This document shows, one piece after another, positions 1-64,000 of a DNA stretch of 64,000 nt. Made by a program: the position numbers and the translations under genes. Location of the stretch: IMG/VR virus record IMGVR_UViG_3300043427_001796. The stretch is one strand, 5' to 3'. Every line of letters begins with the position of its first letter. Position 1 is the first letter of the stretch. The DNA comes from a virus. Below the pieces are notes generated by a model that ran no database searches, was not told the origin of the DNA, and was given only the letters and a program-made list of their open reading frames with translations.

Positions 1-2
1 AG

Positions 3-176
3 TTACAGGAAATAATTCAACGCCTGAGTTCCTTGGAGAATAGACTTTCTTCATTTGAACAACAAGTAAAGAATATCAAATTAGAATATAAGCGTCCAGG
101 ATCTGAGACTTATGAAACTTTGTCTGAGACACTTGACTACCTTCATAAAAGGTGGTATGATAAATCTGTAAATTGA
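3..176 (+). CDS. 3' end of small hypothetical protein (5'-truncated by window)
   Basis: Open frame LQEIIQRLSSLENRL...YKRPGSETYETLSETLDYLHKRWYDKSVN*, translated by hand; not in ORF track. Confidence 0.65.
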   Translation, partial: LQEIIQRLSSLENRLSSFEQQVKNIKLEYKRPGSETYETLSETLDYLHKRWYDKSVN

Positions 177-184
177 GGCACACT

Positions 185-328
185 ATGGCAAAACGTCCAT
201 CTTTTACTGGAGCACCTCACGTTGAGGGAACTCCTAAGGTTACTCGTCAGGGTCGTAGCAAAAACACTAAACTTGCTGCTACTGCTAGAAATGGAGCAAA
301 AAAGAAATATCGAGGTCAAGGCAAATAA
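185..328 (+). CDS. 47-aa very basic protein ending KKKYRGQGK (T4-like cyanophage small protein)
   Basis: ATG at 185 after GAGG SD; MAKRPSFTGAPHVEGTPKVTRQGRSKNTKLAATARNGAKKKYRGQGK*; below ORF-track cutoff. Confidence 0.75.
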   Translation: MAKRPSFTGAPHVEGTPKVTRQGRSKNTKLAATARNGAKKKYRGQGK

Positions 329-331
329 ATA
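325..331 (+). promoter_or_regulatory. T4-like late promoter (ATAAATA)
   Basis: Matches gp55 late promoter consensus at gene end, upstream of structured leader. Confidence 0.6.
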
Positions 332-344
332 GTTGAGGAGATAG

Positions 345-393
345 AAACCTCCTAAAAAGTTCTACATTTTGTAGTTCTTTTAGGAGGTTTTTT
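345..393 (+). promoter_or_regulatory. Long hairpin (terminator-like / RBS-sequestering)
   Basis: AAACCTCCTAAAA 345-357 pairs perfectly with TTTTAGGAGGTTT 378-390; inner CTACA/TGTAG stem; ends in a T run; contains SD AGGAGG of ORF 394. Confidence 0.7.
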
Positions 394-585
394 ATGGCTC
401 TCAGTCCAGTTGATAAAAGTCAAGAGTTTATTCAATCTGGTATGAAGTTGATCACAGATCCATCATCGGATCAATTGTTAGAAAAAGTAAAAAAGGCAAA
501 ATACGAAATACCCAAAGATCGTTATTCCAGACCATGTGGAGGATCGGGAGGATTTGATGATTTCGTTGAAAGATGGCATGAGTGA
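394..585 (+). CDS. Hypothetical protein upstream of g25
   Basis: 63-aa ORF with strong SD AGGAGG at 382-387. Confidence 0.75.
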   Translation: MALSPVDKSQEFIQSGMKLITDPSSDQLLEKVKKAKYEIPKDRYSRPCGGSGGFDDFVERWHE

Positions 586-587
586 TA

Positions 588-594
588 ATAAATA
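588..594 (+). promoter_or_regulatory. Late promoter for baseplate genes
   Basis: ATAAATA in the intergenic gap before g25. Confidence 0.65.
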
Positions 595-619
595 GAAAAA
601 GAAGTTATACCCTATTCTT

Positions 620-1009
620 GTGCCTACATTCCAGACATTTAAAGATCTGAGTATGCCATTTAAGCCACATCCTGTAACTCGGGATGTGGTTACAAAAAAA
701 GACGATTCTGCAATTAAACAAGCAGTCTCTAACTTATTGTATACAAGAATAGGAGAAAGGCCATTCAATTCCGGAATTGGCACAAACTTAGCTAACTTAC
801 TCTTTGAACCTCTTAATTCTATAAGTGCAGGATTTATTTCTTCTGAAATAAGAGAAGTTTTAAATGCATATGAACCCAGAATTAAAGTTGTGAATGTTGA
901 AGTCACACCAAATTTTAATTCAAACGGATTTGATGTTATTCTTGCATTTGTTATTGTAGGCAGAGAGGACAATCTTGTAAGTTTAGATCTATTCTTGGAG
1001 AGACCATAA
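620..1009 (+). CDS. g25: Baseplate wedge subunit gp25
   Basis: AIKQAVSNLLYTRIGERPFNSGIG and YEPRI motifs; GTG start; precedes g6. Confidence 0.95.
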   Translation: MPTFQTFKDLSMPFKPHPVTRDVVTKKDDSAIKQAVSNLLYTRIGERPFNSGIGTNLANLLFEPLNSISAGFISSEIREVLNAYEPRIKVVNVEVTPNFNSNGFDVILAFVIVGREDNLVSLDLFLERP

Positions 1010-1010
1010 A

Positions 1011-2807
1011 GTGCCTTACGCTCAAATCAATAATCTAGATTATTCTCAAATTAAAGAGAATTTAAAAAATTATCTAAAATCTCAATCAGAATTCACTGAT
1101 TATGATTTTGAGGGTTCTGCTTTAAGTAATATTCTTGATGTTCTTGCATATAATACGTATTATACTGCATTCAACACCAATTTAATTGCAAACGAATTTT
1201 TCATTGATTCTGCTACTTTAAGAGACAATGTTATAAGAATTGCGAAGCAACTCGGATATAGACCTAGATCGAAAGTTGCTTCAAGATCAAAAATTAATTT
1301 TACATCAACAATTGTAAGTCCAATACAACCTTCAACATATACATTAAAAAAGGGCACTGGATTTATTACAAATTACGATAACAGCTTATACAATTTTGTA
1401 GTTGTTGATGATGTGACAGTGCCTGTAGAAGAGGGTGCTGCTGTTTTTACCGAAGTTGATATATTTGAAGGTAACTTAGTTACTGAGTATTTTGTTTATA
1501 ATAAAACAAAAATTGATAACAGAATTATATTGTCAAATCCACAGATTGATGTTTCCAGTATTAGAATTAATGTATATGAATCACAATCTTCATCTGTAAA
1601 AAATATTTTTAATGTTGCTGAAAATATTTTAGACGTTGATTTTTCTACAAATATATTTTTTGTCGAGGAAGTTAGTGACGAGAAGTATGAAATTATATTT
1701 GGCGATGGTGTATTTGGAAGACAACTAGAGGACGGTAATTACATTGAAATTTCATACTTAGTTACAAATGGATCGGTAACAAACGGAGTAGAAAATTTTA
1801 GATTTAATGGTCTTCTTGTAGATGGCAGCAATCAGAGTTATCAAAATAATGTTGTAATTAATAATGTTCTAACTCCAGCATATGGTGGTGCTGAAATAGA
1901 GACTACCGACAATATTAAGTTCATTGCTCCAAAGTATTTTGGAACTCAAAATAGAGCAGTTACGGCAGAAGATTTTAAACCAATAATTTCAAAAATTTAC
2001 CCAAATGTTTCTGATATCATTACCTATGGTGGTGAGGATGAACAACCTCCAGAATATGGAGTTGTAAAAATTATAATTAAACCTAAACAAGGAGAAAAAA
2101 TAACCAGTGTAACCAAGAATCAAATCGAAGAGGCTTTGAAACCATACATGGTTGCATCAGTAAGACCTCGTATTGTTGATCCCTCTGTTTTGTATATTGA
2201 AATTTCTAGTAACATTTATTATAGCAAATTAAAGACAAATTCAACTAGAGATCAAATTAAAACTGAAGTCATAAATTCTATTTCTGATTACATTGATAAA
2301 TCAGACACAGAAAAGTTTTCTGGAAAATTAAGATATAGTAAAATTAATAGTGCTATTGATAAAGCAGATAGTTCTATAGAATCCAATGAAACATCTTTCA
2401 CTATGAGAAAAGATGTCTTTCCAATATTAAATTCTAAGACATTTTATGAAGTATGTTATCAAAATTCTTTCGATAAGGACTGTGATGGTGCAACTGTATA
2501 CACCACTGGATTTGTAGTTTCAGAATATCCAAATTATACTGTATATCTCAAAGATGTGGATGGAAAAATGGTCCTATATAGGGTAGGAAATGATGGAAAT
2601 GATTATATTATTAACTCTGACGTTGGGAATGTGAATTACATTTCAGGAGAGATCAAATTATACAATTTGACTATTATAAAGGGTTCTTACCCAAATAATA
2701 AAATTGAATTTAGAGTAGTCCCTCTCAAACGAGATATTTTTGCTTTTCGTGAGCAATATTTGAAGGTTGATATTGAGAAAAGTACCTTTATCGCAAAAGC
2801 AGAATAG
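1011..2807 (+). CDS. g6: Baseplate wedge subunit gp6
   Basis: FTDYDFEGS..LDVLAYNTYY, FIDSATLR, FGDGVFG, QNRAVTAEDF motifs. Confidence 0.95.
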   Translation: MPYAQINNLDYSQIKENLKNYLKSQSEFTDYDFEGSALSNILDVLAYNTYYTAFNTNLIANEFFIDSATLRDNVIRIAKQLGYRPRSKVASRSKINFTSTIVSPIQPSTYTLKKGTGFITNYDNSLYNFVVVDDVTVPVEEGAAVFTEVDIFEGNLVTEYFVYNKTKIDNRIILSNPQIDVSSIRINVYESQSSSVKNIFNVAENILDVDFSTNIFFVEEVSDEKYEIIFGDGVFGRQLEDGNYIEISYLVTNGSVTNGVENFRFNGLLVDGSNQSYQNNVVINNVLTPAYGGAEIETTDNIKFIAPKYFGTQNRAVTAEDFKPIISKIYPNVSDIITYGGEDEQPPEYGVVKIIIKPKQGEKITSVTKNQIEEALKPYMVASVRPRIVDPSVLYIEISSNIYYSKLKTNSTRDQIKTEVINSISDYIDKSDTEKFSGKLRYSKINSAIDKADSSIESNETSFTMRKDVFPILNSKTFYEVCYQNSFDKDCDGATVYTTGFVVSEYPNYTVYLKDVDGKMVLYRVGNDGNDYIINSDVGNVNYISGEIKLYNLTIIKGSYPNNKIEFRVVPLKRDIFAFREQYLKVDIEKSTFIAKAE

Positions 2808-2812
2808 AGTAA

Positions 2813-5800
2813 ATGACGATCAAGCTATCCAGTTTAGTAAGAAGACAACTTCCGGAGTTCATTTCTACTCACTATAGTACATTTGCGTCTTTTCTAGAAA
2901 AATATTACGAAAGTCTAGAGATTACAGGGCAACCATTAGATATTTTATCTAATATTGCAAATTACTATGATATAAATTTTTACGAAAAAAATCTTCTTCA
3001 GAAAGGAACAAATTTATCTTCATTTGTTTCTGTAAATGATGATGAAATTGAATTGGATGACGCTATAGCATTTCCGGAAGAATATGGTTATGTGAAAATA
3101 GATAATGAAATTTGCTTTTATACTAAAAAAGAAGGAAATACACTCACTGGTGTTTATAGAGGAATAAGCGCATCTACAAAATTAGGTGATCTGTATAATA
3201 AAAGCGAATTTGTATCTTCAAATTCGGAAAATCATGCTGTCGGAACTTATGTTCAAAACATAAGCAATCTTTTCTTATTTGCTATTTTAAAAAGTTTTGA
3301 GGCACAATATCTCTCTAGCATTCCAGAGAAATATCTTAACGAAAAGATTGATAAAAGAACTTTAATCAAAAATATTACAGATTTTTACAGATCAAAAGGA
3401 TCGGAAAAATCTATACAATTTATATTCAATTCACTTGTTTCAACTGATCCATCTGATAAAGCAACGATTAGAAGACCTTCCGATCTAACTCTAAGATCTT
3501 CAGATTCAAACTGGATTACTAGTTATAGAATTAAAATAGACGTAATTTCAGGTAATCCAAAGAATTTAATTGGAAAAGTATTAGAACAATCAGATCCATA
3601 TGCTTATGCAGTTATAGAATCTGTAGATGTATCAAATAAATTCACAGATTTGATAATAGATCCAACATCAATTGTCTCAGAATTTAAGTATTATGGATAT
3701 ACTGAATTGCTGAGTCCAATTTCTTCTCTAGACCAACAAAATTTCAAAATTGAAGTTGTTTCAACTAGTGCATGGAAATCTGCTGATAAAAGTCTTTATA
3801 TAGGAAATGAAGAATTTGATATTGTTGAGAAGAACGTAAATCAATTTACGATTAAATCTAGATCAGGAACATCTTCGTTTAGTCCAGGTTCTATTGTATA
3901 TCTCCAGAAACCATATGAAGTAAATGGGGTAAAATTTAACATTACTGGATCCATTTATAATTTAAGACCAAAAACAAAGAACCCTTATTCAGTAAAGGGT
4001 GATCCTATCTTACAGTCGAAGTTTGCAAAGAGTAGTATTGATCCAATTGTGTATGATGCAAGTTCATCTTCATATAGATGGATTGAAAATCAAAATAGAG
4101 AGAGACCAGTAATCCCAACTTTATCAAATTTACAAAATCAATTATCTTCTGTAAATGCAAACGTTTCTGCAATATTAGATGATGAAACTTATTTTTACAT
4201 CTGTTCATCTGGATATCCTTCGTATCCAATCCTTGCTGATACAATGTTATCAGGCAATCAATCTTTAAGTGAAAATAATTATTTAAAACTGGTAAGAAAA
4301 TCTCCAATTTTTAGTCCAGAAATCTATGAAACTAATTCATATGATGTCGGAATTTTTGTAGACGGGACACTTGCATATAGTAAAAAAAGTGATTCTTTTG
4401 TAAGAACTGGACCAATAGTAAAAACAAATTTAATTAATAAAGGATTTGGTTATAAAAATCCTCCTATTGTTTTAGTTAACGGATCTGCATCAAAAGCAGT
4501 AGCAATTCTTTCCGGTAATGTTGTATCAGAAATAAAAATTCTCACTACTCAATCATACAAAAAAACTCCAAGTATTTTTATAACTTCTGGAAGAAATGCT
4601 GCTCTTAAAGCAGTTGTTACTAATGGAAAACTTACCAGTATTGTTATTGAAAATCCTGGCGAATATTATGTTTCTCCCCCACAAATTATTGTTCGTGATT
4701 TAAATGGCAGAGGAAAATTTGCAGAATGTGAGGCAGTTGTATCTAACAGTGGAAAAATAATTGGTGTTAATATAATTAATCAAGGTAAAAATTATAGTTC
4801 AAATTCTATTGTAATTGATGTAATTCCTCAAGGTAGAGATGCAGAAGCTGAGGTTGAAATTGAAAAGTGGTATTACAATAGATACAATGAAATACAAGAA
4901 AATAATATTGACTATAACGGTGGCAGTCTAGTAAACAAAAAATTTGAGTCTAAAAAAACATATGCTATTGTATCCAATCCGAAAAGATTGAGATATAGTA
5001 TTGGTGATAACATCAGTAGCATCTTAGCAGAGCAACCAACTGAACATTCCAAAATACTTGGATTTGCCTACGATGGTTATCCAATTTATGGTCCTTATGC
5101 ATATCAAAATCCACTTGATAGCGAATCAAGTATCGTGAGAATGAATAGTGGATATGTTCTTAATAATTCTAGAACTAATGGACCATCAATTGTAACGCAC
5201 CCATTAGGAATTTTTGATAAAGATTATACATGGGTTCCCAATTTAAATTCTGGCAAGACTTTCTTAGATCAAAATAATGGAAGATATTGTGTAACTCCAG
5301 AATATCCAAATGGCACATACGCATATTTTGTGACAATTGATTCTGGTGGAGAACCAGAGTATCCTTACATTATTGGCAAAAATTATTATGGAATACCCGT
5401 AGATTCAAATTATAATCAACCAATCACGCAAAATGATATTCCATCGTCTGCCAAATTACTAGACTTCTCCTCTTATGTTAATAATGGTATTAATTTTTCA
5501 GCTTTAGTATCTGAAGTTGAAAAAGGATCTATTGATGGATTTACCATTGATGATGTAAATTCATTACACAATCCGGGCAATTTATTGTTTGTAAATAATG
5601 ACGGCACAGGTGGCGAAGGATTTGTCGGGTCAGTAGAGTCGGTATTGGGAGAAAATGTAAGTTATATTAATTCTAAAAATAGTGTATCTGTTTTATCTGC
5701 AAACTCTAATGTATATTTGTTTGATGGTTATAATTTACAGGAACAAAATACATCGAGAGTTGGAAAAATAGTTGGTGATGTTTTATTTGATAATACTATT

Positions 5801-8800
5801 ATTTTAGAAGAAATTAGCGACACATTTGATGGCGAAGAAAAATTTGATATGAGAGATCCAGATACTGGAGAAATTATCAAAATTTTAAACATATTTTTAT
5901 CCAAAAATTCTACTTTTACTGCTAATGCCACTGTATCACTTACTGATGGATTTAATAGACCAGATTCAGTAGTTGCTGTTGGAACTATTCTAGAATCTGC
6001 ATCCAATCAAAATGTTTTGAAAGTATTAGTGGAATCTGGAGATTTTAGTCTTGGAATTGAAAATGATGCTCTTTTCCTACAAAGTTCTGTTTCTTCAGAT
6101 GATGTAGGAACTGGTATTGTTGTTCTAAATTCTCTCAGTGAGAATATTGAAATTTTAAATTTTAAATATAATTTTGCTATTGTAAAAACAGAGAATCCTC
6201 ATAATTTAGCGATAGGAGATAATGTCAATGTTTCTATAAATCCGGATGATTCTTCAACACAAAAAACTTTCTTTGTGAGAAAAAGATTATTCCAAGAATT
6301 GAAATTACGTGATAGAAAAATAAAAGCAAAATTACGTGATACTGGAATTGGAAAATTTTCAATTTTATCTAGTGGAACATTCAGAAGTTCTGGAACTTAT
6401 ACTACAACTTTAGGTAATGCTTCAGTTCAGGTTGTTATTACAAATAATACAGTATCTAATATAACAATTTTAGATAAGGGTTCTGATTTTGTGGAGGATC
6501 AGCAATTAAGATTTGATGCTGTTTTAGTTCCAGATCCTTTGGATGCATCTAAGCAAGTCTTCTTGACTGATTTTGGTGTTTACATGGAGAAGAATTCTGT
6601 ATTTGTGTGTAGAGTTGATCACGCAGGATTTGGAATTGGTAATACAGAAATGAAATTATCAATCGTTGAAAATATCTCCAATGATGATTTACTTTCAATA
6701 GGAAAAGAAATTGTTAAAGTATTAAATGTTGATTATGCAAATAAATTAGTTTCGGTTCAAAGAGCTCAAAATGGAACAATTGCATTAGAGCATTTTGATG
6801 GTGCCGATGTTTCGTTTTATGATTTTTCTTATAGATTTAATCGTGATTCTTTTATTCCTGAATTGGGGACAAATCCAACTTCAAGTCCTAAAGTATATTC
6901 ATATGATCGTAATAGTAATGTATTAGTCCTTTATTACCAATATGGAGCATCACTATCATCGACCATTGACATATCATTAAGTAATTTCTTCAAAGATGAA
7001 AGTTTTGAAAGAAAAGATGTTTTAATTTCTTCTGTGGGAGAGAAGAAATTTAAATTAGAATTTTCAGAGGATAACGAAGATAATTTTGTAGTGAATCCAA
7101 ATATTAATATACAAAATTATTACAAATATATTTTCAAAACTGGACATCCGAGTATGTATCAAACATATTTGGACTTTTCGCCAAGTTTAAAGTATAATTT
7201 AATAACACAAGAAAAAATTGTTGGCGATGCCGATCCTGGAACAAACTCACCAAATTCTTTTGTTTCACTAAAATTTGGATTTGGACCAGCATTAGAAACT
7301 AATACATATACTTCTAAAGTATTAAATAGATTTTCAAATTATTATTATTTTATAGTTGCAAGCGGTGTAACTACAGATAATGCTAAATTATCTGTAGTTG
7401 AGGATCCATTGACGGGATCAAAAAATGTTGCGTATGTCACTAGCAATAAATTTTTATACGAATTAAATGCTACGCCGCAGGAAAATGGGTCTGGGGAGAT
7501 TTTCTACTCAACATCTTCACAAAATGCTCTAGGTTTAATTAATTCATTGAAAGTAAACAACTCTGGAAAAAATTATGCTGATATTCCAGTAGTTATAGGA
7601 GTAGAACCCGCAAGGTCGAGAAAAGCATTATTAACAGCAGTCATGAATCTTAGTGGTGGTGTTGATTCATTTATCATTAACGATTCCGGAGTTGGATATA
7701 TCAATCCTAAAATTATTTTGGATGGTGATGGGAGTCAAGGAATATTTCAAATTGCTTTGAATCAAAATGGTGGCGTAATATCAGTAAAAATTTTGAACGG
7801 TGGACTTGGATACACTAAAATTCCAAAAGTTTATGTTATCGAGGATTCAAATAAAATTTATTTGACATCCAAAAATATTGGAATTCCAAAAACAATTGAA
7901 ATAACTAGTTCCGGTAATAATTTTACTACCGATACTACAACTTTACCTAATTTTACATCAACTTATGCTGTTCTACTTTCTGATATAGGTGATGCATCAT
8001 TTTCTCCAGGAAGAATAGTAAATCAATATGACAACTTTAATAACTTAATTTTTAGCGGAAAGGTATCCAAAAATGGTCTTAAGCGAGGATCTAACATAGT
8101 TAGATTTGAACAAGTTTTTGGAGATATATCTAAAAATTATCCATTAAATGGTGCTAAAATTATAGCAATTTTATATACAAATTACGAATCTGAAATTAGA
8201 TCTTTTTATGATAAGTCTGGATATTTTGGATCCGAAAAAGGATTTACAAGTTCGGTAAATTCTAATATAACCGATTCATATTTTTATCAAGATTATTCTT
8301 ATGTGATAAGATCTAAGACCCCTATTGAGATTTGGAGAAGTTTAATTAAAGATGTAGTTCACCCAGCTGGATTCCAGTTATTTGGTGAAGTTGTAATTGA
8401 AGCAAATACTGGCATAGTAGGACAAACTACACAACAAACTTTAACTCCAATTGTATTGACTATCAATACAGGGGTTCAATCTGCAATCACAATTAATACT
8501 AGAACTCAGGTTACTGAAACAATACTTTCTGTATCTGATACAAATGTACAAAGAGGCGTTGGAAGATTACATTTTTCTGAATTTTATGATGATTCAAACA
8601 TTGCAAAAGAAATCTATCTAAGTCCAAATTTTGATGGGTATATTGATCCTGATAATAATATTCAATTGGGAACAAAGACATTTAATATTCTTGATACGAA
8701 ATCTAATCAACCTGTATTTCCATATGATGAAAATTCTGTAATTGTTAGTCTTTCTGGTGTAATACAGGAACCAAAAGTATCTTATACAATTGAAGGATCA

Positions 8801-11800
8801 ACTATAACATTTGCATCGGCTCCTCTAGGAGAAAGAATTTCTGAAGGTCAGTCTTTACAATCCGATCCATTTATCGGAAGAGTTTTTGGATACAGAACCG
8901 AAGAAGATAATCAAAAATATTTTAAAAAGATAAAAAATATTTTCCAAAGAAGTGGAATATGGTTGGATGCTGCCAATCAAATACATTTCAATAGAAATTT
9001 TATTGTTGAGGAAACATTTGGATATTTAAATAATAAGTATCCAAATCTTGAATTTAATACAGAAAAGTGCAAAAGAGACATTGGATATATTATAGATTCG
9101 TTTGAACACGATTTAAGATTTGGCGGAAATTTAAAAACTGTCACATCTGGAAATTTTTACTTTAATGCTGCAGAAGAACTTCAATTTATTAATGATGAAT
9201 TAGAAGAAACAAAAGATGCTTATAAGTATGCAGCAAAATTATGTGCCGCAGCTATCAGAAATTGGGATGTGGCATTTATTGATGATCCAAATACATTAGA
9301 TCCTGAATTTGAAGTTATAGTTTCCGCCAATAGTGATGTTATTACTGTTCCATCTACTTTTGGAATTGTTGAGGGAATGTATGTTAGTTCTGGATCTCAA
9401 TTTCCATCTGGAACTAAAGTGATAGAAATTATGAATGATACTAATGTCAGAGTTAGTTCAAATTCCTTTGCTAACATAACAGACGAAGAAGTATTTGTAT
9501 TTGACATTCCCATTGGTCAAGTGGTATTGCCACCTGTAGGAAGCACTGAGGTTGAGTTCAATTATAATGGCGTTATTATACAAACAGACGCAGAACTGAT
9601 AGTTTCTGATGGCATAACGGTTTCGATTACAGCACAAATTGCTAAATTGAGGCAAGTTAGATTTTCATTGAGTAGAATTAATACTGGAAAATATGTAGAC
9701 GCATCGAATTTAATTTATGTCAACCGTGAATACATAATTGACGAAACCATTTCATATATTAATTTAACTTATCCGGGATTTTCATATCCAAGTGAGAAAA
9801 AATGCAGGAGAGATATTGGGCATTTAATTGACGCAGTAATTTATCATCTTAGATATGGTGGCAATAATAGACTAGTTGATTATGCAGAAAAATACTATTT
9901 TGCAAATAAATTAAATTACATTAATGAAGAACTAACTCAAACTGTAGTTGCCTTTGAGTATTCTATTGCCTTAATGTTGGATGCTATAGAGAATCCAGGA
10001 TCTCCTTTCCAGACAGTAAATTATGTTGTGGCATCAGACGATGTAAATCCACTAGATTTATGCATCGAAGTTAAGTCAACTATTAATGCGTATAGAGATC
10101 TTTATACCTTTATTTTAGAAAATGGACCTAATTTAATTGAAAGAAATTTTGGAGAGGTTCAGAAGTCTGGAAATTATACAGAATTGTTAACTTTTTCAAA
10201 TTATAATTTAATCGATGACGAAGAGTTACAATTATCGACTCAAATTAATGGTGTTTGGTTTGCTTCAGAATGTGCAAATGTTATTTCCAGTCTTTACAAT
10301 TTACAGCAATCTTTAGATCAAATTTTAACTTCTGGAGTTGATTCTGTAGATATCTCTGGTCCAGATTATTTTAACGGTGAAACAAAGCAGTTTGAATTAT
10401 ATACAGATTCAAATGCTATACTAAAAACAGATCCAGACGAAAATTTATTAATTTTCATAAATGGAGTTTTACAAAGAACGACATCTTATAAAATTTTAAG
10501 ATCGGAAAATCCACAACAAACTGATATTATTGAATTTACTGAGGCACCAAGATGGGATCAAAATGAAGCACAATTATTATTGAACCAGGGGACTGCAGTT
10601 GATTATTTTTATGGGTTCTCAATTGGAAATTATCAAAGAAGAACCATAGATAAAACTTATTTTAAATATGAATCTAGTTATAGAATTGTTTCCGAAAATG
10701 GATATTCTATTGATCCAATATTTGATTCTAGATTCCATTTAGTTTTCGTTGATGGAGTTTTGCAAAGAAACAAAATTGATTATAATATCGATCAAACTAG
10801 AATAATATTTAAAGAGAAATTAAATTACTATACTCCAGCAACTGGAGAAAACTTACTTTCAAATGTTGACATCATTTCTTTCTCTGGTGAAAAAAATAAA
10901 GATACTTTTATAGGATTTGATTTTCAACCAGGATCTTATTCATTAACAGCAACATTTGATGTTTATGATGACGATAATTCACAAGATAACATTTACGAAA
11001 TTATTACCCAGTGGAATGCTCCTTCTAGGTCTTATCCTATAGACATTATTGACGAATATGGTCCTGTTGGACGAGTATTGAATTATGTTCAAGTAAATTC
11101 TCCTTACTCAGGCGTAAGATTTACAATCATTACCGATGTAATTAGAGAAGTTATACAAGAATCAATAACATTACGTAAAGATTTGCCTTATGTAAACGAC
11201 ATTACGCTATCAATTGCTGCTCCTTTAATAATAAGTGGAAATTTTGTAGTTCCTGGACCTGGAGAATATATTGTTGGCGCAATAAATGTAACATCAGGGT
11301 CTACCGTGACTGTTCCTGAAGATACAACTCTTATCTCTATATCTAATATCACAGATGTAAATTATGAGACAAACAATGATGGAGAAAAAATTCTTAGAAG
11401 AGCAAACGCTGTTCATATTCATGATGATAGAAGAATCGCAAATAAAAACTGGAGAATTCTTAACAAATTAACAGCTAATATATTGGAAGGTGATAAGATA
11501 AAAGTTGATGGTGAAGAAGAATACAGAGATGTATTAAAATTACCTGACATAGTAAAAACTACTCAAAATAATTTATATACGCCAGTATCCAAAAAAACAT
11601 ATGGTAATATTATAACTTCTGTATCAGATAAGAAGCCTAAAGGTAGTGGTCTTAGAATTAACCCCATATTGGATTCGCAAGGAAGAATTGTTTCTTTAGA
11701 TTATGGAAAAGATGACTACATAAGATCAAAATTATTAAATCTTCCATCCAGAAAAATTGGACTATATCCAAAAGAAATTTATGTAGACTTTTTATCTGCA

Positions 11801-13801
11801 GATGGAAACGGAGGCGGAGCTTTTGCAAAGGCTTTCATTCTGAATAACGAAATTATAAGTGTTGAGATCGTTAGTAGTGGATTTGGGTATACAAGTCCAC
11901 CGATACCTTATGTTTCTAGAGGATATGATATTATCAAATCTCATAGAAATGCTTCATCTACATTTAAAAAGGAAAGGAATATTATAATTCCATTTACTTT
12001 GAGTGTAGATAAACAAATTGAGGTTATTGATCCAAGCCTAATCTTCAACGCTCCTTCTTTCCTTTCTGTTGGTTTGCCAGAAGATATTCTGGAATATACC
12101 ACTACATTAGGATTTGAAGTATCGACAAGAACTGCTGGTGAACTTACTATAATTGCAATTCCTCAAGAACTTGTTAAGACATATCCAGATTATGTTGTAT
12201 CATTTGATCCTTCAGTATTAGTTAATGAGACTTTATGGACTTTACCATCTGAATATAGTGTTTCTATTGGAGCATCACAATCTACCAATTCTGAAGTAAC
12301 ATACACTACAGAATTTTCTGTTTCTATTGGCGAATCTCTAAGATTCCCAGAAAATATCAATCAATTGGCAACACTTGTCAATATTGATTTCCTCGACACA
12401 GATACGGTGTTGTATGTTACATCAACATCCGGTTTTGATGATTTTGGTTATCTGCAAGTAGGAACAGAAGTTGTCAAATATACTGATAAGCAAGCTGATA
12501 GATTCTTTATTACGGAAAGGGGAGTATTTGGAACATCCACACCTGCAATTCATCCAATTGGAACTTTTGTATCCACGTTCCTACCAAATATAAACGCCAA
12601 TAGTGCAACGTTTAATTATATTGAAGTAGATGATATTTTTGATACCCCTATTCATGCTGGGACAGAAATTTACAGTATTGCCCAAACAAATATAGCACAA
12701 AATGTTGATTTTGTTACTGCGGATGATACAGTAATTAATTATTATCTACAACCAGAAATTTATATTCAAACTAATAGATTTGAATCTGAATTAACAATAA
12801 ATTACATCTCTCAGATTCCAATCACAGATTTAACAATCCTAGTTGAAAATGCTGAGGTTTCTCTGTTTACATCTACAGAATCTATAGAGGATGTAGTTAT
12901 ACTGAATGCATCTATGTCGAATTTTGCCGACACATCTGTAAATATAACGACACAAGCATTTATTGAATACACTACTGCAAATATAGATTCCTATGATCAA
13001 ATAACAAATACTATACAATCTTACGAAATATTTGATGTCGTAGATACAACGCCAGCAGAATTTGCAATACTCTTCAACACAGAATCTGATCAAAATCTTT
13101 CCATTGCTAATGTAAACCGTGAAACACAATCTCAAATTGTATTCAATGGAAATATTACCCTATCAAATATCAGTGACCAATTATCATTATTCTTTGAAAC
13201 TCCATCTTCTATAGAGCAACTGTCTGCTAATATAATAGAAAGTGATAGTGAGATTTTACAAATATTTGATCAACCAGTAAATAGTGAAATTAATGTAAGC
13301 GAGATAATCCTCGGTAGTGTTGATGTCATTTCACAAATTATATTTACCCCATTTGACATTGAAATAAATCCAGGAAGTTCCTTAAATATTGTTGATAGGG
13401 AAATTTCCGAACAACTTACAAATAGGTCATATGAATATGGAGAGATACTAAATGAAGTTGAAATTATTTCTAAACTAGATATTAATATAGAATATGGTAA
13501 CATTGAGAGTATTATTGACGTAATTAATGTTGTAGATAATTCTTCAATTAATGAATTTACTGCTGTTATTAATGTAGGAAATAATTTAAATATTATTCAG
13601 CAAGAAATTCGTAAGCAACCCGAAGATTTACTTCCAGAATACGGAAATATAAATGATACAGTTGAAATTACTAGTATACTAGATATTAATAGAGAATATG
13701 GAAATATTGAGAGCAATATGAATATTACCACTAGACTTGATCGTGCTGCCATTGATGAATTTAATGAGACTATTAATGTAGGAGATATCGAGACAAACTA
13801 A
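2813..13801 (+). CDS. g7: Giant baseplate wedge initiator gp7-like protein (3662 aa, multi-module)
   Basis: Position between g6 and g8; QLPEFI..FLEKYY, IKNITDFYRSKGS, DSYFYQDYSYVIRS..VHPAGF motifs; YHYH-like domain; helical CxRD repeats. Confidence 0.85.
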   Translation: MTIKLSSLVRRQLPEFISTHYSTFASFLEKYYESLEITGQPLDILSNIANYYDINFYEKNLLQKGTNLSSFVSVNDDEIELDDAIAFPEEYGYVKIDNEICFYTKKEGNTLTGVYRGISASTKLGDLYNKSEFVSSNSENHAVGTYVQNISNLFLFAILKSFEAQYLSSIPEKYLNEKIDKRTLIKNITDFYRSKGSEKSIQFIFNSLVSTDPSDKATIRRPSDLTLRSSDSNWITSYRIKIDVISGNPKNLIGKVLEQSDPYAYAVIESVDVSNKFTDLIIDPTSIVSEFKYYGYTELLSPISSLDQQNFKIEVVSTSAWKSADKSLYIGNEEFDIVEKNVNQFTIKSRSGTSSFSPGSIVYLQKPYEVNGVKFNITGSIYNLRPKTKNPYSVKGDPILQSKFAKSSIDPIVYDASSSSYRWIENQNRERPVIPTLSNLQNQLSSVNANVSAILDDETYFYICSSGYPSYPILADTMLSGNQSLSENNYLKLVRKSPIFSPEIYETNSYDVGIFVDGTLAYSKKSDSFVRTGPIVKTNLINKGFGYKNPPIVLVNGSASKAVAILSGNVVSEIKILTTQSYKKTPSIFITSGRNAALKAVVTNGKLTSIVIENPGEYYVSPPQIIVRDLNGRGKFAECEAVVSNSGKIIGVNIINQGKNYSSNSIVIDVIPQGRDAEAEVEIEKWYYNRYNEIQENNIDYNGGSLVNKKFESKKTYAIVSNPKRLRYSIGDNISSILAEQPTEHSKILGFAYDGYPIYGPYAYQNPLDSESSIVRMNSGYVLNNSRTNGPSIVTHPLGIFDKDYTWVPNLNSGKTFLDQNNGRYCVTPEYPNGTYAYFVTIDSGGEPEYPYIIGKNYYGIPVDSNYNQPITQNDIPSSAKLLDFSSYVNNGINFSALVSEVEKGSIDGFTIDDVNSLHNPGNLLFVNNDGTGGEGFVGSVESVLGENVSYINSKNSVSVLSANSNVYLFDGYNLQEQNTSRVGKIVGDVLFDNTIILEEISDTFDGEEKFDMRDPDTGEIIKILNIFLSKNSTFTANATVSLTDGFNRPDSVVAVGTILESASNQNVLKVLVESGDFSLGIENDALFLQSSVSSDDVGTGIVVLNSLSENIEILNFKYNFAIVKTENPHNLAIGDNVNVSINPDDSSTQKTFFVRKRLFQELKLRDRKIKAKLRDTGIGKFSILSSGTFRSSGTYTTTLGNASVQVVITNNTVSNITILDKGSDFVEDQQLRFDAVLVPDPLDASKQVFLTDFGVYMEKNSVFVCRVDHAGFGIGNTEMKLSIVENISNDDLLSIGKEIVKVLNVDYANKLVSVQRAQNGTIALEHFDGADVSFYDFSYRFNRDSFIPELGTNPTSSPKVYSYDRNSNVLVLYYQYGASLSSTIDISLSNFFKDESFERKDVLISSVGEKKFKLEFSEDNEDNFVVNPNINIQNYYKYIFKTGHPSMYQTYLDFSPSLKYNLITQEKIVGDADPGTNSPNSFVSLKFGFGPALETNTYTSKVLNRFSNYYYFIVASGVTTDNAKLSVVEDPLTGSKNVAYVTSNKFLYELNATPQENGSGEIFYSTSSQNALGLINSLKVNNSGKNYADIPVVIGVEPARSRKALLTAVMNLSGGVDSFIINDSGVGYINPKIILDGDGSQGIFQIALNQNGGVISVKILNGGLGYTKIPKVYVIEDSNKIYLTSKNIGIPKTIEITSSGNNFTTDTTTLPNFTSTYAVLLSDIGDASFSPGRIVNQYDNFNNLIFSGKVSKNGLKRGSNIVRFEQVFGDISKNYPLNGAKIIAILYTNYESEIRSFYDKSGYFGSEKGFTSSVNSNITDSYFYQDYSYVIRSKTPIEIWRSLIKDVVHPAGFQLFGEVVIEANTGIVGQTTQQTLTPIVLTINTGVQSAITINTRTQVTETILSVSDTNVQRGVGRLHFSEFYDDSNIAKEIYLSPNFDGYIDPDNNIQLGTKTFNILDTKSNQPVFPYDENSVIVSLSGVIQEPKVSYTIEGSTITFASAPLGERISEGQSLQSDPFIGRVFGYRTEEDNQKYFKKIKNIFQRSGIWLDAANQIHFNRNFIVEETFGYLNNKYPNLEFNTEKCKRDIGYIIDSFEHDLRFGGNLKTVTSGNFYFNAAEELQFINDELEETKDAYKYAAKLCAAAIRNWDVAFIDDPNTLDPEFEVIVSANSDVITVPSTFGIVEGMYVSSGSQFPSGTKVIEIMNDTNVRVSSNSFANITDEEVFVFDIPIGQVVLPPVGSTEVEFNYNGVIIQTDAELIVSDGITVSITAQIAKLRQVRFSLSRINTGKYVDASNLIYVNREYIIDETISYINLTYPGFSYPSEKKCRRDIGHLIDAVIYHLRYGGNNRLVDYAEKYYFANKLNYINEELTQTVVAFEYSIALMLDAIENPGSPFQTVNYVVASDDVNPLDLCIEVKSTINAYRDLYTFILENGPNLIERNFGEVQKSGNYTELLTFSNYNLIDDEELQLSTQINGVWFASECANVISSLYNLQQSLDQILTSGVDSVDISGPDYFNGETKQFELYTDSNAILKTDPDENLLIFINGVLQRTTSYKILRSENPQQTDIIEFTEAPRWDQNEAQLLLNQGTAVDYFYGFSIGNYQRRTIDKTYFKYESSYRIVSENGYSIDPIFDSRFHLVFVDGVLQRNKIDYNIDQTRIIFKEKLNYYTPATGENLLSNVDIISFSGEKNKDTFIGFDFQPGSYSLTATFDVYDDDNSQDNIYEIITQWNAPSRSYPIDIIDEYGPVGRVLNYVQVNSPYSGVRFTIITDVIREVIQESITLRKDLPYVNDITLSIAAPLIISGNFVVPGPGEYIVGAINVTSGSTVTVPEDTTLISISNITDVNYETNNDGEKILRRANAVHIHDDRRIANKNWRILNKLTANILEGDKIKVDGEEEYRDVLKLPDIVKTTQNNLYTPVSKKTYGNIITSVSDKKPKGSGLRINPILDSQGRIVSLDYGKDDYIRSKLLNLPSRKIGLYPKEIYVDFLSADGNGGGAFAKAFILNNEIISVEIVSSGFGYTSPPIPYVSRGYDIIKSHRNASSTFKKERNIIIPFTLSVDKQIEVIDPSLIFNAPSFLSVGLPEDILEYTTTLGFEVSTRTAGELTIIAIPQELVKTYPDYVVSFDPSVLVNETLWTLPSEYSVSIGASQSTNSEVTYTTEFSVSIGESLRFPENINQLATLVNIDFLDTDTVLYVTSTSGFDDFGYLQVGTEVVKYTDKQADRFFITERGVFGTSTPAIHPIGTFVSTFLPNINANSATFNYIEVDDIFDTPIHAGTEIYSIAQTNIAQNVDFVTADDTVINYYLQPEIYIQTNRFESELTINYISQIPITDLTILVENAEVSLFTSTESIEDVVILNASMSNFADTSVNITTQAFIEYTTANIDSYDQITNTIQSYEIFDVVDTTPAEFAILFNTESDQNLSIANVNRETQSQIVFNGNITLSNISDQLSLFFETPSSIEQLSANIIESDSEILQIFDQPVNSEINVSEIILGSVDVISQIIFTPFDIEINPGSSLNIVDREISEQLTNRSYEYGEILNEVEIISKLDINIEYGNIESIIDVINVVDNSSINEFTAVINVGNNLNIIQQEIRKQPEDLLPEYGNINDTVEITSILDINREYGNIESNMNITTRLDRAAIDEFNETINVGDIETN

Positions 13802-14385
13802 TGGCATTCTTTCCTCTTTCCAAACCAATACAGGTTTTATTATTTGATGGAACTTTAATTGGAGTAAATAATTTATACTATTATTCTCCAATACTTGATA
13901 CATACACAACTGGACCAAGTATTGGTAATTGGGAATCTTTCGATCTGGAACATAATTGTGAGTCGGGAACAATAAGATTTCAATCCTCAAAAGATATCAA
14001 TTTAGATTCAAATCCTCCATTATTGTATATCTCTCCAGTATCAATATTTGATCAAGATTCAACTTTAACATTAGAAACTTTCTTTTCTAGACCAAAATCT
14101 ATAATAGATATCAAAAATACTAAATTAACTGGCATAGTATTGCCATCAATTAATTTATCTGGTGCCTTATTTGATACATTTACATCACCAACTATATTGA
14201 GAGTTCAAGGATCAAATAATCCTTTACAAAAATTTCCATCATCTGGTAAAATTCTCATAAATAAAGAAGTTATTTCTTACACAGGAAAAACATCAAATAC
14301 TTTGACAGGTGTAATCAGAGCGCAAGATGGAACGGTTTCGACAACTCACGCATCTGGTTCATATCTTAGAACGGTGACTATTTAA
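13801..14385 (+). CDS. Baseplate-associated structural protein (possibly split C-terminal part of gp7)
   Basis: TAATG overlap with g7; ends in FPSSGKILINKEVISYTGKT..LTGVIRAQDGT...H..G module also present in gp7. Confidence 0.7.
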   Translation: MAFFPLSKPIQVLLFDGTLIGVNNLYYYSPILDTYTTGPSIGNWESFDLEHNCESGTIRFQSSKDINLDSNPPLLYISPVSIFDQDSTLTLETFFSRPKSIIDIKNTKLTGIVLPSINLSGALFDTFTSPTILRVQGSNNPLQKFPSSGKILINKEVISYTGKTSNTLTGVIRAQDGTVSTTHASGSYLRTVTI

Positions 14386-14396
14386 ATAAAAACTAT

Positions 14397-14404
14397 TATA
14401 AATA
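14397..14404 (+). promoter_or_regulatory. Late promoter TATAAATA for g8
   Basis: Perfect T4 late consensus, intergenic. Confidence 0.8.
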
Positions 14405-14441
14405 AAAAAAGTTAAACCCCTCCAAACCAACGAGAGACAAA

Positions 14442-16541
14442 ATGGCTGATACTGCTTTAATTACGGATAAGTTTAGAGTTTATAACGCTAAACAATTTCT
14501 AGAATCTTTCGATGAGACAGCATCGACAAACCATTTCTTCTTTGTCGGAAAATCTGCAAATTGGCAGACATTGATTGAATACTATCAATATGACAGTAAT
14601 AATGGTGCTAATGAAGTTACGGTTGGAGATCCTATCAGTATTGAAACTCTGTCTGGATACCCAACAACAACTCATGCAACAGTAACTGCAGTGTTGGACG
14701 GAGCAATTCTGGTGACTGGTTTGGATCCTGCCGCTCTCACAACTCTAAAGTTTGGTTTAAATTTCAGCTGGGATGGTGCTGGTGGTAACGGGGACGCAAA
14801 AATTCTAAAAATTAGACCAGCAACAGAAGACGAACCACTTCGTCCACTCGATAATCTTGAAGAGAAGTATAATTATTATAGAGAGATTATCGCTGCAAAG
14901 AGAATTTATAACGATAAACTTGGAGAAGGAGTAGGAACCTCTCCAGATGGAAGTTTTGTAAGACCTGTTGTTAACAGACTTGATTATGGAAAGAATGCTG
15001 ACATTGGTTTCACAGATCGCGTAGAACCATATGACATGTGGCGTCATAATTACGCCAACACAAACAATTTCAAGAGACTATCACAAGAATCTGGTCTGTG
15101 GCAAGGAACAGCATCAACTTCAAATCTGGAAATGATTGTTAGATGCCCAGATTACTCCGTTTGGATGTGTATTGACAATAATAGACAAGCTAATGGAGAT
15201 GGAGCTACTCCAGACCTCTTTAATGGTCCTTCTACTTCCAGTCCAACACAGCTTCCAGAAGCGGTTGGATATTGTTCTCTAAATGGTGTATATACAACTA
15301 CTAATGGTTATAAGTGGAAGTATCTTTACACTCTATCAATCGAAGAAGTTCTAAGATTCCAATCACAGAAGTTTATTCCTGTGGCACCTTTTGCTGGTGT
15401 TTCTGTTGTTGGACCAGAAGTAGTTACAATTCTTCGTGGTGGAACTGGATATCTTGGTGGCGGAAGTGGCGAACTTTATGCTCCAATCAATGGTGATGGT
15501 CAGATTAGCGATACTGAAATGAAGATCGCTAAACTCACAATTACAAATGGTGTTATTACAAAAGCTCGTGTTCTTACTACTGGTGGGACAACTCCAGAAA
15601 CAACTAAGACACCTACCGAATACTCATTTGCAAAGGTTAAATTAGTTCCAGGTGCTGCTTTAGCAGTTCCAGATGGACAAAAGTATGGTCTATACAAAAA
15701 TGCCACTTTAACAACTCTCGCAGTTTTAAACACTGACGTTCCTGCTAACGTATTAAACAGAGGAGATGTTGAGGTTGTAATTCCACCTCAAGGTGGATAT
15801 GGTGCATCGGGTAATGTTGGAACAGAAGGTTTTGGCAAATTTATTGAGCAACTCAATGCAAAGAGAGTTATGTGCAATATTCGCCTAACCTTTGCTGAAG
15901 GCGCAGGAGATTTCCCTGTAACCAACGACTTTAGAAGAATTGGTCTACTAAGAGATCCTCTTGCTTTTGATGGTGCTGGCGGTGCAGTAATTGATAACAC
16001 AGACGCTCCTGCTTATGATACAGCTCGTCAAACATATGCTTTAGCATTTAATACTGGAGCTGGAAATACCTATGTTGGTAATTTTACAGTTGATGAAACA
16101 ATTACTCAGACACTTACTCTAACTGGTGGACTTAGTGTTCAAGCAAAAGCAATTGTTACAGAATGGATTCCCAATGATGATGCTGATCCAACTGCTGGTG
16201 GTATTTTAAGATATTATCAAGATCCAGCACTTCACTCAGCAACAAATGGAAAGGTATATCCATTCTATACTGGAGCCTCAGGTGCTGTAACTGCAGTTAG
16301 TGGTCTTACTGGATCAACTAGCGGTTCACATGGATCAAATGCTCCTGACTTTGCTACAGGAAATACAGCATACAGCGCAACTGCTTTAGGTTTAACTGTA
16401 GATTCTGTTGCATTAACTGCAAAAGATCTATATCCTGAACTTCAACCATATAGTGGAGAAATCATCTATGTTGAAAATAGAAGATTAATTACTCGCGCTA
16501 TTGACCAAATTGAAGATATTAAACTAGTTATTGAATTCTGA
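14442..16541 (+). CDS. g8: Baseplate wedge subunit gp8
   Basis: ITDKFRVYNAKQF, YKWKYLYTL, NDFRRIGLLRDP, C-terminal SGEIIYVENRR..RAIDQIEDIKLVIEF. Confidence 0.92.
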   Translation: MADTALITDKFRVYNAKQFLESFDETASTNHFFFVGKSANWQTLIEYYQYDSNNGANEVTVGDPISIETLSGYPTTTHATVTAVLDGAILVTGLDPAALTTLKFGLNFSWDGAGGNGDAKILKIRPATEDEPLRPLDNLEEKYNYYREIIAAKRIYNDKLGEGVGTSPDGSFVRPVVNRLDYGKNADIGFTDRVEPYDMWRHNYANTNNFKRLSQESGLWQGTASTSNLEMIVRCPDYSVWMCIDNNRQANGDGATPDLFNGPSTSSPTQLPEAVGYCSLNGVYTTTNGYKWKYLYTLSIEEVLRFQSQKFIPVAPFAGVSVVGPEVVTILRGGTGYLGGGSGELYAPINGDGQISDTEMKIAKLTITNGVITKARVLTTGGTTPETTKTPTEYSFAKVKLVPGAALAVPDGQKYGLYKNATLTTLAVLNTDVPANVLNRGDVEVVIPPQGGYGASGNVGTEGFGKFIEQLNAKRVMCNIRLTFAEGAGDFPVTNDFRRIGLLRDPLAFDGAGGAVIDNTDAPAYDTARQTYALAFNTGAGNTYVGNFTVDETITQTLTLTGGLSVQAKAIVTEWIPNDDADPTAGGILRYYQDPALHSATNGKVYPFYTGASGAVTAVSGLTGSTSGSHGSNAPDFATGNTAYSATALGLTVDSVALTAKDLYPELQPYSGEIIYVENRRLITRAIDQIEDIKLVIEF

Positions 16542-16561
16542 TAATACCCGAATTTCTTGAC

Positions 16562-16569
16562 TATAAATA
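16562..16569 (+). promoter_or_regulatory. Late promoter TATAAATA
   Basis: Perfect consensus, intergenic, flanked by imperfect inverted repeat. Confidence 0.8.
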
Positions 16570-16604
16570 AGGTTAGGAACTTAAGTGCGTAACAACAATT
16601 TAAT

Positions 16605-19600
16605 ATGGCACAAAATACTAACCTTAATGTATCTCCATATTATGACGATTTTGATGGAGATAAAAACTTTTATCGAGTCCTATTTCGTCCAGGAAGACCT
16701 GTTCAAACTAGAGAGTTAACAACTCTCCAAAGTATCTTACAGGATCAAATTGAAAAATATGGGAATTACCAGTTCAAACAAGGGGAGCTGGTAATTCCTG
16801 GCGAGGTTGGTTTAAATACTAGATTAAATTATGTGAAATTGTCTTCAGTTTCTGAAGTTGCTGTAAATGTAAATGGACAAATTGAATTTAAAAAATACGA
16901 TATTAGTGGGTTAGAGGGAGAATTTTTAGTTGGATCAACATCCGGAGTTAGAGCTTTAGTTTTATCCAGCACTAAAGAAACCGATTCTAATTCTGATACT
17001 CTTTTTGTATCTTATGTTTCTAATGGAGATTCAAATACAGAGTCAACTTTCAGACAAGGAGAAACACTAGAAGTTCTAGACGGAGTAAACACTCCAACAT
17101 TAACTGTTGGAACAGATGGTGCAGTCCTACCAAATTTTATAACAATTGAAGATGTAGATACTGGAGAAACTAATGTAGTTCCTAGTCCAGCAATTGGATT
17201 TGCATCTGGTGTTAAAATTGAGGAAGGAGTTTACTTTATTAATGGATTCTTTGTGAGAAATTCTCAGCAGTTAATTATTTTAGATCCATACAATAATAAA
17301 GCATCTGGTAAAATTGCTTTTAATGTATTAGAAACTATAGTTACTCCTGAAGAAGATTCATCTTTATACGATAACTCTCGCGGAACTTCTAATTTTTCTG
17401 CCCCTGGTGGACACAGATTAAAAATAGAATTAATTGCAAAGAAATATTCTTATACTGAAATTTTAGATAAAAACAGTGTAGAATTAATTTCAATCAAAAA
17501 TGGATTAGTTGAGAAAAAAATTAGACAGAAAGAATATAATCTTATCGAAGAGACTCTTGCAAGAAGAACTTACGATGAATCTGGAGATTATGTTGTATCA
17601 GAATTTGGATTTGATATTAGAGAATACTACCAAAAAAATGATAATACTGGACTCTATAAATTAAATTCTAATACAAATTTAGTAAATGGATTAAGTGAAA
17701 CTGAAGCTTCTTCAAAATTAATTGGAACGATTGGATCAGGAAAGGCATATGTCAAGGGATACGAATTAGTAAACAAAGAAACTAAGTATGTAACCATTGA
17801 TAAATCAAGAGATAGTATTACCAGACCTAATGTAACTATAAAAAATTCTGGTTATAGTTCATTTTACATTACAAATTTATATGGTTCCGTTCCTTTAAAT
17901 GCAGAGGGTGTAGAACTTACTGCATATCCAAATGTATACATGTTTGGATCATTAAATGATGGAAATATTGGATTGAATGGATTAGAGAGTGATTATGCAA
18001 ATTCTGTAGATTTGAGAGGTAAATTATTATCACAACAACCAAATAATATTGGACCTGGAGTTAATGCACCAGATTTAGATTTAACTCCAAGTAATATTGG
18101 AGTAAAAACTATTTTAATAAATCCAAGTGTAGATTATTTGACTTATTCATCTACTTATACTCCTCCAGTAGGAAGTTATATTTACATCATCAAATCCGTT
18201 GGATTTGATGAGACTGCACAAGCAAGTAGAACACTTTTAGTAGAAAAGGTAAGAGTCATTTCTTCTGCTTTTGTGCAATCTAAAAAAGTTAATCCATCAG
18301 GAAATTTTAATTATATAGAATTGAAAGTAGTTGGAAAGCGCGATGTAGTTGATTCGTTACTTAAAGAATATGATACTGAAGATCCTAATGTGCAAAGAAG
18401 AATTTTTATTAAAGAAAGTGACGCATTTGATATCAATGACACTTTACCCGGAGACTCAGTAAGAGCAAATTATTATTGGGGAACAATTGTAGATTATACA
18501 GAAACTTATTCACCTTTAATTGGTGTATGCAAACCAAGCAATATATCTTTTGTCGAAATTGGTCAAGGATTCAATCCCCTTAAAGATAAAGTAGCTTCAA
18601 GAGGAATATCTGCATCTGGTGAGGAAATCTATAATTCAATTTATAAGTTTGGATATTTTAATCCGGTATTTTTCACCAAAATAATACTGACTTCAAATTT
18701 TTCAAATGGATTCGATGTTGGTAAGTATATTACTGGTTCTACTAGCGGTGCCTATGGAGTCGTAGAAGGCACTCCAGGTGGTTCATATAGTTCAACTAAC
18801 ACTTTACATATTAAAGTCCAGCAAGGTCAATTTGTAGAGGGAGAGACAATTGTAGATGAAGATGGTAATATTGCGAAAATTGCAAAGAGTAATACTTTAT
18901 CACATTTTGTTGTCCATCAACAAGGATTTAACTACAATGCAAATTCTGTAATTGTAGTGAACGGAACTCAATTTGATAAATCAAAAATTTCTGTAACTAG
19001 AGTATCTGGTGGTAATTCTATTGCTTACGTTAAAATTGAAGATGATATTGTGAGGGATGTCACATATGTAAATCCTCCACAAGTAAGTGTTACTGAGGGA
19101 ACAGGATCATTAATAACTGCTGTATTGTTTAAAAATACGGTTCATACTTACAATGTTTCAGAAGTAAAATCTTTCTATTCTTCTTTTGGATCAGGTTCAG
19201 AAGGTCAAAATATTTTTACAGCGGATGTAGAAGTTTCAAATAATCTTTATTCAAATTTTCAAAATATTACAACTTCAACATTTAGTGGAACAAAAGGTTA
19301 TGATTTCCTGGAAATAAACTCACTATCCGTTGATCTTGGTCAATTACTAAGACAGGGAGATATTGTTCAATATGTTGAAAATTCTGGTAAAGTGAGAAAG
19401 GCAGTTGTCGTTTATGCAACTTCCTCTAATACAAGTGTAAAATCTAGAGTTTATCTTGATGCTACGTTAAGAGATAATGTAACAAATTCAGTGCTTACAA
19501 AAATATATTCCAGTGTTGAAAATCCAAACGCAAGTTCACTTATTTCATCTGGAACCACCGGAATATCCAGTATTGTAAAAGATATTACAGATTCAAAAAT

Positions 19601-22600
19601 TACATATTATTTTAGAAGAGATTTTGTTGCAGAGGGATCTTCTTCTGGTGGTTCTTTGACTTTTGCTGCTCAACTTCCATTTGGAACTCAAAGATTTGTT
19701 TCTTTTAACAAAGAAAATTATATCATGTCAGTTCTATATCCAGGTAGTTCATCAACAGATAATTTATTCTTTAAATCTGGTGACATAGTTGAAATAAAAC
19801 CAGAATATGTCACTATATCTGGTTCAACAGATGAGATTAGTGGTTTAGTTGCCGGATCTGCAACTATCACTTTCCCAGAAGAATATTTCGGCACGGATAT
19901 GACCGAGTATCCTAAGGTAAAATTAACAACGACAATTGAAGTATCTAAGGCAAAACCAAAATTAAAGACCGCAATAAAAAATAAAAGAATAGTAATTACA
20001 CCATCAAATGATAAAGTAATTCCTCTTAGAGGTCAGGATTACGATACTGGAGAACTTGCTATTCTATCGTATTCCGATGTCTATAAATTAAGATACATTT
20101 ATGAAGGAAGTTTGGTTTCTCCTCCCAAAGTAGATGCAAATGGAACTTTAATTGAAGGTAAAGATATCACAAGTAACTTTATCTTTGATGATGGGCAAAG
20201 ACCATCATTCTATGACGTATCTAGAATTATTTTAAAGCCGGGAATCCAAGTTCCCACTGGCAAAATTGTTATTGGATTTGATTATTTTGAGCATTCTCAA
20301 GGAGAGTTTTGTTCTGTTGATTCCTATCTTCATGAATCTGGAGTCCCACTGGAAGAAATTCCATCTTATGAATCAGATAAAGGAAATATTTCTCTCAGAG
20401 ATGTTATTGACTTTAGACCAAAAGTTGATAGTACAGTAGTTATTAGCGGATTTCAAAATAAAACTTTATTATCATCAAGTAATTACATTTCTTTTAATGG
20501 CGCAGGCGGAGCTCCTTCAGTTAGCTTAGCAGCAGATTCAAATCTAGAATACTCAATTAAGTTTGATGAGACAAGTTATCTTGACAGAATTGACGCTCTA
20601 TTCTTAAATAAGTCTGGCGAATTCTTTATCAAAAAAGGAACTTCATCAAAGAATCCAGCAAAACCAGATCTTGTTGATGATGCAATTCCCTTGAATTACA
20701 TATACATTCCAGCAATAACAGAAAATTCAAAAGATATTAAAATATTCCCAGTTGACAACAAACGCTACACAATGCGTGATATTGGAAAACTTGAAAAGCG
20801 TGTAGAGAGATTAGAATATTATACTTCATTAAGTATTCTTGAGCAGCAAACTTTGAACATGCAGATCAAAGATAGTTTTGGGTTTGATAAATTCAAAAGT
20901 GGATTTTTAGTTGATAACTTTGAATCTCATGGCGTGGGTAATGTTTCTTCTGATGAGTATAGATGTTCTATAGATCCACAACAATCTGTTCTGAGACCGG
21001 AAGTATATGAAGATAATGTAAAATTAATTGAATCTAATTCCAAAGAAGTAGAAAGGCAACTAAATGGATATGTAAAAAATAATGACGTTGTGACTCTCCC
21101 ATATGAATCTACGTATTTACTCGGAAACTCGTCTGCAACAGGGGTTGTGAATCCAAATCCATTTGTTGTGCTCCAATATGTTGGGGATTTAAATATAAAT
21201 CCAGTTGTAGATAATTGGTATGATACAAATATTGTTCCGTTGGTCACAAATAACAATACTAATTTATTCAATATTTTTATATCAAAAGAAAATAAACCGG
21301 AAGATGCGTATGCATCTATTCATAATTCATTCTTGATTAATTGGACTGGTGTAAATTCTGCGTTCAATTCAATTAACTCATTATCGACAAAAAATACTCA
21401 AGAGGCAAGCTCAACTTCCGTTGAAGCACTAATTTCAAGTTCTTCAAATATAAGTCCAAATAACAACGAAGTTGCAAAAGGAGTTCCGACAAAATCATCT
21501 GGCGAATTCTATGTTTGTTCTTCAGTTCAATTCTTTGTGAGATCCATTCCTGTAAAATTTGTAGTTACAAGAATGAAACCCAACACTGTATTATATCCCT
21601 TTATTGATGGAAGAGATGTTACAAGATGGACCATTCCAGATTCAAATTTTACAGGAATTCCATCTTCTTCACTAACTTCTTTTGGTGGTCCTATAGTAAC
21701 CGACGATAATGGATCGGCAAGTGGAATCATTCTAATTCCTGCTGGATATCCTCCCAAGCAAGGAACAACTTGGAATGGGGATATTCTAGATGTTAGTTAC
21801 GACACAACTGCAGAGAAAATTCATTTGGTTGCTGGTCAAAAGAATATCAGATTTACCTCTAGTAGCACTAATGCTGCTAAAGAAGAACTTAATACTTATG
21901 CAGAAATTAATTACTATTCTAGAGGACTAAAACCAGAAAATCCACAATCAATTGTATCTACTCAACCTTCATATTTTAAATCAAATGAGGGCATTCAATT
22001 TGTAGAAAGCAATACGGATAATTTAGTAAGACCGAATCCACTTTCGCAAACATTTAGAATTGAAAATTATGATGGAGGACTTTTTGTTACGGGATTAGAT
22101 CTGTATTTCAATAAAAAAAGTCAAGTAATTCCAATTAAAATTTATTTGACTGATGTAAATGTTGGCAAACCTGGCAAGAACATTATTCCAGGTTCTGAGG
22201 TTGTTCTTCTATCTAAAACATATTTACAAGTTTATTCTTCAGGAAATATTTCTTTAAATATAAATGATAATTTAACCGGAGTAAAATCTGGTGCTGTTGG
22301 TCCAATTGAAAAAATTCTAGACAAGAATGGAATTGAAGTAACTTTATTTGGCGGTAAAACATATAATCTTACTAACGAACAAGTTTATACATTTGTATTA
22401 TCCAATCACAACGGCAAATCATTTGTTCAAGATGAATTATTGTCATCATCTTCAATTGTATCTTTTAATGCTACCAATAATACAAATGTTCAATTAAAAA
22501 TTGCAAAGGATTCTGGAAAGGTTGTTTCATTTGAAGTAGAGCAGAGTGGATCAAATTATGAAGGTGCAATTATAACAATTGAAAGTCCTCAACTTCCTGG

Positions 22601-24803
22601 AGAAAGTATTGCAATTGCTAGTCCTTCAATTTTTGGAGGAATTATATACAATGTTGATGTCGCAACTCAAGGATCTGGATATACTAGTCCTCCATCTGTA
22701 GTAGTAAGAGGTATTGGTAATGGCGCTGGTGGAGCTTCGGTTAAAAGTATCATAGAAATTGATACTCCGGCAGTTAGAATGGGTGTTGCGGTTGATGATG
22801 CCGATCAAATTTCTAAAATTCCAACCAATTTTAAATTTGATTATCCAGTTTACTTACAAAATGATACAAATTATGCAATACAAATAGAAACAGACTCTAC
22901 TGAGTATAAATTGTGGTCTTCAAAACTTGGATCTCTTGATATTATTTCTGGGATACAAGTAAGTTCACAACCACTTATTGGATCATTATATAGATCTCAA
23001 AATACAGATACTTGGGTGGAAGATTCATTTGAAGATTTAAAATTTACGTTGACCAGGGCAAAATTCGATATTTCCAAAACAGCAACTTTAAAACTTGTTA
23101 ATGAATCCCTACCATATCAAAAGTTAAAAGTAAATCCATTTGAAACAAGTTCGGCATCTAATAGTAATGCCACATCAGATTTATTCAAAGCAAATAATTC
23201 TGTTGTCAAGGTAACACAAAGAAATCATGGATTTGAAGATACGGGACTTTCTCGCACATTCTTCAGGGGGGTTCAAGATTTCTCAGGAATCTCCGGAACA
23301 TCATTTAATAAAAAATTATATGCTATAGATTCTTGTGGCATAGATACATATACAATTATTTCTCCCACACAAGCAAGTCAAAGTGGATTTGGAGGGGGAA
23401 CATCTATATACGCTACAAAACATGTCAAGTATGAGAAATTATACGCTGACATTGCTTATTTACAATCTCCAAAAACAAAAATTGAAACTGAAGTGAGAAC
23501 TATTAATGTAGTTCCTGTAGATTCAAGAACTCAAAATTATCTTTCTTATAATATTTCAGATTTTGAAAAGACATTTTTAAATCAGGAACAATATTTTGAA
23601 ACTCAAAAATTTGTTGCTTCATCAATAAATGAAGTTTTAAATGATACTGGAAAATCACTAACTTATAAATTATCGCTTTCTTCTGAAGTTGATTATTTAT
23701 CTCCATTGATTGATTTACGTAATACAAGTGTAAAAACAACATCATCAAGAATTGATAACTCAACTGGTTATGAAGATAGATTTGGAAAGAGATATGAAGT
23801 TGTTAAATTTTGGCCAGTTTATACTTTTACAATTGATGCAATTGATATTAGTGAGGATCCAATTCAGGAAAATCAAACTCTCATAGGAAGATCTTCTAGT
23901 GCAGAAGGAACTATTGTAAATGTTTTTGGTAATGTAGTTACAGTTAGAATGAAAAATAATGGTGTGTTTGAAAGTGGCGAAGGATTAATATTTGGAACTC
24001 AAAATGGATTTAACGATGATTTAAATATTAAAATTTCAAACTCTGAATTTATTTCTGTAGAATTTCCACCATTTGATTTAGATGATAATGTAGTTGCTTA
24101 TAATGAAATTTCAAATATTAAGTATACAAATATTATCAATGGTGAGGTCATTTCTTGGGATAGTGCTACTGGAGAATTGGTGATTGGCGTAGAGAAGAAA
24201 CCAATTAATAATAATTACACAAGTGCTTCTTTACCTGATGGTGACTATGCAAGAAATTCAAATATAGCAAATCAAGATGATGATATTTTTAGAGTGAACG
24301 ATTACATTTATACTATAAACCCAACAAAATCCAATATTCAACTTGGCAAAGAAAATTATTTTAAAATTAAATCTACAGAATTTAAATCTGGAGTTGACTA
24401 TAGATCTGATATTGAAACTACTATCACTTCCTCAATTTCAAAATATTTGACAAAGGATATATTGTTAAATATTCCAGCAACATCAATAGATGTTAGATTA
24501 ACCGCAAATATAACAGATTCATCAAATGTTATAGTAATGTATAAAATTCTTGGAAGTTCTTCTCAAGAAAATTTATCTGATATTAAGTGGAATTATTTAC
24601 CAGCACATTTTGATGAAATTGAATTTAAGAGATCAAATTCTATTTCTGGGGTGTTTGAAAAGAGATCTGAATATAAAGAACTTAAATACTACATCAATGA
24701 TCTTGAGGAATTTAACAGATATGCAATTAAAATTATATTAAAATCCGACAACCCTAGTTTTTCTCCAAAAGTACAAGATTTAAGAGTTGTTGCTTCGATC
24801 TGA
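16605..24803 (+). CDS. DUF4815 / VrlC-like large virion structural protein
   Basis: NLNVSPYYDDF..VLFRPGRPVQTRELT, APGGHRLKI, LARRTYDESGDY, KRYTMRDIGKLEKRV, PLSQTF motifs. Confidence 0.88.
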   Translation: MAQNTNLNVSPYYDDFDGDKNFYRVLFRPGRPVQTRELTTLQSILQDQIEKYGNYQFKQGELVIPGEVGLNTRLNYVKLSSVSEVAVNVNGQIEFKKYDISGLEGEFLVGSTSGVRALVLSSTKETDSNSDTLFVSYVSNGDSNTESTFRQGETLEVLDGVNTPTLTVGTDGAVLPNFITIEDVDTGETNVVPSPAIGFASGVKIEEGVYFINGFFVRNSQQLIILDPYNNKASGKIAFNVLETIVTPEEDSSLYDNSRGTSNFSAPGGHRLKIELIAKKYSYTEILDKNSVELISIKNGLVEKKIRQKEYNLIEETLARRTYDESGDYVVSEFGFDIREYYQKNDNTGLYKLNSNTNLVNGLSETEASSKLIGTIGSGKAYVKGYELVNKETKYVTIDKSRDSITRPNVTIKNSGYSSFYITNLYGSVPLNAEGVELTAYPNVYMFGSLNDGNIGLNGLESDYANSVDLRGKLLSQQPNNIGPGVNAPDLDLTPSNIGVKTILINPSVDYLTYSSTYTPPVGSYIYIIKSVGFDETAQASRTLLVEKVRVISSAFVQSKKVNPSGNFNYIELKVVGKRDVVDSLLKEYDTEDPNVQRRIFIKESDAFDINDTLPGDSVRANYYWGTIVDYTETYSPLIGVCKPSNISFVEIGQGFNPLKDKVASRGISASGEEIYNSIYKFGYFNPVFFTKIILTSNFSNGFDVGKYITGSTSGAYGVVEGTPGGSYSSTNTLHIKVQQGQFVEGETIVDEDGNIAKIAKSNTLSHFVVHQQGFNYNANSVIVVNGTQFDKSKISVTRVSGGNSIAYVKIEDDIVRDVTYVNPPQVSVTEGTGSLITAVLFKNTVHTYNVSEVKSFYSSFGSGSEGQNIFTADVEVSNNLYSNFQNITTSTFSGTKGYDFLEINSLSVDLGQLLRQGDIVQYVENSGKVRKAVVVYATSSNTSVKSRVYLDATLRDNVTNSVLTKIYSSVENPNASSLISSGTTGISSIVKDITDSKITYYFRRDFVAEGSSSGGSLTFAAQLPFGTQRFVSFNKENYIMSVLYPGSSSTDNLFFKSGDIVEIKPEYVTISGSTDEISGLVAGSATITFPEEYFGTDMTEYPKVKLTTTIEVSKAKPKLKTAIKNKRIVITPSNDKVIPLRGQDYDTGELAILSYSDVYKLRYIYEGSLVSPPKVDANGTLIEGKDITSNFIFDDGQRPSFYDVSRIILKPGIQVPTGKIVIGFDYFEHSQGEFCSVDSYLHESGVPLEEIPSYESDKGNISLRDVIDFRPKVDSTVVISGFQNKTLLSSSNYISFNGAGGAPSVSLAADSNLEYSIKFDETSYLDRIDALFLNKSGEFFIKKGTSSKNPAKPDLVDDAIPLNYIYIPAITENSKDIKIFPVDNKRYTMRDIGKLEKRVERLEYYTSLSILEQQTLNMQIKDSFGFDKFKSGFLVDNFESHGVGNVSSDEYRCSIDPQQSVLRPEVYEDNVKLIESNSKEVERQLNGYVKNNDVVTLPYESTYLLGNSSATGVVNPNPFVVLQYVGDLNINPVVDNWYDTNIVPLVTNNNTNLFNIFISKENKPEDAYASIHNSFLINWTGVNSAFNSINSLSTKNTQEASSTSVEALISSSSNISPNNNEVAKGVPTKSSGEFYVCSSVQFFVRSIPVKFVVTRMKPNTVLYPFIDGRDVTRWTIPDSNFTGIPSSSLTSFGGPIVTDDNGSASGIILIPAGYPPKQGTTWNGDILDVSYDTTAEKIHLVAGQKNIRFTSSSTNAAKEELNTYAEINYYSRGLKPENPQSIVSTQPSYFKSNEGIQFVESNTDNLVRPNPLSQTFRIENYDGGLFVTGLDLYFNKKSQVIPIKIYLTDVNVGKPGKNIIPGSEVVLLSKTYLQVYSSGNISLNINDNLTGVKSGAVGPIEKILDKNGIEVTLFGGKTYNLTNEQVYTFVLSNHNGKSFVQDELLSSSSIVSFNATNNTNVQLKIAKDSGKVVSFEVEQSGSNYEGAIITIESPQLPGESIAIASPSIFGGIIYNVDVATQGSGYTSPPSVVVRGIGNGAGGASVKSIIEIDTPAVRMGVAVDDADQISKIPTNFKFDYPVYLQNDTNYAIQIETDSTEYKLWSSKLGSLDIISGIQVSSQPLIGSLYRSQNTDTWVEDSFEDLKFTLTRAKFDISKTATLKLVNESLPYQKLKVNPFETSSASNSNATSDLFKANNSVVKVTQRNHGFEDTGLSRTFFRGVQDFSGISGTSFNKKLYAIDSCGIDTYTIISPTQASQSGFGGGTSIYATKHVKYEKLYADIAYLQSPKTKIETEVRTINVVPVDSRTQNYLSYNISDFEKTFLNQEQYFETQKFVASSINEVLNDTGKSLTYKLSLSSEVDYLSPLIDLRNTSVKTTSSRIDNSTGYEDRFGKRYEVVKFWPVYTFTIDAIDISEDPIQENQTLIGRSSSAEGTIVNVFGNVVTVRMKNNGVFESGEGLIFGTQNGFNDDLNIKISNSEFISVEFPPFDLDDNVVAYNEISNIKYTNIINGEVISWDSATGELVIGVEKKPINNNYTSASLPDGDYARNSNIANQDDDIFRVNDYIYTINPTKSNIQLGKENYFKIKSTEFKSGVDYRSDIETTITSSISKYLTKDILLNIPATSIDVRLTANITDSSNVIVMYKILGSSSQENLSDIKWNYLPAHFDEIEFKRSNSISGVFEKRSEYKELKYYINDLEEFNRYAIKIILKSDNPSFSPKVQDLRVVASI

Positions 24804-25003
24804 TGAATAATTATTATAAAGTTCAGGGTCACGAAAACCTTTACCGTGACCCTAATACTGGTGCTATTGTGAGCACAGAAAAACCAAATAGGAACAAGAT
24901 AAAACAGCACTTAGATACAACTTCCACAGACATAAATAGTTTGAAGGAAGAAATAAGAGAACTCAAACTTCTGTTATTGGAGCACATTAAGAAACATGGC
25001 TAA
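24803..25003 (+). CDS. Small conserved structural/accessory protein
   Basis: KVQGHENLYRDPNTGAIV motif plus C-terminal coiled coil; overlaps both neighbours. Confidence 0.8.
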   Translation: MNNYYKVQGHENLYRDPNTGAIVSTEKPNRNKIKQHLDTTSTDINSLKEEIRELKLLLLEHIKKHG

Positions 25004-28000
25004 AAGAGAAGTAAAAAGATCATTTACGTTTGAACAACAACGCCAAGAAATCAATCTCCTAGCAGATGATTTGGGTGATAGAGCGCAACTTGATGCTTTA
25101 TCTACGGATGGTCAAAACTCTCTCGTAGGTGCTATTAATGAAATTATCGATACTCCGGTAGATGATGTTTTTGTCGATGAAATTGGGGTAAGCACACAAG
25201 AGCAAAGAATGATCTTTGCTGATGCTGCTTCATTTAAACCATCGGCTTCTTATGATGGAGCAGCAGGAACTAATCCAGAAAGTTTAGATTACTCAAGAAT
25301 TAAATATGATTACGGTGCTGGAACCGTATCAGATAGATTTACATATAATCCAAATAATAAACTCCTCAGAGTTAATAATCTAAAGGCTGATCTGAGAAAC
25401 AGAAATCAGGATGGGACTCTAAGTTCATTGGGTCAAGAAGTTCTTTCTGTTGGAACAAATGCCGACTCAGTGACAGAATCCGAAACAGCATTATACACTG
25501 GTCGTTTAAGAACAAAGATAACCAATGCTCCTATTGAGATTCAGCAGGACTTAATTAAGTTAGAAGAAAAAGCAAGAATGTCTCTTGCTAACAGTTCGGC
25601 AATTGATCTCACAACAGGAATTGATATTGGTGCTTATGTTAATGTAACTAACAACAAGAAAATTCTCTATGTAAGCGTAGATGATGAGAACGCATCTGAC
25701 TTACCAGAGAATGATGGTAGTAATATCAACAGACCTTTCAAAACAATTGAAAGAGCACTGATTGAGGCAGCAAAAAGAAGTTATGTAGGACCAGGAAAAG
25801 GTATTGAGCAAGGAGAACCCGGAGCTGACTTATTTGAGAATTTCACTATTCTTCTGTTCCCAGGTGAATATATTATTGATAATACTCCTGGAGTTAAGGA
25901 AGATGGAATCACTCCTTATACAGCAGCAGATATTTCAGAAGAGATTAAGAGCAGACCAGGAGAACCATATCACACCACTACTTCATTTGCTAATGAACTA
26001 AAGAAGTTCAATCCAAAAGAAGGTGGTCTGATTGTTCCAAGAGGAACATCTATCGTTGGTCTTGACCTTCGTAAAACTTTGATTCGTCCTAAGTATGTTC
26101 CAGATCCCGCAAATGATGAGGTTGGTAGATCAGCACTGTTTAGACTCACTGGTGCTTGCTATATCTGGCAGTTCACAATTAAAGATAATCAAACAGTTCC
26201 AGAAAGTCACCACAAATTAACTGGATTTGAATATGCTAACTATGAGCAACTTGAGGATTACTACAGAAAGATTGACAAGTATAGCAGAACCGATGAAGGA
26301 GCAGATGTTGGAGATAGATTCTTAGATGCTCAAAATCTGCTACTTGACAACAAGAAATTTATTGCTCAACTTGCTGTAGCAAGAACAGAGATTGCTAGTT
26401 CTGGTTTCAATGGTATTGTCACCAACACTACTGCTGCTGGTGATACTGTTGGTCAGGCATGTGCTGATGACGTTGAGTTACTAATTGAGCAAGTTGCTTA
26501 CAACCTTGCTTATGGTGGAAACGATAGAGTATATGATGCTGCTAAGTTTTATAAAGATAATATTGGAACCACAATTCAAGGCGAAGAAGAATTTTCAATT
26601 TTAGTATTTAATCAAGCAAGAGATATTTCAAATCAAGTTGTTTGTAATGTAACTGTTGATACTAGTGCTTTCTCCAACGGAACATTAAATTATACAGAAC
26701 CTGGAGGATTTAAGACTCAGGTATTTGACTATAATATTCTTCCAGATGCTACTGTAAATCCAGAAGATAATACAGATCCAAACAATTGTGCTAACGTAAG
26801 ATCTTCAATCACTACATTGTGGGAGATTCTTACAGAAACACTTCAGAGCATTATTGATGTTGGGGCAACAAATGCTACAATTGGAACCCCAGCAGTCACT
26901 AGAGCAACTCCAACCGATGCTCAGGATTACATTCAAAGAGTAGAAGAAAACAGAATCGTTGGTTTCGTTCAGAACAAATACCTCTCTGATACCGTTGCAT
27001 CTGCCTCTCCATACGTCTTCAACATCTCTCTGAGATCTGTATGGGGTATGTGTGGTCTGATGTCTGATGGTGCCCAATCCACGGGTCTACGCTCCATGGT
27101 GCTGGCACAATACACTGGCATTTCTTTACAGAGAGACGACAGAGCATTTATCCTAAATGGAGCAACTACAGATCAAGTAGAAGATCCAGATCAAAGACAC
27201 TCGGATTCTCTAGCGGAATACAGAGATGACTGGAGGCACTATCATGTTAAGTCCAGAAATAATTCCTTCCTACAGATCGTGTCTGTGTTTGCTGTGGGTC
27301 AGGCGGATCACTTCGTTGTGGAAACTGGTGGAGACCACTCAATTACCAACTCTAACTCAAACTTCGGTAACTCCTCATTAAGTGCTGTTTCTCACAGAAC
27401 GGAAATATTTAATCAGGATAATGGAGCATATATTGTTGGTATTGTTCCACCAAGAGGATTAAATCCAAATGCTGAGAGTAAGGTTAATATTTACAACATT
27501 GACTTTGGAACTACTCTCAAAAAGTTTAATGCTGCTGAAGTTGACGCTGGAGACACTAAAGGATTTAGAAAAATTTACGTTAAAGTAAATGGACAATCTT
27601 TAATTAAAGAAGCAGATATTCCAGAATATTATTCATTTATTCCGGAAACTACAACAGAACAAGCGGAACTTCTTGTTGATGATGTTAATTATTTGCTAGG
27701 CAAGAGAAGGTATTCAGATACTTATCCAGAAGCAATTTATGCAAGACTTCCAAGAAATTATGCAGACTCCACTCTAGCAACATTTGCTTCTAGATTAAGA
27801 GCTAATGGATATGTTTCTGGTGGAAATTCTGCCAAGTATGATCCAAGACCAACTTATTCGGAAGGTGTCATTACTGCCGATTCAAAATCAACTTCTTCAG
27901 ATCCTGTCCCAGCAGCAGCACAAATTGAAACATCAATTAAAAATTATTATATTTTAAATGATAATAACACGTCAGTAGAAACTCCAGATTTCTTTACATC

Positions 28001-31000
28001 TGCCGATCCTCTTGCATCAAACGCAAAACATATTGGAGTTCCAACAACTGGTGGTAATAGCACAGCAAGATTTAAATTACTTACTGGAAATAATCCAGCA
28101 ACCCAATTTACAATTGCTGTTTTAGAGTCCCCAATTAAAACTGTTGCAATCCAAGGTAATGCTGCTCCAACAACAGGAACTCCAGTTGTTTATAAGGGGG
28201 TTATTGGAACTCCAACTCCAGGAACAAATGAAGTTGCATATACTTATAATAGAAAAGCATTTAATCTTGGTGGAGAAACTGTTTCTCAAGGTTTAAATGC
28301 TACTTTTGAAATTACAAGAGTTAATGGAACTGTTGGTCAACAGACTTCAGGAAATTATGTTATTAAGGTATTGACCTCAGGCATTAATTATAATGTTGGC
28401 GATAGTTTTAGTATTCCTGGAACTTCTTTAGGAGGAATTTCTCCTGATAATGATCTAACGATTCATGTCGTCGCTGTAACAAACAGTGGAGAAGGATTTA
28501 AGAGAGGAAATGATTTTAGAGTCACATTTACAGACTCAACAGTTCCAGCAACTTCAAAAATTGTTAGATTATACATTAAGGATGCTACTCTTCCTCAGGG
28601 AATTTTTGTTGACACAAATGACCTTTATGAATTTGATTCCCTCACAAATGCTAACTATGACATTCCTAGTGGAGGTTTTGATGCTCAATACTATGTTGGA
28701 TTATCCTCAACAAATTCAGTTGATCCTTGGGATTTCTTGGGTAAATGGGGAGTTCCTGAGCAAGGAACCTATGATACTGTTGTAAATACAGAGTTTAGTT
28801 TTATTAGAACAAAAGGAGGCAGTGGATTTTCTGCTGCTAATGGATTCAACACTATTACTATTCCAGGATCAATATTCTATGGAACTGATAACGTAAATGA
28901 TTTGGTAATTAAAATTGATGCGGTTGGTGGTAATACAGTTACCACCAAAAATTATAATGATAATGGAACCACCCCAAAGCGTAGATATTATGGTTGGGAA
29001 TTTGCCAGAACTGTGGGATCTGAATATTATGGAAGACTTGTTCTGTTAGTAGATGATGAAAGAACTGGAGGAACTCAGATTATTGAAGGTGTTCCAAGTT
29101 CTTTTGCTTATAATAATGCAGGAACTAGATTTACTGGTTTTGGTAGTAATCAGCAAGGATATCCAGCAACAGCAACAACAATAGGTGGTCTAAATCAAGA
29201 CAGAACTATTACAACAATTGTAAATAATCTCAACAATACGTTCACCTTAACATTAGATAATCCTCCTGGAGTAACTAGAAGTCCATTTTATAAAGGAGAT
29301 GAAATTATTCTGTTAAATACGGCAAATATTGGCAATACAGCTTCGCTTGACGGAACTTATAAAGTTGTTACTGTTACGCAAGATGCTGGTAATGATTTAG
29401 TTACATTTAATGTTGCTGATATTGATTTGAATGCTATCACTTCTTGGCAAGGAACAGGAACGGCAAGAAAAATAAGTGAAGAAGTTACAATTGAAGTAAA
29501 ATTATCAATTCTTAGTGTTGGAGGAAACGAAGGAGAAGTTACAGCAATTTATCCAAGAGATTGGAACTTTACTATTGATGGTGATGAAGACTTGATTCCG
29601 GGAGAATTATCAGATCAAAACTTTGCAGTCGGTTGGGATAAGTCTGGTTCTGGATTCAGTTTTGATGATATTTTTCTATTAAATACTGGAGCAGGAACAT
29701 CCCTACTTCCAGAAAATACCATTACATTTAGTGCCGCCACACTAGAAGTATTACCAGCAAAAACATACAGTCCTTCATCAATTAAAGAATCTGGATATTT
29801 ACCAGGAAGTTCTCTTGGTGTAAGATATCTCCCTTATGATGAGACTCTTTCACTTGAAAATAATACGGTTACTTATGGGGCAGCTGATTCAACTGTAAAT
29901 GAAAGTCTGTCGTTGCTAAAGCGTATTACTCAAAGAGTAGACTCAAATGCTTCGGCTGCTCTTGAAAGCTCAGATGGATTTGAGTTTAACGATAACATTG
30001 TTAATACTCTTTACATGAAGAGGATTCAGGATACTAGATCTAGTAACGGAAACTCTGAACTTCTTTGGAGATTAATTTGTAAGCTTCCAAAAGATGGTTT
30101 CAATAACCTCAAACTCAGAGCACCTGAAGAAAAATTTGTAATTCATCTTAAGGATCCTGGACTTGGATTTGCTGATGAGACATTAGACTTCCCATTTGTA
30201 TATGATCATGCTGAAATTGGAAAGTTACGCAATGTTAAAGTTATCAGTGGAACAACTCAAGCATCAAGAAATAATGCTACCGTAACAATTTCAAATATTA
30301 CTTCTAGGCAGTATATTAAACCAGCAAGAAGAGGTGGAGATGGAGTTACATATTTAACTTACCCAACTTACAGTAGCACAATTGGAGCAGAAACTCTTGC
30401 TCCTTCTGGGGGATCATTTAGCGTTAAGTATGGACCAACTGGTATCCCAATTTCTGCTACTGTTGTATCTGAAGGTAAGTGTTATAATAATGGGGATAGA
30501 ATTATTCTCAATGATGGTTTAAGCGGAACTATTACACTAGAGGTAACAAAAGCAACAACTACTTATCCAAGAAGTTTTTATGTTCAAAAGGTAGAGCCAA
30601 TTGTAGAATATGAATATAATGTGAGAGATGGATACTATCTGCTTACAGTATTAGATGGTAATATTCATACTTATTATAATCAGCAGACTAATACTAATTC
30701 TGAAGATGATAAGAGAATTGTTTATGGTAAGCAAAGATTAATTGGTTTTGAAGATCTTGATATTCCACCAGATGGAATTCTTTCTGAAATTAATCATCGT
30801 AAGCAAGATGCCTCTGACCTGATTGAAAAGAATAGATTATTCATTCAAACAGAGGCAAACGGATATCTGAAGAATGCTTTCCCAGGATTTACGAATCCAA
30901 GTGAAAACAGATGTAAGAGAGATGTTGGTTACTTACTCAATGCTTTAATTAATGATCTCCGTTTAGGCGGAAACAACAATGTAATTAATACAGCACAATA

Positions 31001-33383
31001 TTATTTCTCAAGTGGAACTCTTAAGTTTATTGAGTCTGGACAATTAACACAAACCAGAGCAACATTTGAGTATGCCAAGCATCTTGCCATCTGTGCGATG
31101 CGTAACTGGGATACATTTAGAACAGCATCAAGCACAACTACAAACACAATTACCCTAGCTAATACAGATGGCATTGTTGTTGGTATGAGAGTGTATGAAG
31201 TGGCAACTGCTATCCCAACTGATGCTGCTTCACAAACAACAGCAAATGCTAACCTGACATCAAAAGGATATATTGCTTCAGTAAACAGAACAACTAATGT
31301 AGTTACTGTTTATGCCGGAAGAACTGGAACTACTTCTCCAAACCTAACTGGAAATCTTAAGTATAAATTTGTTCTTGAACAAGGATTGGGAGAAAACTGG
31401 GCATCTCCCGGAACTGCAGTTCCTGTTATTGATACTACAGTTGCTCAAGATTATAACTATGCTGCTGGTGAATGTGCAAATGTTGCTTCAGCAATCAATG
31501 TTCTTTATACAACATTTGATCAGATTATTTCGGCATCATCTGCTACAGCAAATGTTAGTAACGGATCTACGGTTCTGTTTAACTCTTCAACTCTTGCGGA
31601 CAATGATGTGATTAGAGTATTTGGAGCACAGAATGATGCTCTGAATGGAGATCTCATCACAGTGAATGCTGAAGGTGGAACATTATTCTCATATGAATTA
31701 AATGTCCAATTCCAAACTTCTTTTAGTGATAATATTGTTTATTATAAAAACACAAATTCAATTGAATTCAATGAACCAACTAAAGCAACTTATTTCACAG
31801 AAGAAGTTATTTTAGAAGGTCTTGGATACTCACAAAACATTAACTACCTATATCCAGAAATTGATCTTGACAATCCAAAGTGGAATCCAAAACCATCTTT
31901 AACACAATACAGAAAAGATGTAGGAAATACGATCATCAGAAACAATACACTAAACGAGGATGACTATGAAAGAATTAGTCAGTATTCTATTACTGCTGAA
32001 TCCACTAAAGGAATTCTTAATAGTATTTTAACTGGTGGTGTTGGTGCTACAGGATTTAGAAATAGAATTTTTGCTGATATTGATCTGAATGCTGAATTTG
32101 GAGCTGGAGAAACAATTACTGATGAAGTGATGGAAAATCCTTATGTTGATCCAGATCTGAATGAGTATGGTGTCAACACAGCTCCGGTCCTTCAATTTGA
32201 TCAAAACAACGTTCCTCTGTTTACAGATCGTTGTATTATTTTTAATGCCGCAACTCCAATTTCTTTCTATCGCCCATCAATCATTCGTGCTTCTTCACAT
32301 ACTTGGGAATACGTTGGTTTTGGTCCTGGTAACTACTCAACTGGTCTACCTCAGTTCCAAGACATTACATTAACTCAGCAGCAGATTGTTAACTCCCAAA
32401 CAATTGAGAGAGGTGGTGGATTCTGTGCTTCTTCAGGAACAAACTCAGAAGGTGATTTCTATATTGGAAACCAAGTTATTGACGCTAAAGGAAACCAGAG
32501 TAATACTCTAAACTTCCCAAGAGTCAAGACATCTGCTGAAAATAGACTGATTGATTATTCTAATTTAGATTCTCTGGCAGCAAATACATCATCTGCTTCA
32601 TTCAATCCATCTTCTTTTAGTGCTGTTCTAACTGCTTCACTACAAGCAATTCAGGAAGCACAAAGAAATTCGTTCAAATCATCAAATATTGAAACATCTA
32701 TTCTTACAACAGGAACACTGAAGATCAATAACAAAATTAGTATTTCAAATAATGTATTTGAGAACGAAGCAAATTTCCCAGTTGCTAGACAAGATACATA
32801 CGGATTTAGTAGGAGAGCATCTATTAACTGGTTTAATGTGGATCCAACTTCGGAAGAATATCAAGGTTTATCTAATTCCTATATTAGTCCTGTTGATATT
32901 AGTGATTGGGCAAATGCTAACTCACTTGTCCCATCAGTTCCTGTTCCATGGACAACTGTTTACTCAGATCCAACCGTATTCAATGAAGTATCTAATGTGG
33001 GCGAAGTAGATATTAACGCAACTCTCACTAAGTCAGTTAACTTTACTGTTACTGGAATTGATACAACAGATGAGAGATGGTATGATGCTGTGACCGATAC
33101 AATTTCAATTCCTCTAGGAACTCCTGCTGATGATATTAACAACACAAACATCAACAATTATGAGGGTAGAGCTGGACAAATTTATATTAATTTCCCAGCA
33201 GATACAGTAAAAGCATCTTCAATTATTCCTACAAACATCTGGAAACCAGTTGAAAATACTTGGACTGGCGTGAGTCAGGTTGATGGTTCTGCTACTACAT
33301 ACTTACAGGGAAGTAAGTTTGTTGTGAGTTATTACATAACTGGAGGACAAATTATTTACTCAGTAAGCACAGTAGAATCGTAA
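24996..33383 (+). CDS. Giant tail fibre/structural protein (2795 aa)
   Basis: TFEQQRQEIN N-terminus, PFKTIERAL, GGLIVPRGTSIVGLDLRKT..RPKYVP, SPYVFNISLRSVWGMCG, RPSIIRASSHTWEYVGFGPGNYSTGLP motifs typical of cyanomyovirus fibres. Confidence 0.8.
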   Translation: MAKREVKRSFTFEQQRQEINLLADDLGDRAQLDALSTDGQNSLVGAINEIIDTPVDDVFVDEIGVSTQEQRMIFADAASFKPSASYDGAAGTNPESLDYSRIKYDYGAGTVSDRFTYNPNNKLLRVNNLKADLRNRNQDGTLSSLGQEVLSVGTNADSVTESETALYTGRLRTKITNAPIEIQQDLIKLEEKARMSLANSSAIDLTTGIDIGAYVNVTNNKKILYVSVDDENASDLPENDGSNINRPFKTIERALIEAAKRSYVGPGKGIEQGEPGADLFENFTILLFPGEYIIDNTPGVKEDGITPYTAADISEEIKSRPGEPYHTTTSFANELKKFNPKEGGLIVPRGTSIVGLDLRKTLIRPKYVPDPANDEVGRSALFRLTGACYIWQFTIKDNQTVPESHHKLTGFEYANYEQLEDYYRKIDKYSRTDEGADVGDRFLDAQNLLLDNKKFIAQLAVARTEIASSGFNGIVTNTTAAGDTVGQACADDVELLIEQVAYNLAYGGNDRVYDAAKFYKDNIGTTIQGEEEFSILVFNQARDISNQVVCNVTVDTSAFSNGTLNYTEPGGFKTQVFDYNILPDATVNPEDNTDPNNCANVRSSITTLWEILTETLQSIIDVGATNATIGTPAVTRATPTDAQDYIQRVEENRIVGFVQNKYLSDTVASASPYVFNISLRSVWGMCGLMSDGAQSTGLRSMVLAQYTGISLQRDDRAFILNGATTDQVEDPDQRHSDSLAEYRDDWRHYHVKSRNNSFLQIVSVFAVGQADHFVVETGGDHSITNSNSNFGNSSLSAVSHRTEIFNQDNGAYIVGIVPPRGLNPNAESKVNIYNIDFGTTLKKFNAAEVDAGDTKGFRKIYVKVNGQSLIKEADIPEYYSFIPETTTEQAELLVDDVNYLLGKRRYSDTYPEAIYARLPRNYADSTLATFASRLRANGYVSGGNSAKYDPRPTYSEGVITADSKSTSSDPVPAAAQIETSIKNYYILNDNNTSVETPDFFTSADPLASNAKHIGVPTTGGNSTARFKLLTGNNPATQFTIAVLESPIKTVAIQGNAAPTTGTPVVYKGVIGTPTPGTNEVAYTYNRKAFNLGGETVSQGLNATFEITRVNGTVGQQTSGNYVIKVLTSGINYNVGDSFSIPGTSLGGISPDNDLTIHVVAVTNSGEGFKRGNDFRVTFTDSTVPATSKIVRLYIKDATLPQGIFVDTNDLYEFDSLTNANYDIPSGGFDAQYYVGLSSTNSVDPWDFLGKWGVPEQGTYDTVVNTEFSFIRTKGGSGFSAANGFNTITIPGSIFYGTDNVNDLVIKIDAVGGNTVTTKNYNDNGTTPKRRYYGWEFARTVGSEYYGRLVLLVDDERTGGTQIIEGVPSSFAYNNAGTRFTGFGSNQQGYPATATTIGGLNQDRTITTIVNNLNNTFTLTLDNPPGVTRSPFYKGDEIILLNTANIGNTASLDGTYKVVTVTQDAGNDLVTFNVADIDLNAITSWQGTGTARKISEEVTIEVKLSILSVGGNEGEVTAIYPRDWNFTIDGDEDLIPGELSDQNFAVGWDKSGSGFSFDDIFLLNTGAGTSLLPENTITFSAATLEVLPAKTYSPSSIKESGYLPGSSLGVRYLPYDETLSLENNTVTYGAADSTVNESLSLLKRITQRVDSNASAALESSDGFEFNDNIVNTLYMKRIQDTRSSNGNSELLWRLICKLPKDGFNNLKLRAPEEKFVIHLKDPGLGFADETLDFPFVYDHAEIGKLRNVKVISGTTQASRNNATVTISNITSRQYIKPARRGGDGVTYLTYPTYSSTIGAETLAPSGGSFSVKYGPTGIPISATVVSEGKCYNNGDRIILNDGLSGTITLEVTKATTTYPRSFYVQKVEPIVEYEYNVRDGYYLLTVLDGNIHTYYNQQTNTNSEDDKRIVYGKQRLIGFEDLDIPPDGILSEINHRKQDASDLIEKNRLFIQTEANGYLKNAFPGFTNPSENRCKRDVGYLLNALINDLRLGGNNNVINTAQYYFSSGTLKFIESGQLTQTRATFEYAKHLAICAMRNWDTFRTASSTTTNTITLANTDGIVVGMRVYEVATAIPTDAASQTTANANLTSKGYIASVNRTTNVVTVYAGRTGTTSPNLTGNLKYKFVLEQGLGENWASPGTAVPVIDTTVAQDYNYAAGECANVASAINVLYTTFDQIISASSATANVSNGSTVLFNSSTLADNDVIRVFGAQNDALNGDLITVNAEGGTLFSYELNVQFQTSFSDNIVYYKNTNSIEFNEPTKATYFTEEVILEGLGYSQNINYLYPEIDLDNPKWNPKPSLTQYRKDVGNTIIRNNTLNEDDYERISQYSITAESTKGILNSILTGGVGATGFRNRIFADIDLNAEFGAGETITDEVMENPYVDPDLNEYGVNTAPVLQFDQNNVPLFTDRCIIFNAATPISFYRPSIIRASSHTWEYVGFGPGNYSTGLPQFQDITLTQQQIVNSQTIERGGGFCASSGTNSEGDFYIGNQVIDAKGNQSNTLNFPRVKTSAENRLIDYSNLDSLAANTSSASFNPSSFSAVLTASLQAIQEAQRNSFKSSNIETSILTTGTLKINNKISISNNVFENEANFPVARQDTYGFSRRASINWFNVDPTSEEYQGLSNSYISPVDISDWANANSLVPSVPVPWTTVYSDPTVFNEVSNVGEVDINATLTKSVNFTVTGIDTTDERWYDAVTDTISIPLGTPADDINNTNINNYEGRAGQIYINFPADTVKASSIIPTNIWKPVENTWTGVSQVDGSATTYLQGSKFVVSYYITGGQIIYSVSTVES

Positions 33384-33389
33384 TAAAAG

Positions 33390-36300
33390 ATGGCAGTACC
33401 TATTGGTTTTATACGAAATAAGAACCCCAATTTAAATTTAAGGGGTGCCTTAAAAATTGACGCTATTTTTGCTACAGATAATGATCTACCTGGAACAGAA
33501 GCATTCCAGGGATGGTTAGCAAACAATAATGTAGTGACTAGTTTTAATGACGCATTGATTCAGAATAAAATTGGCGTTGTTGATACAGAAGGATTCAATA
33601 TTTCTGCTGCCAATAGATTTGCCTTTACTACTATGAGTGAAGGTAAGAGAGTTAACACTAAAGAATTAATTCTAGTAAGATTTCAAAATTCTATTGACCC
33701 ATCAAAGACGCCATCTTTTGTAAAGGGACAATACATTGATTTTGAATCTAATGGACAACCTTTTGGATCTGTAATTGGACCATCAAATGGAAAGGGATAT
33801 GAAATTTTTAGTGTTTATCGTGAAAAGGATATTCTAGTTAATAGCATAGCAACGGTTCAGGATGGAAGTAATTGGATTGTAACAATTCAATGCGATCCAA
33901 AAGAAGATTTACAGGAGTTTAGTGCTAGCACAAGTACAGGAAATAATTATCAAGATGGCGATCATGTAGTTATAAGTGGAATTACTCCAACCGCATTTAA
34001 TGGATCATATGATATTTTTAATGTTACTTCTACTGGTTTTAGTTATATTTTACCAAGCAATCCAGGAACATATCAATTTGGCGGAAAATTTTATCTGGCA
34101 ACAAAAGAATTATTGTTAACTGAGGTTAATAGGGCAACATCATTAAATTCAAGTTGGGCATCTGGAACTTTCAATATCAATTTATCTGGCGCTATAGTGC
34201 AAGGGAGAATTCTTGAAGGTCAATTTGTTACTAGTGCAAGTGGTGGTATATCTTCCGGAACTACGGTTGTAAATTACAGTAACATTACAAATACTTTAAC
34301 TCTATCAAATGTAACTACTGCTGCTCGCACAAATGTAACTTTAGAATTTGCGGCAGCTGCGACTAATGACATTGTAATTCCTACCGGAGCAATCGTTCCA
34401 GATTTCAATACTCGTGGACTGGAACAACCTGAAGGATTGAAATTTGCAAATGCTGGATCGGTTGTTGAATCATTTGCCATTAAATCTCCAATCAATTATT
34501 ATGTTTACGGTGACTCACGATTAAAATATTTTTGGTCAACTTTTGATTCTAGATTAACTAATACAGTATTAACCCAACCAGTATTTGATGGGTGGTCTCA
34601 AAATTTCTTAAGCGACGGATTTTCTAATCTTTACAATAATGCAAACCCCCAACAAGGAGTTACTGCTCAATTAATTGGAGATGGTAACGTATTTGCTACT
34701 GAAGATACTTTTAATAATGTTGTGAAAACTTTAGGTGTTGATCGTGGATCAGGAACTAGTTTTAATGATGACTATACGCCACAGGGGAGATCTGCTTTAC
34801 TTTATATTTCTGCTACAGATTCACAAGGATTAACTGGCGCTTCAGGAGGAAGAAATAGAGGAACATCGACGCCAGCATATTCTGTATCAGAAGCTATTAC
34901 TGCTGTAAGAGATAACAGAGGATATTGGGTTGGAGTTATTGGCGGATCATTTACTAGTGGTTGTCAAAATGAAATTCAAACATTCCGTAAAGATTCAACG
35001 GATGGAATTTTAGGAGACCCAAGAGGATTTGTTCCCATTAAGGGGGAAGTAACAAGTCTTCGTGTTGGTGCTGCTATTACATCAGTATCTTATAATTCCG
35101 GAACTTCAGAAGTTACATGCACAACTTATTACGATCACAAACTTGGAAATAATGGGGCAACTAGAAGAGTTAGAATTAAAAATGCTCCAAGAGCAGTTGC
35201 TATGGAAGGTTTGCGGGATGTAACTATTCTCACAGCAAAAACATTTAAATTTGTATTGCCAATTAACCCAGTTTCGTCAGCAAAGGTTGATTTTGATGAT
35301 TATGGTTATGTTTTAGATGTCACTTCACTATTAACTGTTCCGTCTGGATTTTACAGAAAATCAACTTTAAAGTATGTCAACAGTATGTCAACTTTAAATG
35401 ATAGTAGAACTTTGGCAAGTCCTCCAGGAATAGGTCTAGATAGAAAAAATATATTAGTAACTCTTCGCGTAACAGAAACTACAGGAACCCTTCAATTTTT
35501 TAGTTCATATCCGATTGGGGACTTCTTTATTGGACTACCTGAGACTCCTGGCGGAGGAACAAATTATTATGCATATCCAGGAGATGGTAGAGATATTAAA
35601 TTTAAAGTTAATGTAACTAATCAAGGATCACTTGAATATATTCAAACAACATTATTAAATTCAGGAACTGATGAAGTATCTCCAAGGGAAGAATTTTTTA
35701 CAACTTTGTATGTTGCGGAATTTACAGCAGATGTGATTGGACAAAATATTAATGGTAATCAAATAACTGTAAATAATATTAATATTTTTAACAATGGTGG
35801 AGAAGGTAGAGATTTTACTATTTTAAACACTGGTGGATCTGGATATAACAATGGAATTCTTACTGGTGATCCTCCGGAATTTGCAACTACATTTGCTGCA
35901 GATGATGTGACAACTACGCCAACTTCAGGAACTGGATCTGGATTAAAATTTAACATTCAAGTTATATCAGGAGCAATAACTTCTGTTGTTATTTCTGATA
36001 GAGGATCTGGATATAAACCGGGAGACACTGGACAAATTAATGCTCCCACGGGAGGAAATGTAACTACAAAGGCAACATACACAGTTAAAAATATCAGTGA
36101 TGATCAAACACTAGAGTTATCATTTAATATTAGTGGTGGTGTTGGATCTGGTGATCCAGGATTAAATTTAAATCTTATTCCCACATTGATTGGAATTAAT
36201 TCAATTACGGCAAATCCGACACCGGGAGAATATGTAATTACATTGAATAAAAATCTTGGTGATACTATTATTGGTGAGCAGGTATCATTTACATATCCAA

Positions 36301-39300
36301 ACGATAATAGAAGAGTTAGTATATTTGTAAAACCTTCTAATAATTTTAAAGATATTTCTGTCACTCCAGCGTCAATTGCCGCTAATCCAGCATTGGCAAC
36401 CTCAGATGCTTTTATTACATTTTCTGGATACGGATATACAGAACAAGATGTATTGACTCCTTCCGAAGTTACTAATGCTCCAGCAACAATTACCAATGCT
36501 GTATATACTTCAGATACTAAAATATCTGTTGATGGATTCTTATACGAAGGTCAGTCTATAATTGGAACTCAATCATTTATTAAATCCGGATTAACTGGAG
36601 ATTTTGCTGAGGGTGGTGTTGGTGCTGCCTTTAATATTAAGCAAACTGCTGGTGGAACATACAATGTTTCTATTTTGGACCAGGGATCTAATTTTAGTGT
36701 TGGTGAAAAAATTGTAGTCCCAGGTGCTGAATTGAATGGTGGTATTGCTTCAGCAACCTTTGTTTCATTACAATCAAATGGAACTGGATATACAGATGGC
36801 ACATATACTAATATTGCTGCAACTACTAATGTTGGAAGTGGTCTCACTTTAAATTTTGACGTGATTGCTGGATCTATTGATCCAACATCAGTTGAGGTAA
36901 ATAATGGAGGCACTGGAATTCCTATTGAAACTACTGGAACAATTACCGGAATTTCAAATACTAGTCCTGCCACATTTACAGTTGAATCTACTTTAAATGA
37001 TCTTGTAATTACAGTTACTAAAGTTGATGACAATTCAAGAGTAACTTTAACTACCCAAAATCCTCATAATTTTGTCCCTCCCTTAGGAAGAACAACGATT
37101 GATATTTTAGTTGAAGGAATAACATCAACATTATCTACAGGTAAAGGTTTTAATGGTAGATTTACTGCTGAAGTTGCTGATAGTGTTACACTCGTTTATA
37201 ATATTTCTTACAATCCAGGAACTCGGATAAGTGGAGGAACTGCCTATAATGTTTCTGTTGACGTTGTTAATGATACCTTTGCTAGTTTCTCTAACAAATT
37301 ATTCTTTAATATCAATCAACCGACAAATGATCCCGTATATCCTTACATTAGGTTTATAAACAATGCCACATATAATGGAGTTAATGTAAGCGTTGAAACA
37401 ACTGCTCCACATGGTTTATCAATTAACCAAGAAGTTAGAGTTTCTGGAATCAGAACATCAAGAGCTGGAAGTGATTGGAACTCAGGAAAAGCAATAGTTT
37501 TAGCAACTGGTTTTACCGCAACCACATTTTCATACGCAAAAGTTGTTGGTGGTGGAAATCCAGGCGTTTATGTAAGTGGAGGAGAAGTTACAAATCCATA
37601 TGTAAAAGTTCTTGGTGGTATTTACACAAAAGATTTCAATCGTATTATATTTGTTAACACAAAGGACACTCCCCAAGATGGAATTCCATCTGATAAAACT
37701 CAAGACTTTTTAGTTAGGGATATTAATTTTAGACAGATATCAAATGATGGATTTAATGTTCAGGATGGACCAAAGCATAATTTTTATATTTTAAATTCAA
37801 ATACTTTGGCGATTACAAGAAGATTAAACATTCCAATTACATCAATTACATATATTCCGGAATCGCTTGAGTATGAAGTGACTTGTTCGCAACCACATGG
37901 ATTATGGGAAGGGAACGCGATCAGTATAGCAGTTACAGGAGGAACTCCATCTCCAATTGATCCCGATTTATACAATACTCCTACTGGAAATGTCTCACCA
38001 GATGAAGTAACTTTAAAAGTCTCCGATACAGTTTTTAGATATACAGTTTATAGAATTGGAAGAGATCCTGCTACACCAGTTAGTATAACATCAGTTACCG
38101 GAACAGTTAACAAACCAATTGGTGTTGGAACTGGAGATGAAGATATATTTGTTGGACCAACAAATGCTGGAAATGCTAGGGATATTGTTAAATTTACAGG
38201 ACTTACTGGTGCTCCAGGAATTAGCAATGAGAAATTTTATTATATTGTGAACGCTGAGCAATCTAGTGCAAATAATACATCTTACATTACTTTTAGACTA
38301 TCAAATACTAAAAATGGTGCCCCAATTTCATTCTCATTAGATATCTCTAGTGCGACTTATAATAGATCATTGGAGAAAGCAATTATCCAAGTTCCAGGAA
38401 CTACACCACATGGACTACTTCTTGGAAATGAAGTTAACATTACTGGTGTTTCTTCGCAGGCATATAATGGATTAGTAACATTAACTGATATTATTTCTCC
38501 AACTATATTTGCGTATTCATTACCAGCATCTCAAGGAATACCAGATACAACAAATCAAAGTATTACAAAAGTATTGCGAGTTGGAACACCAGGATCGGTT
38601 GTTACTAAAAGGGTAGAGGCATCCTTAACAAATTTGAGAAATTTAGTTATTAGAACAACTGGAGGTGGAGATACTACATTAAAAGATATTGCTGTTGGAA
38701 TGAGAATTACAACTGCAACAACTGGAGTTGGAAGTTCCGGTGTCGCTTTACCAAACTCAGCAACAACAGTTTATTTAGTTACTGGGTGGAATCCATCAAC
38801 TAGAACTATTACAATAGATAGAGATATTGCTGCGGCAATTACAGTGAATAATGCTAATTGTGAAATTACATTGAGCGCAAATGTAACTGGTTCAAAAGCA
38901 ATCGCATTTACAAGAAGTGTAGATGCAACTCCAGGAACTTATACTGGACTCAATCAAGTTCAAGTTGGTCAGAGAGTGAATAATGGAACAACAACAGCAA
39001 TTCCTACTGGTGCTGAAATCATGTCAGTATATTCTAGCACACAGGATATTCCTGGAACTACAGAAACAAATACTTATTATATGGCAACATTGGATTTACC
39101 ACTGACGGGAAATATAATAAATTTACAAACAGTTACTGTAAATGATAATTTAGCATCTTATAAATCAATAAGACTTCGCAATTTTACAGGAACTCCACTA
39201 ATTGGATCGGAAATTGTTAATGTTGACGGAAGCAATAATACAATACCAACCTTTGAAACTGGAACTACTATAACATCAGTTAAAACTTATACGGTTGGGG

Positions 39301-39854
39301 CAACTAGTGGATATATTATTGGCGTAAGTAATGACCTGCTTACAAATTTAACAACTGGAACTGTTAAGGTGTATCCAAACTCAAACGCAGGGTCTGGAGG
39401 AACTGTTACTGGTAAAGTTGCTACTATTACTAGTGATGTGATTAATAATCAAAATACAGATCTTAGGGGTCAAACACAACTTACGGCCGATGTTGCCGGT
39501 TGGGACCATGTTGCTCTTGCTAGAGATACTGGTGGTGCTTTGTTTTTCCAACTTGGATTTGTCAAGACATGCGCTGGAGCATTTGGAGATACTACAATCA
39601 CAGCAACCAATACCACAGATTTAAACCTAGTATTACCGGGATACGGAGTTTACGGTGATGGTGTTGCTCCTGGTGCTACTGTCGTAGGTATATCAGGTGG
39701 TGTAATTACATTATCCAATCCAAATGTTGGAATAGTCAATGGATATGTAGGGTTTGCCAGACCAAGCAGTGTTTCTATCTTCCCTAAATACACACAGGAG
39801 TTCGGAAGAATTCTTGGTAAAACTTTTGCCGAATGGTTATTTAAAATTGCTTGA
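33390..39854 (+). CDS. Large beta-rich structural/fibre protein (2154 aa)
   Basis: T/G/S/V-rich with repeated HGL..G..V.ISG...YNG modules and GxGY..G motifs. Confidence 0.7.
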   Translation: MAVPIGFIRNKNPNLNLRGALKIDAIFATDNDLPGTEAFQGWLANNNVVTSFNDALIQNKIGVVDTEGFNISAANRFAFTTMSEGKRVNTKELILVRFQNSIDPSKTPSFVKGQYIDFESNGQPFGSVIGPSNGKGYEIFSVYREKDILVNSIATVQDGSNWIVTIQCDPKEDLQEFSASTSTGNNYQDGDHVVISGITPTAFNGSYDIFNVTSTGFSYILPSNPGTYQFGGKFYLATKELLLTEVNRATSLNSSWASGTFNINLSGAIVQGRILEGQFVTSASGGISSGTTVVNYSNITNTLTLSNVTTAARTNVTLEFAAAATNDIVIPTGAIVPDFNTRGLEQPEGLKFANAGSVVESFAIKSPINYYVYGDSRLKYFWSTFDSRLTNTVLTQPVFDGWSQNFLSDGFSNLYNNANPQQGVTAQLIGDGNVFATEDTFNNVVKTLGVDRGSGTSFNDDYTPQGRSALLYISATDSQGLTGASGGRNRGTSTPAYSVSEAITAVRDNRGYWVGVIGGSFTSGCQNEIQTFRKDSTDGILGDPRGFVPIKGEVTSLRVGAAITSVSYNSGTSEVTCTTYYDHKLGNNGATRRVRIKNAPRAVAMEGLRDVTILTAKTFKFVLPINPVSSAKVDFDDYGYVLDVTSLLTVPSGFYRKSTLKYVNSMSTLNDSRTLASPPGIGLDRKNILVTLRVTETTGTLQFFSSYPIGDFFIGLPETPGGGTNYYAYPGDGRDIKFKVNVTNQGSLEYIQTTLLNSGTDEVSPREEFFTTLYVAEFTADVIGQNINGNQITVNNINIFNNGGEGRDFTILNTGGSGYNNGILTGDPPEFATTFAADDVTTTPTSGTGSGLKFNIQVISGAITSVVISDRGSGYKPGDTGQINAPTGGNVTTKATYTVKNISDDQTLELSFNISGGVGSGDPGLNLNLIPTLIGINSITANPTPGEYVITLNKNLGDTIIGEQVSFTYPNDNRRVSIFVKPSNNFKDISVTPASIAANPALATSDAFITFSGYGYTEQDVLTPSEVTNAPATITNAVYTSDTKISVDGFLYEGQSIIGTQSFIKSGLTGDFAEGGVGAAFNIKQTAGGTYNVSILDQGSNFSVGEKIVVPGAELNGGIASATFVSLQSNGTGYTDGTYTNIAATTNVGSGLTLNFDVIAGSIDPTSVEVNNGGTGIPIETTGTITGISNTSPATFTVESTLNDLVITVTKVDDNSRVTLTTQNPHNFVPPLGRTTIDILVEGITSTLSTGKGFNGRFTAEVADSVTLVYNISYNPGTRISGGTAYNVSVDVVNDTFASFSNKLFFNINQPTNDPVYPYIRFINNATYNGVNVSVETTAPHGLSINQEVRVSGIRTSRAGSDWNSGKAIVLATGFTATTFSYAKVVGGGNPGVYVSGGEVTNPYVKVLGGIYTKDFNRIIFVNTKDTPQDGIPSDKTQDFLVRDINFRQISNDGFNVQDGPKHNFYILNSNTLAITRRLNIPITSITYIPESLEYEVTCSQPHGLWEGNAISIAVTGGTPSPIDPDLYNTPTGNVSPDEVTLKVSDTVFRYTVYRIGRDPATPVSITSVTGTVNKPIGVGTGDEDIFVGPTNAGNARDIVKFTGLTGAPGISNEKFYYIVNAEQSSANNTSYITFRLSNTKNGAPISFSLDISSATYNRSLEKAIIQVPGTTPHGLLLGNEVNITGVSSQAYNGLVTLTDIISPTIFAYSLPASQGIPDTTNQSITKVLRVGTPGSVVTKRVEASLTNLRNLVIRTTGGGDTTLKDIAVGMRITTATTGVGSSGVALPNSATTVYLVTGWNPSTRTITIDRDIAAAITVNNANCEITLSANVTGSKAIAFTRSVDATPGTYTGLNQVQVGQRVNNGTTTAIPTGAEIMSVYSSTQDIPGTTETNTYYMATLDLPLTGNIINLQTVTVNDNLASYKSIRLRNFTGTPLIGSEIVNVDGSNNTIPTFETGTTITSVKTYTVGATSGYIIGVSNDLLTNLTTGTVKVYPNSNAGSGGTVTGKVATITSDVINNQNTDLRGQTQLTADVAGWDHVALARDTGGALFFQLGFVKTCAGAFGDTTITATNTTDLNLVLPGYGVYGDGVAPGATVVGISGGVITLSNPNVGIVNGYVGFARPSSVSIFPKYTQEFGRILGKTFAEWLFKIA

Positions 39855-39861
39855 TAAAACT

Positions 39862-40050
39862 ATGGAAACATCTAAATTAAGAGAAAATTTTGAGGCGCAG
39901 CTGAAAAAAATTAATGAAACAATTGTTGGTATTGAAAATGATCTAGAGAGAGCTAAAGAATATAAAGCAAAACTTGTCGGTGGTATGGAAACATTAGACA
40001 TTTTAGAAAGGGGAGAAATTCCAGAAGAAATGCCTGGAATTACAGAGTGA
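39862..40050 (+). CDS. Small coiled-coil protein (possible fibre chaperone)
   Basis: ATG at 39862 just after previous stop gives METSKLRENFEAQL...KLVGGMETL; preferred over the overlapping 39754 start. Confidence 0.7.
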   Translation: METSKLRENFEAQLKKINETIVGIENDLERAKEYKAKLVGGMETLDILERGEIPEEMPGITE

Positions 40051-40058
40051 TCTAAATT

Positions 40059-40089
40059 TCCCCCTTCCATAAATAGTTGAGAAGGGGGA
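40059..40089 (+). promoter_or_regulatory. Late promoter in loop of SD-sequestering hairpin
   Basis: TCCCCCTTC / GAAGGGGGA 9-bp stem with ATAAATA (40069-40075) in the loop; ATG at 40096. Confidence 0.8.
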
Positions 40090-40095
40090 TTTTCT

Positions 40096-40446
40096 ATGTC
40101 AGCAGTTCCGATTAATTTAACTATAGAGTCTGGTTCCGACTGGGCAGTTGAGTTCAATCTTCGTGACGAGAACGGAGATTATATTGACCTGACTGGATAT
40201 AGTTTAAGTTGTAAAATGGCAAGAAACTATACAACGACAACAAAGTATAGTTTAAATCCTCAGATCATAACTCCTGCCACTGGTCTTATAAAACTATCAA
40301 TGCCTAATACTGGTGGAACTTTAGTCACTAAAACACAAGATCTGAAACCAGGAAGATATCTTTGGAATTTATTAATCACCAATCAAGGTGGAGATACTGA
40401 TAGAGTTATAGAAGGCGTAGTTGTAGTCAAACCAGGAGTTCTATGA
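40096..40446 (+). CDS. Ig/BppU-like fibre adaptor protein
   Basis: NLTIESGSDW..DLTGYS..GLIKLS..LKPGRY.W....RVIEGVVVVKPGV pattern. Confidence 0.7.
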   Translation: MSAVPINLTIESGSDWAVEFNLRDENGDYIDLTGYSLSCKMARNYTTTTKYSLNPQIITPATGLIKLSMPNTGGTLVTKTQDLKPGRYLWNLLITNQGGDTDRVIEGVVVVKPGVL

Positions 40447-40724
40447 AATACCAAGTTACATTGAGCGGCAACAATAATTACAATGTAACTCTACCAAGAG
40501 TAGATAGAAAAAAATTAGTTGATGTTGATACTACTCCTCCAGGGACAGATTTTGGAGATGTTAGTTTATCTGGACTTGGAGATGTGGATTCTTCAAACAA
40601 ACAAGACAATTATGTTTTAATTTGGAATGCCACTACACAGAAGCATGAGTATATTCCAACATCTGAAGTATTGGATCGTGCTGATGGTATTGATGACGAC
40701 TCCACCAGTTACGGAACTTATTGA
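40443..40724 (+). CDS. Small fibre-associated protein
   Basis: LSGLGDVD...DNYVLIWN motif; ATGA overlap. Confidence 0.7.
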   Translation: MKYQVTLSGNNNYNVTLPRVDRKKLVDVDTTPPGTDFGDVSLSGLGDVDSSNKQDNYVLIWNATTQKHEYIPTSEVLDRADGIDDDSTSYGTY

Positions 40725-40766
40725 TTGAATAAATACAAATAGTCAAAGTATAATTGGGAACGTTAG

Positions 40767-42335
40767 ATGGCAGCACCTAGACTTCAACTTAAAAGGGGAA
40801 CTACTGCCCCAGGTTCAATCTTTTATGAAGCAGAACCAATTGTAAGATACAACAGCGGTATCACAGAACTTCACATTGGAGATGCTGGTGGCACTGGAAC
40901 TGGTGCTGGAACGATTGTGGCATCGGAATCAGCTTATGCTGCTGTATCTCAGATGCTTGTTGCTGCCAGTTCTGCTGGTTCAGGTGAAGTAAGAATTTAT
41001 GAAGATACTGACGAAGTTGGATCAAATTTTGTAACTCTTAAAGTTCCAGCTCTTGCTGCTAGTTATATTCTCACTCTTCCAGAAAATGATGGAGATAATG
41101 GTCAGTTCTTAACCACAAATGGTTCTGGTCTTCTATCATGGACAACTGCTTCCATTACAAGTTTCACAACATTTGCTGTTGGTGGAACAGCAGCAACTTC
41201 AGGAACTGATAATATTGTTGCTGATACTTCTGGTGATACTTTCACATTTGCCGAGGGAGAAGGCATTAATCTGTTTACTAATGCTACAACAGATACCCTA
41301 ACAATTTCTGCTGAGTTAGCAAGCACAACCAATCCTGGTGTGGCATCTTTTGCTGCCGCTGACTTTGACGTAAGTGTTGGTGGTGAAGTTACAATCGCTG
41401 CTAATGCCGTTGCTCTTGGAACAGATACAACTGGTGACTATGTTGCCACAGTAGCTGTTACAGCAAATGGTGGTATTTCTACTACTGGAGCAGCAACTGG
41501 GGAAGGTATAGCTCACTCATTAGCATTAGATATTGATGGCATGACCGATATCGGAACTGCCCTTGCTGACGCAGATTTGATTGCTGTTGATGATGGTGGT
41601 GCTGGAACTAATCGTAAAGCAGCAGTAACAAGAGTTGCTGATTATACCTTTAGTAAGGTAAGTGGTGATATTACTATTGCTGCTGGTGGCGCAGCAACAA
41701 TTGCTGCTAACTCAGTTGCTCTTGGAACTGATACAACTGGTAACTATGTTGCTACAATTACAACTTCAGCAACAGGTGGTCTGACTGGTGGGGCTGCTGG
41801 TAGTGAAGGAACTGCTATTACTCTTGAACTCAAGAATAATGCTAACCTAACAAACAACACAGTTCTAAAGTGGAATGCCACTGCCGACGAACTAACAAAT
41901 GGAATTATTACTGATGATGGTTCTACCGTAACTATTGGTGGTAACTTAACGGTTAATGGAACTACAACTACCGTTAATACAACCAACACAGTTATTTCTG
42001 ATGCTCTGATTGAGTTAGCAAATGGATCAACTGGTGCCCAAGCAGCAACTAGAGATTCTGGTATCGTAATTGAGCGTGGAACTGATAGCAATATCTTCTT
42101 CGGTTATGACGAAGGTGTTGATGTATTCGTAGCAGGAACCACAACAGCAACTGGTGCTACCAATGGTGATGTTGCTCCAACTCCAATTGCTTTCCTTGCT
42201 GGAGCATTTAATGTAACTGACACTGCTGGAACTAACCAAGCAATCGTAAGTTACCTTGCTGCTGACGGACTCTTCACTGGTGCTGCTGCTGGTAGATATC
42301 TACAAAACGTAACAGTTGATTGTGGAGTATATTGA
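40767..42335 (+). CDS. Short tail fibre-like protein
   Basis: LQLKRGT N-terminal anchor, GNLTVNGTTTTVN..D..IEL..DSGIVIERG fibre motifs; A/T/G-rich; late promoter at 40729. Confidence 0.75.
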   Translation: MAAPRLQLKRGTTAPGSIFYEAEPIVRYNSGITELHIGDAGGTGTGAGTIVASESAYAAVSQMLVAASSAGSGEVRIYEDTDEVGSNFVTLKVPALAASYILTLPENDGDNGQFLTTNGSGLLSWTTASITSFTTFAVGGTAATSGTDNIVADTSGDTFTFAEGEGINLFTNATTDTLTISAELASTTNPGVASFAAADFDVSVGGEVTIAANAVALGTDTTGDYVATVAVTANGGISTTGAATGEGIAHSLALDIDGMTDIGTALADADLIAVDDGGAGTNRKAAVTRVADYTFSKVSGDITIAAGGAATIAANSVALGTDTTGNYVATITTSATGGLTGGAAGSEGTAITLELKNNANLTNNTVLKWNATADELTNGIITDDGSTVTIGGNLTVNGTTTTVNTTNTVISDALIELANGSTGAQAATRDSGIVIERGTDSNIFFGYDEGVDVFVAGTTTATGATNGDVAPTPIAFLAGAFNVTDTAGTNQAIVSYLAADGLFTGAAAGRYLQNVTVDCGVY

Positions 42336-42363
42336 TAAATAATAGTAATTACTATTATTCGTT

Positions 42364-42570
42364 ATGAACCAAGTTCAAGTAGATTACGCCCTTCTGGTTG
42401 AGGTGATGACGGAGAAACTCTCTGCTCAACTCAACCAGATTGTTGCTTTAGAGGCAAGAATTAGAGCGTATGACAAAGCACTTACAGAGGCATTAAATAA
42501 TGCCCCAGAAGCGAAAACCCCTTCCCGTAAAAAATCTGTAAATACAGAACAGGATGCTGGGACATATTGA
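42364..42570 (+). CDS. Small coiled-coil protein
   Basis: 68-aa ORF, heptad pattern LSAQLNQIVALEARI; late promoter at 42335. Confidence 0.7.
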   Translation: MNQVQVDYALLVEVMTEKLSAQLNQIVALEARIRAYDKALTEALNNAPEAKTPSRKKSVNTEQDAGTY

Positions 42571-42591
42571 ATTCCTACATAGGCAAATTAA

Positions 42592-43116
42592 ATGGCAACA
42601 CCAAAAGTTCAGGTATTAAGATCAGCAGTTCCAGATAAAGTTCCAACTACATCACAACTAGATCCAGGAGTTGTAGCCATCAACACATACGATGGCAAGA
42701 TGTATTTTAAAAAAACTCAAGGGGCTGTTGAGACAGTCGTTGAGGTTGGAGCATCAGATGTTCGTCTAACTGAGTGTAAAGTTCTGGATGACATTTCAGG
42801 ATCTTTCAATGGAGTCACAACTCAGTTTACAATCTCATCATCAACATTAAAGTTTTTAAATACAGAAGTTAACACAGAAGGAAGATTGTTAATTTCTGTG
42901 GGTGGTGTAATTCAGGCACCAGACCCAACACAATCTGCTGGTTTTTTCATCAGTGGTGGGACAGATACAATTACTGACCCAATTAAAATTAATTTTGTGG
43001 AAGCTCCAAAAGCAGGTCAAGAATTCTTTGGAATTGCTTTTGGTCTCAACTCTCCCCCAGAACAGGTGAGTATTCCAGAAGAAAGAATTATTGCTTACTC
43101 TCTAATTTTAGGATGA
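42592..43116 (+). CDS. Fibre-associated structural protein
   Basis: RSAVPDKVPT..L..G.VAINTYDGKMY anchor plus DDISGSFNG..LISVGGVIQ.P..F.EAP module. Confidence 0.72.
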   Translation: MATPKVQVLRSAVPDKVPTTSQLDPGVVAINTYDGKMYFKKTQGAVETVVEVGASDVRLTECKVLDDISGSFNGVTTQFTISSSTLKFLNTEVNTEGRLLISVGGVIQAPDPTQSAGFFISGGTDTITDPIKINFVEAPKAGQEFFGIAFGLNSPPEQVSIPEERIIAYSLILG

Positions 43117-43122
43117 TTTAAA

Positions 43123-46035
43123 ATGGCAAAAAGAAAAGAAGAACAATGGGTATTTGATGCTAGTGCTAAGACAGTAAAGATTCCTGGTCACATTGAAACT
43201 CACGATCTCTTGATGATTGTGAATGCTACTTCTGGTATTATTATTGCCAACCAATTTGATCCTGGCAAAGGATGGACAAGATCACATGGTCACATTTATC
43301 CTGGTGATGTTGGATTTCCCGATCCAGATTTTCCATGGTCAATTGATGGCACCTGCACCTTCACTCTAGACTATGATACCACATCAATGAGTGACGATGA
43401 CGAACTCTCAATTTATATTGAGGATGAACGTCACGGAGTTAAAACCAGACCATTTGATTTTGGCACAGACGCTATTGAGCGTATGAGAGTTGCCAATCCA
43501 GAATCACTTATTGACGCTGACTTTGAATATGGATTACAAGCAACCAAGTGGCACAACTTAGGTCTTCACAATAATTATCCATCATTTTACGAAACTCCTG
43601 GTGTTAGTCTTGAGGTAACTAATATAACATCTGGAGGCACTGGTGGTGGTATTACTTATTCAGAAATTACCGTTACTGTAACTGCCGATTCTCCTCCAGT
43701 TGGAGCATCCATTTCTGTGTTTGGTTTAACTAATGGATTAGCAGAAGGTTTGTTTATTGTATTAACTAGCACAGCAACTACATTTACTTACCAAGCAAAA
43801 GGATTGATAGCAGCAGGATCAATTATCACACCGTATACAACCGTTAAGGAAGGTGGTGTATTTACTGGGGCACCATTACCAATAACTTCAATGTCTGGTA
43901 ATGGCGTTGGGGGTTTAGTGACAGTTAATTTTACAAACAATCATGGGTTATTTCCAGGAGCACCAATCACAGTTGTTGATACTACAGCAGGAACACAATC
44001 TCATGAAGGAAGTTTCTTTGTTCAAACAGTCGTAGATGCTGATACGATCATTTATAATGCTGGACAGAACGTAACTAACGGCGCTATTACTACAACTAAT
44101 ATTTCGTTATATGCTCGTAATGATAGTTTCTTTATTCACCGTCCATTTGATGGTGGTGTGTTAATGGGTGCTACATTACCAGCATATGGTTTACAGGCAA
44201 TTCGTCAAACAAAGAGATACTTCCGTTATCAGTCTGGTAAGGGTATGTTGTTCTCCACTGGAACATTATTTTGTCCAGTGTTTGATGTCCAATCAATAAC
44301 TTATTCAGCTCCAAATATTACAATCACAACTCAAATTGAACATGGTTTACAACCAGGAGCAACAATAAAATTATATGGAGTTACATCAGCAAATTATGAA
44401 GGTGATTATGTTGTAACAGCAGTTACGAGTGATGTAGCATTTACTGTTGCTGCTGGCGGCACTGCTCCCACGGTGACTCCTGCTATTCTTGAAGATCAAC
44501 CTCGTATAGCAGTAGTAAATTGGATAGGTTCTTCTGTAAGGACTGGAATGTTTGATGATACAAACGGAGTATTCTGGGAGTTTGATGGTCAAACATTATA
44601 TGTTGTAAGGAGATCTTCTACTTTCCAATTAGCAGGAACAGTTGCTGTAACTAACGGATCTCATATTGTAACTGGAACAACAACTAGATTTGAAGACCAA
44701 CTAAAAGTTGGTGATGCCATCACAATTCGTGGTCAGAAATATGTGGTGACTACTATCACTTCCCAAACAATATTAACAATTTCTCCAGAGTATAGAGGTT
44801 CTACTCAGTCTGGTGGAGGAATAAAACCGACAATTGTTCGTGAGTTGAGAATTCCGAGCACAGAATTCAACTACGATAAGTTGGATGGGGAGGGACCATC
44901 TGGATACAATATTCGTCTTTACAAAATGCAGATGATGGCAATTCAGTGGTCCTGGTATGGTGCTGGATTTGTTGACTTTATGGTTCGTGGTCCTCTTGGC
45001 GAATTTATCACAGCACATCGTATGCCAGGCAACAATGTAAACGATGAAGCATATATGAGAACTGGTAACTTACCTGCTCGTTATGAAGTTATTAACGAAG
45101 CAGCAAAAGATAAATTGGCTGTAGCATCTGGAACAACTGGAAATCTTACATTAGTAAATGCTTCTCGTTTTCCATCTGGTTCGGCAACTTATCCTGCTTA
45201 TGTATTAGTTACTGGCAATATTGCTGGTTCGGTATTTCATGAAGTGATTTCATATACAGGTAAAACTGGTAACGATTTAACGGGGACAACAAGAGCAACG
45301 ACATTCAGTCAATTTTTAACTGGTGCTTCCAGAACATTTGGTGGCACAACAACAGCAAGAAACCACCCAGCGGGATCCAGTGTAATTTTATTGAATACAA
45401 GTTGTGCTCCAACAATTTCTCACTGGGGTTCTGCTGTAATTATGGATGGAGGATACGATAAGGATGCTGGATACTTGTTCAACATTGCTGATTTCAACCT
45501 TAGTGTTGCTGGCAACTCAACAGAAACAGTTCTTCTATTCCGTCTCGCTCCATCAGTAAGTAATACTTTACCTGGATTACTTGGAGATAGAGAAGTAATT
45601 AATAGGTCAATTATTCAGTTGGTTGAACTTGAAGTTCAGGGCGATAGATCTCTAGAAATTGCTGGAGTTATTAATCCTTCCAATAATTTAAGTGCTTTAA
45701 CTTGGCGAAATGCCTCTAGTCAACAACTTGGTGTACAAGGAGTAAGTGGTGGCCCAGCCGTATTCCAACCATCATTTGCTCAATATATTCCGAATAGTGT
45801 TTTTACAGACCCACCAACGGATGGAGAAGTTATCTTTAGATATATTACTCCACCATCAAGAGCAAACAAAGCTACATTTGATTTGACAAGTGTTAAAGCA
45901 CTAGAAAATGGAATTATTGGTGGTAATGGAACATATCCAAATGGTCCAGAAGTTCTTGCTATTGTAGTTTCTTGTAAAGATGCTCAGGCAGCAACGATTG
46001 ACTTCTCACTTAAGTGGACGGAGGCACAGGCATAA
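43123..46035 (+). CDS. Virion structural protein (970 aa)
   Basis: DAIERMRVANPESLIDADFEYGLQATKW, RQTKRYFRYQSGKG, SWYGAG, YMRTGNLPARYE, SHWGSAVIMDGG motifs. Confidence 0.78.
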   Translation: MAKRKEEQWVFDASAKTVKIPGHIETHDLLMIVNATSGIIIANQFDPGKGWTRSHGHIYPGDVGFPDPDFPWSIDGTCTFTLDYDTTSMSDDDELSIYIEDERHGVKTRPFDFGTDAIERMRVANPESLIDADFEYGLQATKWHNLGLHNNYPSFYETPGVSLEVTNITSGGTGGGITYSEITVTVTADSPPVGASISVFGLTNGLAEGLFIVLTSTATTFTYQAKGLIAAGSIITPYTTVKEGGVFTGAPLPITSMSGNGVGGLVTVNFTNNHGLFPGAPITVVDTTAGTQSHEGSFFVQTVVDADTIIYNAGQNVTNGAITTTNISLYARNDSFFIHRPFDGGVLMGATLPAYGLQAIRQTKRYFRYQSGKGMLFSTGTLFCPVFDVQSITYSAPNITITTQIEHGLQPGATIKLYGVTSANYEGDYVVTAVTSDVAFTVAAGGTAPTVTPAILEDQPRIAVVNWIGSSVRTGMFDDTNGVFWEFDGQTLYVVRRSSTFQLAGTVAVTNGSHIVTGTTTRFEDQLKVGDAITIRGQKYVVTTITSQTILTISPEYRGSTQSGGGIKPTIVRELRIPSTEFNYDKLDGEGPSGYNIRLYKMQMMAIQWSWYGAGFVDFMVRGPLGEFITAHRMPGNNVNDEAYMRTGNLPARYEVINEAAKDKLAVASGTTGNLTLVNASRFPSGSATYPAYVLVTGNIAGSVFHEVISYTGKTGNDLTGTTRATTFSQFLTGASRTFGGTTTARNHPAGSSVILLNTSCAPTISHWGSAVIMDGGYDKDAGYLFNIADFNLSVAGNSTETVLLFRLAPSVSNTLPGLLGDREVINRSIIQLVELEVQGDRSLEIAGVINPSNNLSALTWRNASSQQLGVQGVSGGPAVFQPSFAQYIPNSVFTDPPTDGEVIFRYITPPSRANKATFDLTSVKALENGIIGGNGTYPNGPEVLAIVVSCKDAQAATIDFSLKWTEAQA

Positions 46036-47333
46036 TGGCTGAATTATCAAGGTCACAGATTTTAAAAAATCCAGAAGTATTAGGCACTGGAACTTCTGGA
46101 GCACAGATTATTCTTCATGATGGAGATGAATCCAATCATGTAGCACTGAAAGCGCCAGATACTATCACAACTAATTTCACTCTCACATTCCCAGCAAACG
46201 ATGGCACTGCTAATCAGTATCTACAAACTGATGGCAATGGCATAATGAGTTGGGTAACTGCTGGTCTTCAGACACCTGGAGGAGCAGAAGGATATATTCA
46301 ATACTACAGCTCTGGGACATTTGCTGGTGCTGCTGGAGTTACTACAGATGGCGTTCATCTTACTCTAAAGGCAGCAGGGGAAGTTAGATTTGCTGATACC
46401 GATAGCAGTAACTATGTTTCTTTCAAAGCACCAGGAACAGTTGCTGCTAATAGAGCATACACACTTCCAGCAACGATTGGATCCGTTGGTCAGGTATTAA
46501 AAATTGCTACTGGTGCCACGGCAACGGCAGCAACACTTGAATGGGCAGATGATTTACAGGCAGCAGGTTCTTCTACTGCTAGTGGTGCTGCTGGATCTGT
46601 TCAGTTATCTGATGGTGCTGGTGGTTTCACAAGCGATGTAAATATCACTTACAATACAACAACTGATGTATTAACTTTGGGTGGTAGTTTAACATCTGGA
46701 GCAATTACAGTTGACAACCTTTCTATTGACTTAAATACCATTTCATCTTCTTCGGGAGATATTATTTTAAGTCCCAATGTAGCAACCAGTGTTTTTGGAA
46801 ACAAACCATTAAGATTCTATGATTCTGATAATAGCAACTATGTTGGTATTCAATCTGTTGCTACTTTACCAGGAAATTATACCTTAACTTTGCCAAGTCA
46901 ATTAGGACCAGCAGATGACATCATGACAATTGATGCTACTGGAAATTTATCATTTATTAATAATTTTAGAACTATTAATTTTATTATTGATGGTGGTGGG
47001 TCTGTAATTACAGCTGGCGTTAAAGGATTCGTAATTGTTGATTTTGATTGTGAAATTTTACAATGGACAATTCAATCCGATCTTCAGGGAAGCATTGTTG
47101 TTGATGTTTGGAAGAAAGCATATGCTTCCAATACTGCTATAACATCAACAAATAGCATTTCTACTTCAGCAAAACCAACTTTGTCTAATTCATTCGCAAA
47201 CCAAAATACATCATTGTCTGGAAACTGGTCAACGTTGACAATTTCTGCTGGAGATGTTTTGGCATTTAACGTAGAAGCAACACCAGCAACTGTTACATTA
47301 GTTACAATAGCACTTAAAGTAAGAATGACTTAA
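46035..47333 (+). CDS. Short fibre-like protein with three internal repeats
   Basis: ATG at 46035 overlaps previous TAA; repeated F.D.D.SNYV..KAP....TL.LP...G...Q.L module. Confidence 0.72.
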   Translation: MAELSRSQILKNPEVLGTGTSGAQIILHDGDESNHVALKAPDTITTNFTLTFPANDGTANQYLQTDGNGIMSWVTAGLQTPGGAEGYIQYYSSGTFAGAAGVTTDGVHLTLKAAGEVRFADTDSSNYVSFKAPGTVAANRAYTLPATIGSVGQVLKIATGATATAATLEWADDLQAAGSSTASGAAGSVQLSDGAGGFTSDVNITYNTTTDVLTLGGSLTSGAITVDNLSIDLNTISSSSGDIILSPNVATSVFGNKPLRFYDSDNSNYVGIQSVATLPGNYTLTLPSQLGPADDIMTIDATGNLSFINNFRTINFIIDGGGSVITAGVKGFVIVDFDCEILQWTIQSDLQGSIVVDVWKKAYASNTAITSTNSISTSAKPTLSNSFANQNTSLSGNWSTLTISAGDVLAFNVEATPATVTLVTIALKVRMT

Positions 47334-47346
47334 TAGGAGGTATATT

Positions 47347-48120
47347 ATGGCTTGGGGTTTAGGTGGCACTCTCACTGGCGTGTCCACTACTTATCTAGGT
47401 GTTGCTACCGTAAGAGGTGGATCAAACCCACCAACAAACTGGACAATTCCATTGCCAGCTGGATCTGCTACTGGTGATTTAATTTTATTACAAATACAAA
47501 CTTACGGGGTAAATGCTTCTCCACCAGTTCCACAAAATCCAACTGGTTGGACACAACTAGCATTAATTAATAATGGACCAACATTGACTAACCATAGACA
47601 TTATTATGGATATATAAGGAGAACAGCATCAACTACAAATCCAGTAGTATCCTTTACAGGAACTGGAACTACGAATAATAGTGGAGATAGTTACGTAGCA
47701 AGAACTATCGCTTTTCGTCCTGGTGCTGGGTTTACTTGGGATATTGATGTAACTGGAACAGCATCAACTAATGCTTCAACAAACGCTATTGGACCAGCAA
47801 CAGGTATTACTCCAACAACATTAACTGGCGGAGCAAGCACTTTAGTTGTGGGAAGTTTTGGTAAACCGAACGACATTGCTTCAACTAACTTAGTTACTTT
47901 AGCACCAACCAATTTTACAGCAAACTTGGTAGAAACTACAACTGGATTGGATGCTGGAGCAGTTCATATTCATAGATTAAATGCTCCACAAGCAGCAACA
48001 GGAAACTTGACAGTTGCTGATACTGGCAACGCTCAGGTTGGTGCTTCTATTCTCGTCAGTTTTAAAGAGGTTGCTATTGCTCCTGTTGGTGGTAGTAGAT
48101 CCTTTGCTGTTATCTGTTAG
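47347..48120 (+). CDS. Beta-rich structural / putative receptor-binding protein
   Basis: SD AGGAGG; T/G/A-rich 257-aa ORF with P.G...GDLILL and P.GWT motifs. Confidence 0.65.
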   Translation: MAWGLGGTLTGVSTTYLGVATVRGGSNPPTNWTIPLPAGSATGDLILLQIQTYGVNASPPVPQNPTGWTQLALINNGPTLTNHRHYYGYIRRTASTTNPVVSFTGTGTTNNSGDSYVARTIAFRPGAGFTWDIDVTGTASTNASTNAIGPATGITPTTLTGGASTLVVGSFGKPNDIASTNLVTLAPTNFTANLVETTTGLDAGAVHIHRLNAPQAATGNLTVADTGNAQVGASILVSFKEVAIAPVGGSRSFAVIC

Positions 48121-48148
48121 ATAAATACTTAAAAAGTAGGTTGTAAGA

Positions 48149-48976
48149 ATGGCTCAACCATCAACTCGGGCAGAGTTTACCGATTATTGCCTGAGAAAAC
48201 TTGGAGCACCAGTATTAGAAATCAATGTTGACGATGATCAAGTTGATGATCTGATTGATGATGCTGTTCAATTTTATCAGGAGTATCACTTTGATGGTGT
48301 TGAGAAAATGTATCTCAAGCATAAGTTAACTGCTGAGGAGATCACAAGATTTCAGGAATCAAATCAAAACACATTAGCACCAAACGATACTCCACCTCCA
48401 ACTACGGATGATACTTGGGAAGAGAGAAATAACTTTCTTCAAGTTCCGGATCATGTAATTGGAATCTCTCAGGTGTGGGGACTATCAAGTAGCACCATTC
48501 GTGGTAGTTTGTTTAGCATTGAATATAGAATATTTCTAGATGATTTGTATTCGTTTGGATCAGTTGATCTTTTAAATTATTATATGGTCAAGCAATATCT
48601 TGAAAGTATTGATATGATTATCAATAGCGGTTCTCTTGTTGGATTCAGATTTAACAAGAGACAAGATAGACTTTACATTGATGTTGATCCATCCTTCTTA
48701 ACTGAAGATAACTATCTAATCATTGAGTGCCATCGTGCTCTCAATCCAGCATCATGGTCTCAGGTTTGGAATGATTCATTCCTTAAGAAGTATGCGACTG
48801 CTCTCATCAAAAGGCAGTGGGGTCAGAACATGATCAAGTTTAATAATGTTCAACTTCCTGGTGGAGTTACCATGAATGGTCGTCAATTATTTGAAGACGG
48901 CAATACTGAAGTTCTTGCTCTGGAAGAAAAGATGATGACACATTATCAACTCCCACCTCTAGACATGATAGGTTGA
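48149..48976 (+). CDS. g13: Neck protein gp13
   Basis: YCLRKLGAPVLEINVDDDQ, KKYATALIKRQWGQN..K...QLPGG.TMNG; late promoter at 48121. Confidence 0.95.
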   Translation: MAQPSTRAEFTDYCLRKLGAPVLEINVDDDQVDDLIDDAVQFYQEYHFDGVEKMYLKHKLTAEEITRFQESNQNTLAPNDTPPPTTDDTWEERNNFLQVPDHVIGISQVWGLSSSTIRGSLFSIEYRIFLDDLYSFGSVDLLNYYMVKQYLESIDMIINSGSLVGFRFNKRQDRLYIDVDPSFLTEDNYLIIECHRALNPASWSQVWNDSFLKKYATALIKRQWGQNMIKFNNVQLPGGVTMNGRQLFEDGNTEVLALEEKMMTHYQLPPLDMIG

Positions 48977-48977
48977 T

Positions 48978-49919
48978 ATGCCAACAAGTCACTACTTTCC
49001 TCTCTACTATCAAAACAATAGTAGCGAAACAAATTTAATTCAAAATCTTGTAGACGAGCAGATTAAATTGTTCGGTAGTGACATCTATTATATTACAAGA
49101 AAAACATTTACTGACAATGCTCTAAATGATATTGTTCATTCAGAGTTCAGTGAGAAGATTGTTATTGAGGCAATGCTTCAGAATGTTGAGGGTTTTGGTG
49201 AGCAGTCAGAATTCATCAGTAAGTTTGGACTGAGAGTTACTGACGAAATTCAATTTACAATGTCAGTTAGAAGATGGGAAGAAGAGAGTCCTAGACTTAA
49301 AAATCTAAAAGTTTCATCAAGACCAAACGAAGGAGATCTAATTTACTTTCCACTAACTGGAGATCTATATGAAATCAAGTTTGTTGAAAGAGAAACACCA
49401 TTTTACCAGCTCGGTCAACTATACTACTTTAGCATGACCTGTGAAATCTATGAGGTTGGTAGCGATGATATTAACACAGGCATTCCAGAAATAGACGATA
49501 TAGAAACCGATAATGATTACTCAATCACTCTTGTTCTCGCTAATGGCGGCACTGGTAATTACTACATTGGTGATGTGGTTGAATACCATAATATAACCAC
49601 CATTCTGAATAACACTTCTTATACACCAACTGGTATCACAGCAGAAGTTGCTGGATGGGATGCTCCATCGCAGACTCTTAAACTGATTAACATCACTGGT
49701 GACTATGATGAGGATTACGCTATCCTCAAGAAATTTAATTCCGATTACACCAGCGATGGTATCTGGATCATTGGACCACAGGAAGAATTTACTGAGTTGG
49801 AGAATACAAATACTGAATATGACGACAATAAATATATTGAAGAAGCCGCGGATGATATTCTGGACTGGTCAGAAAGCAATCCATTTGGCGAATTTGGTAA
49901 CATGAATGGTAACTTCTAA
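48978..49919 (+). CDS. g14: Neck protein gp14
   Basis: EQIKLFG.DIYY, SKFGL..DE, RPNEGDLIYFP, FYQLG, E.NPFG. Confidence 0.95.
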   Translation: MPTSHYFPLYYQNNSSETNLIQNLVDEQIKLFGSDIYYITRKTFTDNALNDIVHSEFSEKIVIEAMLQNVEGFGEQSEFISKFGLRVTDEIQFTMSVRRWEEESPRLKNLKVSSRPNEGDLIYFPLTGDLYEIKFVERETPFYQLGQLYYFSMTCEIYEVGSDDINTGIPEIDDIETDNDYSITLVLANGGTGNYYIGDVVEYHNITTILNNTSYTPTGITAEVAGWDAPSQTLKLINITGDYDEDYAILKKFNSDYTSDGIWIIGPQEEFTELENTNTEYDDNKYIEEAADDILDWSESNPFGEFGNMNGNF

Positions 49920-50758
49920 TGCTTGGAACTCATTTTTATAACGAAGCAGTTGCTAAGACCATCAAAGGTTTTGGAACACTCTTTAATAATATCACACTAG
50001 AAACTGCTGATCCACAGGACGGATCTGTAATTACTAGACAGAAGGTTCCTCTGGCATACGGACCAAAGAATAAGTTCATCACAAGATTAGAAGAGAATCC
50101 AGAACTGCGTAAGGTTGCTATCACGCTTCCTCGTATCTACTTTGAGATGACAGGTATCTCATATGATTCTGCCAGGAAGACAAGTCCAACTAAGAAAGTA
50201 TTCAATACTTCAGAGAGTGACGGGGAAAGAACTGACCCAGCATTGATCAAGCAGTATGTTCCTGTTCCATACAACATGGAATTTGAACTAGGAATCTTAG
50301 CAAAGTCTCAGACAGATGGACTCCAGATTCTAGAACAGATTCTACCATTCTTCCAACCATCATTTAATATTAACATCAACTTTATTCCTCAGATGGAAGA
50401 GGTGAAGGATGTTCACATTAATTTAAACAATGTAGATTACGAAGATGACTGGGATGATGATTTTTTACAAAGAAGATTAATCACTTGGACTCTTAGATTT
50501 ACTGCCAAGTCATACATCTACGGACCTTACACCAAGGCAGATGTCATTCGTAAGGCACTGGTTTACGAAACTGCTGGTGGTATTGAGACTCCAAGACGAG
50601 CAGTGAAGATTGTCAAGGAAGTTGAGGCACTCGTTGATTACGATGGTGATGGTGATATTGATACAGCAGATCGTAATCTAGTTTCACCTGAGGATGTATT
50701 TGGTGATGACTTTGGATTTAATGAAGGTATCTTTATTGGGGATGAGGCACAAGAATGA
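49919..50758 (+). CDS. g15: Tail sheath stabiliser/terminator gp15
   Basis: FGTLFNNI, VPLAYGPK.KF, LPRI.FE, PVPYN, QILEQILPFFQP. Confidence 0.95.
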   Translation: MLGTHFYNEAVAKTIKGFGTLFNNITLETADPQDGSVITRQKVPLAYGPKNKFITRLEENPELRKVAITLPRIYFEMTGISYDSARKTSPTKKVFNTSESDGERTDPALIKQYVPVPYNMEFELGILAKSQTDGLQILEQILPFFQPSFNININFIPQMEEVKDVHINLNNVDYEDDWDDDFLQRRLITWTLRFTAKSYIYGPYTKADVIRKALVYETAGGIETPRRAVKIVKEVEALVDYDGDGDIDTADRNLVSPEDVFGDDFGFNEGIFIGDEAQE

Positions 50759-51174
50759 TGAATGAATTTGAAAAAACAATGGAAGAAACATTTGATATTC
50801 AAGTTGAAGAGTCCGCTCCTATTCAGGAATTTAAGCAGGCAAGAAAGAATACAAATGTTAATGACAGAGACAAAGACTATGAGTATGTTCGCGGCTCATT
50901 GTATGATCTGATTGAGAAGGGTCAGGAGGCGGTTAACGGCGCTCTGGAGATCGCTCAAGAGTCGGGGCACCCTCGTGCCTTTGAAGTGGCGGGAAACCTC
51001 ATCAAGCAGACCACAGAGATGGCTGAGAAGCTTACTGATCTTCATAGGAAGATGAAGGATCTAAATGCTGAGGAATCTGGACCAAAAAGTGTTACAACTA
51101 ATAACTCAATGTTCATTGGCAGCACATCTGATTTACAGAAGATGTTGAAGTCAATGGGCGTCAAGAATAAATAA
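50755..51174 (+). CDS. g16: Terminase small subunit gp16
   Basis: DYEYVR..LY.LIEKGQEA, HPRAFEV, F.GST.DLQK. Confidence 0.93.
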   Translation: MMNEFEKTMEETFDIQVEESAPIQEFKQARKNTNVNDRDKDYEYVRGSLYDLIEKGQEAVNGALEIAQESGHPRAFEVAGNLIKQTTEMAEKLTDLHRKMKDLNAEESGPKSVTTNNSMFIGSTSDLQKMLKSMGVKNK

Positions 51175-51182
51175 AAGTAAAA

Positions 51183-51440
51183 ATGTCTTATATTAGACAC
51201 GATAAAGATTGTAATCCAGTTTCTATCCAACCATCCTCAACTTCAGTAACTCTGTATGCTGGAACTGAGGGATGGTCAACTATTACATATGATGTCTGGA
51301 ATGGTGATTATGTTGCCAGACTATCAGATAACTCAACAAGAACACCAGGAACTTATCAAGCAAGAAATGCTGATAATACTACAAGAACTCCTGGAACATA
51401 TCAGCGTCGTGATAAAGATAACAATCCGGTATTAATCTAA
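51183..51440 (+). CDS. Small repeat protein
   Basis: 85-aa ORF with 15-aa tandem repeats; late promoter at 51167. Confidence 0.7.
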   Translation: MSYIRHDKDCNPVSIQPSSTSVTLYAGTEGWSTITYDVWNGDYVARLSDNSTRTPGTYQARNADNTTRTPGTYQRRDKDNNPVLI

Positions 51441-52831
51441 TGGCACAATATAGTAAGCATTACGAAGATTTCCTACCACAGGAAAAAACAAATTTTGAAG
51501 TAGTCATGATTGCCGATAACTTCGGTAAGTTGACTGCTGGAACTGGTGCCACTGCGGTTGATGCTTTTGGTCGTTTGAGAGTTGCTGAAACATTTACTCT
51601 CGGTGACTATAAGCATCTGTATTCTATTGATCCAAATTTTATTGACTTAAAAGAAAATGGCGGCGACATTCAATTTGCCGCTAACAAAGCATGTGCTGCG
51701 ATGACAACTACATCCAACACTGCTTCCCGTGCTGTACACCAGACAAAGTTTTATCACCACTACCAACCAGGCAAATCACAAGTTATCTTTAGCTCAGTAA
51801 GATTTGGATATGCTCAGCAGAATGTAACGAAAAGAACAGGATACTTTGATGATAGAGATGGCATTTACTTTGAGCAGGTTGGAAATGGAACTGCTGATGG
51901 CACAACAAATGGCACACTTAATTTTGTAGTTCGCTCCTATACTGGTGGTAGTGCCAGCGAAGCAACAGTAGGAAACTACAAGAGAAGAGTGCCACAATCA
52001 GAATGGAATATTGATCCATGTGATGGCACTGGTCCTTCCAAGTTTAATATCAATATTTCAAAAACTCAACTGATTTATATTGACTTTCAATGGCTTGGCG
52101 TTGGTAGAATTCGTTGTGGATTCGTTCATGATGGCGTAATTGTTTTAGCACACGAATACTACTGCTCAAATGAATTGACAGAAGTTTATATGTCTAATCC
52201 AAATCTTCCAGTGAGATGTGAGATTAGAAATACTGGCACAACTGCTGGTGGGTCTATGGATCAGATCTGCTCTACTGTGATGTCGGAAGGAGGATATATT
52301 GAAAATGGTATTGATTGGGCTGCTGCTACTGGAGCAACAAGAACAACCAAATCTCCTGGAGGAAGTTTATTTCCTTTAATGGCAATTCGTTTAAAAAATA
52401 GTTTTCAAGGTTATCCAAATAGAATTTCAGTAAGACCAAATACTTTAGGAATCTACGTTACTAGCGGTGATTGCTATTATGAATTAATTAAATTATCCAA
52501 TGCTACTCAATTGACTACAACATTGAATGGTGGCACATTGAATTGGATTTCTGCTAATGATAATAGTGGTGTTGAATATTGTATAAATGCTGAAACAATT
52601 ACAGGAACATTTGATATTTTTTCAGTTGGTATTATTCCAGCAGGTTCTTCACCAAACTCATTATCTCCCGTAACATATGGATCTATAACAACAGCAAAGA
52701 AAAATGTAATTACTCAAAATTTAGATTCCACTAATTCAGAGGTATTTGTGGTTGCTATTAAAACTGTTTCTACAGCAACTAATGATACATCGGTTGCTGC
52801 TTGTTCTCTACAATGGAGGGAGATCTACTGA
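51440..52831 (+). CDS. Virion structural protein, paralog of 43123..46035
   Basis: DAFGRLRV, YQPGKS, DGTGPS, WLGVG, NLPVR motifs. Confidence 0.78.
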   Translation: MAQYSKHYEDFLPQEKTNFEVVMIADNFGKLTAGTGATAVDAFGRLRVAETFTLGDYKHLYSIDPNFIDLKENGGDIQFAANKACAAMTTTSNTASRAVHQTKFYHHYQPGKSQVIFSSVRFGYAQQNVTKRTGYFDDRDGIYFEQVGNGTADGTTNGTLNFVVRSYTGGSASEATVGNYKRRVPQSEWNIDPCDGTGPSKFNINISKTQLIYIDFQWLGVGRIRCGFVHDGVIVLAHEYYCSNELTEVYMSNPNLPVRCEIRNTGTTAGGSMDQICSTVMSEGGYIENGIDWAAATGATRTTKSPGGSLFPLMAIRLKNSFQGYPNRISVRPNTLGIYVTSGDCYYELIKLSNATQLTTTLNGGTLNWISANDNSGVEYCINAETITGTFDIFSVGIIPAGSSPNSLSPVTYGSITTAKKNVITQNLDSTNSEVFVVAIKTVSTATNDTSVAACSLQWREIY

Positions 52832-52911
52832 GTTTACATAACTTAAGTAACTATTGTAACGGACGGATACACTCAAACTAAATATAATATTGTATCCTCT
52901 GGACTAAAAAC

Positions 52912-53148
52912 ATGGACATAAAGACCTGCCCTAAATGTGGGGCTCAGTGGATAGATGGGCAACACTATTGGACAGGAACTAATAAGAAAGGAAACGATAC
53001 AGAACTGGCATCTCTAGTGTGCGACAGATTTGGAGATGACACATGTATCAATCCAGTTAAAGGAACTACAGATGGTAGGGGATGGGAAGAAAGAATGGAG
53101 ACCCTACATAATTATGATAAGGAACTGAAGAATTATAATGAGCGGTAA
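52912..53148 (+). CDS. Small 4-Cys protein upstream of g17
   Basis: CPKCGAQW.DGQHYW...LVC....CINP. Confidence 0.75.
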   Translation: MDIKTCPKCGAQWIDGQHYWTGTNKKGNDTELASLVCDRFGDDTCINPVKGTTDGRGWEERMETLHNYDKELKNYNER

Positions 53149-54784
53149 TAAAGAATTATATCTTGGTAATCCCAATCTTAAAAAGGTTGGAGTTGAAATT
53201 GAATTTACCAAAGATCAAGTAGAAGAATATTTAAGATGTAAACAGGATCCCGTGTATTTCGCAAGAAACTACATGAAGATCATTTCTCTTGACGAAGGTA
53301 TTGTCCCATTTGAAATGTGGGACTTTCAGGAGAAACTGATTAGTGACTTCCATGAAAACAGATTTAACATTGCCAAACTTCCTAGACAGACTGGTAAATC
53401 AACGACTGTGGTTTCCTATCTGTTGTATTACGCTATCTTTAATGATAACGTCAACATTGGTATTCTGGCAAACAAAGCTTCAACTGCTAGAGACCTGTTA
53501 GGTCGTCTACAATTAGGTTACGAGAACTTACCTAAGTGGATGCAACAAGGTGTGGCAGTTTGGAACAAAGGTTCTATGGAATTGGAAAATGGATCCAAAA
53601 TCCTTGCCGCTTCTACATCTGCTTCTGCTGTCCGGGGTATGTCGTTTAACATACTCTTTTTGGACGAATTTGCTTTCGTGCCAAACCACATCGCAGAAGA
53701 ATTCTTTGCCTCTGTATATCCTACAATTACATCTGGTAAATCAACAAAGGTTATTATTATCTCTACTCCTTATGGTATGAACCACTTCTACAAGATGTGG
53801 ATGAATGCTGTGAATGGAAAGAATGGATATGTCTTTAATGAAGTTCATTGGTCTCAAGTTCCTGGAAGAGATGCTGATTGGAAAAGAATAACAATTGCCA
53901 ATACATCAGAGCGTCAGTTTACTCAAGAATTTGAATGTAACTTCCTGGGTTCGGTTGATACTTTAATTTCAGCATCCAAACTTCAAAATCTTACATTTGT
54001 TGATCCAATTAAATCAAATGCTGGATTAGATGTATATGAAAAGGCAATTGAAAATCATGAGTATATTATAACTGTTGACGTTGCTAGAGGTATTGGTGGC
54101 GACTACTCAGCATTTATTGTATATGATATTACTACATTACCGTATCGTATCGTTGCTAAGTATAGAAATAATACAATCAAACCAGTTCTATTTCCCAGTG
54201 TAATTTTTCAGGTAGCAAAAGAATATAATATGCCTTATATTTTATGTGAGGTAAATGATATTGGTGATAGTATTGCTTCCACATTAAATTACGATCTTGA
54301 ATATCCCAATGTGTTGATGTGTGCGATGCGTGGTCGTGCTGGTCAGATAGTTGGTCAGGGATTTTCTGGTAATAAGACTCAACTTGGTGTCAAGATGAGT
54401 GTGACTGTAAAGAAGATTGGATGTTCTAATTTAAAGGCAATTATTGAGGAAGATAAATTAATTTTTAATGACTATGAAATTTTATCTGAGTTAACAACAT
54501 TTATTCAGAAGAAACAATCATTTGAAGCCGATGAAGGATATCATGATGACTTAGTGATGTGTATGGTCTTGTTTGCCTGGTTGGTCATGCAAGATTATTT
54601 CAAAGAAATGACTGATCAAGATATTCGTAAAAGAATTTATGAGGATCAAAAAGATCAGATAGAACAGGATATGGCACCATTTGGATTTATAGATGACGGA
54701 CTTGGGGATGAGACTTTTGTAAGCGATGAGTCAGTTTGGTATGGACAATCTCAAGAAGAAGTTTCATACATGTGGAACTATTGA
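53138..54784 (+). CDS. g17: Terminase large subunit gp17
   Basis: YLGNPNLK, Walker A PRQTGKS, Walker B ILFLDEF, VDVARG and HDDLV nuclease motifs. Confidence 0.97.
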   Translation: MSGNKELYLGNPNLKKVGVEIEFTKDQVEEYLRCKQDPVYFARNYMKIISLDEGIVPFEMWDFQEKLISDFHENRFNIAKLPRQTGKSTTVVSYLLYYAIFNDNVNIGILANKASTARDLLGRLQLGYENLPKWMQQGVAVWNKGSMELENGSKILAASTSASAVRGMSFNILFLDEFAFVPNHIAEEFFASVYPTITSGKSTKVIIISTPYGMNHFYKMWMNAVNGKNGYVFNEVHWSQVPGRDADWKRITIANTSERQFTQEFECNFLGSVDTLISASKLQNLTFVDPIKSNAGLDVYEKAIENHEYIITVDVARGIGGDYSAFIVYDITTLPYRIVAKYRNNTIKPVLFPSVIFQVAKEYNMPYILCEVNDIGDSIASTLNYDLEYPNVLMCAMRGRAGQIVGQGFSGNKTQLGVKMSVTVKKIGCSNLKAIIEEDKLIFNDYEILSELTTFIQKKQSFEADEGYHDDLVMCMVLFAWLVMQDYFKEMTDQDIRKRIYEDQKDQIEQDMAPFGFIDDGLGDETFVSDESVWYGQSQEEVSYMWNY

Positions 54785-54789
54785 TTTTC

Positions 54790-54796
54790 ATAAATA
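54790..54796 (+). promoter_or_regulatory. Late promoter for g18
   Basis: ATAAATA intergenic. Confidence 0.7.
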
Positions 54797-54833
54797 ATTT
54801 TAGATTACATTTGGATGTCACGGAGAGAATCAC

Positions 54834-56996
54834 ATGGCCAGTCAAGTCTCGCCTGGAGTAGTTATTAGGGAGCGCGATCTTACTAATACAACTATCGTAA
54901 ATTCACAGGCTCTTAGAGCAGCTTTCGCTGCTGCTTTCCAAAAGGGTCCAGTTGAAACACCAGTAGCAATTAATTCCCAAAAAGAATTGGTAGATACATT
55001 TGGTGGTCCTGTTGATGCTAATGCTGAGGACTGGTTTGTTGCCTCAGAATTCCTCAACTATGGAGGTCGCCTCGTAGTATCTAGAGCAGTTTCTGCAGAT
55101 GTTGATACTGCAGATTCTGGAGCAGGAAATGAGGTTTCCGCAGTATCTCCAGGATCTTGGGGTAACGATCTTCAGGTAGTTGCAGTAGATAGAGGTTTTG
55201 ATCAAAAGATTGTTCTAGCTGCTGATCCAGCAGTTACAACTAACGGAACAACTTTGACCTTTGTTGGCGGAAAGACAGCAAAACTTTATAACTACGATGC
55301 TCCTACTAACACTGGATACATTGTTGGTGATACTATTGCTGCTGGAGACGAAGTTGATATTCCCGATACAGGTGTTGCTGTTAGTGGATCAATCACGGCA
55401 GGTGCTGCTGCAGATGCAGATAGAGTTGCCGGAACTTATACATACGTTGATCCAGTAAAAGGAGCATCAGTTGTTCTCGTTGTTGCTGACGCTGATGGAG
55501 CAGGTCCATTGACAGAAGGCGGTGCTGTCACATTAACGTCAGTTACTGGTGGTGCTGGATATGCAGTTGGAAATACAATCGTAGTTCCAGGCACATCTTT
55601 AGGTGGTGCAGCCCCAGCAGAAAACGTAACAGTAACCATCGGAGCTGTAATTAATGACGTAATTGAAGTTATATCAGTAGCAGATTGGTATAGAACTGAA
55701 ACAATTCAAGTTGGTTCTTTTTCTATCAAACTCAATCAGATTGGTCCTCGTCCAGGAACTTCAGCTCAAGGTGCTGATCTTGGATTTAGTGGAGATGAGT
55801 TTCACGTTGCTGTTATCTCTAAATCTACGGGAGTTGTTTTAGAAACATTCCAGTATCTGTCGAAGCTTCAGGGTGGTAAATCACCTGAAGGATTGAATAC
55901 ATATTACTTAACTTCAGTAAATCAAGGTTCGTCAACAGTAGTTCTAGGAAGCAATCCATTTGCGATTGTTACTAACTCCGGAGCAGATTGGACCGATGGT
56001 GTAAATGATAATGTAAATGATGTTGCACCTGGAGCTCTTGGAATCATTGGATATGAATCATTCTCACTCTCTGGTGGAGATGATGATGGATTTGATTATC
56101 CAAACGACGCACTGGAAATTTTCAGATCTTATGACGCTACTGATTTAGACTTTGTTCTGATGGGTGGTTCAAAGACTACGCGAGCAAATACATTAGCTAA
56201 GGCATCAACTGCAATTAGTATTGCTTCCGAAAGAAAAGATTGTATCGCTTTCATCTCTTCACACAGAGGGGATCAATTAACTAATGGAGATGTGCCACTT
56301 TCAGCATCTGCTTGCAAAGATAATATTCTAAGTTTCTTCTCCTCATTCCAATCAACATCCTATGCGGTATTTGATAGTGGTTATAAGTATCTCTATGATC
56401 GCTTCAATGATGTCTATCGTTACATTCCATGTAATGGAGATGTTGCTGGACTATGTGTATCCACCTCTGCACAACTTGCCGACTGGTATTCACCAGCAGG
56501 TTTAAACAGAGGTTCACTTAGAAATGCTGTTAAAATTGCATACAATCCATCGCAATCTGATAGAGACGACCTCTACTCAGAAAGAATTAATCCAATCGTT
56601 TCTCTCCGTGGAAGCGGTATTACTCTCTTTGGAGATAAGACAGCACTTTCTTCACCATCTGCATTTGATAGAATTAACGTTCGCCGTCTATTCCTCAATA
56701 TTGAGAGGCGAGTTGATGCTCTTGCACAGGGAGTTCTGTTTGAACAGAACGATACCGTCACAAGATCTGGTTTCTCTAGTGCTGTAAATTCTTATCTTGC
56801 TGAAATTAGAGCAGATAGAGGACTTACAGATTTCCTCGTTGTTTGTGACGAATCAAATAACACACCATCTGTTATTGATCGTAACGAGTTTGTTGCTGAC
56901 ATCTATCTACAACCAACACGCTCAATTAACTTCATTACCATCACATTAACTGCTACTAGAACTGGTGTTACATTCAGTGAAGTAACAGGAGTTTGA
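54834..56996 (+). CDS. g18: Tail sheath protein gp18
   Basis: SPGVVIRERDLT, WYSPAGLNRG, LFGDKT, FDRINVRRLF, P.RSINFI. Confidence 0.97.
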   Translation: MASQVSPGVVIRERDLTNTTIVNSQALRAAFAAAFQKGPVETPVAINSQKELVDTFGGPVDANAEDWFVASEFLNYGGRLVVSRAVSADVDTADSGAGNEVSAVSPGSWGNDLQVVAVDRGFDQKIVLAADPAVTTNGTTLTFVGGKTAKLYNYDAPTNTGYIVGDTIAAGDEVDIPDTGVAVSGSITAGAAADADRVAGTYTYVDPVKGASVVLVVADADGAGPLTEGGAVTLTSVTGGAGYAVGNTIVVPGTSLGGAAPAENVTVTIGAVINDVIEVISVADWYRTETIQVGSFSIKLNQIGPRPGTSAQGADLGFSGDEFHVAVISKSTGVVLETFQYLSKLQGGKSPEGLNTYYLTSVNQGSSTVVLGSNPFAIVTNSGADWTDGVNDNVNDVAPGALGIIGYESFSLSGGDDDGFDYPNDALEIFRSYDATDLDFVLMGGSKTTRANTLAKASTAISIASERKDCIAFISSHRGDQLTNGDVPLSASACKDNILSFFSSFQSTSYAVFDSGYKYLYDRFNDVYRYIPCNGDVAGLCVSTSAQLADWYSPAGLNRGSLRNAVKIAYNPSQSDRDDLYSERINPIVSLRGSGITLFGDKTALSSPSAFDRINVRRLFLNIERRVDALAQGVLFEQNDTVTRSGFSSAVNSYLAEIRADRGLTDFLVVCDESNNTPSVIDRNEFVADIYLQPTRSINFITITLTATRTGVTFSEVTGV

Positions 56997-57035
56997 TATT
57001 TAACCCCAAACAACAAAGATAAGAGGTAAACAAAA

Positions 57036-57674
57036 ATGGCATCAATTAGTAGTTTTATTGGAAAGATCGGACAAGGCGTTAAGCCTAATATGTTCCGTGT
57101 CGAAATTCCATTTCCAACAGGTGTTGGTCCTGGATCAACACCAAACGAGCAAGTAAACTTACTTTGTAAGTCTGCTGCTCTACCAGGATCTAGTCTTGGA
57201 GTGATTGAAGTTCCTTTCCGTGGAAGAACAATCAAAATTGCTGGAGACAGAACATTTGATACATGGTCCGCAACATTCTTTAATGATAAGGACATGAACA
57301 CCAGAGGATGGTTTGAGATGTGGCTTAATGGCATCAACAACCACAACCTTAATGGTGCTGATCTTCCAAACCTTGGTGGATCTGATGGTAGATATTCAGT
57401 AGATCTTAAAGTTCTTCAACTTGAAAGAGCTGCTGAAACTACAGAAGATAGCGCCAATACAAATTCTAATGCTATCAGAACATATCTTCTGAAGTATGCA
57501 TTCCCAACCTCAGTTTCTCAGATTGATCTTGCTTATGACAGCAATGATCAGATTGAAGAATTTACAGTTGAATTCCAGTATTCCTACTGGACAGCAACAC
57601 AAGGAAGAGGTCAAGGTGGAAGTATTCCTGACACTGGTGCTCAAATTGCAACAGCAAGCGGAACAACCACCTAA
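57036..57674 (+). CDS. g19: Tail tube protein gp19
   Basis: LCKSAALPGS.LG.IEVPFRGR..KIAGDRTFD.W, FPT.VS.IDL, IEEFTVEFQY. Confidence 0.96.
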   Translation: MASISSFIGKIGQGVKPNMFRVEIPFPTGVGPGSTPNEQVNLLCKSAALPGSSLGVIEVPFRGRTIKIAGDRTFDTWSATFFNDKDMNTRGWFEMWLNGINNHNLNGADLPNLGGSDGRYSVDLKVLQLERAAETTEDSANTNSNAIRTYLLKYAFPTSVSQIDLAYDSNDQIEEFTVEFQYSYWTATQGRGQGGSIPDTGAQIATASGTTT

Positions 57675-57724
57675 TAACTAAGGTCTATAAATAGGTCATA
57701 GCACAGTTATAGACCTTATGTTAT
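57674..57724 (+). promoter_or_regulatory. Late promoter TATAAATA overlapping 5' arm of hairpin that covers g20 start
   Basis: TAAGGTCTATAA 57679-57690 / TTATAGACCTTA 57707-57718 perfect; extends ATAAC/GTTAT into the ATG; promoter at 57686-57693. Confidence 0.8.
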
Positions 57725-59429
57725 GAGTAAATTATTTGGATTTCTCATTAATAAAAGGGCGGATCAGGTAGGTCAATCTCCTGTTCCGCCCACTTCTAAT
57801 GAAGATATTACTACAGTTGCCGGTGGATACTTCGGCACATATGTTGATGTGGAGGGTGGTAATGCAAGAAATGAGTTTGAACTCATCAAGCGTTATCGTG
57901 CCATGGCTCTTCATCCAGAGATTGACTCTGCCGTGGATGAGATTGTAAATGAATTTTTAGTTACCGATGCCAATGATGCTCCGGTAGAAATTGAATTATC
58001 AAATTTAAATGTTGGTGCTAATTTAAAAAATAAAATTAGAGATGAATTTGATTACATCTTGAAAATGTTAGATTTTGATTTAAACGCACATAATATTATT
58101 CGTCAATGGTATATTGATGGTCGTTTATATTATCACAAAGTAGTTGATCTTGCTAATCCAAATAAGGGAATCACAGAACTGAGACAGATTGATCCTCTTA
58201 AAATTAAGAAAGTAAGACAAAAGATTGGAAAAGATTCATCAGATGAACATGCTTTAAAGGGCACAGCATTAGAATATGATTGGGGGGAGTATATTGATTA
58301 TTATGTTTATAACCCCAGAGGATTTGGCGGGAACATGCCTGCCGTAAGCGGAATATCTGATTACGGAATTTCTCAAGGAGTTCGTATTGCTTCGGACGCA
58401 ATTACATATTGCGGATCTGGACTCCAAGATATGACTAAAAAGATGACTCTTAGTTTCCTTCATAAAGCAATTAAAGTTCACAATCAACTGAGAATGATTG
58501 AGGACGCAATTGTTATCTATCGTTTATCACGCGCACCAGAAAGAAGAATCTTCTACATTGATGTAGGTAATCTTCCTAAGGTGAAAGCAGAGCAATATCT
58601 TCGTGATGTTATGGCTCGCTATCGCAACAAACTTGTATATGATGCTAACACAGGAGAGATTCGTGATGACAAAAAGCATATGTCAATGCTTGAAGACTTC
58701 TGGCTTCCTCGTCGTGAAGGCGGCAGAGGAACTGAGATCTCTGTATTACCAGGCGGTCAGAATCTTGGTGAACTCAAGGATCTTGAGTATTTCAAAAAGA
58801 AACTTTACAACTCACTCAATCTACCACCTTCCCGCCTTACTGATGACAACAAAGGGTTTAATCTTGGTAAGACCACAGAGGTTCTCAGGGATGAACTTAA
58901 GTTTACTAAATTCATCGGTCGTCTCCGTAAAAGATTTACAGAGATCTTCAACGATGTTCTGAAGACTCAACTGATTCTCAAAAAAGTTATTACCCCAGAA
59001 GATTGGGATGACATGAAGGAGCATATTCAATATGACTTCTTATTTGATAATCACTTCAATGAACTTAAGGAAGCAGAATTAAATCTTCAAAGAATTCAAA
59101 TCGCAACTCAATTTGATATGTTTGCTGGTAAGTATGTTTCTATTGAGTGGATCCGTAAGAAGGTTCTGATGCAAAGTGAGAAAGAATATAAGGAAATTGA
59201 TAAGCAAATGAATGCTGAAATTAGTATGGGTCTCATTATGGATCCTGCTGATGTCAATACCTTTGACATGATGGATCGTCAGAACCAAGCATTTGCGCCA
59301 GAGATGGATGCTCAAAATGCTGAGGATCAAATGATGAGGGATCAAGAAGCTGCGGATGCTGAACATCAAAGAGAACTTCAAAAAATGAAGGCTGCACCTA
59401 AACCTAAACCCTCTTCCTCGTCTAAATAA
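57723..59429 (+). CDS. g20: Portal protein gp20
   Basis: IYRLSRAPERRIFYIDVGNLPK.KAEQYL, EDFWLPRREGGRGTEI. Confidence 0.98.
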   Translation: MSKLFGFLINKRADQVGQSPVPPTSNEDITTVAGGYFGTYVDVEGGNARNEFELIKRYRAMALHPEIDSAVDEIVNEFLVTDANDAPVEIELSNLNVGANLKNKIRDEFDYILKMLDFDLNAHNIIRQWYIDGRLYYHKVVDLANPNKGITELRQIDPLKIKKVRQKIGKDSSDEHALKGTALEYDWGEYIDYYVYNPRGFGGNMPAVSGISDYGISQGVRIASDAITYCGSGLQDMTKKMTLSFLHKAIKVHNQLRMIEDAIVIYRLSRAPERRIFYIDVGNLPKVKAEQYLRDVMARYRNKLVYDANTGEIRDDKKHMSMLEDFWLPRREGGRGTEISVLPGGQNLGELKDLEYFKKKLYNSLNLPPSRLTDDNKGFNLGKTTEVLRDELKFTKFIGRLRKRFTEIFNDVLKTQLILKKVITPEDWDDMKEHIQYDFLFDNHFNELKEAELNLQRIQIATQFDMFAGKYVSIEWIRKKVLMQSEKEYKEIDKQMNAEISMGLIMDPADVNTFDMMDRQNQAFAPEMDAQNAEDQMMRDQEAADAEHQRELQKMKAAPKPKPSSSSK

Positions 59430-59453
59430 ATAATATCGTAAATTGATATAGTT

Positions 59454-59651
59454 ATGTCAGAAACTTTACAATCAATATCAAAGGCAGTAGATCAGGTTGC
59501 TTCTGGTAATAGATCTAATGCAATTGATCTTATCAATGATGTGATGATGGCAAGATCTTCAGAAGTATTAGATGCTTACAAAGAGATTCTTGCTAACACA
59601 ATGTATGATGAAATCATGGATAAAACATCCGCACAGGAACAAGAAGAATGA
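59454..59651 (+). CDS. Small prohead core-like protein
   Basis: 65-aa helical ORF between g20 and g21 (gp67/68 position); late promoter at 59426. Confidence 0.65.
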   Translation: MSETLQSISKAVDQVASGNRSNAIDLINDVMMARSSEVLDAYKEILANTMYDEIMDKTSAQEQEE

Positions 59652-60295
59652 AACTAATCACCGAGGGAAATTTTGAATCAGTTCAGGTTCTAGTTGAAGA
59701 ATCTGGCGGCAAAAAGAATCTCTACATTGAAGGAGTGTTTTTACAATCCGAGATTAAGAATCGTAACGGAAGAGTTTATCCGTTAGGAATTCTTGAGAAG
59801 GAAGTAAATCGTTACAATGAAGAGTATGTTGTCTCTGGTCGTGCTCTCGGTGAGTTAGGTCATCCCGATGGTCCTACAGTCAATCTGGATAGAGTATCAC
59901 ATAAGATTACATCGCTTAAAAAAGAAGGAACAAACTTCATTGGCAAGGCAAGAATTCTTGATACTCCTATGGGTAAGATTGCTAAGTCTCTCCTAGATGA
60001 AGGAGTCAGACTTGGAGTGTCTTCTAGAGGCATGGGATCTCTAGAAGAAAAGAATGGTGCTAACTATGTTCGTGATGATTTCATGCTCGCCACTGCTGCT
60101 GATATTGTAGCAGATCCCTCTGCTCCAGACGCATTTGTGAATGGAATTATGGAAGGAAAAGAGTGGGTATGGGAAGGTGGAATCTTGAGAGAACGTCAAA
60201 TTTCGTCCCTCAAAAACAGCATTGATAACTCCGCAAAACACGCATTGGAAGAAAACATTGTCCGTGCGTTTGAGAGATTTGTTTCAAATCTCTAA
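59648..60295 (+). CDS. g21: Prohead protease gp21
   Basis: NRNGRVYP, ALGELGHP, LGVSSRGMGS, DIVADPSAPDA. Confidence 0.97.
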   Translation: MKLITEGNFESVQVLVEESGGKKNLYIEGVFLQSEIKNRNGRVYPLGILEKEVNRYNEEYVVSGRALGELGHPDGPTVNLDRVSHKITSLKKEGTNFIGKARILDTPMGKIAKSLLDEGVRLGVSSRGMGSLEEKNGANYVRDDFMLATAADIVADPSAPDAFVNGIMEGKEWVWEGGILRERQISSLKNSIDNSAKHALEENIVRAFERFVSNL

Positions 60296-60345
60296 TTTAA
60301 TAAATAACATTAGCACTAAATATCAAAGTTAAGAGGAAAACTCAG

Positions 60346-61512
60346 ATGTCAGATATGTTAAACGAAAAGTTTGGTGAGTTTGTTGCTCAGAACAATTTGA
60401 TGGAAAGTATGCCAACTATGACTGCGGAGCCTGCTCCTACAGTCAAAGCGGATGTAATTCCTGGTTCTGGTTCAGACCCCACAGCTGTTTCGGGTGATCC
60501 CCAGCAGCGCAATACACCAGCAAAAGAACCTGCTCCAACAGTATCTGCTGATAAGGCATATGGAGCAAAGTCTCCAACAGATTTGGGAGGCAGCACTTCT
60601 GCTCCTCTTCATTCCAATAATGAAGATGGCGAAGAGAATCCTGGTGCTAAGGCAGCTGCTCCCATTTCACCAGTTTCTGGTGATCCACAACAACGTCATC
60701 CAAATCATCATCCTGATCCAGCACCTACTGTTGGTGTTCAGGTTGCTTATGGAACGTCAACTGGAGCAGCAGTTACATATCCCATCAAACCATCGTTTGA
60801 ATCATTTGACGTATCTGACGACGTAAAAGCACTCACAGAAGGTCTAGATCTTTCCGAAGAATTCAAAGAAAAAGTAGCAACAATCTTTGAAGCAGCAGTG
60901 AAAGCAAAGATCTCAGAAGAGTACGACAGACTTGTAGAGCACTTTGCCGCTCAACTTTCAGCACAAGTAGAATCTGCTAAAGCAGAAATTAGCGAGGAAG
61001 TAGATGGCACAGTGAACTACGCAATCAACCGCTGGTTAGAAGAAAACCAAGTGGCCATTGATCGTGGCATTAAAAACGAACTCAACGAAGAACTCATTTC
61101 AGGATTCCTGAATGTTCTTAGTTCGCACCACGTCAACATCCCAGACGACAAAGTTGATGTCGTTGAGGAGATGGCTGAAACTATTCGTGAAATGGAAAAT
61201 CGCCTTAACGAACAGGTTAAGAGCAATATTGAAATTAGTAAGCAACTCTCTGAAGTTAAAGGCGTTGTAATTCTGAACACTGTTTCAGAAGGTCTAGCTG
61301 ATACTCAGAAAGAAAAACTTGCTGCTCTATCTGAAGGTGTTGAGTTTAAATCCGAAGAGGATTATCTGAAGAAACTAACAACCATCAAAGAATCATACTT
61401 TAAGTCTGATTCTGTAAGGAGCACAGTTGATGAAAATCCAGTTGAAATCTCTGAGGATATGTCACCATCAATGGCGGCATATACCAGAGCACTTCATACC
61501 TGGAATTCATAA
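60346..61512 (+). CDS. g22: Prohead core scaffold gp22
   Basis: LSEEFKEKVATIFEAAV, W..EN..AI, GLADTQKEKL, KESYF; late promoter at 60300. Confidence 0.93.
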   Translation: MSDMLNEKFGEFVAQNNLMESMPTMTAEPAPTVKADVIPGSGSDPTAVSGDPQQRNTPAKEPAPTVSADKAYGAKSPTDLGGSTSAPLHSNNEDGEENPGAKAAAPISPVSGDPQQRHPNHHPDPAPTVGVQVAYGTSTGAAVTYPIKPSFESFDVSDDVKALTEGLDLSEEFKEKVATIFEAAVKAKISEEYDRLVEHFAAQLSAQVESAKAEISEEVDGTVNYAINRWLEENQVAIDRGIKNELNEELISGFLNVLSSHHVNIPDDKVDVVEEMAETIREMENRLNEQVKSNIEISKQLSEVKGVVILNTVSEGLADTQKEKLAALSEGVEFKSEEDYLKKLTTIKESYFKSDSVRSTVDENPVEISEDMSPSMAAYTRALHTWNS

Positions 61513-61552
61513 TTAACGTTCAAACTTTTCTAAAAACAAACGGAGCAAAAAA

Positions 61553-63040
61553 ATGTCAAGTCCAAGAGCTCTAGTAGAAAAGTGGTCCCCTGTTCTTAAT
61601 AGCGATGCCGCAGGTAAAATTGCGGATAAGCATAAGCTTTCAGTTACCGCTCAACTACTAGAAAACACAGAAAGAATGATCCGCGAGGAGCGCGGTATGC
61701 TTTCAGAAGCACCAAACACAGTTGGTGGGTTAACTGGTTCAGGCGGTGCCCTATCGGGTGGCGGTCTATCTGGAACACCAGAAACTGGTGGTCTTGCTGG
61801 TTTCGACCCAATCCTCATCGGTCTCGTTCGCAGAGCAATGCCTAATCTAATGGCATATGATATCTGTGGCGTTCAACCAATGAGCGGTCCTACTGGTCTA
61901 ATCTTCGCAATGAAGTCGCACTATCAGGAGCAAGGTTCTGGCCTTCGTCAAGGTCCAGAAGCACTCTTCAACGAGCCTGATGCAAACTTCTCTGCAACTT
62001 CGCCAACTGGAGCAACTTCTGGTATTCCTAATTACAACATTGATTATACCGCAGGCACTGGTGATAACATCACTCCACTCGGTACAGTTCAATCACAGAC
62101 TCCAGGAAATCTTGCTGCTAACCCAGCTATCCTTAACGATAGTCCAACTCCTGGCACATACGAAGGTGGCGCAACAGGCGTTCGTGGAATTGAAAGAGAT
62201 GACGCTGAAACCCTAGGTTCAGGCACAACTCTCTTCAACGAAATGAGCTTCAGTATTGAGAAGACTTCTGTGTTCGCAAGAACAAGAGCACTCAAGGCTG
62301 AGTATACTCTAGAACTGGCACAAGACCTCAGAGCAATTCATGGTCTTGATGCTGAGGGTGAACTTGCTAACCTGCTCTCAAGCGAGATTCTTGCTGAGAT
62401 CAACAGAGAAGTAGTTCGTACAGTATACACCATTGCTAAGCCTGGTGCTCAGAACAACGTTGCCGTTGCTGGTCAGTTTGACCTCGACGTTGACTCCAAT
62501 GGTCGTTGGTCAGTTGAGAAGTGGAAGGGTCTCATGTTCCAAATGGAGCGTGATGCTAACGCTATTGCTCAAGAGACTCGCAGAGGCAAAGGTAACTTCC
62601 TCATCACTTCTGCTGACGTTGCTTCCGCAATGGCAATGGCTGGTGTTCTGGATTACACCTCAGGTCTAAGTGGTGCTGGTGGTCCTGGTATCGGTGAAGT
62701 AGACGACACCGGCAACCTCATGGTAGGAACCATGAATGGTCGCATCAAAGTCTACATCGACCCATATTCGGCTAACATTTCCAACACTCATTACTATGTA
62801 ATGGGTTATAAGGGATCCTCACCTTATGATGCTGGTCTGTTCTATTGCCCATATGTTCCACTCCAGCAGTTAAGATCTATTGATCCTAACACCTTCCAGC
62901 CTAAGATTGCATTCAAGACTCGTTATGGCATGGTTGCTAATCCATTTGTAACCAAGACAAATGGCAATCCAGATCAAGGCGATCTGACCGCTAACCGCAA
63001 CCAGTACTACAGAAGAGTACAAATCAAGAACCTTATGTGA
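61553..63040 (+). CDS. g23: Major capsid protein gp23
   Basis: LVRRAMPNL.AYDICGVQPMSGPTGLIFA, RALKAEYTLELAQDL.AIHGLDAE, FQPKI.FKTRYG. Confidence 0.98.
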   Translation: MSSPRALVEKWSPVLNSDAAGKIADKHKLSVTAQLLENTERMIREERGMLSEAPNTVGGLTGSGGALSGGGLSGTPETGGLAGFDPILIGLVRRAMPNLMAYDICGVQPMSGPTGLIFAMKSHYQEQGSGLRQGPEALFNEPDANFSATSPTGATSGIPNYNIDYTAGTGDNITPLGTVQSQTPGNLAANPAILNDSPTPGTYEGGATGVRGIERDDAETLGSGTTLFNEMSFSIEKTSVFARTRALKAEYTLELAQDLRAIHGLDAEGELANLLSSEILAEINREVVRTVYTIAKPGAQNNVAVAGQFDLDVDSNGRWSVEKWKGLMFQMERDANAIAQETRRGKGNFLITSADVASAMAMAGVLDYTSGLSGAGGPGIGEVDDTGNLMVGTMNGRIKVYIDPYSANISNTHYYVMGYKGSSPYDAGLFYCPYVPLQQLRSIDPNTFQPKIAFKTRYGMVANPFVTKTNGNPDQGDLTANRNQYYRRVQIKNLM

Positions 63041-63060
63041 GTCTATTCACATAACAACAC

Positions 63061-63088
63061 AGACCCCCTCTGAGGGGGTCTTTTTTTT
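63061..63088 (+). terminator. Rho-independent terminator after g23
   Basis: AGACCCCCTC-T-GAGGGGGTCT inverted repeat followed by T run. Confidence 0.9.
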
Positions 63089-63115
63089 ATACATAGGTAT
63101 GTCTGCTTAAGAGCA

Positions 63116-63280
63116 ATGCCTAGAGGGGAACTGAATAAACAAGAATTTAAACATATTCTTTTAAAATTAAAAAATGAATTATACAATGAAAATATTTACA
63201 ATTGGAATATAAGTCCCAAAGAATTAGCACATAAGTATTTGAATAAAGCATTGGATGCTATTGATGAATATGGAAGATAA
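63116..63280 (+). CDS. 54-aa hypothetical protein (MPRG...)
   Basis: MPRGELNKQEFKHILLKLKNELY...KELAHKYLNKALDAIDEYGR*, translated by hand; not in ORF track. Confidence 0.7.
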   Translation: MPRGELNKQEFKHILLKLKNELYNENIYNWNISPKELAHKYLNKALDAIDEYGR

Positions 63281-63416
63281 GGATTTTTTGTGCCTCTTAG
63301 ACAGGGTAAATAAATACAGAGTAGGCATTTTATTTGAAGAACCTTGTCCAATATATGAGACAGATGACTATTATTGGGATGACTACAATTGTTTATATGG
63401 AATAGAAAATGAGTAA
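63270..63416 (+). CDS. 48-aa acidic hypothetical protein
   Basis: MEDKDFLCLLDRVNKYRVGILFEEPCPIYETDDYYWDDYNCLYGIENE*; fills the gap and overlaps both neighbours. Confidence 0.5.
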   Translation: MEDKDFLCLLDRVNKYRVGILFEEPCPIYETDDYYWDDYNCLYGIENE

Positions 63417-63921
63417 TTGGGCGGAAACACAACCTAAAAATAGAAATTTTTTAACGCCAATAGGATTTCAATTAGAACTAGAGATATTTCCTGGTGTTGA
63501 TTTCTTTTGTCAATCTGTTAACTTTCCTGATATCTCAGTTCCTGTAACTGAGGTTCCTACCATGTGGAGATCATTCCCTATCATTGGTGGTGGTGGAGTA
63601 TCGTATGGAGATCTTCAAGTCAATTTTATTATTGATGAAGACATGGAAAATTATGCTGAGATTTTTAATTGGATTCGTGTCAATGGTCAGTCTGAAGATA
63701 CGGCACCATTGAAATTATCTTCAGCAAGATTAATTATTCATACGTCAAATTTAAATCCAAATTTAATAGCAGACTTCCAATATCTGTTCCCATACAGCTT
63801 GTCTCAAATTAACTTTGATGCTACAGTGGGAGAGAACGAAGTGATTACAGCACAGGCATCGTTCAAGTATGCTACCATGAGTTTCCGTGATAAGCGATTT
63901 AAAGTCTATGAACCTGGATAA
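63409..63921 (+). CDS. g3: Tail tube terminator/completion protein gp3
   Basis: NRNFLTPIGF, FFCQSVNFP, YGDL.V.FIIDEDMENY.EI.NW, LFP.SLS. Confidence 0.92.
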   Translation: MSNWAETQPKNRNFLTPIGFQLELEIFPGVDFFCQSVNFPDISVPVTEVPTMWRSFPIIGGGGVSYGDLQVNFIIDEDMENYAEIFNWIRVNGQSEDTAPLKLSSARLIIHTSNLNPNLIADFQYLFPYSLSQINFDATVGENEVITAQASFKYATMSFRDKRFKVYEPG

Positions 63922-64000
63922 ACTGATTAAATTATTTGATAAAATTAAAGAGGAATGGAATCAAGATAGTCAAATTGACTTTGATGTTAAGAACAAAGAA
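63908..64000 (+). CDS. uvsY: Start of recombination mediator UvsY (3'-truncated)
   Basis: MNLDKLIKLFDKIKEEWNQDSQID; W..DS.ID motif and g3-uvsY synteny. Confidence 0.65.
   Translation, partial: MNLDKLIKLFDKIKEEWNQDSQIDFDVKNKE

Follow-up and report, generated by a model that had tools for sequence, protein, structure and literature searches.

Why would the baseplate and fibre proteins of a virus carry helical domains resembling phycobiliproteins, and could such domains hold a bilin? The question arises from a 64,000-nucleotide stretch of DNA from a marine cyanobacterial virus (IMG/VR record IMGVR_UViG_3300043427_001796), called here the window, in which a first-pass annotation had described four truncated phycobiliprotein globin domains that might be chromophorylated. 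We found no published description of the domain. The two host proteins and the four copies are as follows.

2813..13801, + strand: gp7-like baseplate wedge protein (ORF, 3662 aa), carrying A1 and A2
8957..9271, + strand: copy A1, helical core, gp7 residues 2049-2153 (core profile hmmsearch, 156.3 bits)
9689..10003, + strand: copy A2, helical core, gp7 residues 2293-2397 (core profile, 165.8 bits)
24996..33383, + strand: fibre-like protein (ORF, 2795 aa), carrying E1 and E2
26316..26657, + strand: copy E1, helical core, residues 441-554 (core profile, 116.0 bits)
30798..31115, + strand: copy E2, helical core, residues 1935-2040 (core profile, 161.1 bits)

Four copies of one domain in two giant virion proteins

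The gp7-like ORF is flanked by gp6-like (2148..2807) and gp8-like (14442..16541) ORFs and matches the Pfam families YHYH, at 98.2 bits, and Baseplate_wedge, at 16.5 bits and below the cut-off. The 2795-aa fibre-like protein matched no Pfam family. The domain regions match the PHROGs entries phrog_4527 ('short tail fiber') and phrog_5342 ('tail fiber'). On re-reading, the letters of all four motifs were identical to those first described, with Cys codons at 9068 (A1, CKRD site), 9803 (A2, CRRD site, with His instead of Asp at +14), 26460 (E1, CADD site, Arg replaced by Asp, with Asn at +14) and 30912 (E2, CKRD site). The DA..L..N..I helix noted ahead of the core is likewise present in four of four copies, its D, A, N and I being invariant, and ends in [YF]P in three. 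Comparison at the sequence level confirms that the copies are homologous repeats and not chance look-alikes: blastp gave E-values of 5e-23 for A1/A2, 3e-23 for A1/E2 and 2e-24 for A2/E2, and the divergent E1 matched the other copies at 5e-8 to 1e-3. E1 belongs to a C-x-D-D subtype that is also found in the giant proteins of S-PM2, Syn1 and S-RSM4.

The copies are distantly related to phycobiliprotein globins

A 54-copy profile searched against 177,635 PDB sequences matched CpcA at E 1.5e-5, and named phycobiliproteins accounted for 57 of 60 among the matches listed. In the resulting alignment the Cys, Arg, Asp and GG of the domain fall on Cys84, Arg86, Asp87 and Gly102-103, and the phycocyanin alpha chromophore site quoted in the first-pass annotation can be read in the HMMER alignment to 1jbo_A. 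A second profile (12 rows, mostly different) gave phycocyanin alpha at E 8.2e-5, with phycobiliproteins making up 59 of 60 among the matches listed. The copies gave no sequence match to heme globins in a Pfam scan or in either PDB profile search. The significant match to phycobiliproteins spans helices B to E only (profile positions about 2-60, ~55 positions); helices F, G and H lie outside the HMMER alignments of both profiles. Copy A1, searched singly against the PDB with phmmer, reached phycocyanin and phycoerythrin at non-significant E-values of 0.94 and 1.5. Against PF00502, with its curated cut-off of 22.2 bits, gp7 scored 17.0 bits and A1 alone 18.6 bits (profile positions 18-84), both below that value, and A2, E1 and E2 alone gave no match. 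Three of 16 homologs scanned exceeded the cut-off (45.9, 46.6 and 26.6 bits, summed over several copies), and two further homologs of the 16 were listed under it. Because the window's copies fall below the cut-off, we class the domain outside PF00502 itself, as a divergent relative.

When AlphaFold models were searched against known folds, as had been proposed, phycobiliproteins ranked first, with weak Foldseek E-values (0.03-0.24; none at or below 0.001). The AF2 model of the E2 core had a pLDDT of 90.3, and the model including helix H 76.9. For the E2 core, phycobiliproteins came first in both Foldseek and VIA-align, and the best nine of 48,161 chains in VIA-align were bilin-binding globin folds at Z 9.7-11.4, values in a range (below about 13) that can be common for helical bundles. 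With helix H included, the best eight rows were all phycobiliproteins, and the match to phycoerythrin beta attained Z 14.5 (rmsd 2.4, 143 residues), reaching the C-terminus of that chain. Heme globins and globin-coupled sensors also resemble the models (Z 8.1 and 11.5) but rank below the phycobiliproteins. The domain is thus predicted to adopt a globin-like fold with helices A/B, E, F, G and H. The N-terminal X-Y helical hairpin, through which phycobiliproteins form the alpha-beta monomer, is absent: structural alignments begin at chain residue 32-34, and a tandem period of ~105 residues leaves no room for it. Assembly into (alpha-beta)3 rings is therefore unlikely. Both sequence profiles and the predicted fold support the original wording of 'truncated phycobiliprotein globin domains' and establish a distant kinship of all four copies, which are without the X-Y hairpin, with the phycobiliprotein globin fold.

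A second cysteine opens a predicted helix H

Beyond the cores lie further cysteine-bearing helices and, in E2, a large insert.

10055..10117, + strand: variant Cys helix in gp7, DLCIEVKSTINAY..., Cys codon 10061 (from the sequence)
10268..10330, + strand: canonical second-Cys helix in gp7, SECANVISSLYNL..., Cys codon 10271 (motif match)
26784..26846, + strand: E1 second-Cys helix, NNCANVRSSITTLWEIL, Cys codon 26787 (motif match, alignment)
31116..31469, + strand: E2 beta-rich insert in the G-H loop (AF2 strands, model residues 109-194)
31470..31529, + strand: E2 helix H, opened by the second Cys, GECANVASAINVLY, Cys codon 31473 (AF2 helix)

Each copy had been credited with a later Cys helix. 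This stands in canonical form at 10271, 26787 and 31473; the helix at 10061 is a variant reading CIEVKST, which the CA[ND]V motif does not match, and gp7 accordingly has two cores with one canonical and one variant Cys helix. The canonical gp7 helix aligns to those of E2 and E1, and we infer that the variant may act as helix H. The E1 helix begins 44 residues past the E1 core. In the E2 model, helix H occupies residues 227-246 with a pLDDT of about 90, and the G-H insert has values of 58-81, with residues 197-207 below 50. Outside the cores, 152 proteins contain 53 helices of the form CA[ND]V.[ST].I, and every one of 12 aligned rows has the second Cys. A third Cys is present in helix G of E2 and A1, and in these copies it may form a disulfide with the helix-H Cys.

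The proposed equivalence of the second Cys to beta-155 of phycobiliproteins is supported by its place in the predicted fold and not by sequence, where the HMMER alignments stop short. In that fold this residue opens a helix in the helix-H position, and the residues served in T-type lyase substrates are beta Cys153/155; these lyases are reported to act on Cys-153 of beta subunits (PMC10452541). On the model, the window's copies are of a two-cysteine type, with a helix-E Cys (the Cys84 equivalent) and a Cys starting helix H.

The attachment triad is conserved and decays jointly

Across the 891 copies compared, drawn from 152 proteins, the triad residues are conserved at C 96%, R 94% and D 99%. 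In the window it is complete in A1, A2 and E2, and E1 retains its Cys and Asp. D(+3) is retained in 859 of 859 copies with the Cys versus 21 of 32 without it, and R(+2) in 822 of 859 versus 17 of 32. Eight copies have a Cys at profile position 85, and in seven of these the canonical Cys is missing. Asp(+14), which together with Tyr(+30) is an invariant residue of the domain's own, is retained in 32 of 32 Cys-less copies, so at least this residue has a Cys-independent role. Exactly one Cys is present in 743 of 891 copies (83%); a disulfide as the cause of Cys conservation is rejected on this count for the family as a whole, a rejection from which the window's multi-Cys copies stand apart.

The domain is found in cyanophages and accompanies cpeT

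When three protein queries were run against 50,697 phage records, every record with the domain was that of a cyanophage or of an unnamed marine virus. By tblastn, 293 of 294 matching records were cyanophage-named and one 'Marine'; in a further tblastn search of the same records all 132 matching records were cyanophage-named. A profile search (E<=1) of four heterotroph phages, including the Kyanoviridae pelagiphage Mosig from the same virus family, gave nothing in any of the four. Among the isolate phages covered, the domain is restricted to cyanophages.

A 72.8-kb contig (G002:C300) contains six copies, five with C.RD. Its capsid is of a heterotroph type, nearest to those of jumbo phages of Sinorhizobium, Vibrio and Pseudomonas. 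A Pfam scan of 31 of its ORFs found no host-indicating gene, and megablast of its fibre region against phages gave no match. The whole fibre protein matched Pseudomonas, Gordonia, Pelagibacter and other phages by tblastn; these matches vanish when the globin segment is used alone and hence stem from the non-globin ends. A contig scan with an 8-row sub-alignment found at least five loci (single peptide pattern), and a viral contig scan with the 287-aa E2 region found one. Since only two of the 80 loci from a capsid-based scan were on contigs longer than 120 kb, IMG/VR was left out of the co-occurrence test.

The suggested check of the domain against cpeT gave agreement in 17 of 17 complete cyanomyoviruses: 14 had both domain and CpeT (the calls in S-ShM2 and P-SSM7 resting on summed scores of 23.0 and 28.6 bits), three had neither and none was mixed (Fisher p=0.0015, phylogeny ignored). 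The three genomes without both may represent one or two loss events. In S-PM2, Syn1 and S-RSM4, which belong to three genera, cpeT lies 0.7-1.5 kb upstream of a domain-bearing giant fibre gene on the same strand, and these giants have two to five second-Cys helices. The co-occurrence and synteny comparisons are both small and take no account of shared ancestry. The role of phage cpeT 'remains unresolved' according to PMC3037559.

The window, as originally stated, holds no bilin enzyme gene among the 30 ORFs (>=70 aa) compared with Pfam, a set that leaves out three short reverse-strand ORFs. The anticipated link to ho1/pebS/pcyA found no support: a heme oxygenase and a bilin reductase are encoded by P-SSM2, which lacks the domain, and S-PM2 has the domain and neither enzyme. 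These genes were rejected as partners of the domain on five phages, in which there was no tracking.

Domain presence parallels light-dependent adsorption in five phages

In published work, adsorption is light-dependent in P-HM1, P-HM2 and S-PM2 and occurs in the dark for P-SSM2 and P-SSP7. We counted five domain copies in P-HM1, five in P-HM2, ten in S-PM2 and none in P-SSM2 or P-SSP7, so that domain presence coincides with light-dependent adsorption in five of five phages with published behaviour, a small set in which shared ancestry is ignored. P-HM1 and P-HM2 are sisters. Adsorption of some cyanophages is reported to require light yet not host photosynthesis, and a preprint (bioRxiv 10.1101/167650) reports dim red light to be without effect on adsorption.

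Candidate bilin binding and its alternatives

Several results favour candidate bilin binding by these domains, namely the conservation and joint decay of the triad, the restriction to cyanophages, the cpeT link and the fit with adsorption behaviour. We suggest that a bilin would be covalently attached to the domains in the host cytoplasm during infection, with the phage's own T-type lyase CpeT acting on the helix-H Cys, and with the helix-E Cys modified either by autocatalysis or through a host lyase. Once assembled, a virion would bear some tens of chromophores, located on baseplate and fibres. At a minimum, the chromophores may be a folding staple for the helical domain; more speculatively, they could let the adsorption apparatus respond to light, and this would explain how adsorption can require light and yet be independent of host photosynthesis. 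The reading as a whole, phycobiliprotein-derived tail domains given a covalent bilin during infection, partly through phage CpeT, appears to us about evenly poised between true and false. The bolder proposal, that cyanomyovirus particles are pigmented and that CpeT-attached bilins are the light sensor for adsorption of P-HM1, P-HM2 and S-PM2, is offered tentatively and is rather doubtful.

The fold may instead have been captured once and now be a pigment-free helical block that lengthens or stiffens baseplate and fibre proteins, with Cys, Arg, Asp, Asp(+14) and Tyr(+30) serving folding or inter-domain packing. We consider this somewhat unlikely. In its favour, tandem arrays run to 36 copies per protein at a period of ~105 residues, the giants concerned reaching 6,982 aa; the regions belong to PHROGs families of tail fibres and virion structure; Asp(+14) outlasts the Cys in all 32 copies that have lost it, and the sequence match to phycobiliproteins is restricted to two helices. 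The resemblance of the long arrays to rod-building modules, the C.RD-bearing copies beside a heterotroph-type capsid on C300 and the failure of bilin synthesis genes to track the domain all count against bilin binding, and the C300 copies also speak for a structural block. However, the most conserved positions are polar or reactive rather than core hydrophobics, a lone Cys at 96%, without a partner Cys in 83% of copies, is unusual for structure alone, and Arg and Asp decay once the Cys is lost. A structural block also leaves unexplained the exact co-occurrence and synteny with cpeT and the absence from the related pelagiphage Mosig.

Were the ligand not a bilin but another tetrapyrrole, a metal, a host-surface molecule or a receptor bound covalently through the Cys, the cpeT link would be coincidental. 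The location of the host proteins where receptor contact occurs, the conservation of Asp(+14), Tyr(+30), Asn(+20) and Gln/Glu(+42) outside the HMMER phycobiliprotein alignments, and heme-binding globin sensors as structural neighbours (Z 8-11.5) would suit such a ligand. The retained triad is, however, the phycobiliprotein chromophore triad residue for residue, and phycobiliproteins outrank heme globins in both models; we hold this explanation to be improbable. Still further from the evidence is a convergent helical bundle, with AlphaFold drawn to the phycobiliprotein fold by a local motif. The short significant alignment, the weak Foldseek E-values and the frequency of middling Z scores among helical bundles are compatible with it, but two largely different profiles retrieved almost only phycobiliproteins at E ~1e-5 to 1e-4, PF00502 reaches 46 bits in multi-copy homologs, and adding the distant C-terminal helix raises the score to Z 14.5 and lets the alignment run to the phycoerythrin C-terminus, as a motif artefact would not predict. 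We regard non-homology as very improbable.

The bilin reading bears on two long-standing puzzles: why cyanomyoviruses have cpeT, including those of Prochlorococcus, which has no phycobilisomes, and how adsorption can need light but no host photosynthesis. A phycobiliprotein-type domain with an intact site in the adsorption apparatus, co-occurring with cpeT, joins the two and makes both testable. If the reading is true, light would act on the free virus particle, with a bearing on the diel infection of the most abundant marine phototrophs, and the core domain of about 105 residues would be a candidate minimal bilin-binding scaffold. Under the bolder light-sensor proposal, virions would contain a built-in photoreceptor, the first of its kind, and phage cpeT would gain its substrate. 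Should the bilin reading be false, the domain would nonetheless clearly exemplify how an antenna fold of the host was recruited into phage tails as a building block.

Comparison with known systems

With phycobiliprotein subunits (CpcA/CpcB, CpeA/CpeB, allophycocyanin; PF00502) the phage domain has in common the triad, the GG at 102-103 and, on the model, the globin-like helices from B through H. Its second Cys opens the putative helix H, a position in the predicted fold where beta subunits have Cys153/155. Those subunits are free proteins of 160-180 aa, whereas the phage domain is embedded in virion proteins of 2,800-3,700 aa without the X-Y hairpin. It further differs in an F'-F region made of a short helix and a beta hairpin, in the beta-rich E2 G-H insert of about 120 residues and in its own Asp(+14) and Tyr(+30).

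Like T4 gp7, the baseplate protein is encoded between gp6 and gp8 and has a weak Baseplate_wedge match (16.5 bits here, 23.2 in homolog P0067). T4 gp7 has roughly one third of the length of this 3,662-aa ORF, and unlike T4 gp7 and T4-type fibres the proteins carry globin-type domains that have no tblastn match in records not named for a cyanobacterial host ('Marine' excepted). Photocobilins of non-cyanobacterial bacteria (PDB 8j2y and 8j2w) resemble the phage proteins in having a phycobiliprotein-like globin within a larger protein outside phycobilisomes, with Z values for core and for core with helix H of 11.0/8.6 and 10.9/10.6, respectively; they differ in being cellular photoreceptors and not virion parts, at 7-8% identity and with no significant sequence match.

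The bilin-binding domain of ApcE (PDB 4xxi) is the second-best structural match, at Z 11.3 for the core and 14.0 with helix H, and there too a loop insertion interrupts a phycobiliprotein-type domain that forms part of a multidomain protein of very large size. ApcE belongs to the cytoplasmic antenna and has one such domain, whereas the phage virion proteins have two each here and up to 36 in relatives. ApcE binds its bilin without a lyase and, by analogy, this could be a possible precedent for attachment at the helix-E Cys of the phage domain.

The window and its two domain-bearing giants

The window is a structural module of a T4-like cyanomyovirus without a close isolate relative, in which Pfam searches recognized gp25, gp6, gp8, neck, gp15, both terminase subunits, sheath, tube, portal, prohead protease, scaffold and gp23. 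Two of its giant open reading frames carry the domain under study:

2813..13801, gp7-position protein, 3,662 aa
24996..33383, fibre-like protein, 2,795 aa

On re-reading, the four motifs quoted in the first-pass annotation were identical, with Cys codons at 9068 and 9803 (copies A1 and A2, in gp7) and at 26460 and 30912 (copies E1 and E2, in the fibre). A1, A2 and E2 are mutually homologous (blastp ~1e-23), and E1 matches the other window copies at 5e-8 to 1e-3; the four regions are homologous repeats. The gp7-like protein also contains a YHYH domain (PF14240, 98.2 bits; residues 741-843, window 5033-5341), which recurs in the gp7-like metagenomic homolog P0067 (81.6 bits). A third giant frame (16605-24803, + strand, 2,732 aa), located between gp8 and the fibre, matches DUF4815 in three stretches (150.8 bits) and has no phycobiliprotein-type core. 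A fourth (33390-39854, + strand, 2,154 aa) immediately follows the fibre and has neither a Pfam family nor a core copy.

When a profile of the four copies was searched against 1.84 billion representative proteins, 1,316 proteins were matched at E<=1e-3, 450 of these at E<=1e-30. Giant proteins are frequent among them, and the number of matched stretches in a single protein reaches 36. The 150 proteins listed and the window's two together gave 1,577 domain matches, of which 891 were near full length. Dense arrays have a period of ~105 residues, indicating that the core is a self-contained module of about that length. Nested arrangements are seen in relatives: protein 214 of S-RSM4 (NC_013085.1 162121-175569) consists of three N-terminal half-cores (869-995), a full core (998-1104) and three C-terminal parts (1143-1507), and looks as if domains had been inserted into one another's B-E loop. 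P-HM1 (NC_015280.1, ~82.4-83.6 kb) and P-HM2 (GU075905.1, ~82.6-83.8 kb) each have a second giant frame besides gp7, of 3,681 and 3,682 aa, respectively, with three domain copies. In the S-PM2 record AJ630128.1 (168556-173383), 16 tRNA genes are annotated within the S-PM2p218 coding region, which reads as a stop-free open frame of 3,779 aa; the tRNA coordinates of this record appear displaced.

Relationship to phycobiliproteins

PF00502 scores gp7 at 17.0 bits and A1 by itself at 18.6 bits, both below the cut-off of 22.2; this family was listed for five of 16 homologs scanned and exceeded the cut-off in three (45.9, 46.6 and 26.6 bits, summed over copies). A 54-copy profile, in which the window's four copies were joined by single copies from 50 proteins, was then compared with 177,635 distinct PDB sequences. 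CpcA was the best match (E 1.5e-5), and phycocyanin, phycoerythrin or allophycocyanin chains made up 57 of the 60 rows listed, the others being a 'bacterial fluorescent protein alpha', YvfG and a pilin. In this alignment, Cys84, Arg86, Asp87 and Gly102-103 of C-phycocyanin alpha correspond to the conserved Cys, Arg, Asp and GG of the domain, and helix B to the helix preceding its Cys site. A second profile of 12 rows, eight from previously unused proteins, returned phycobiliproteins in 59 of 60 listed rows (E 8.2e-5). Both alignments end near profile position 60, and helices B to E alone are matched by sequence.

The E2 core was modelled by AlphaFold2 with the 54-row alignment (pLDDT 90.3, pTM 0.82). 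All rows listed by Foldseek against 350,542 chains were phycobiliproteins or smURFP, with query-normalised TM-scores up to 0.75 and E-values of just 0.03-0.2. In VIA-align against 48,161 representatives, nine bilin-binding globin folds ranked first (allophycocyanin, ApcE, phycoerythrin at rmsd 2.0 over 109 residues, photocobilin and phycobilisome chains; Z 11.4 to 9.7), followed by colicin S4 (Z 9.3) and heme globin sensors (Z ~8), values in a range, below ~13, that can be commonplace among helical bundles.

The later helix with a second Cys is recurrent: the set of 152 proteins contains 53 instances of the pattern CA[ND]V.[ST].I outside the cores, usually 21-32 residues C-terminal to a core, and its Cys is invariant in a 12-row alignment of core and helix. 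In gp7, C-terminal to the two cores, this helix occurs once in canonical form (Cys 10271) and once as a variant (Cys 10061), and the pair may close A2 and A1 in nested order. In the AlphaFold2 model of the full 253-residue E2 region (pLDDT 76.9, pTM 0.78), the core is followed by an insert rich in beta structure (109-194) and by a confidently predicted helix (227-246) that begins at the second Cys. With this helix included, the VIA-align match to phycoerythrin-beta reached Z 14.5 (143 residues, rmsd 2.4) and the last residue of that chain, and phycobiliproteins filled all top 8 rows. Because the match both improved and extended to the chain end, the later helix of the model stands in for helix H, with the insert in the G-H loop. 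We consider the fold assignment well supported and the homology of these domains to phycobiliproteins very probable.

Conservation of the chromophore-type site

Among the 891 copies, which share ~30% mutual identity, conservation is highest at Cys (96%), Arg(+2) (94%), Asp(+3) (99%), Asp(+14) (98%) and Tyr(+30) (98%). A disulfide was ruled out as the cause of this family-wide Cys conservation, since 743 copies contain exactly one Cys. Residues of the Cys/Arg/Asp triad are lost together: all 859 copies with the canonical Cys keep Asp(+3), versus 21 of the 32 without it, and the figures for Arg(+2) are 822 of 859 and 17 of 32, with Asp(+14) retained in all 32. The copies are not independent, and Fisher values for this decay therefore overstate its significance.

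Eight copies have a Cys at profile position 85, normally a Thr at the start of helix G, and seven of them lack the canonical Cys (in P0036, P0052, P0062, P0080, P0092, P0110 and P0142). These seven belong to one 'RDTG' subtype, so the shift may represent one to three events. Most copies without Arg fall into a conserved C-x-D-D subtype, possibly a second functional class of the domain, in which Asp stands at the position equivalent to Arg86 and +14 is Asn or another residue.

Copies of the C-x-D-D subtype
E1, window 26316-26657
S-PM2 p218, residues 1323-1436
Syn1_032, residues 1537-1650
S-RSM4_214, residues 1527-1639

Host range

A tblastn search of 50,697 phage records with the E2 core matched 294, of which 293 have cyanophage names and one is named 'Marine'. 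A metagenomic 8-copy protein matched 251 (242 cyanophage-named, nine 'Marine virus'), in part via its non-globin C-terminus. Scanning 185,579 species genomes with one peptide pattern gave five loci, all in metagenome bins, one of which holds at least seven full-length T4-type capsid genes on separate contigs and is thus contaminated with phage contigs. In G003, labelled Rhodobacteraceae bacterium Water_Bin34, the T4 major capsid family is matched nine times on nine contigs (seven at >=347 bits) and the domain 33 times; contamination of this bin by T4-like phage contigs is heavy.

The contig that bears most on a cyanobacterial host link, in either direction, is C300, a 72.8-kb phage contig binned with a Crocinitomicaceae MAG. 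Its capsid is nearest to those of jumbo phages of Sinorhizobium (Phosso, 73.6%), Vibrio, Pseudomonas and Yersinia, and it encodes T4-type baseplate genes and two giant frames bearing the domain, including a 2,556-aa fibre with six copies, five of them with C.RD. No host markers were found on this contig, a structural module. All 132 phage records matched by its globin segment alone were cyanophage-named, even at E<=0.01. The 54-row profile, which matches 14 of 17 cyanomyoviruses, gave no match and no first-look candidate in Phosso, Vibrio phage 2.275.O, PA5oct and pelagiphage Mosig, the last placed in Kyanoviridae by NCBI. Equal frequency of the repeat in phages of non-phototrophs, which the first-pass annotation named as refuting its reading, was not observed among isolates, all four heterotroph phages being negative. 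Given the cyanophage names of the matches and the absence from heterotroph phages, Mosig included, the domain tracks the cyanobacterial host rather than virus family among isolates.

Association with cpeT

Seventeen complete T4-like cyanomyovirus genomes were selected irrespective of the domain. It is present in 14, at 3-12 copies each, and the profile search did not find it in P-SSM2, S-SM2 and S-SSM7. Default stringency sufficed to detect CpeT (PF06206) in 12 of these 14. In S-ShM2 and P-SSM7 a divergent version, 149 or 145 aa long, lies where the gene is usually located and scores 23.0 and 28.6 bits in sum, versus a cut-off of 21. The three domain-less genomes contained no CpeT candidate. 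Domain and CpeT thus co-occur throughout, with 14 genomes having both, three neither and none mixed (14/0/0/3, Fisher p=0.0015, uncorrected for phylogeny; 12/2/0/3, p=0.015, under the stricter CpeT call). Sullivan et al. (PMC3037559) report cpeT in 12 of 16 genomes, near the count found here. Bilin synthesis genes do not track the domain, P-SSM2 having a bilin reductase and heme oxygenase without the domain and S-PM2 the domain without either enzyme.

S-PM2, Syn1 and S-RSM4 represent three genera, and in each of them cpeT precedes, by 0.7-1.5 kb and with the same orientation, a giant 'short tail fiber' gene (cluster GC734), whose products contain 4-7 cores with C.RD or C.DD and 2-5 second-Cys helices. 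Between the two genes in S-PM2 (L046 locus 3808-4389) and Syn1 (L140 locus 2073-2645) is a 2OG-Fe(II) oxygenase (cluster GC104), which might modify the same giant fibre protein. T-type lyases are described as acting on the Cys-153 position of beta subunits (PMC10452541); in the modelled fold, the second Cys would occupy this position. The review PMC2984593, where it discusses cpeT, treats it as a host-directed gene.

Light-dependent adsorption and overall reading

PMC6628666 reports dark adsorption for P-SSP7, reduced dark adsorption for P-SSM2 and none for P-HM1 and P-HM2; with reference to Jia et al. 2010, it also describes light-dependent adsorption of S-PM2 independent of host photosynthesis. 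The cause proposed in that paper is light sensitivity of receptors and/or tail fibres. Its preprint version states that adsorption was unaffected by dim red light. Domain copies number five in P-HM1, five in P-HM2, none in P-SSM2, none in P-SSP7 and 10 in S-PM2, so that domain presence fits light-dependent adsorption in all five phages, two of them sister phages and one a podovirus.

The main alternative to chromophore binding is that the domain is a structural module free of pigment. Chromophore binding, a prediction that we regard as evenly poised, is favoured by the way in which selection appears to act on the triad, by the restriction to cyanobacterial hosts among isolates, and by the co-occurrence and synteny with cpeT. 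That the domain takes part in gating adsorption by light is a more speculative proposal and seems doubtful. Our search of open PubMed Central and bioRxiv found no paper on phycobiliprotein-like domains in phage virion proteins. Compared with phycobiliproteins, in which the X-Y hairpin is present, the window copies, as modelled, would span helix B through helix H in full, with this hairpin alone missing.
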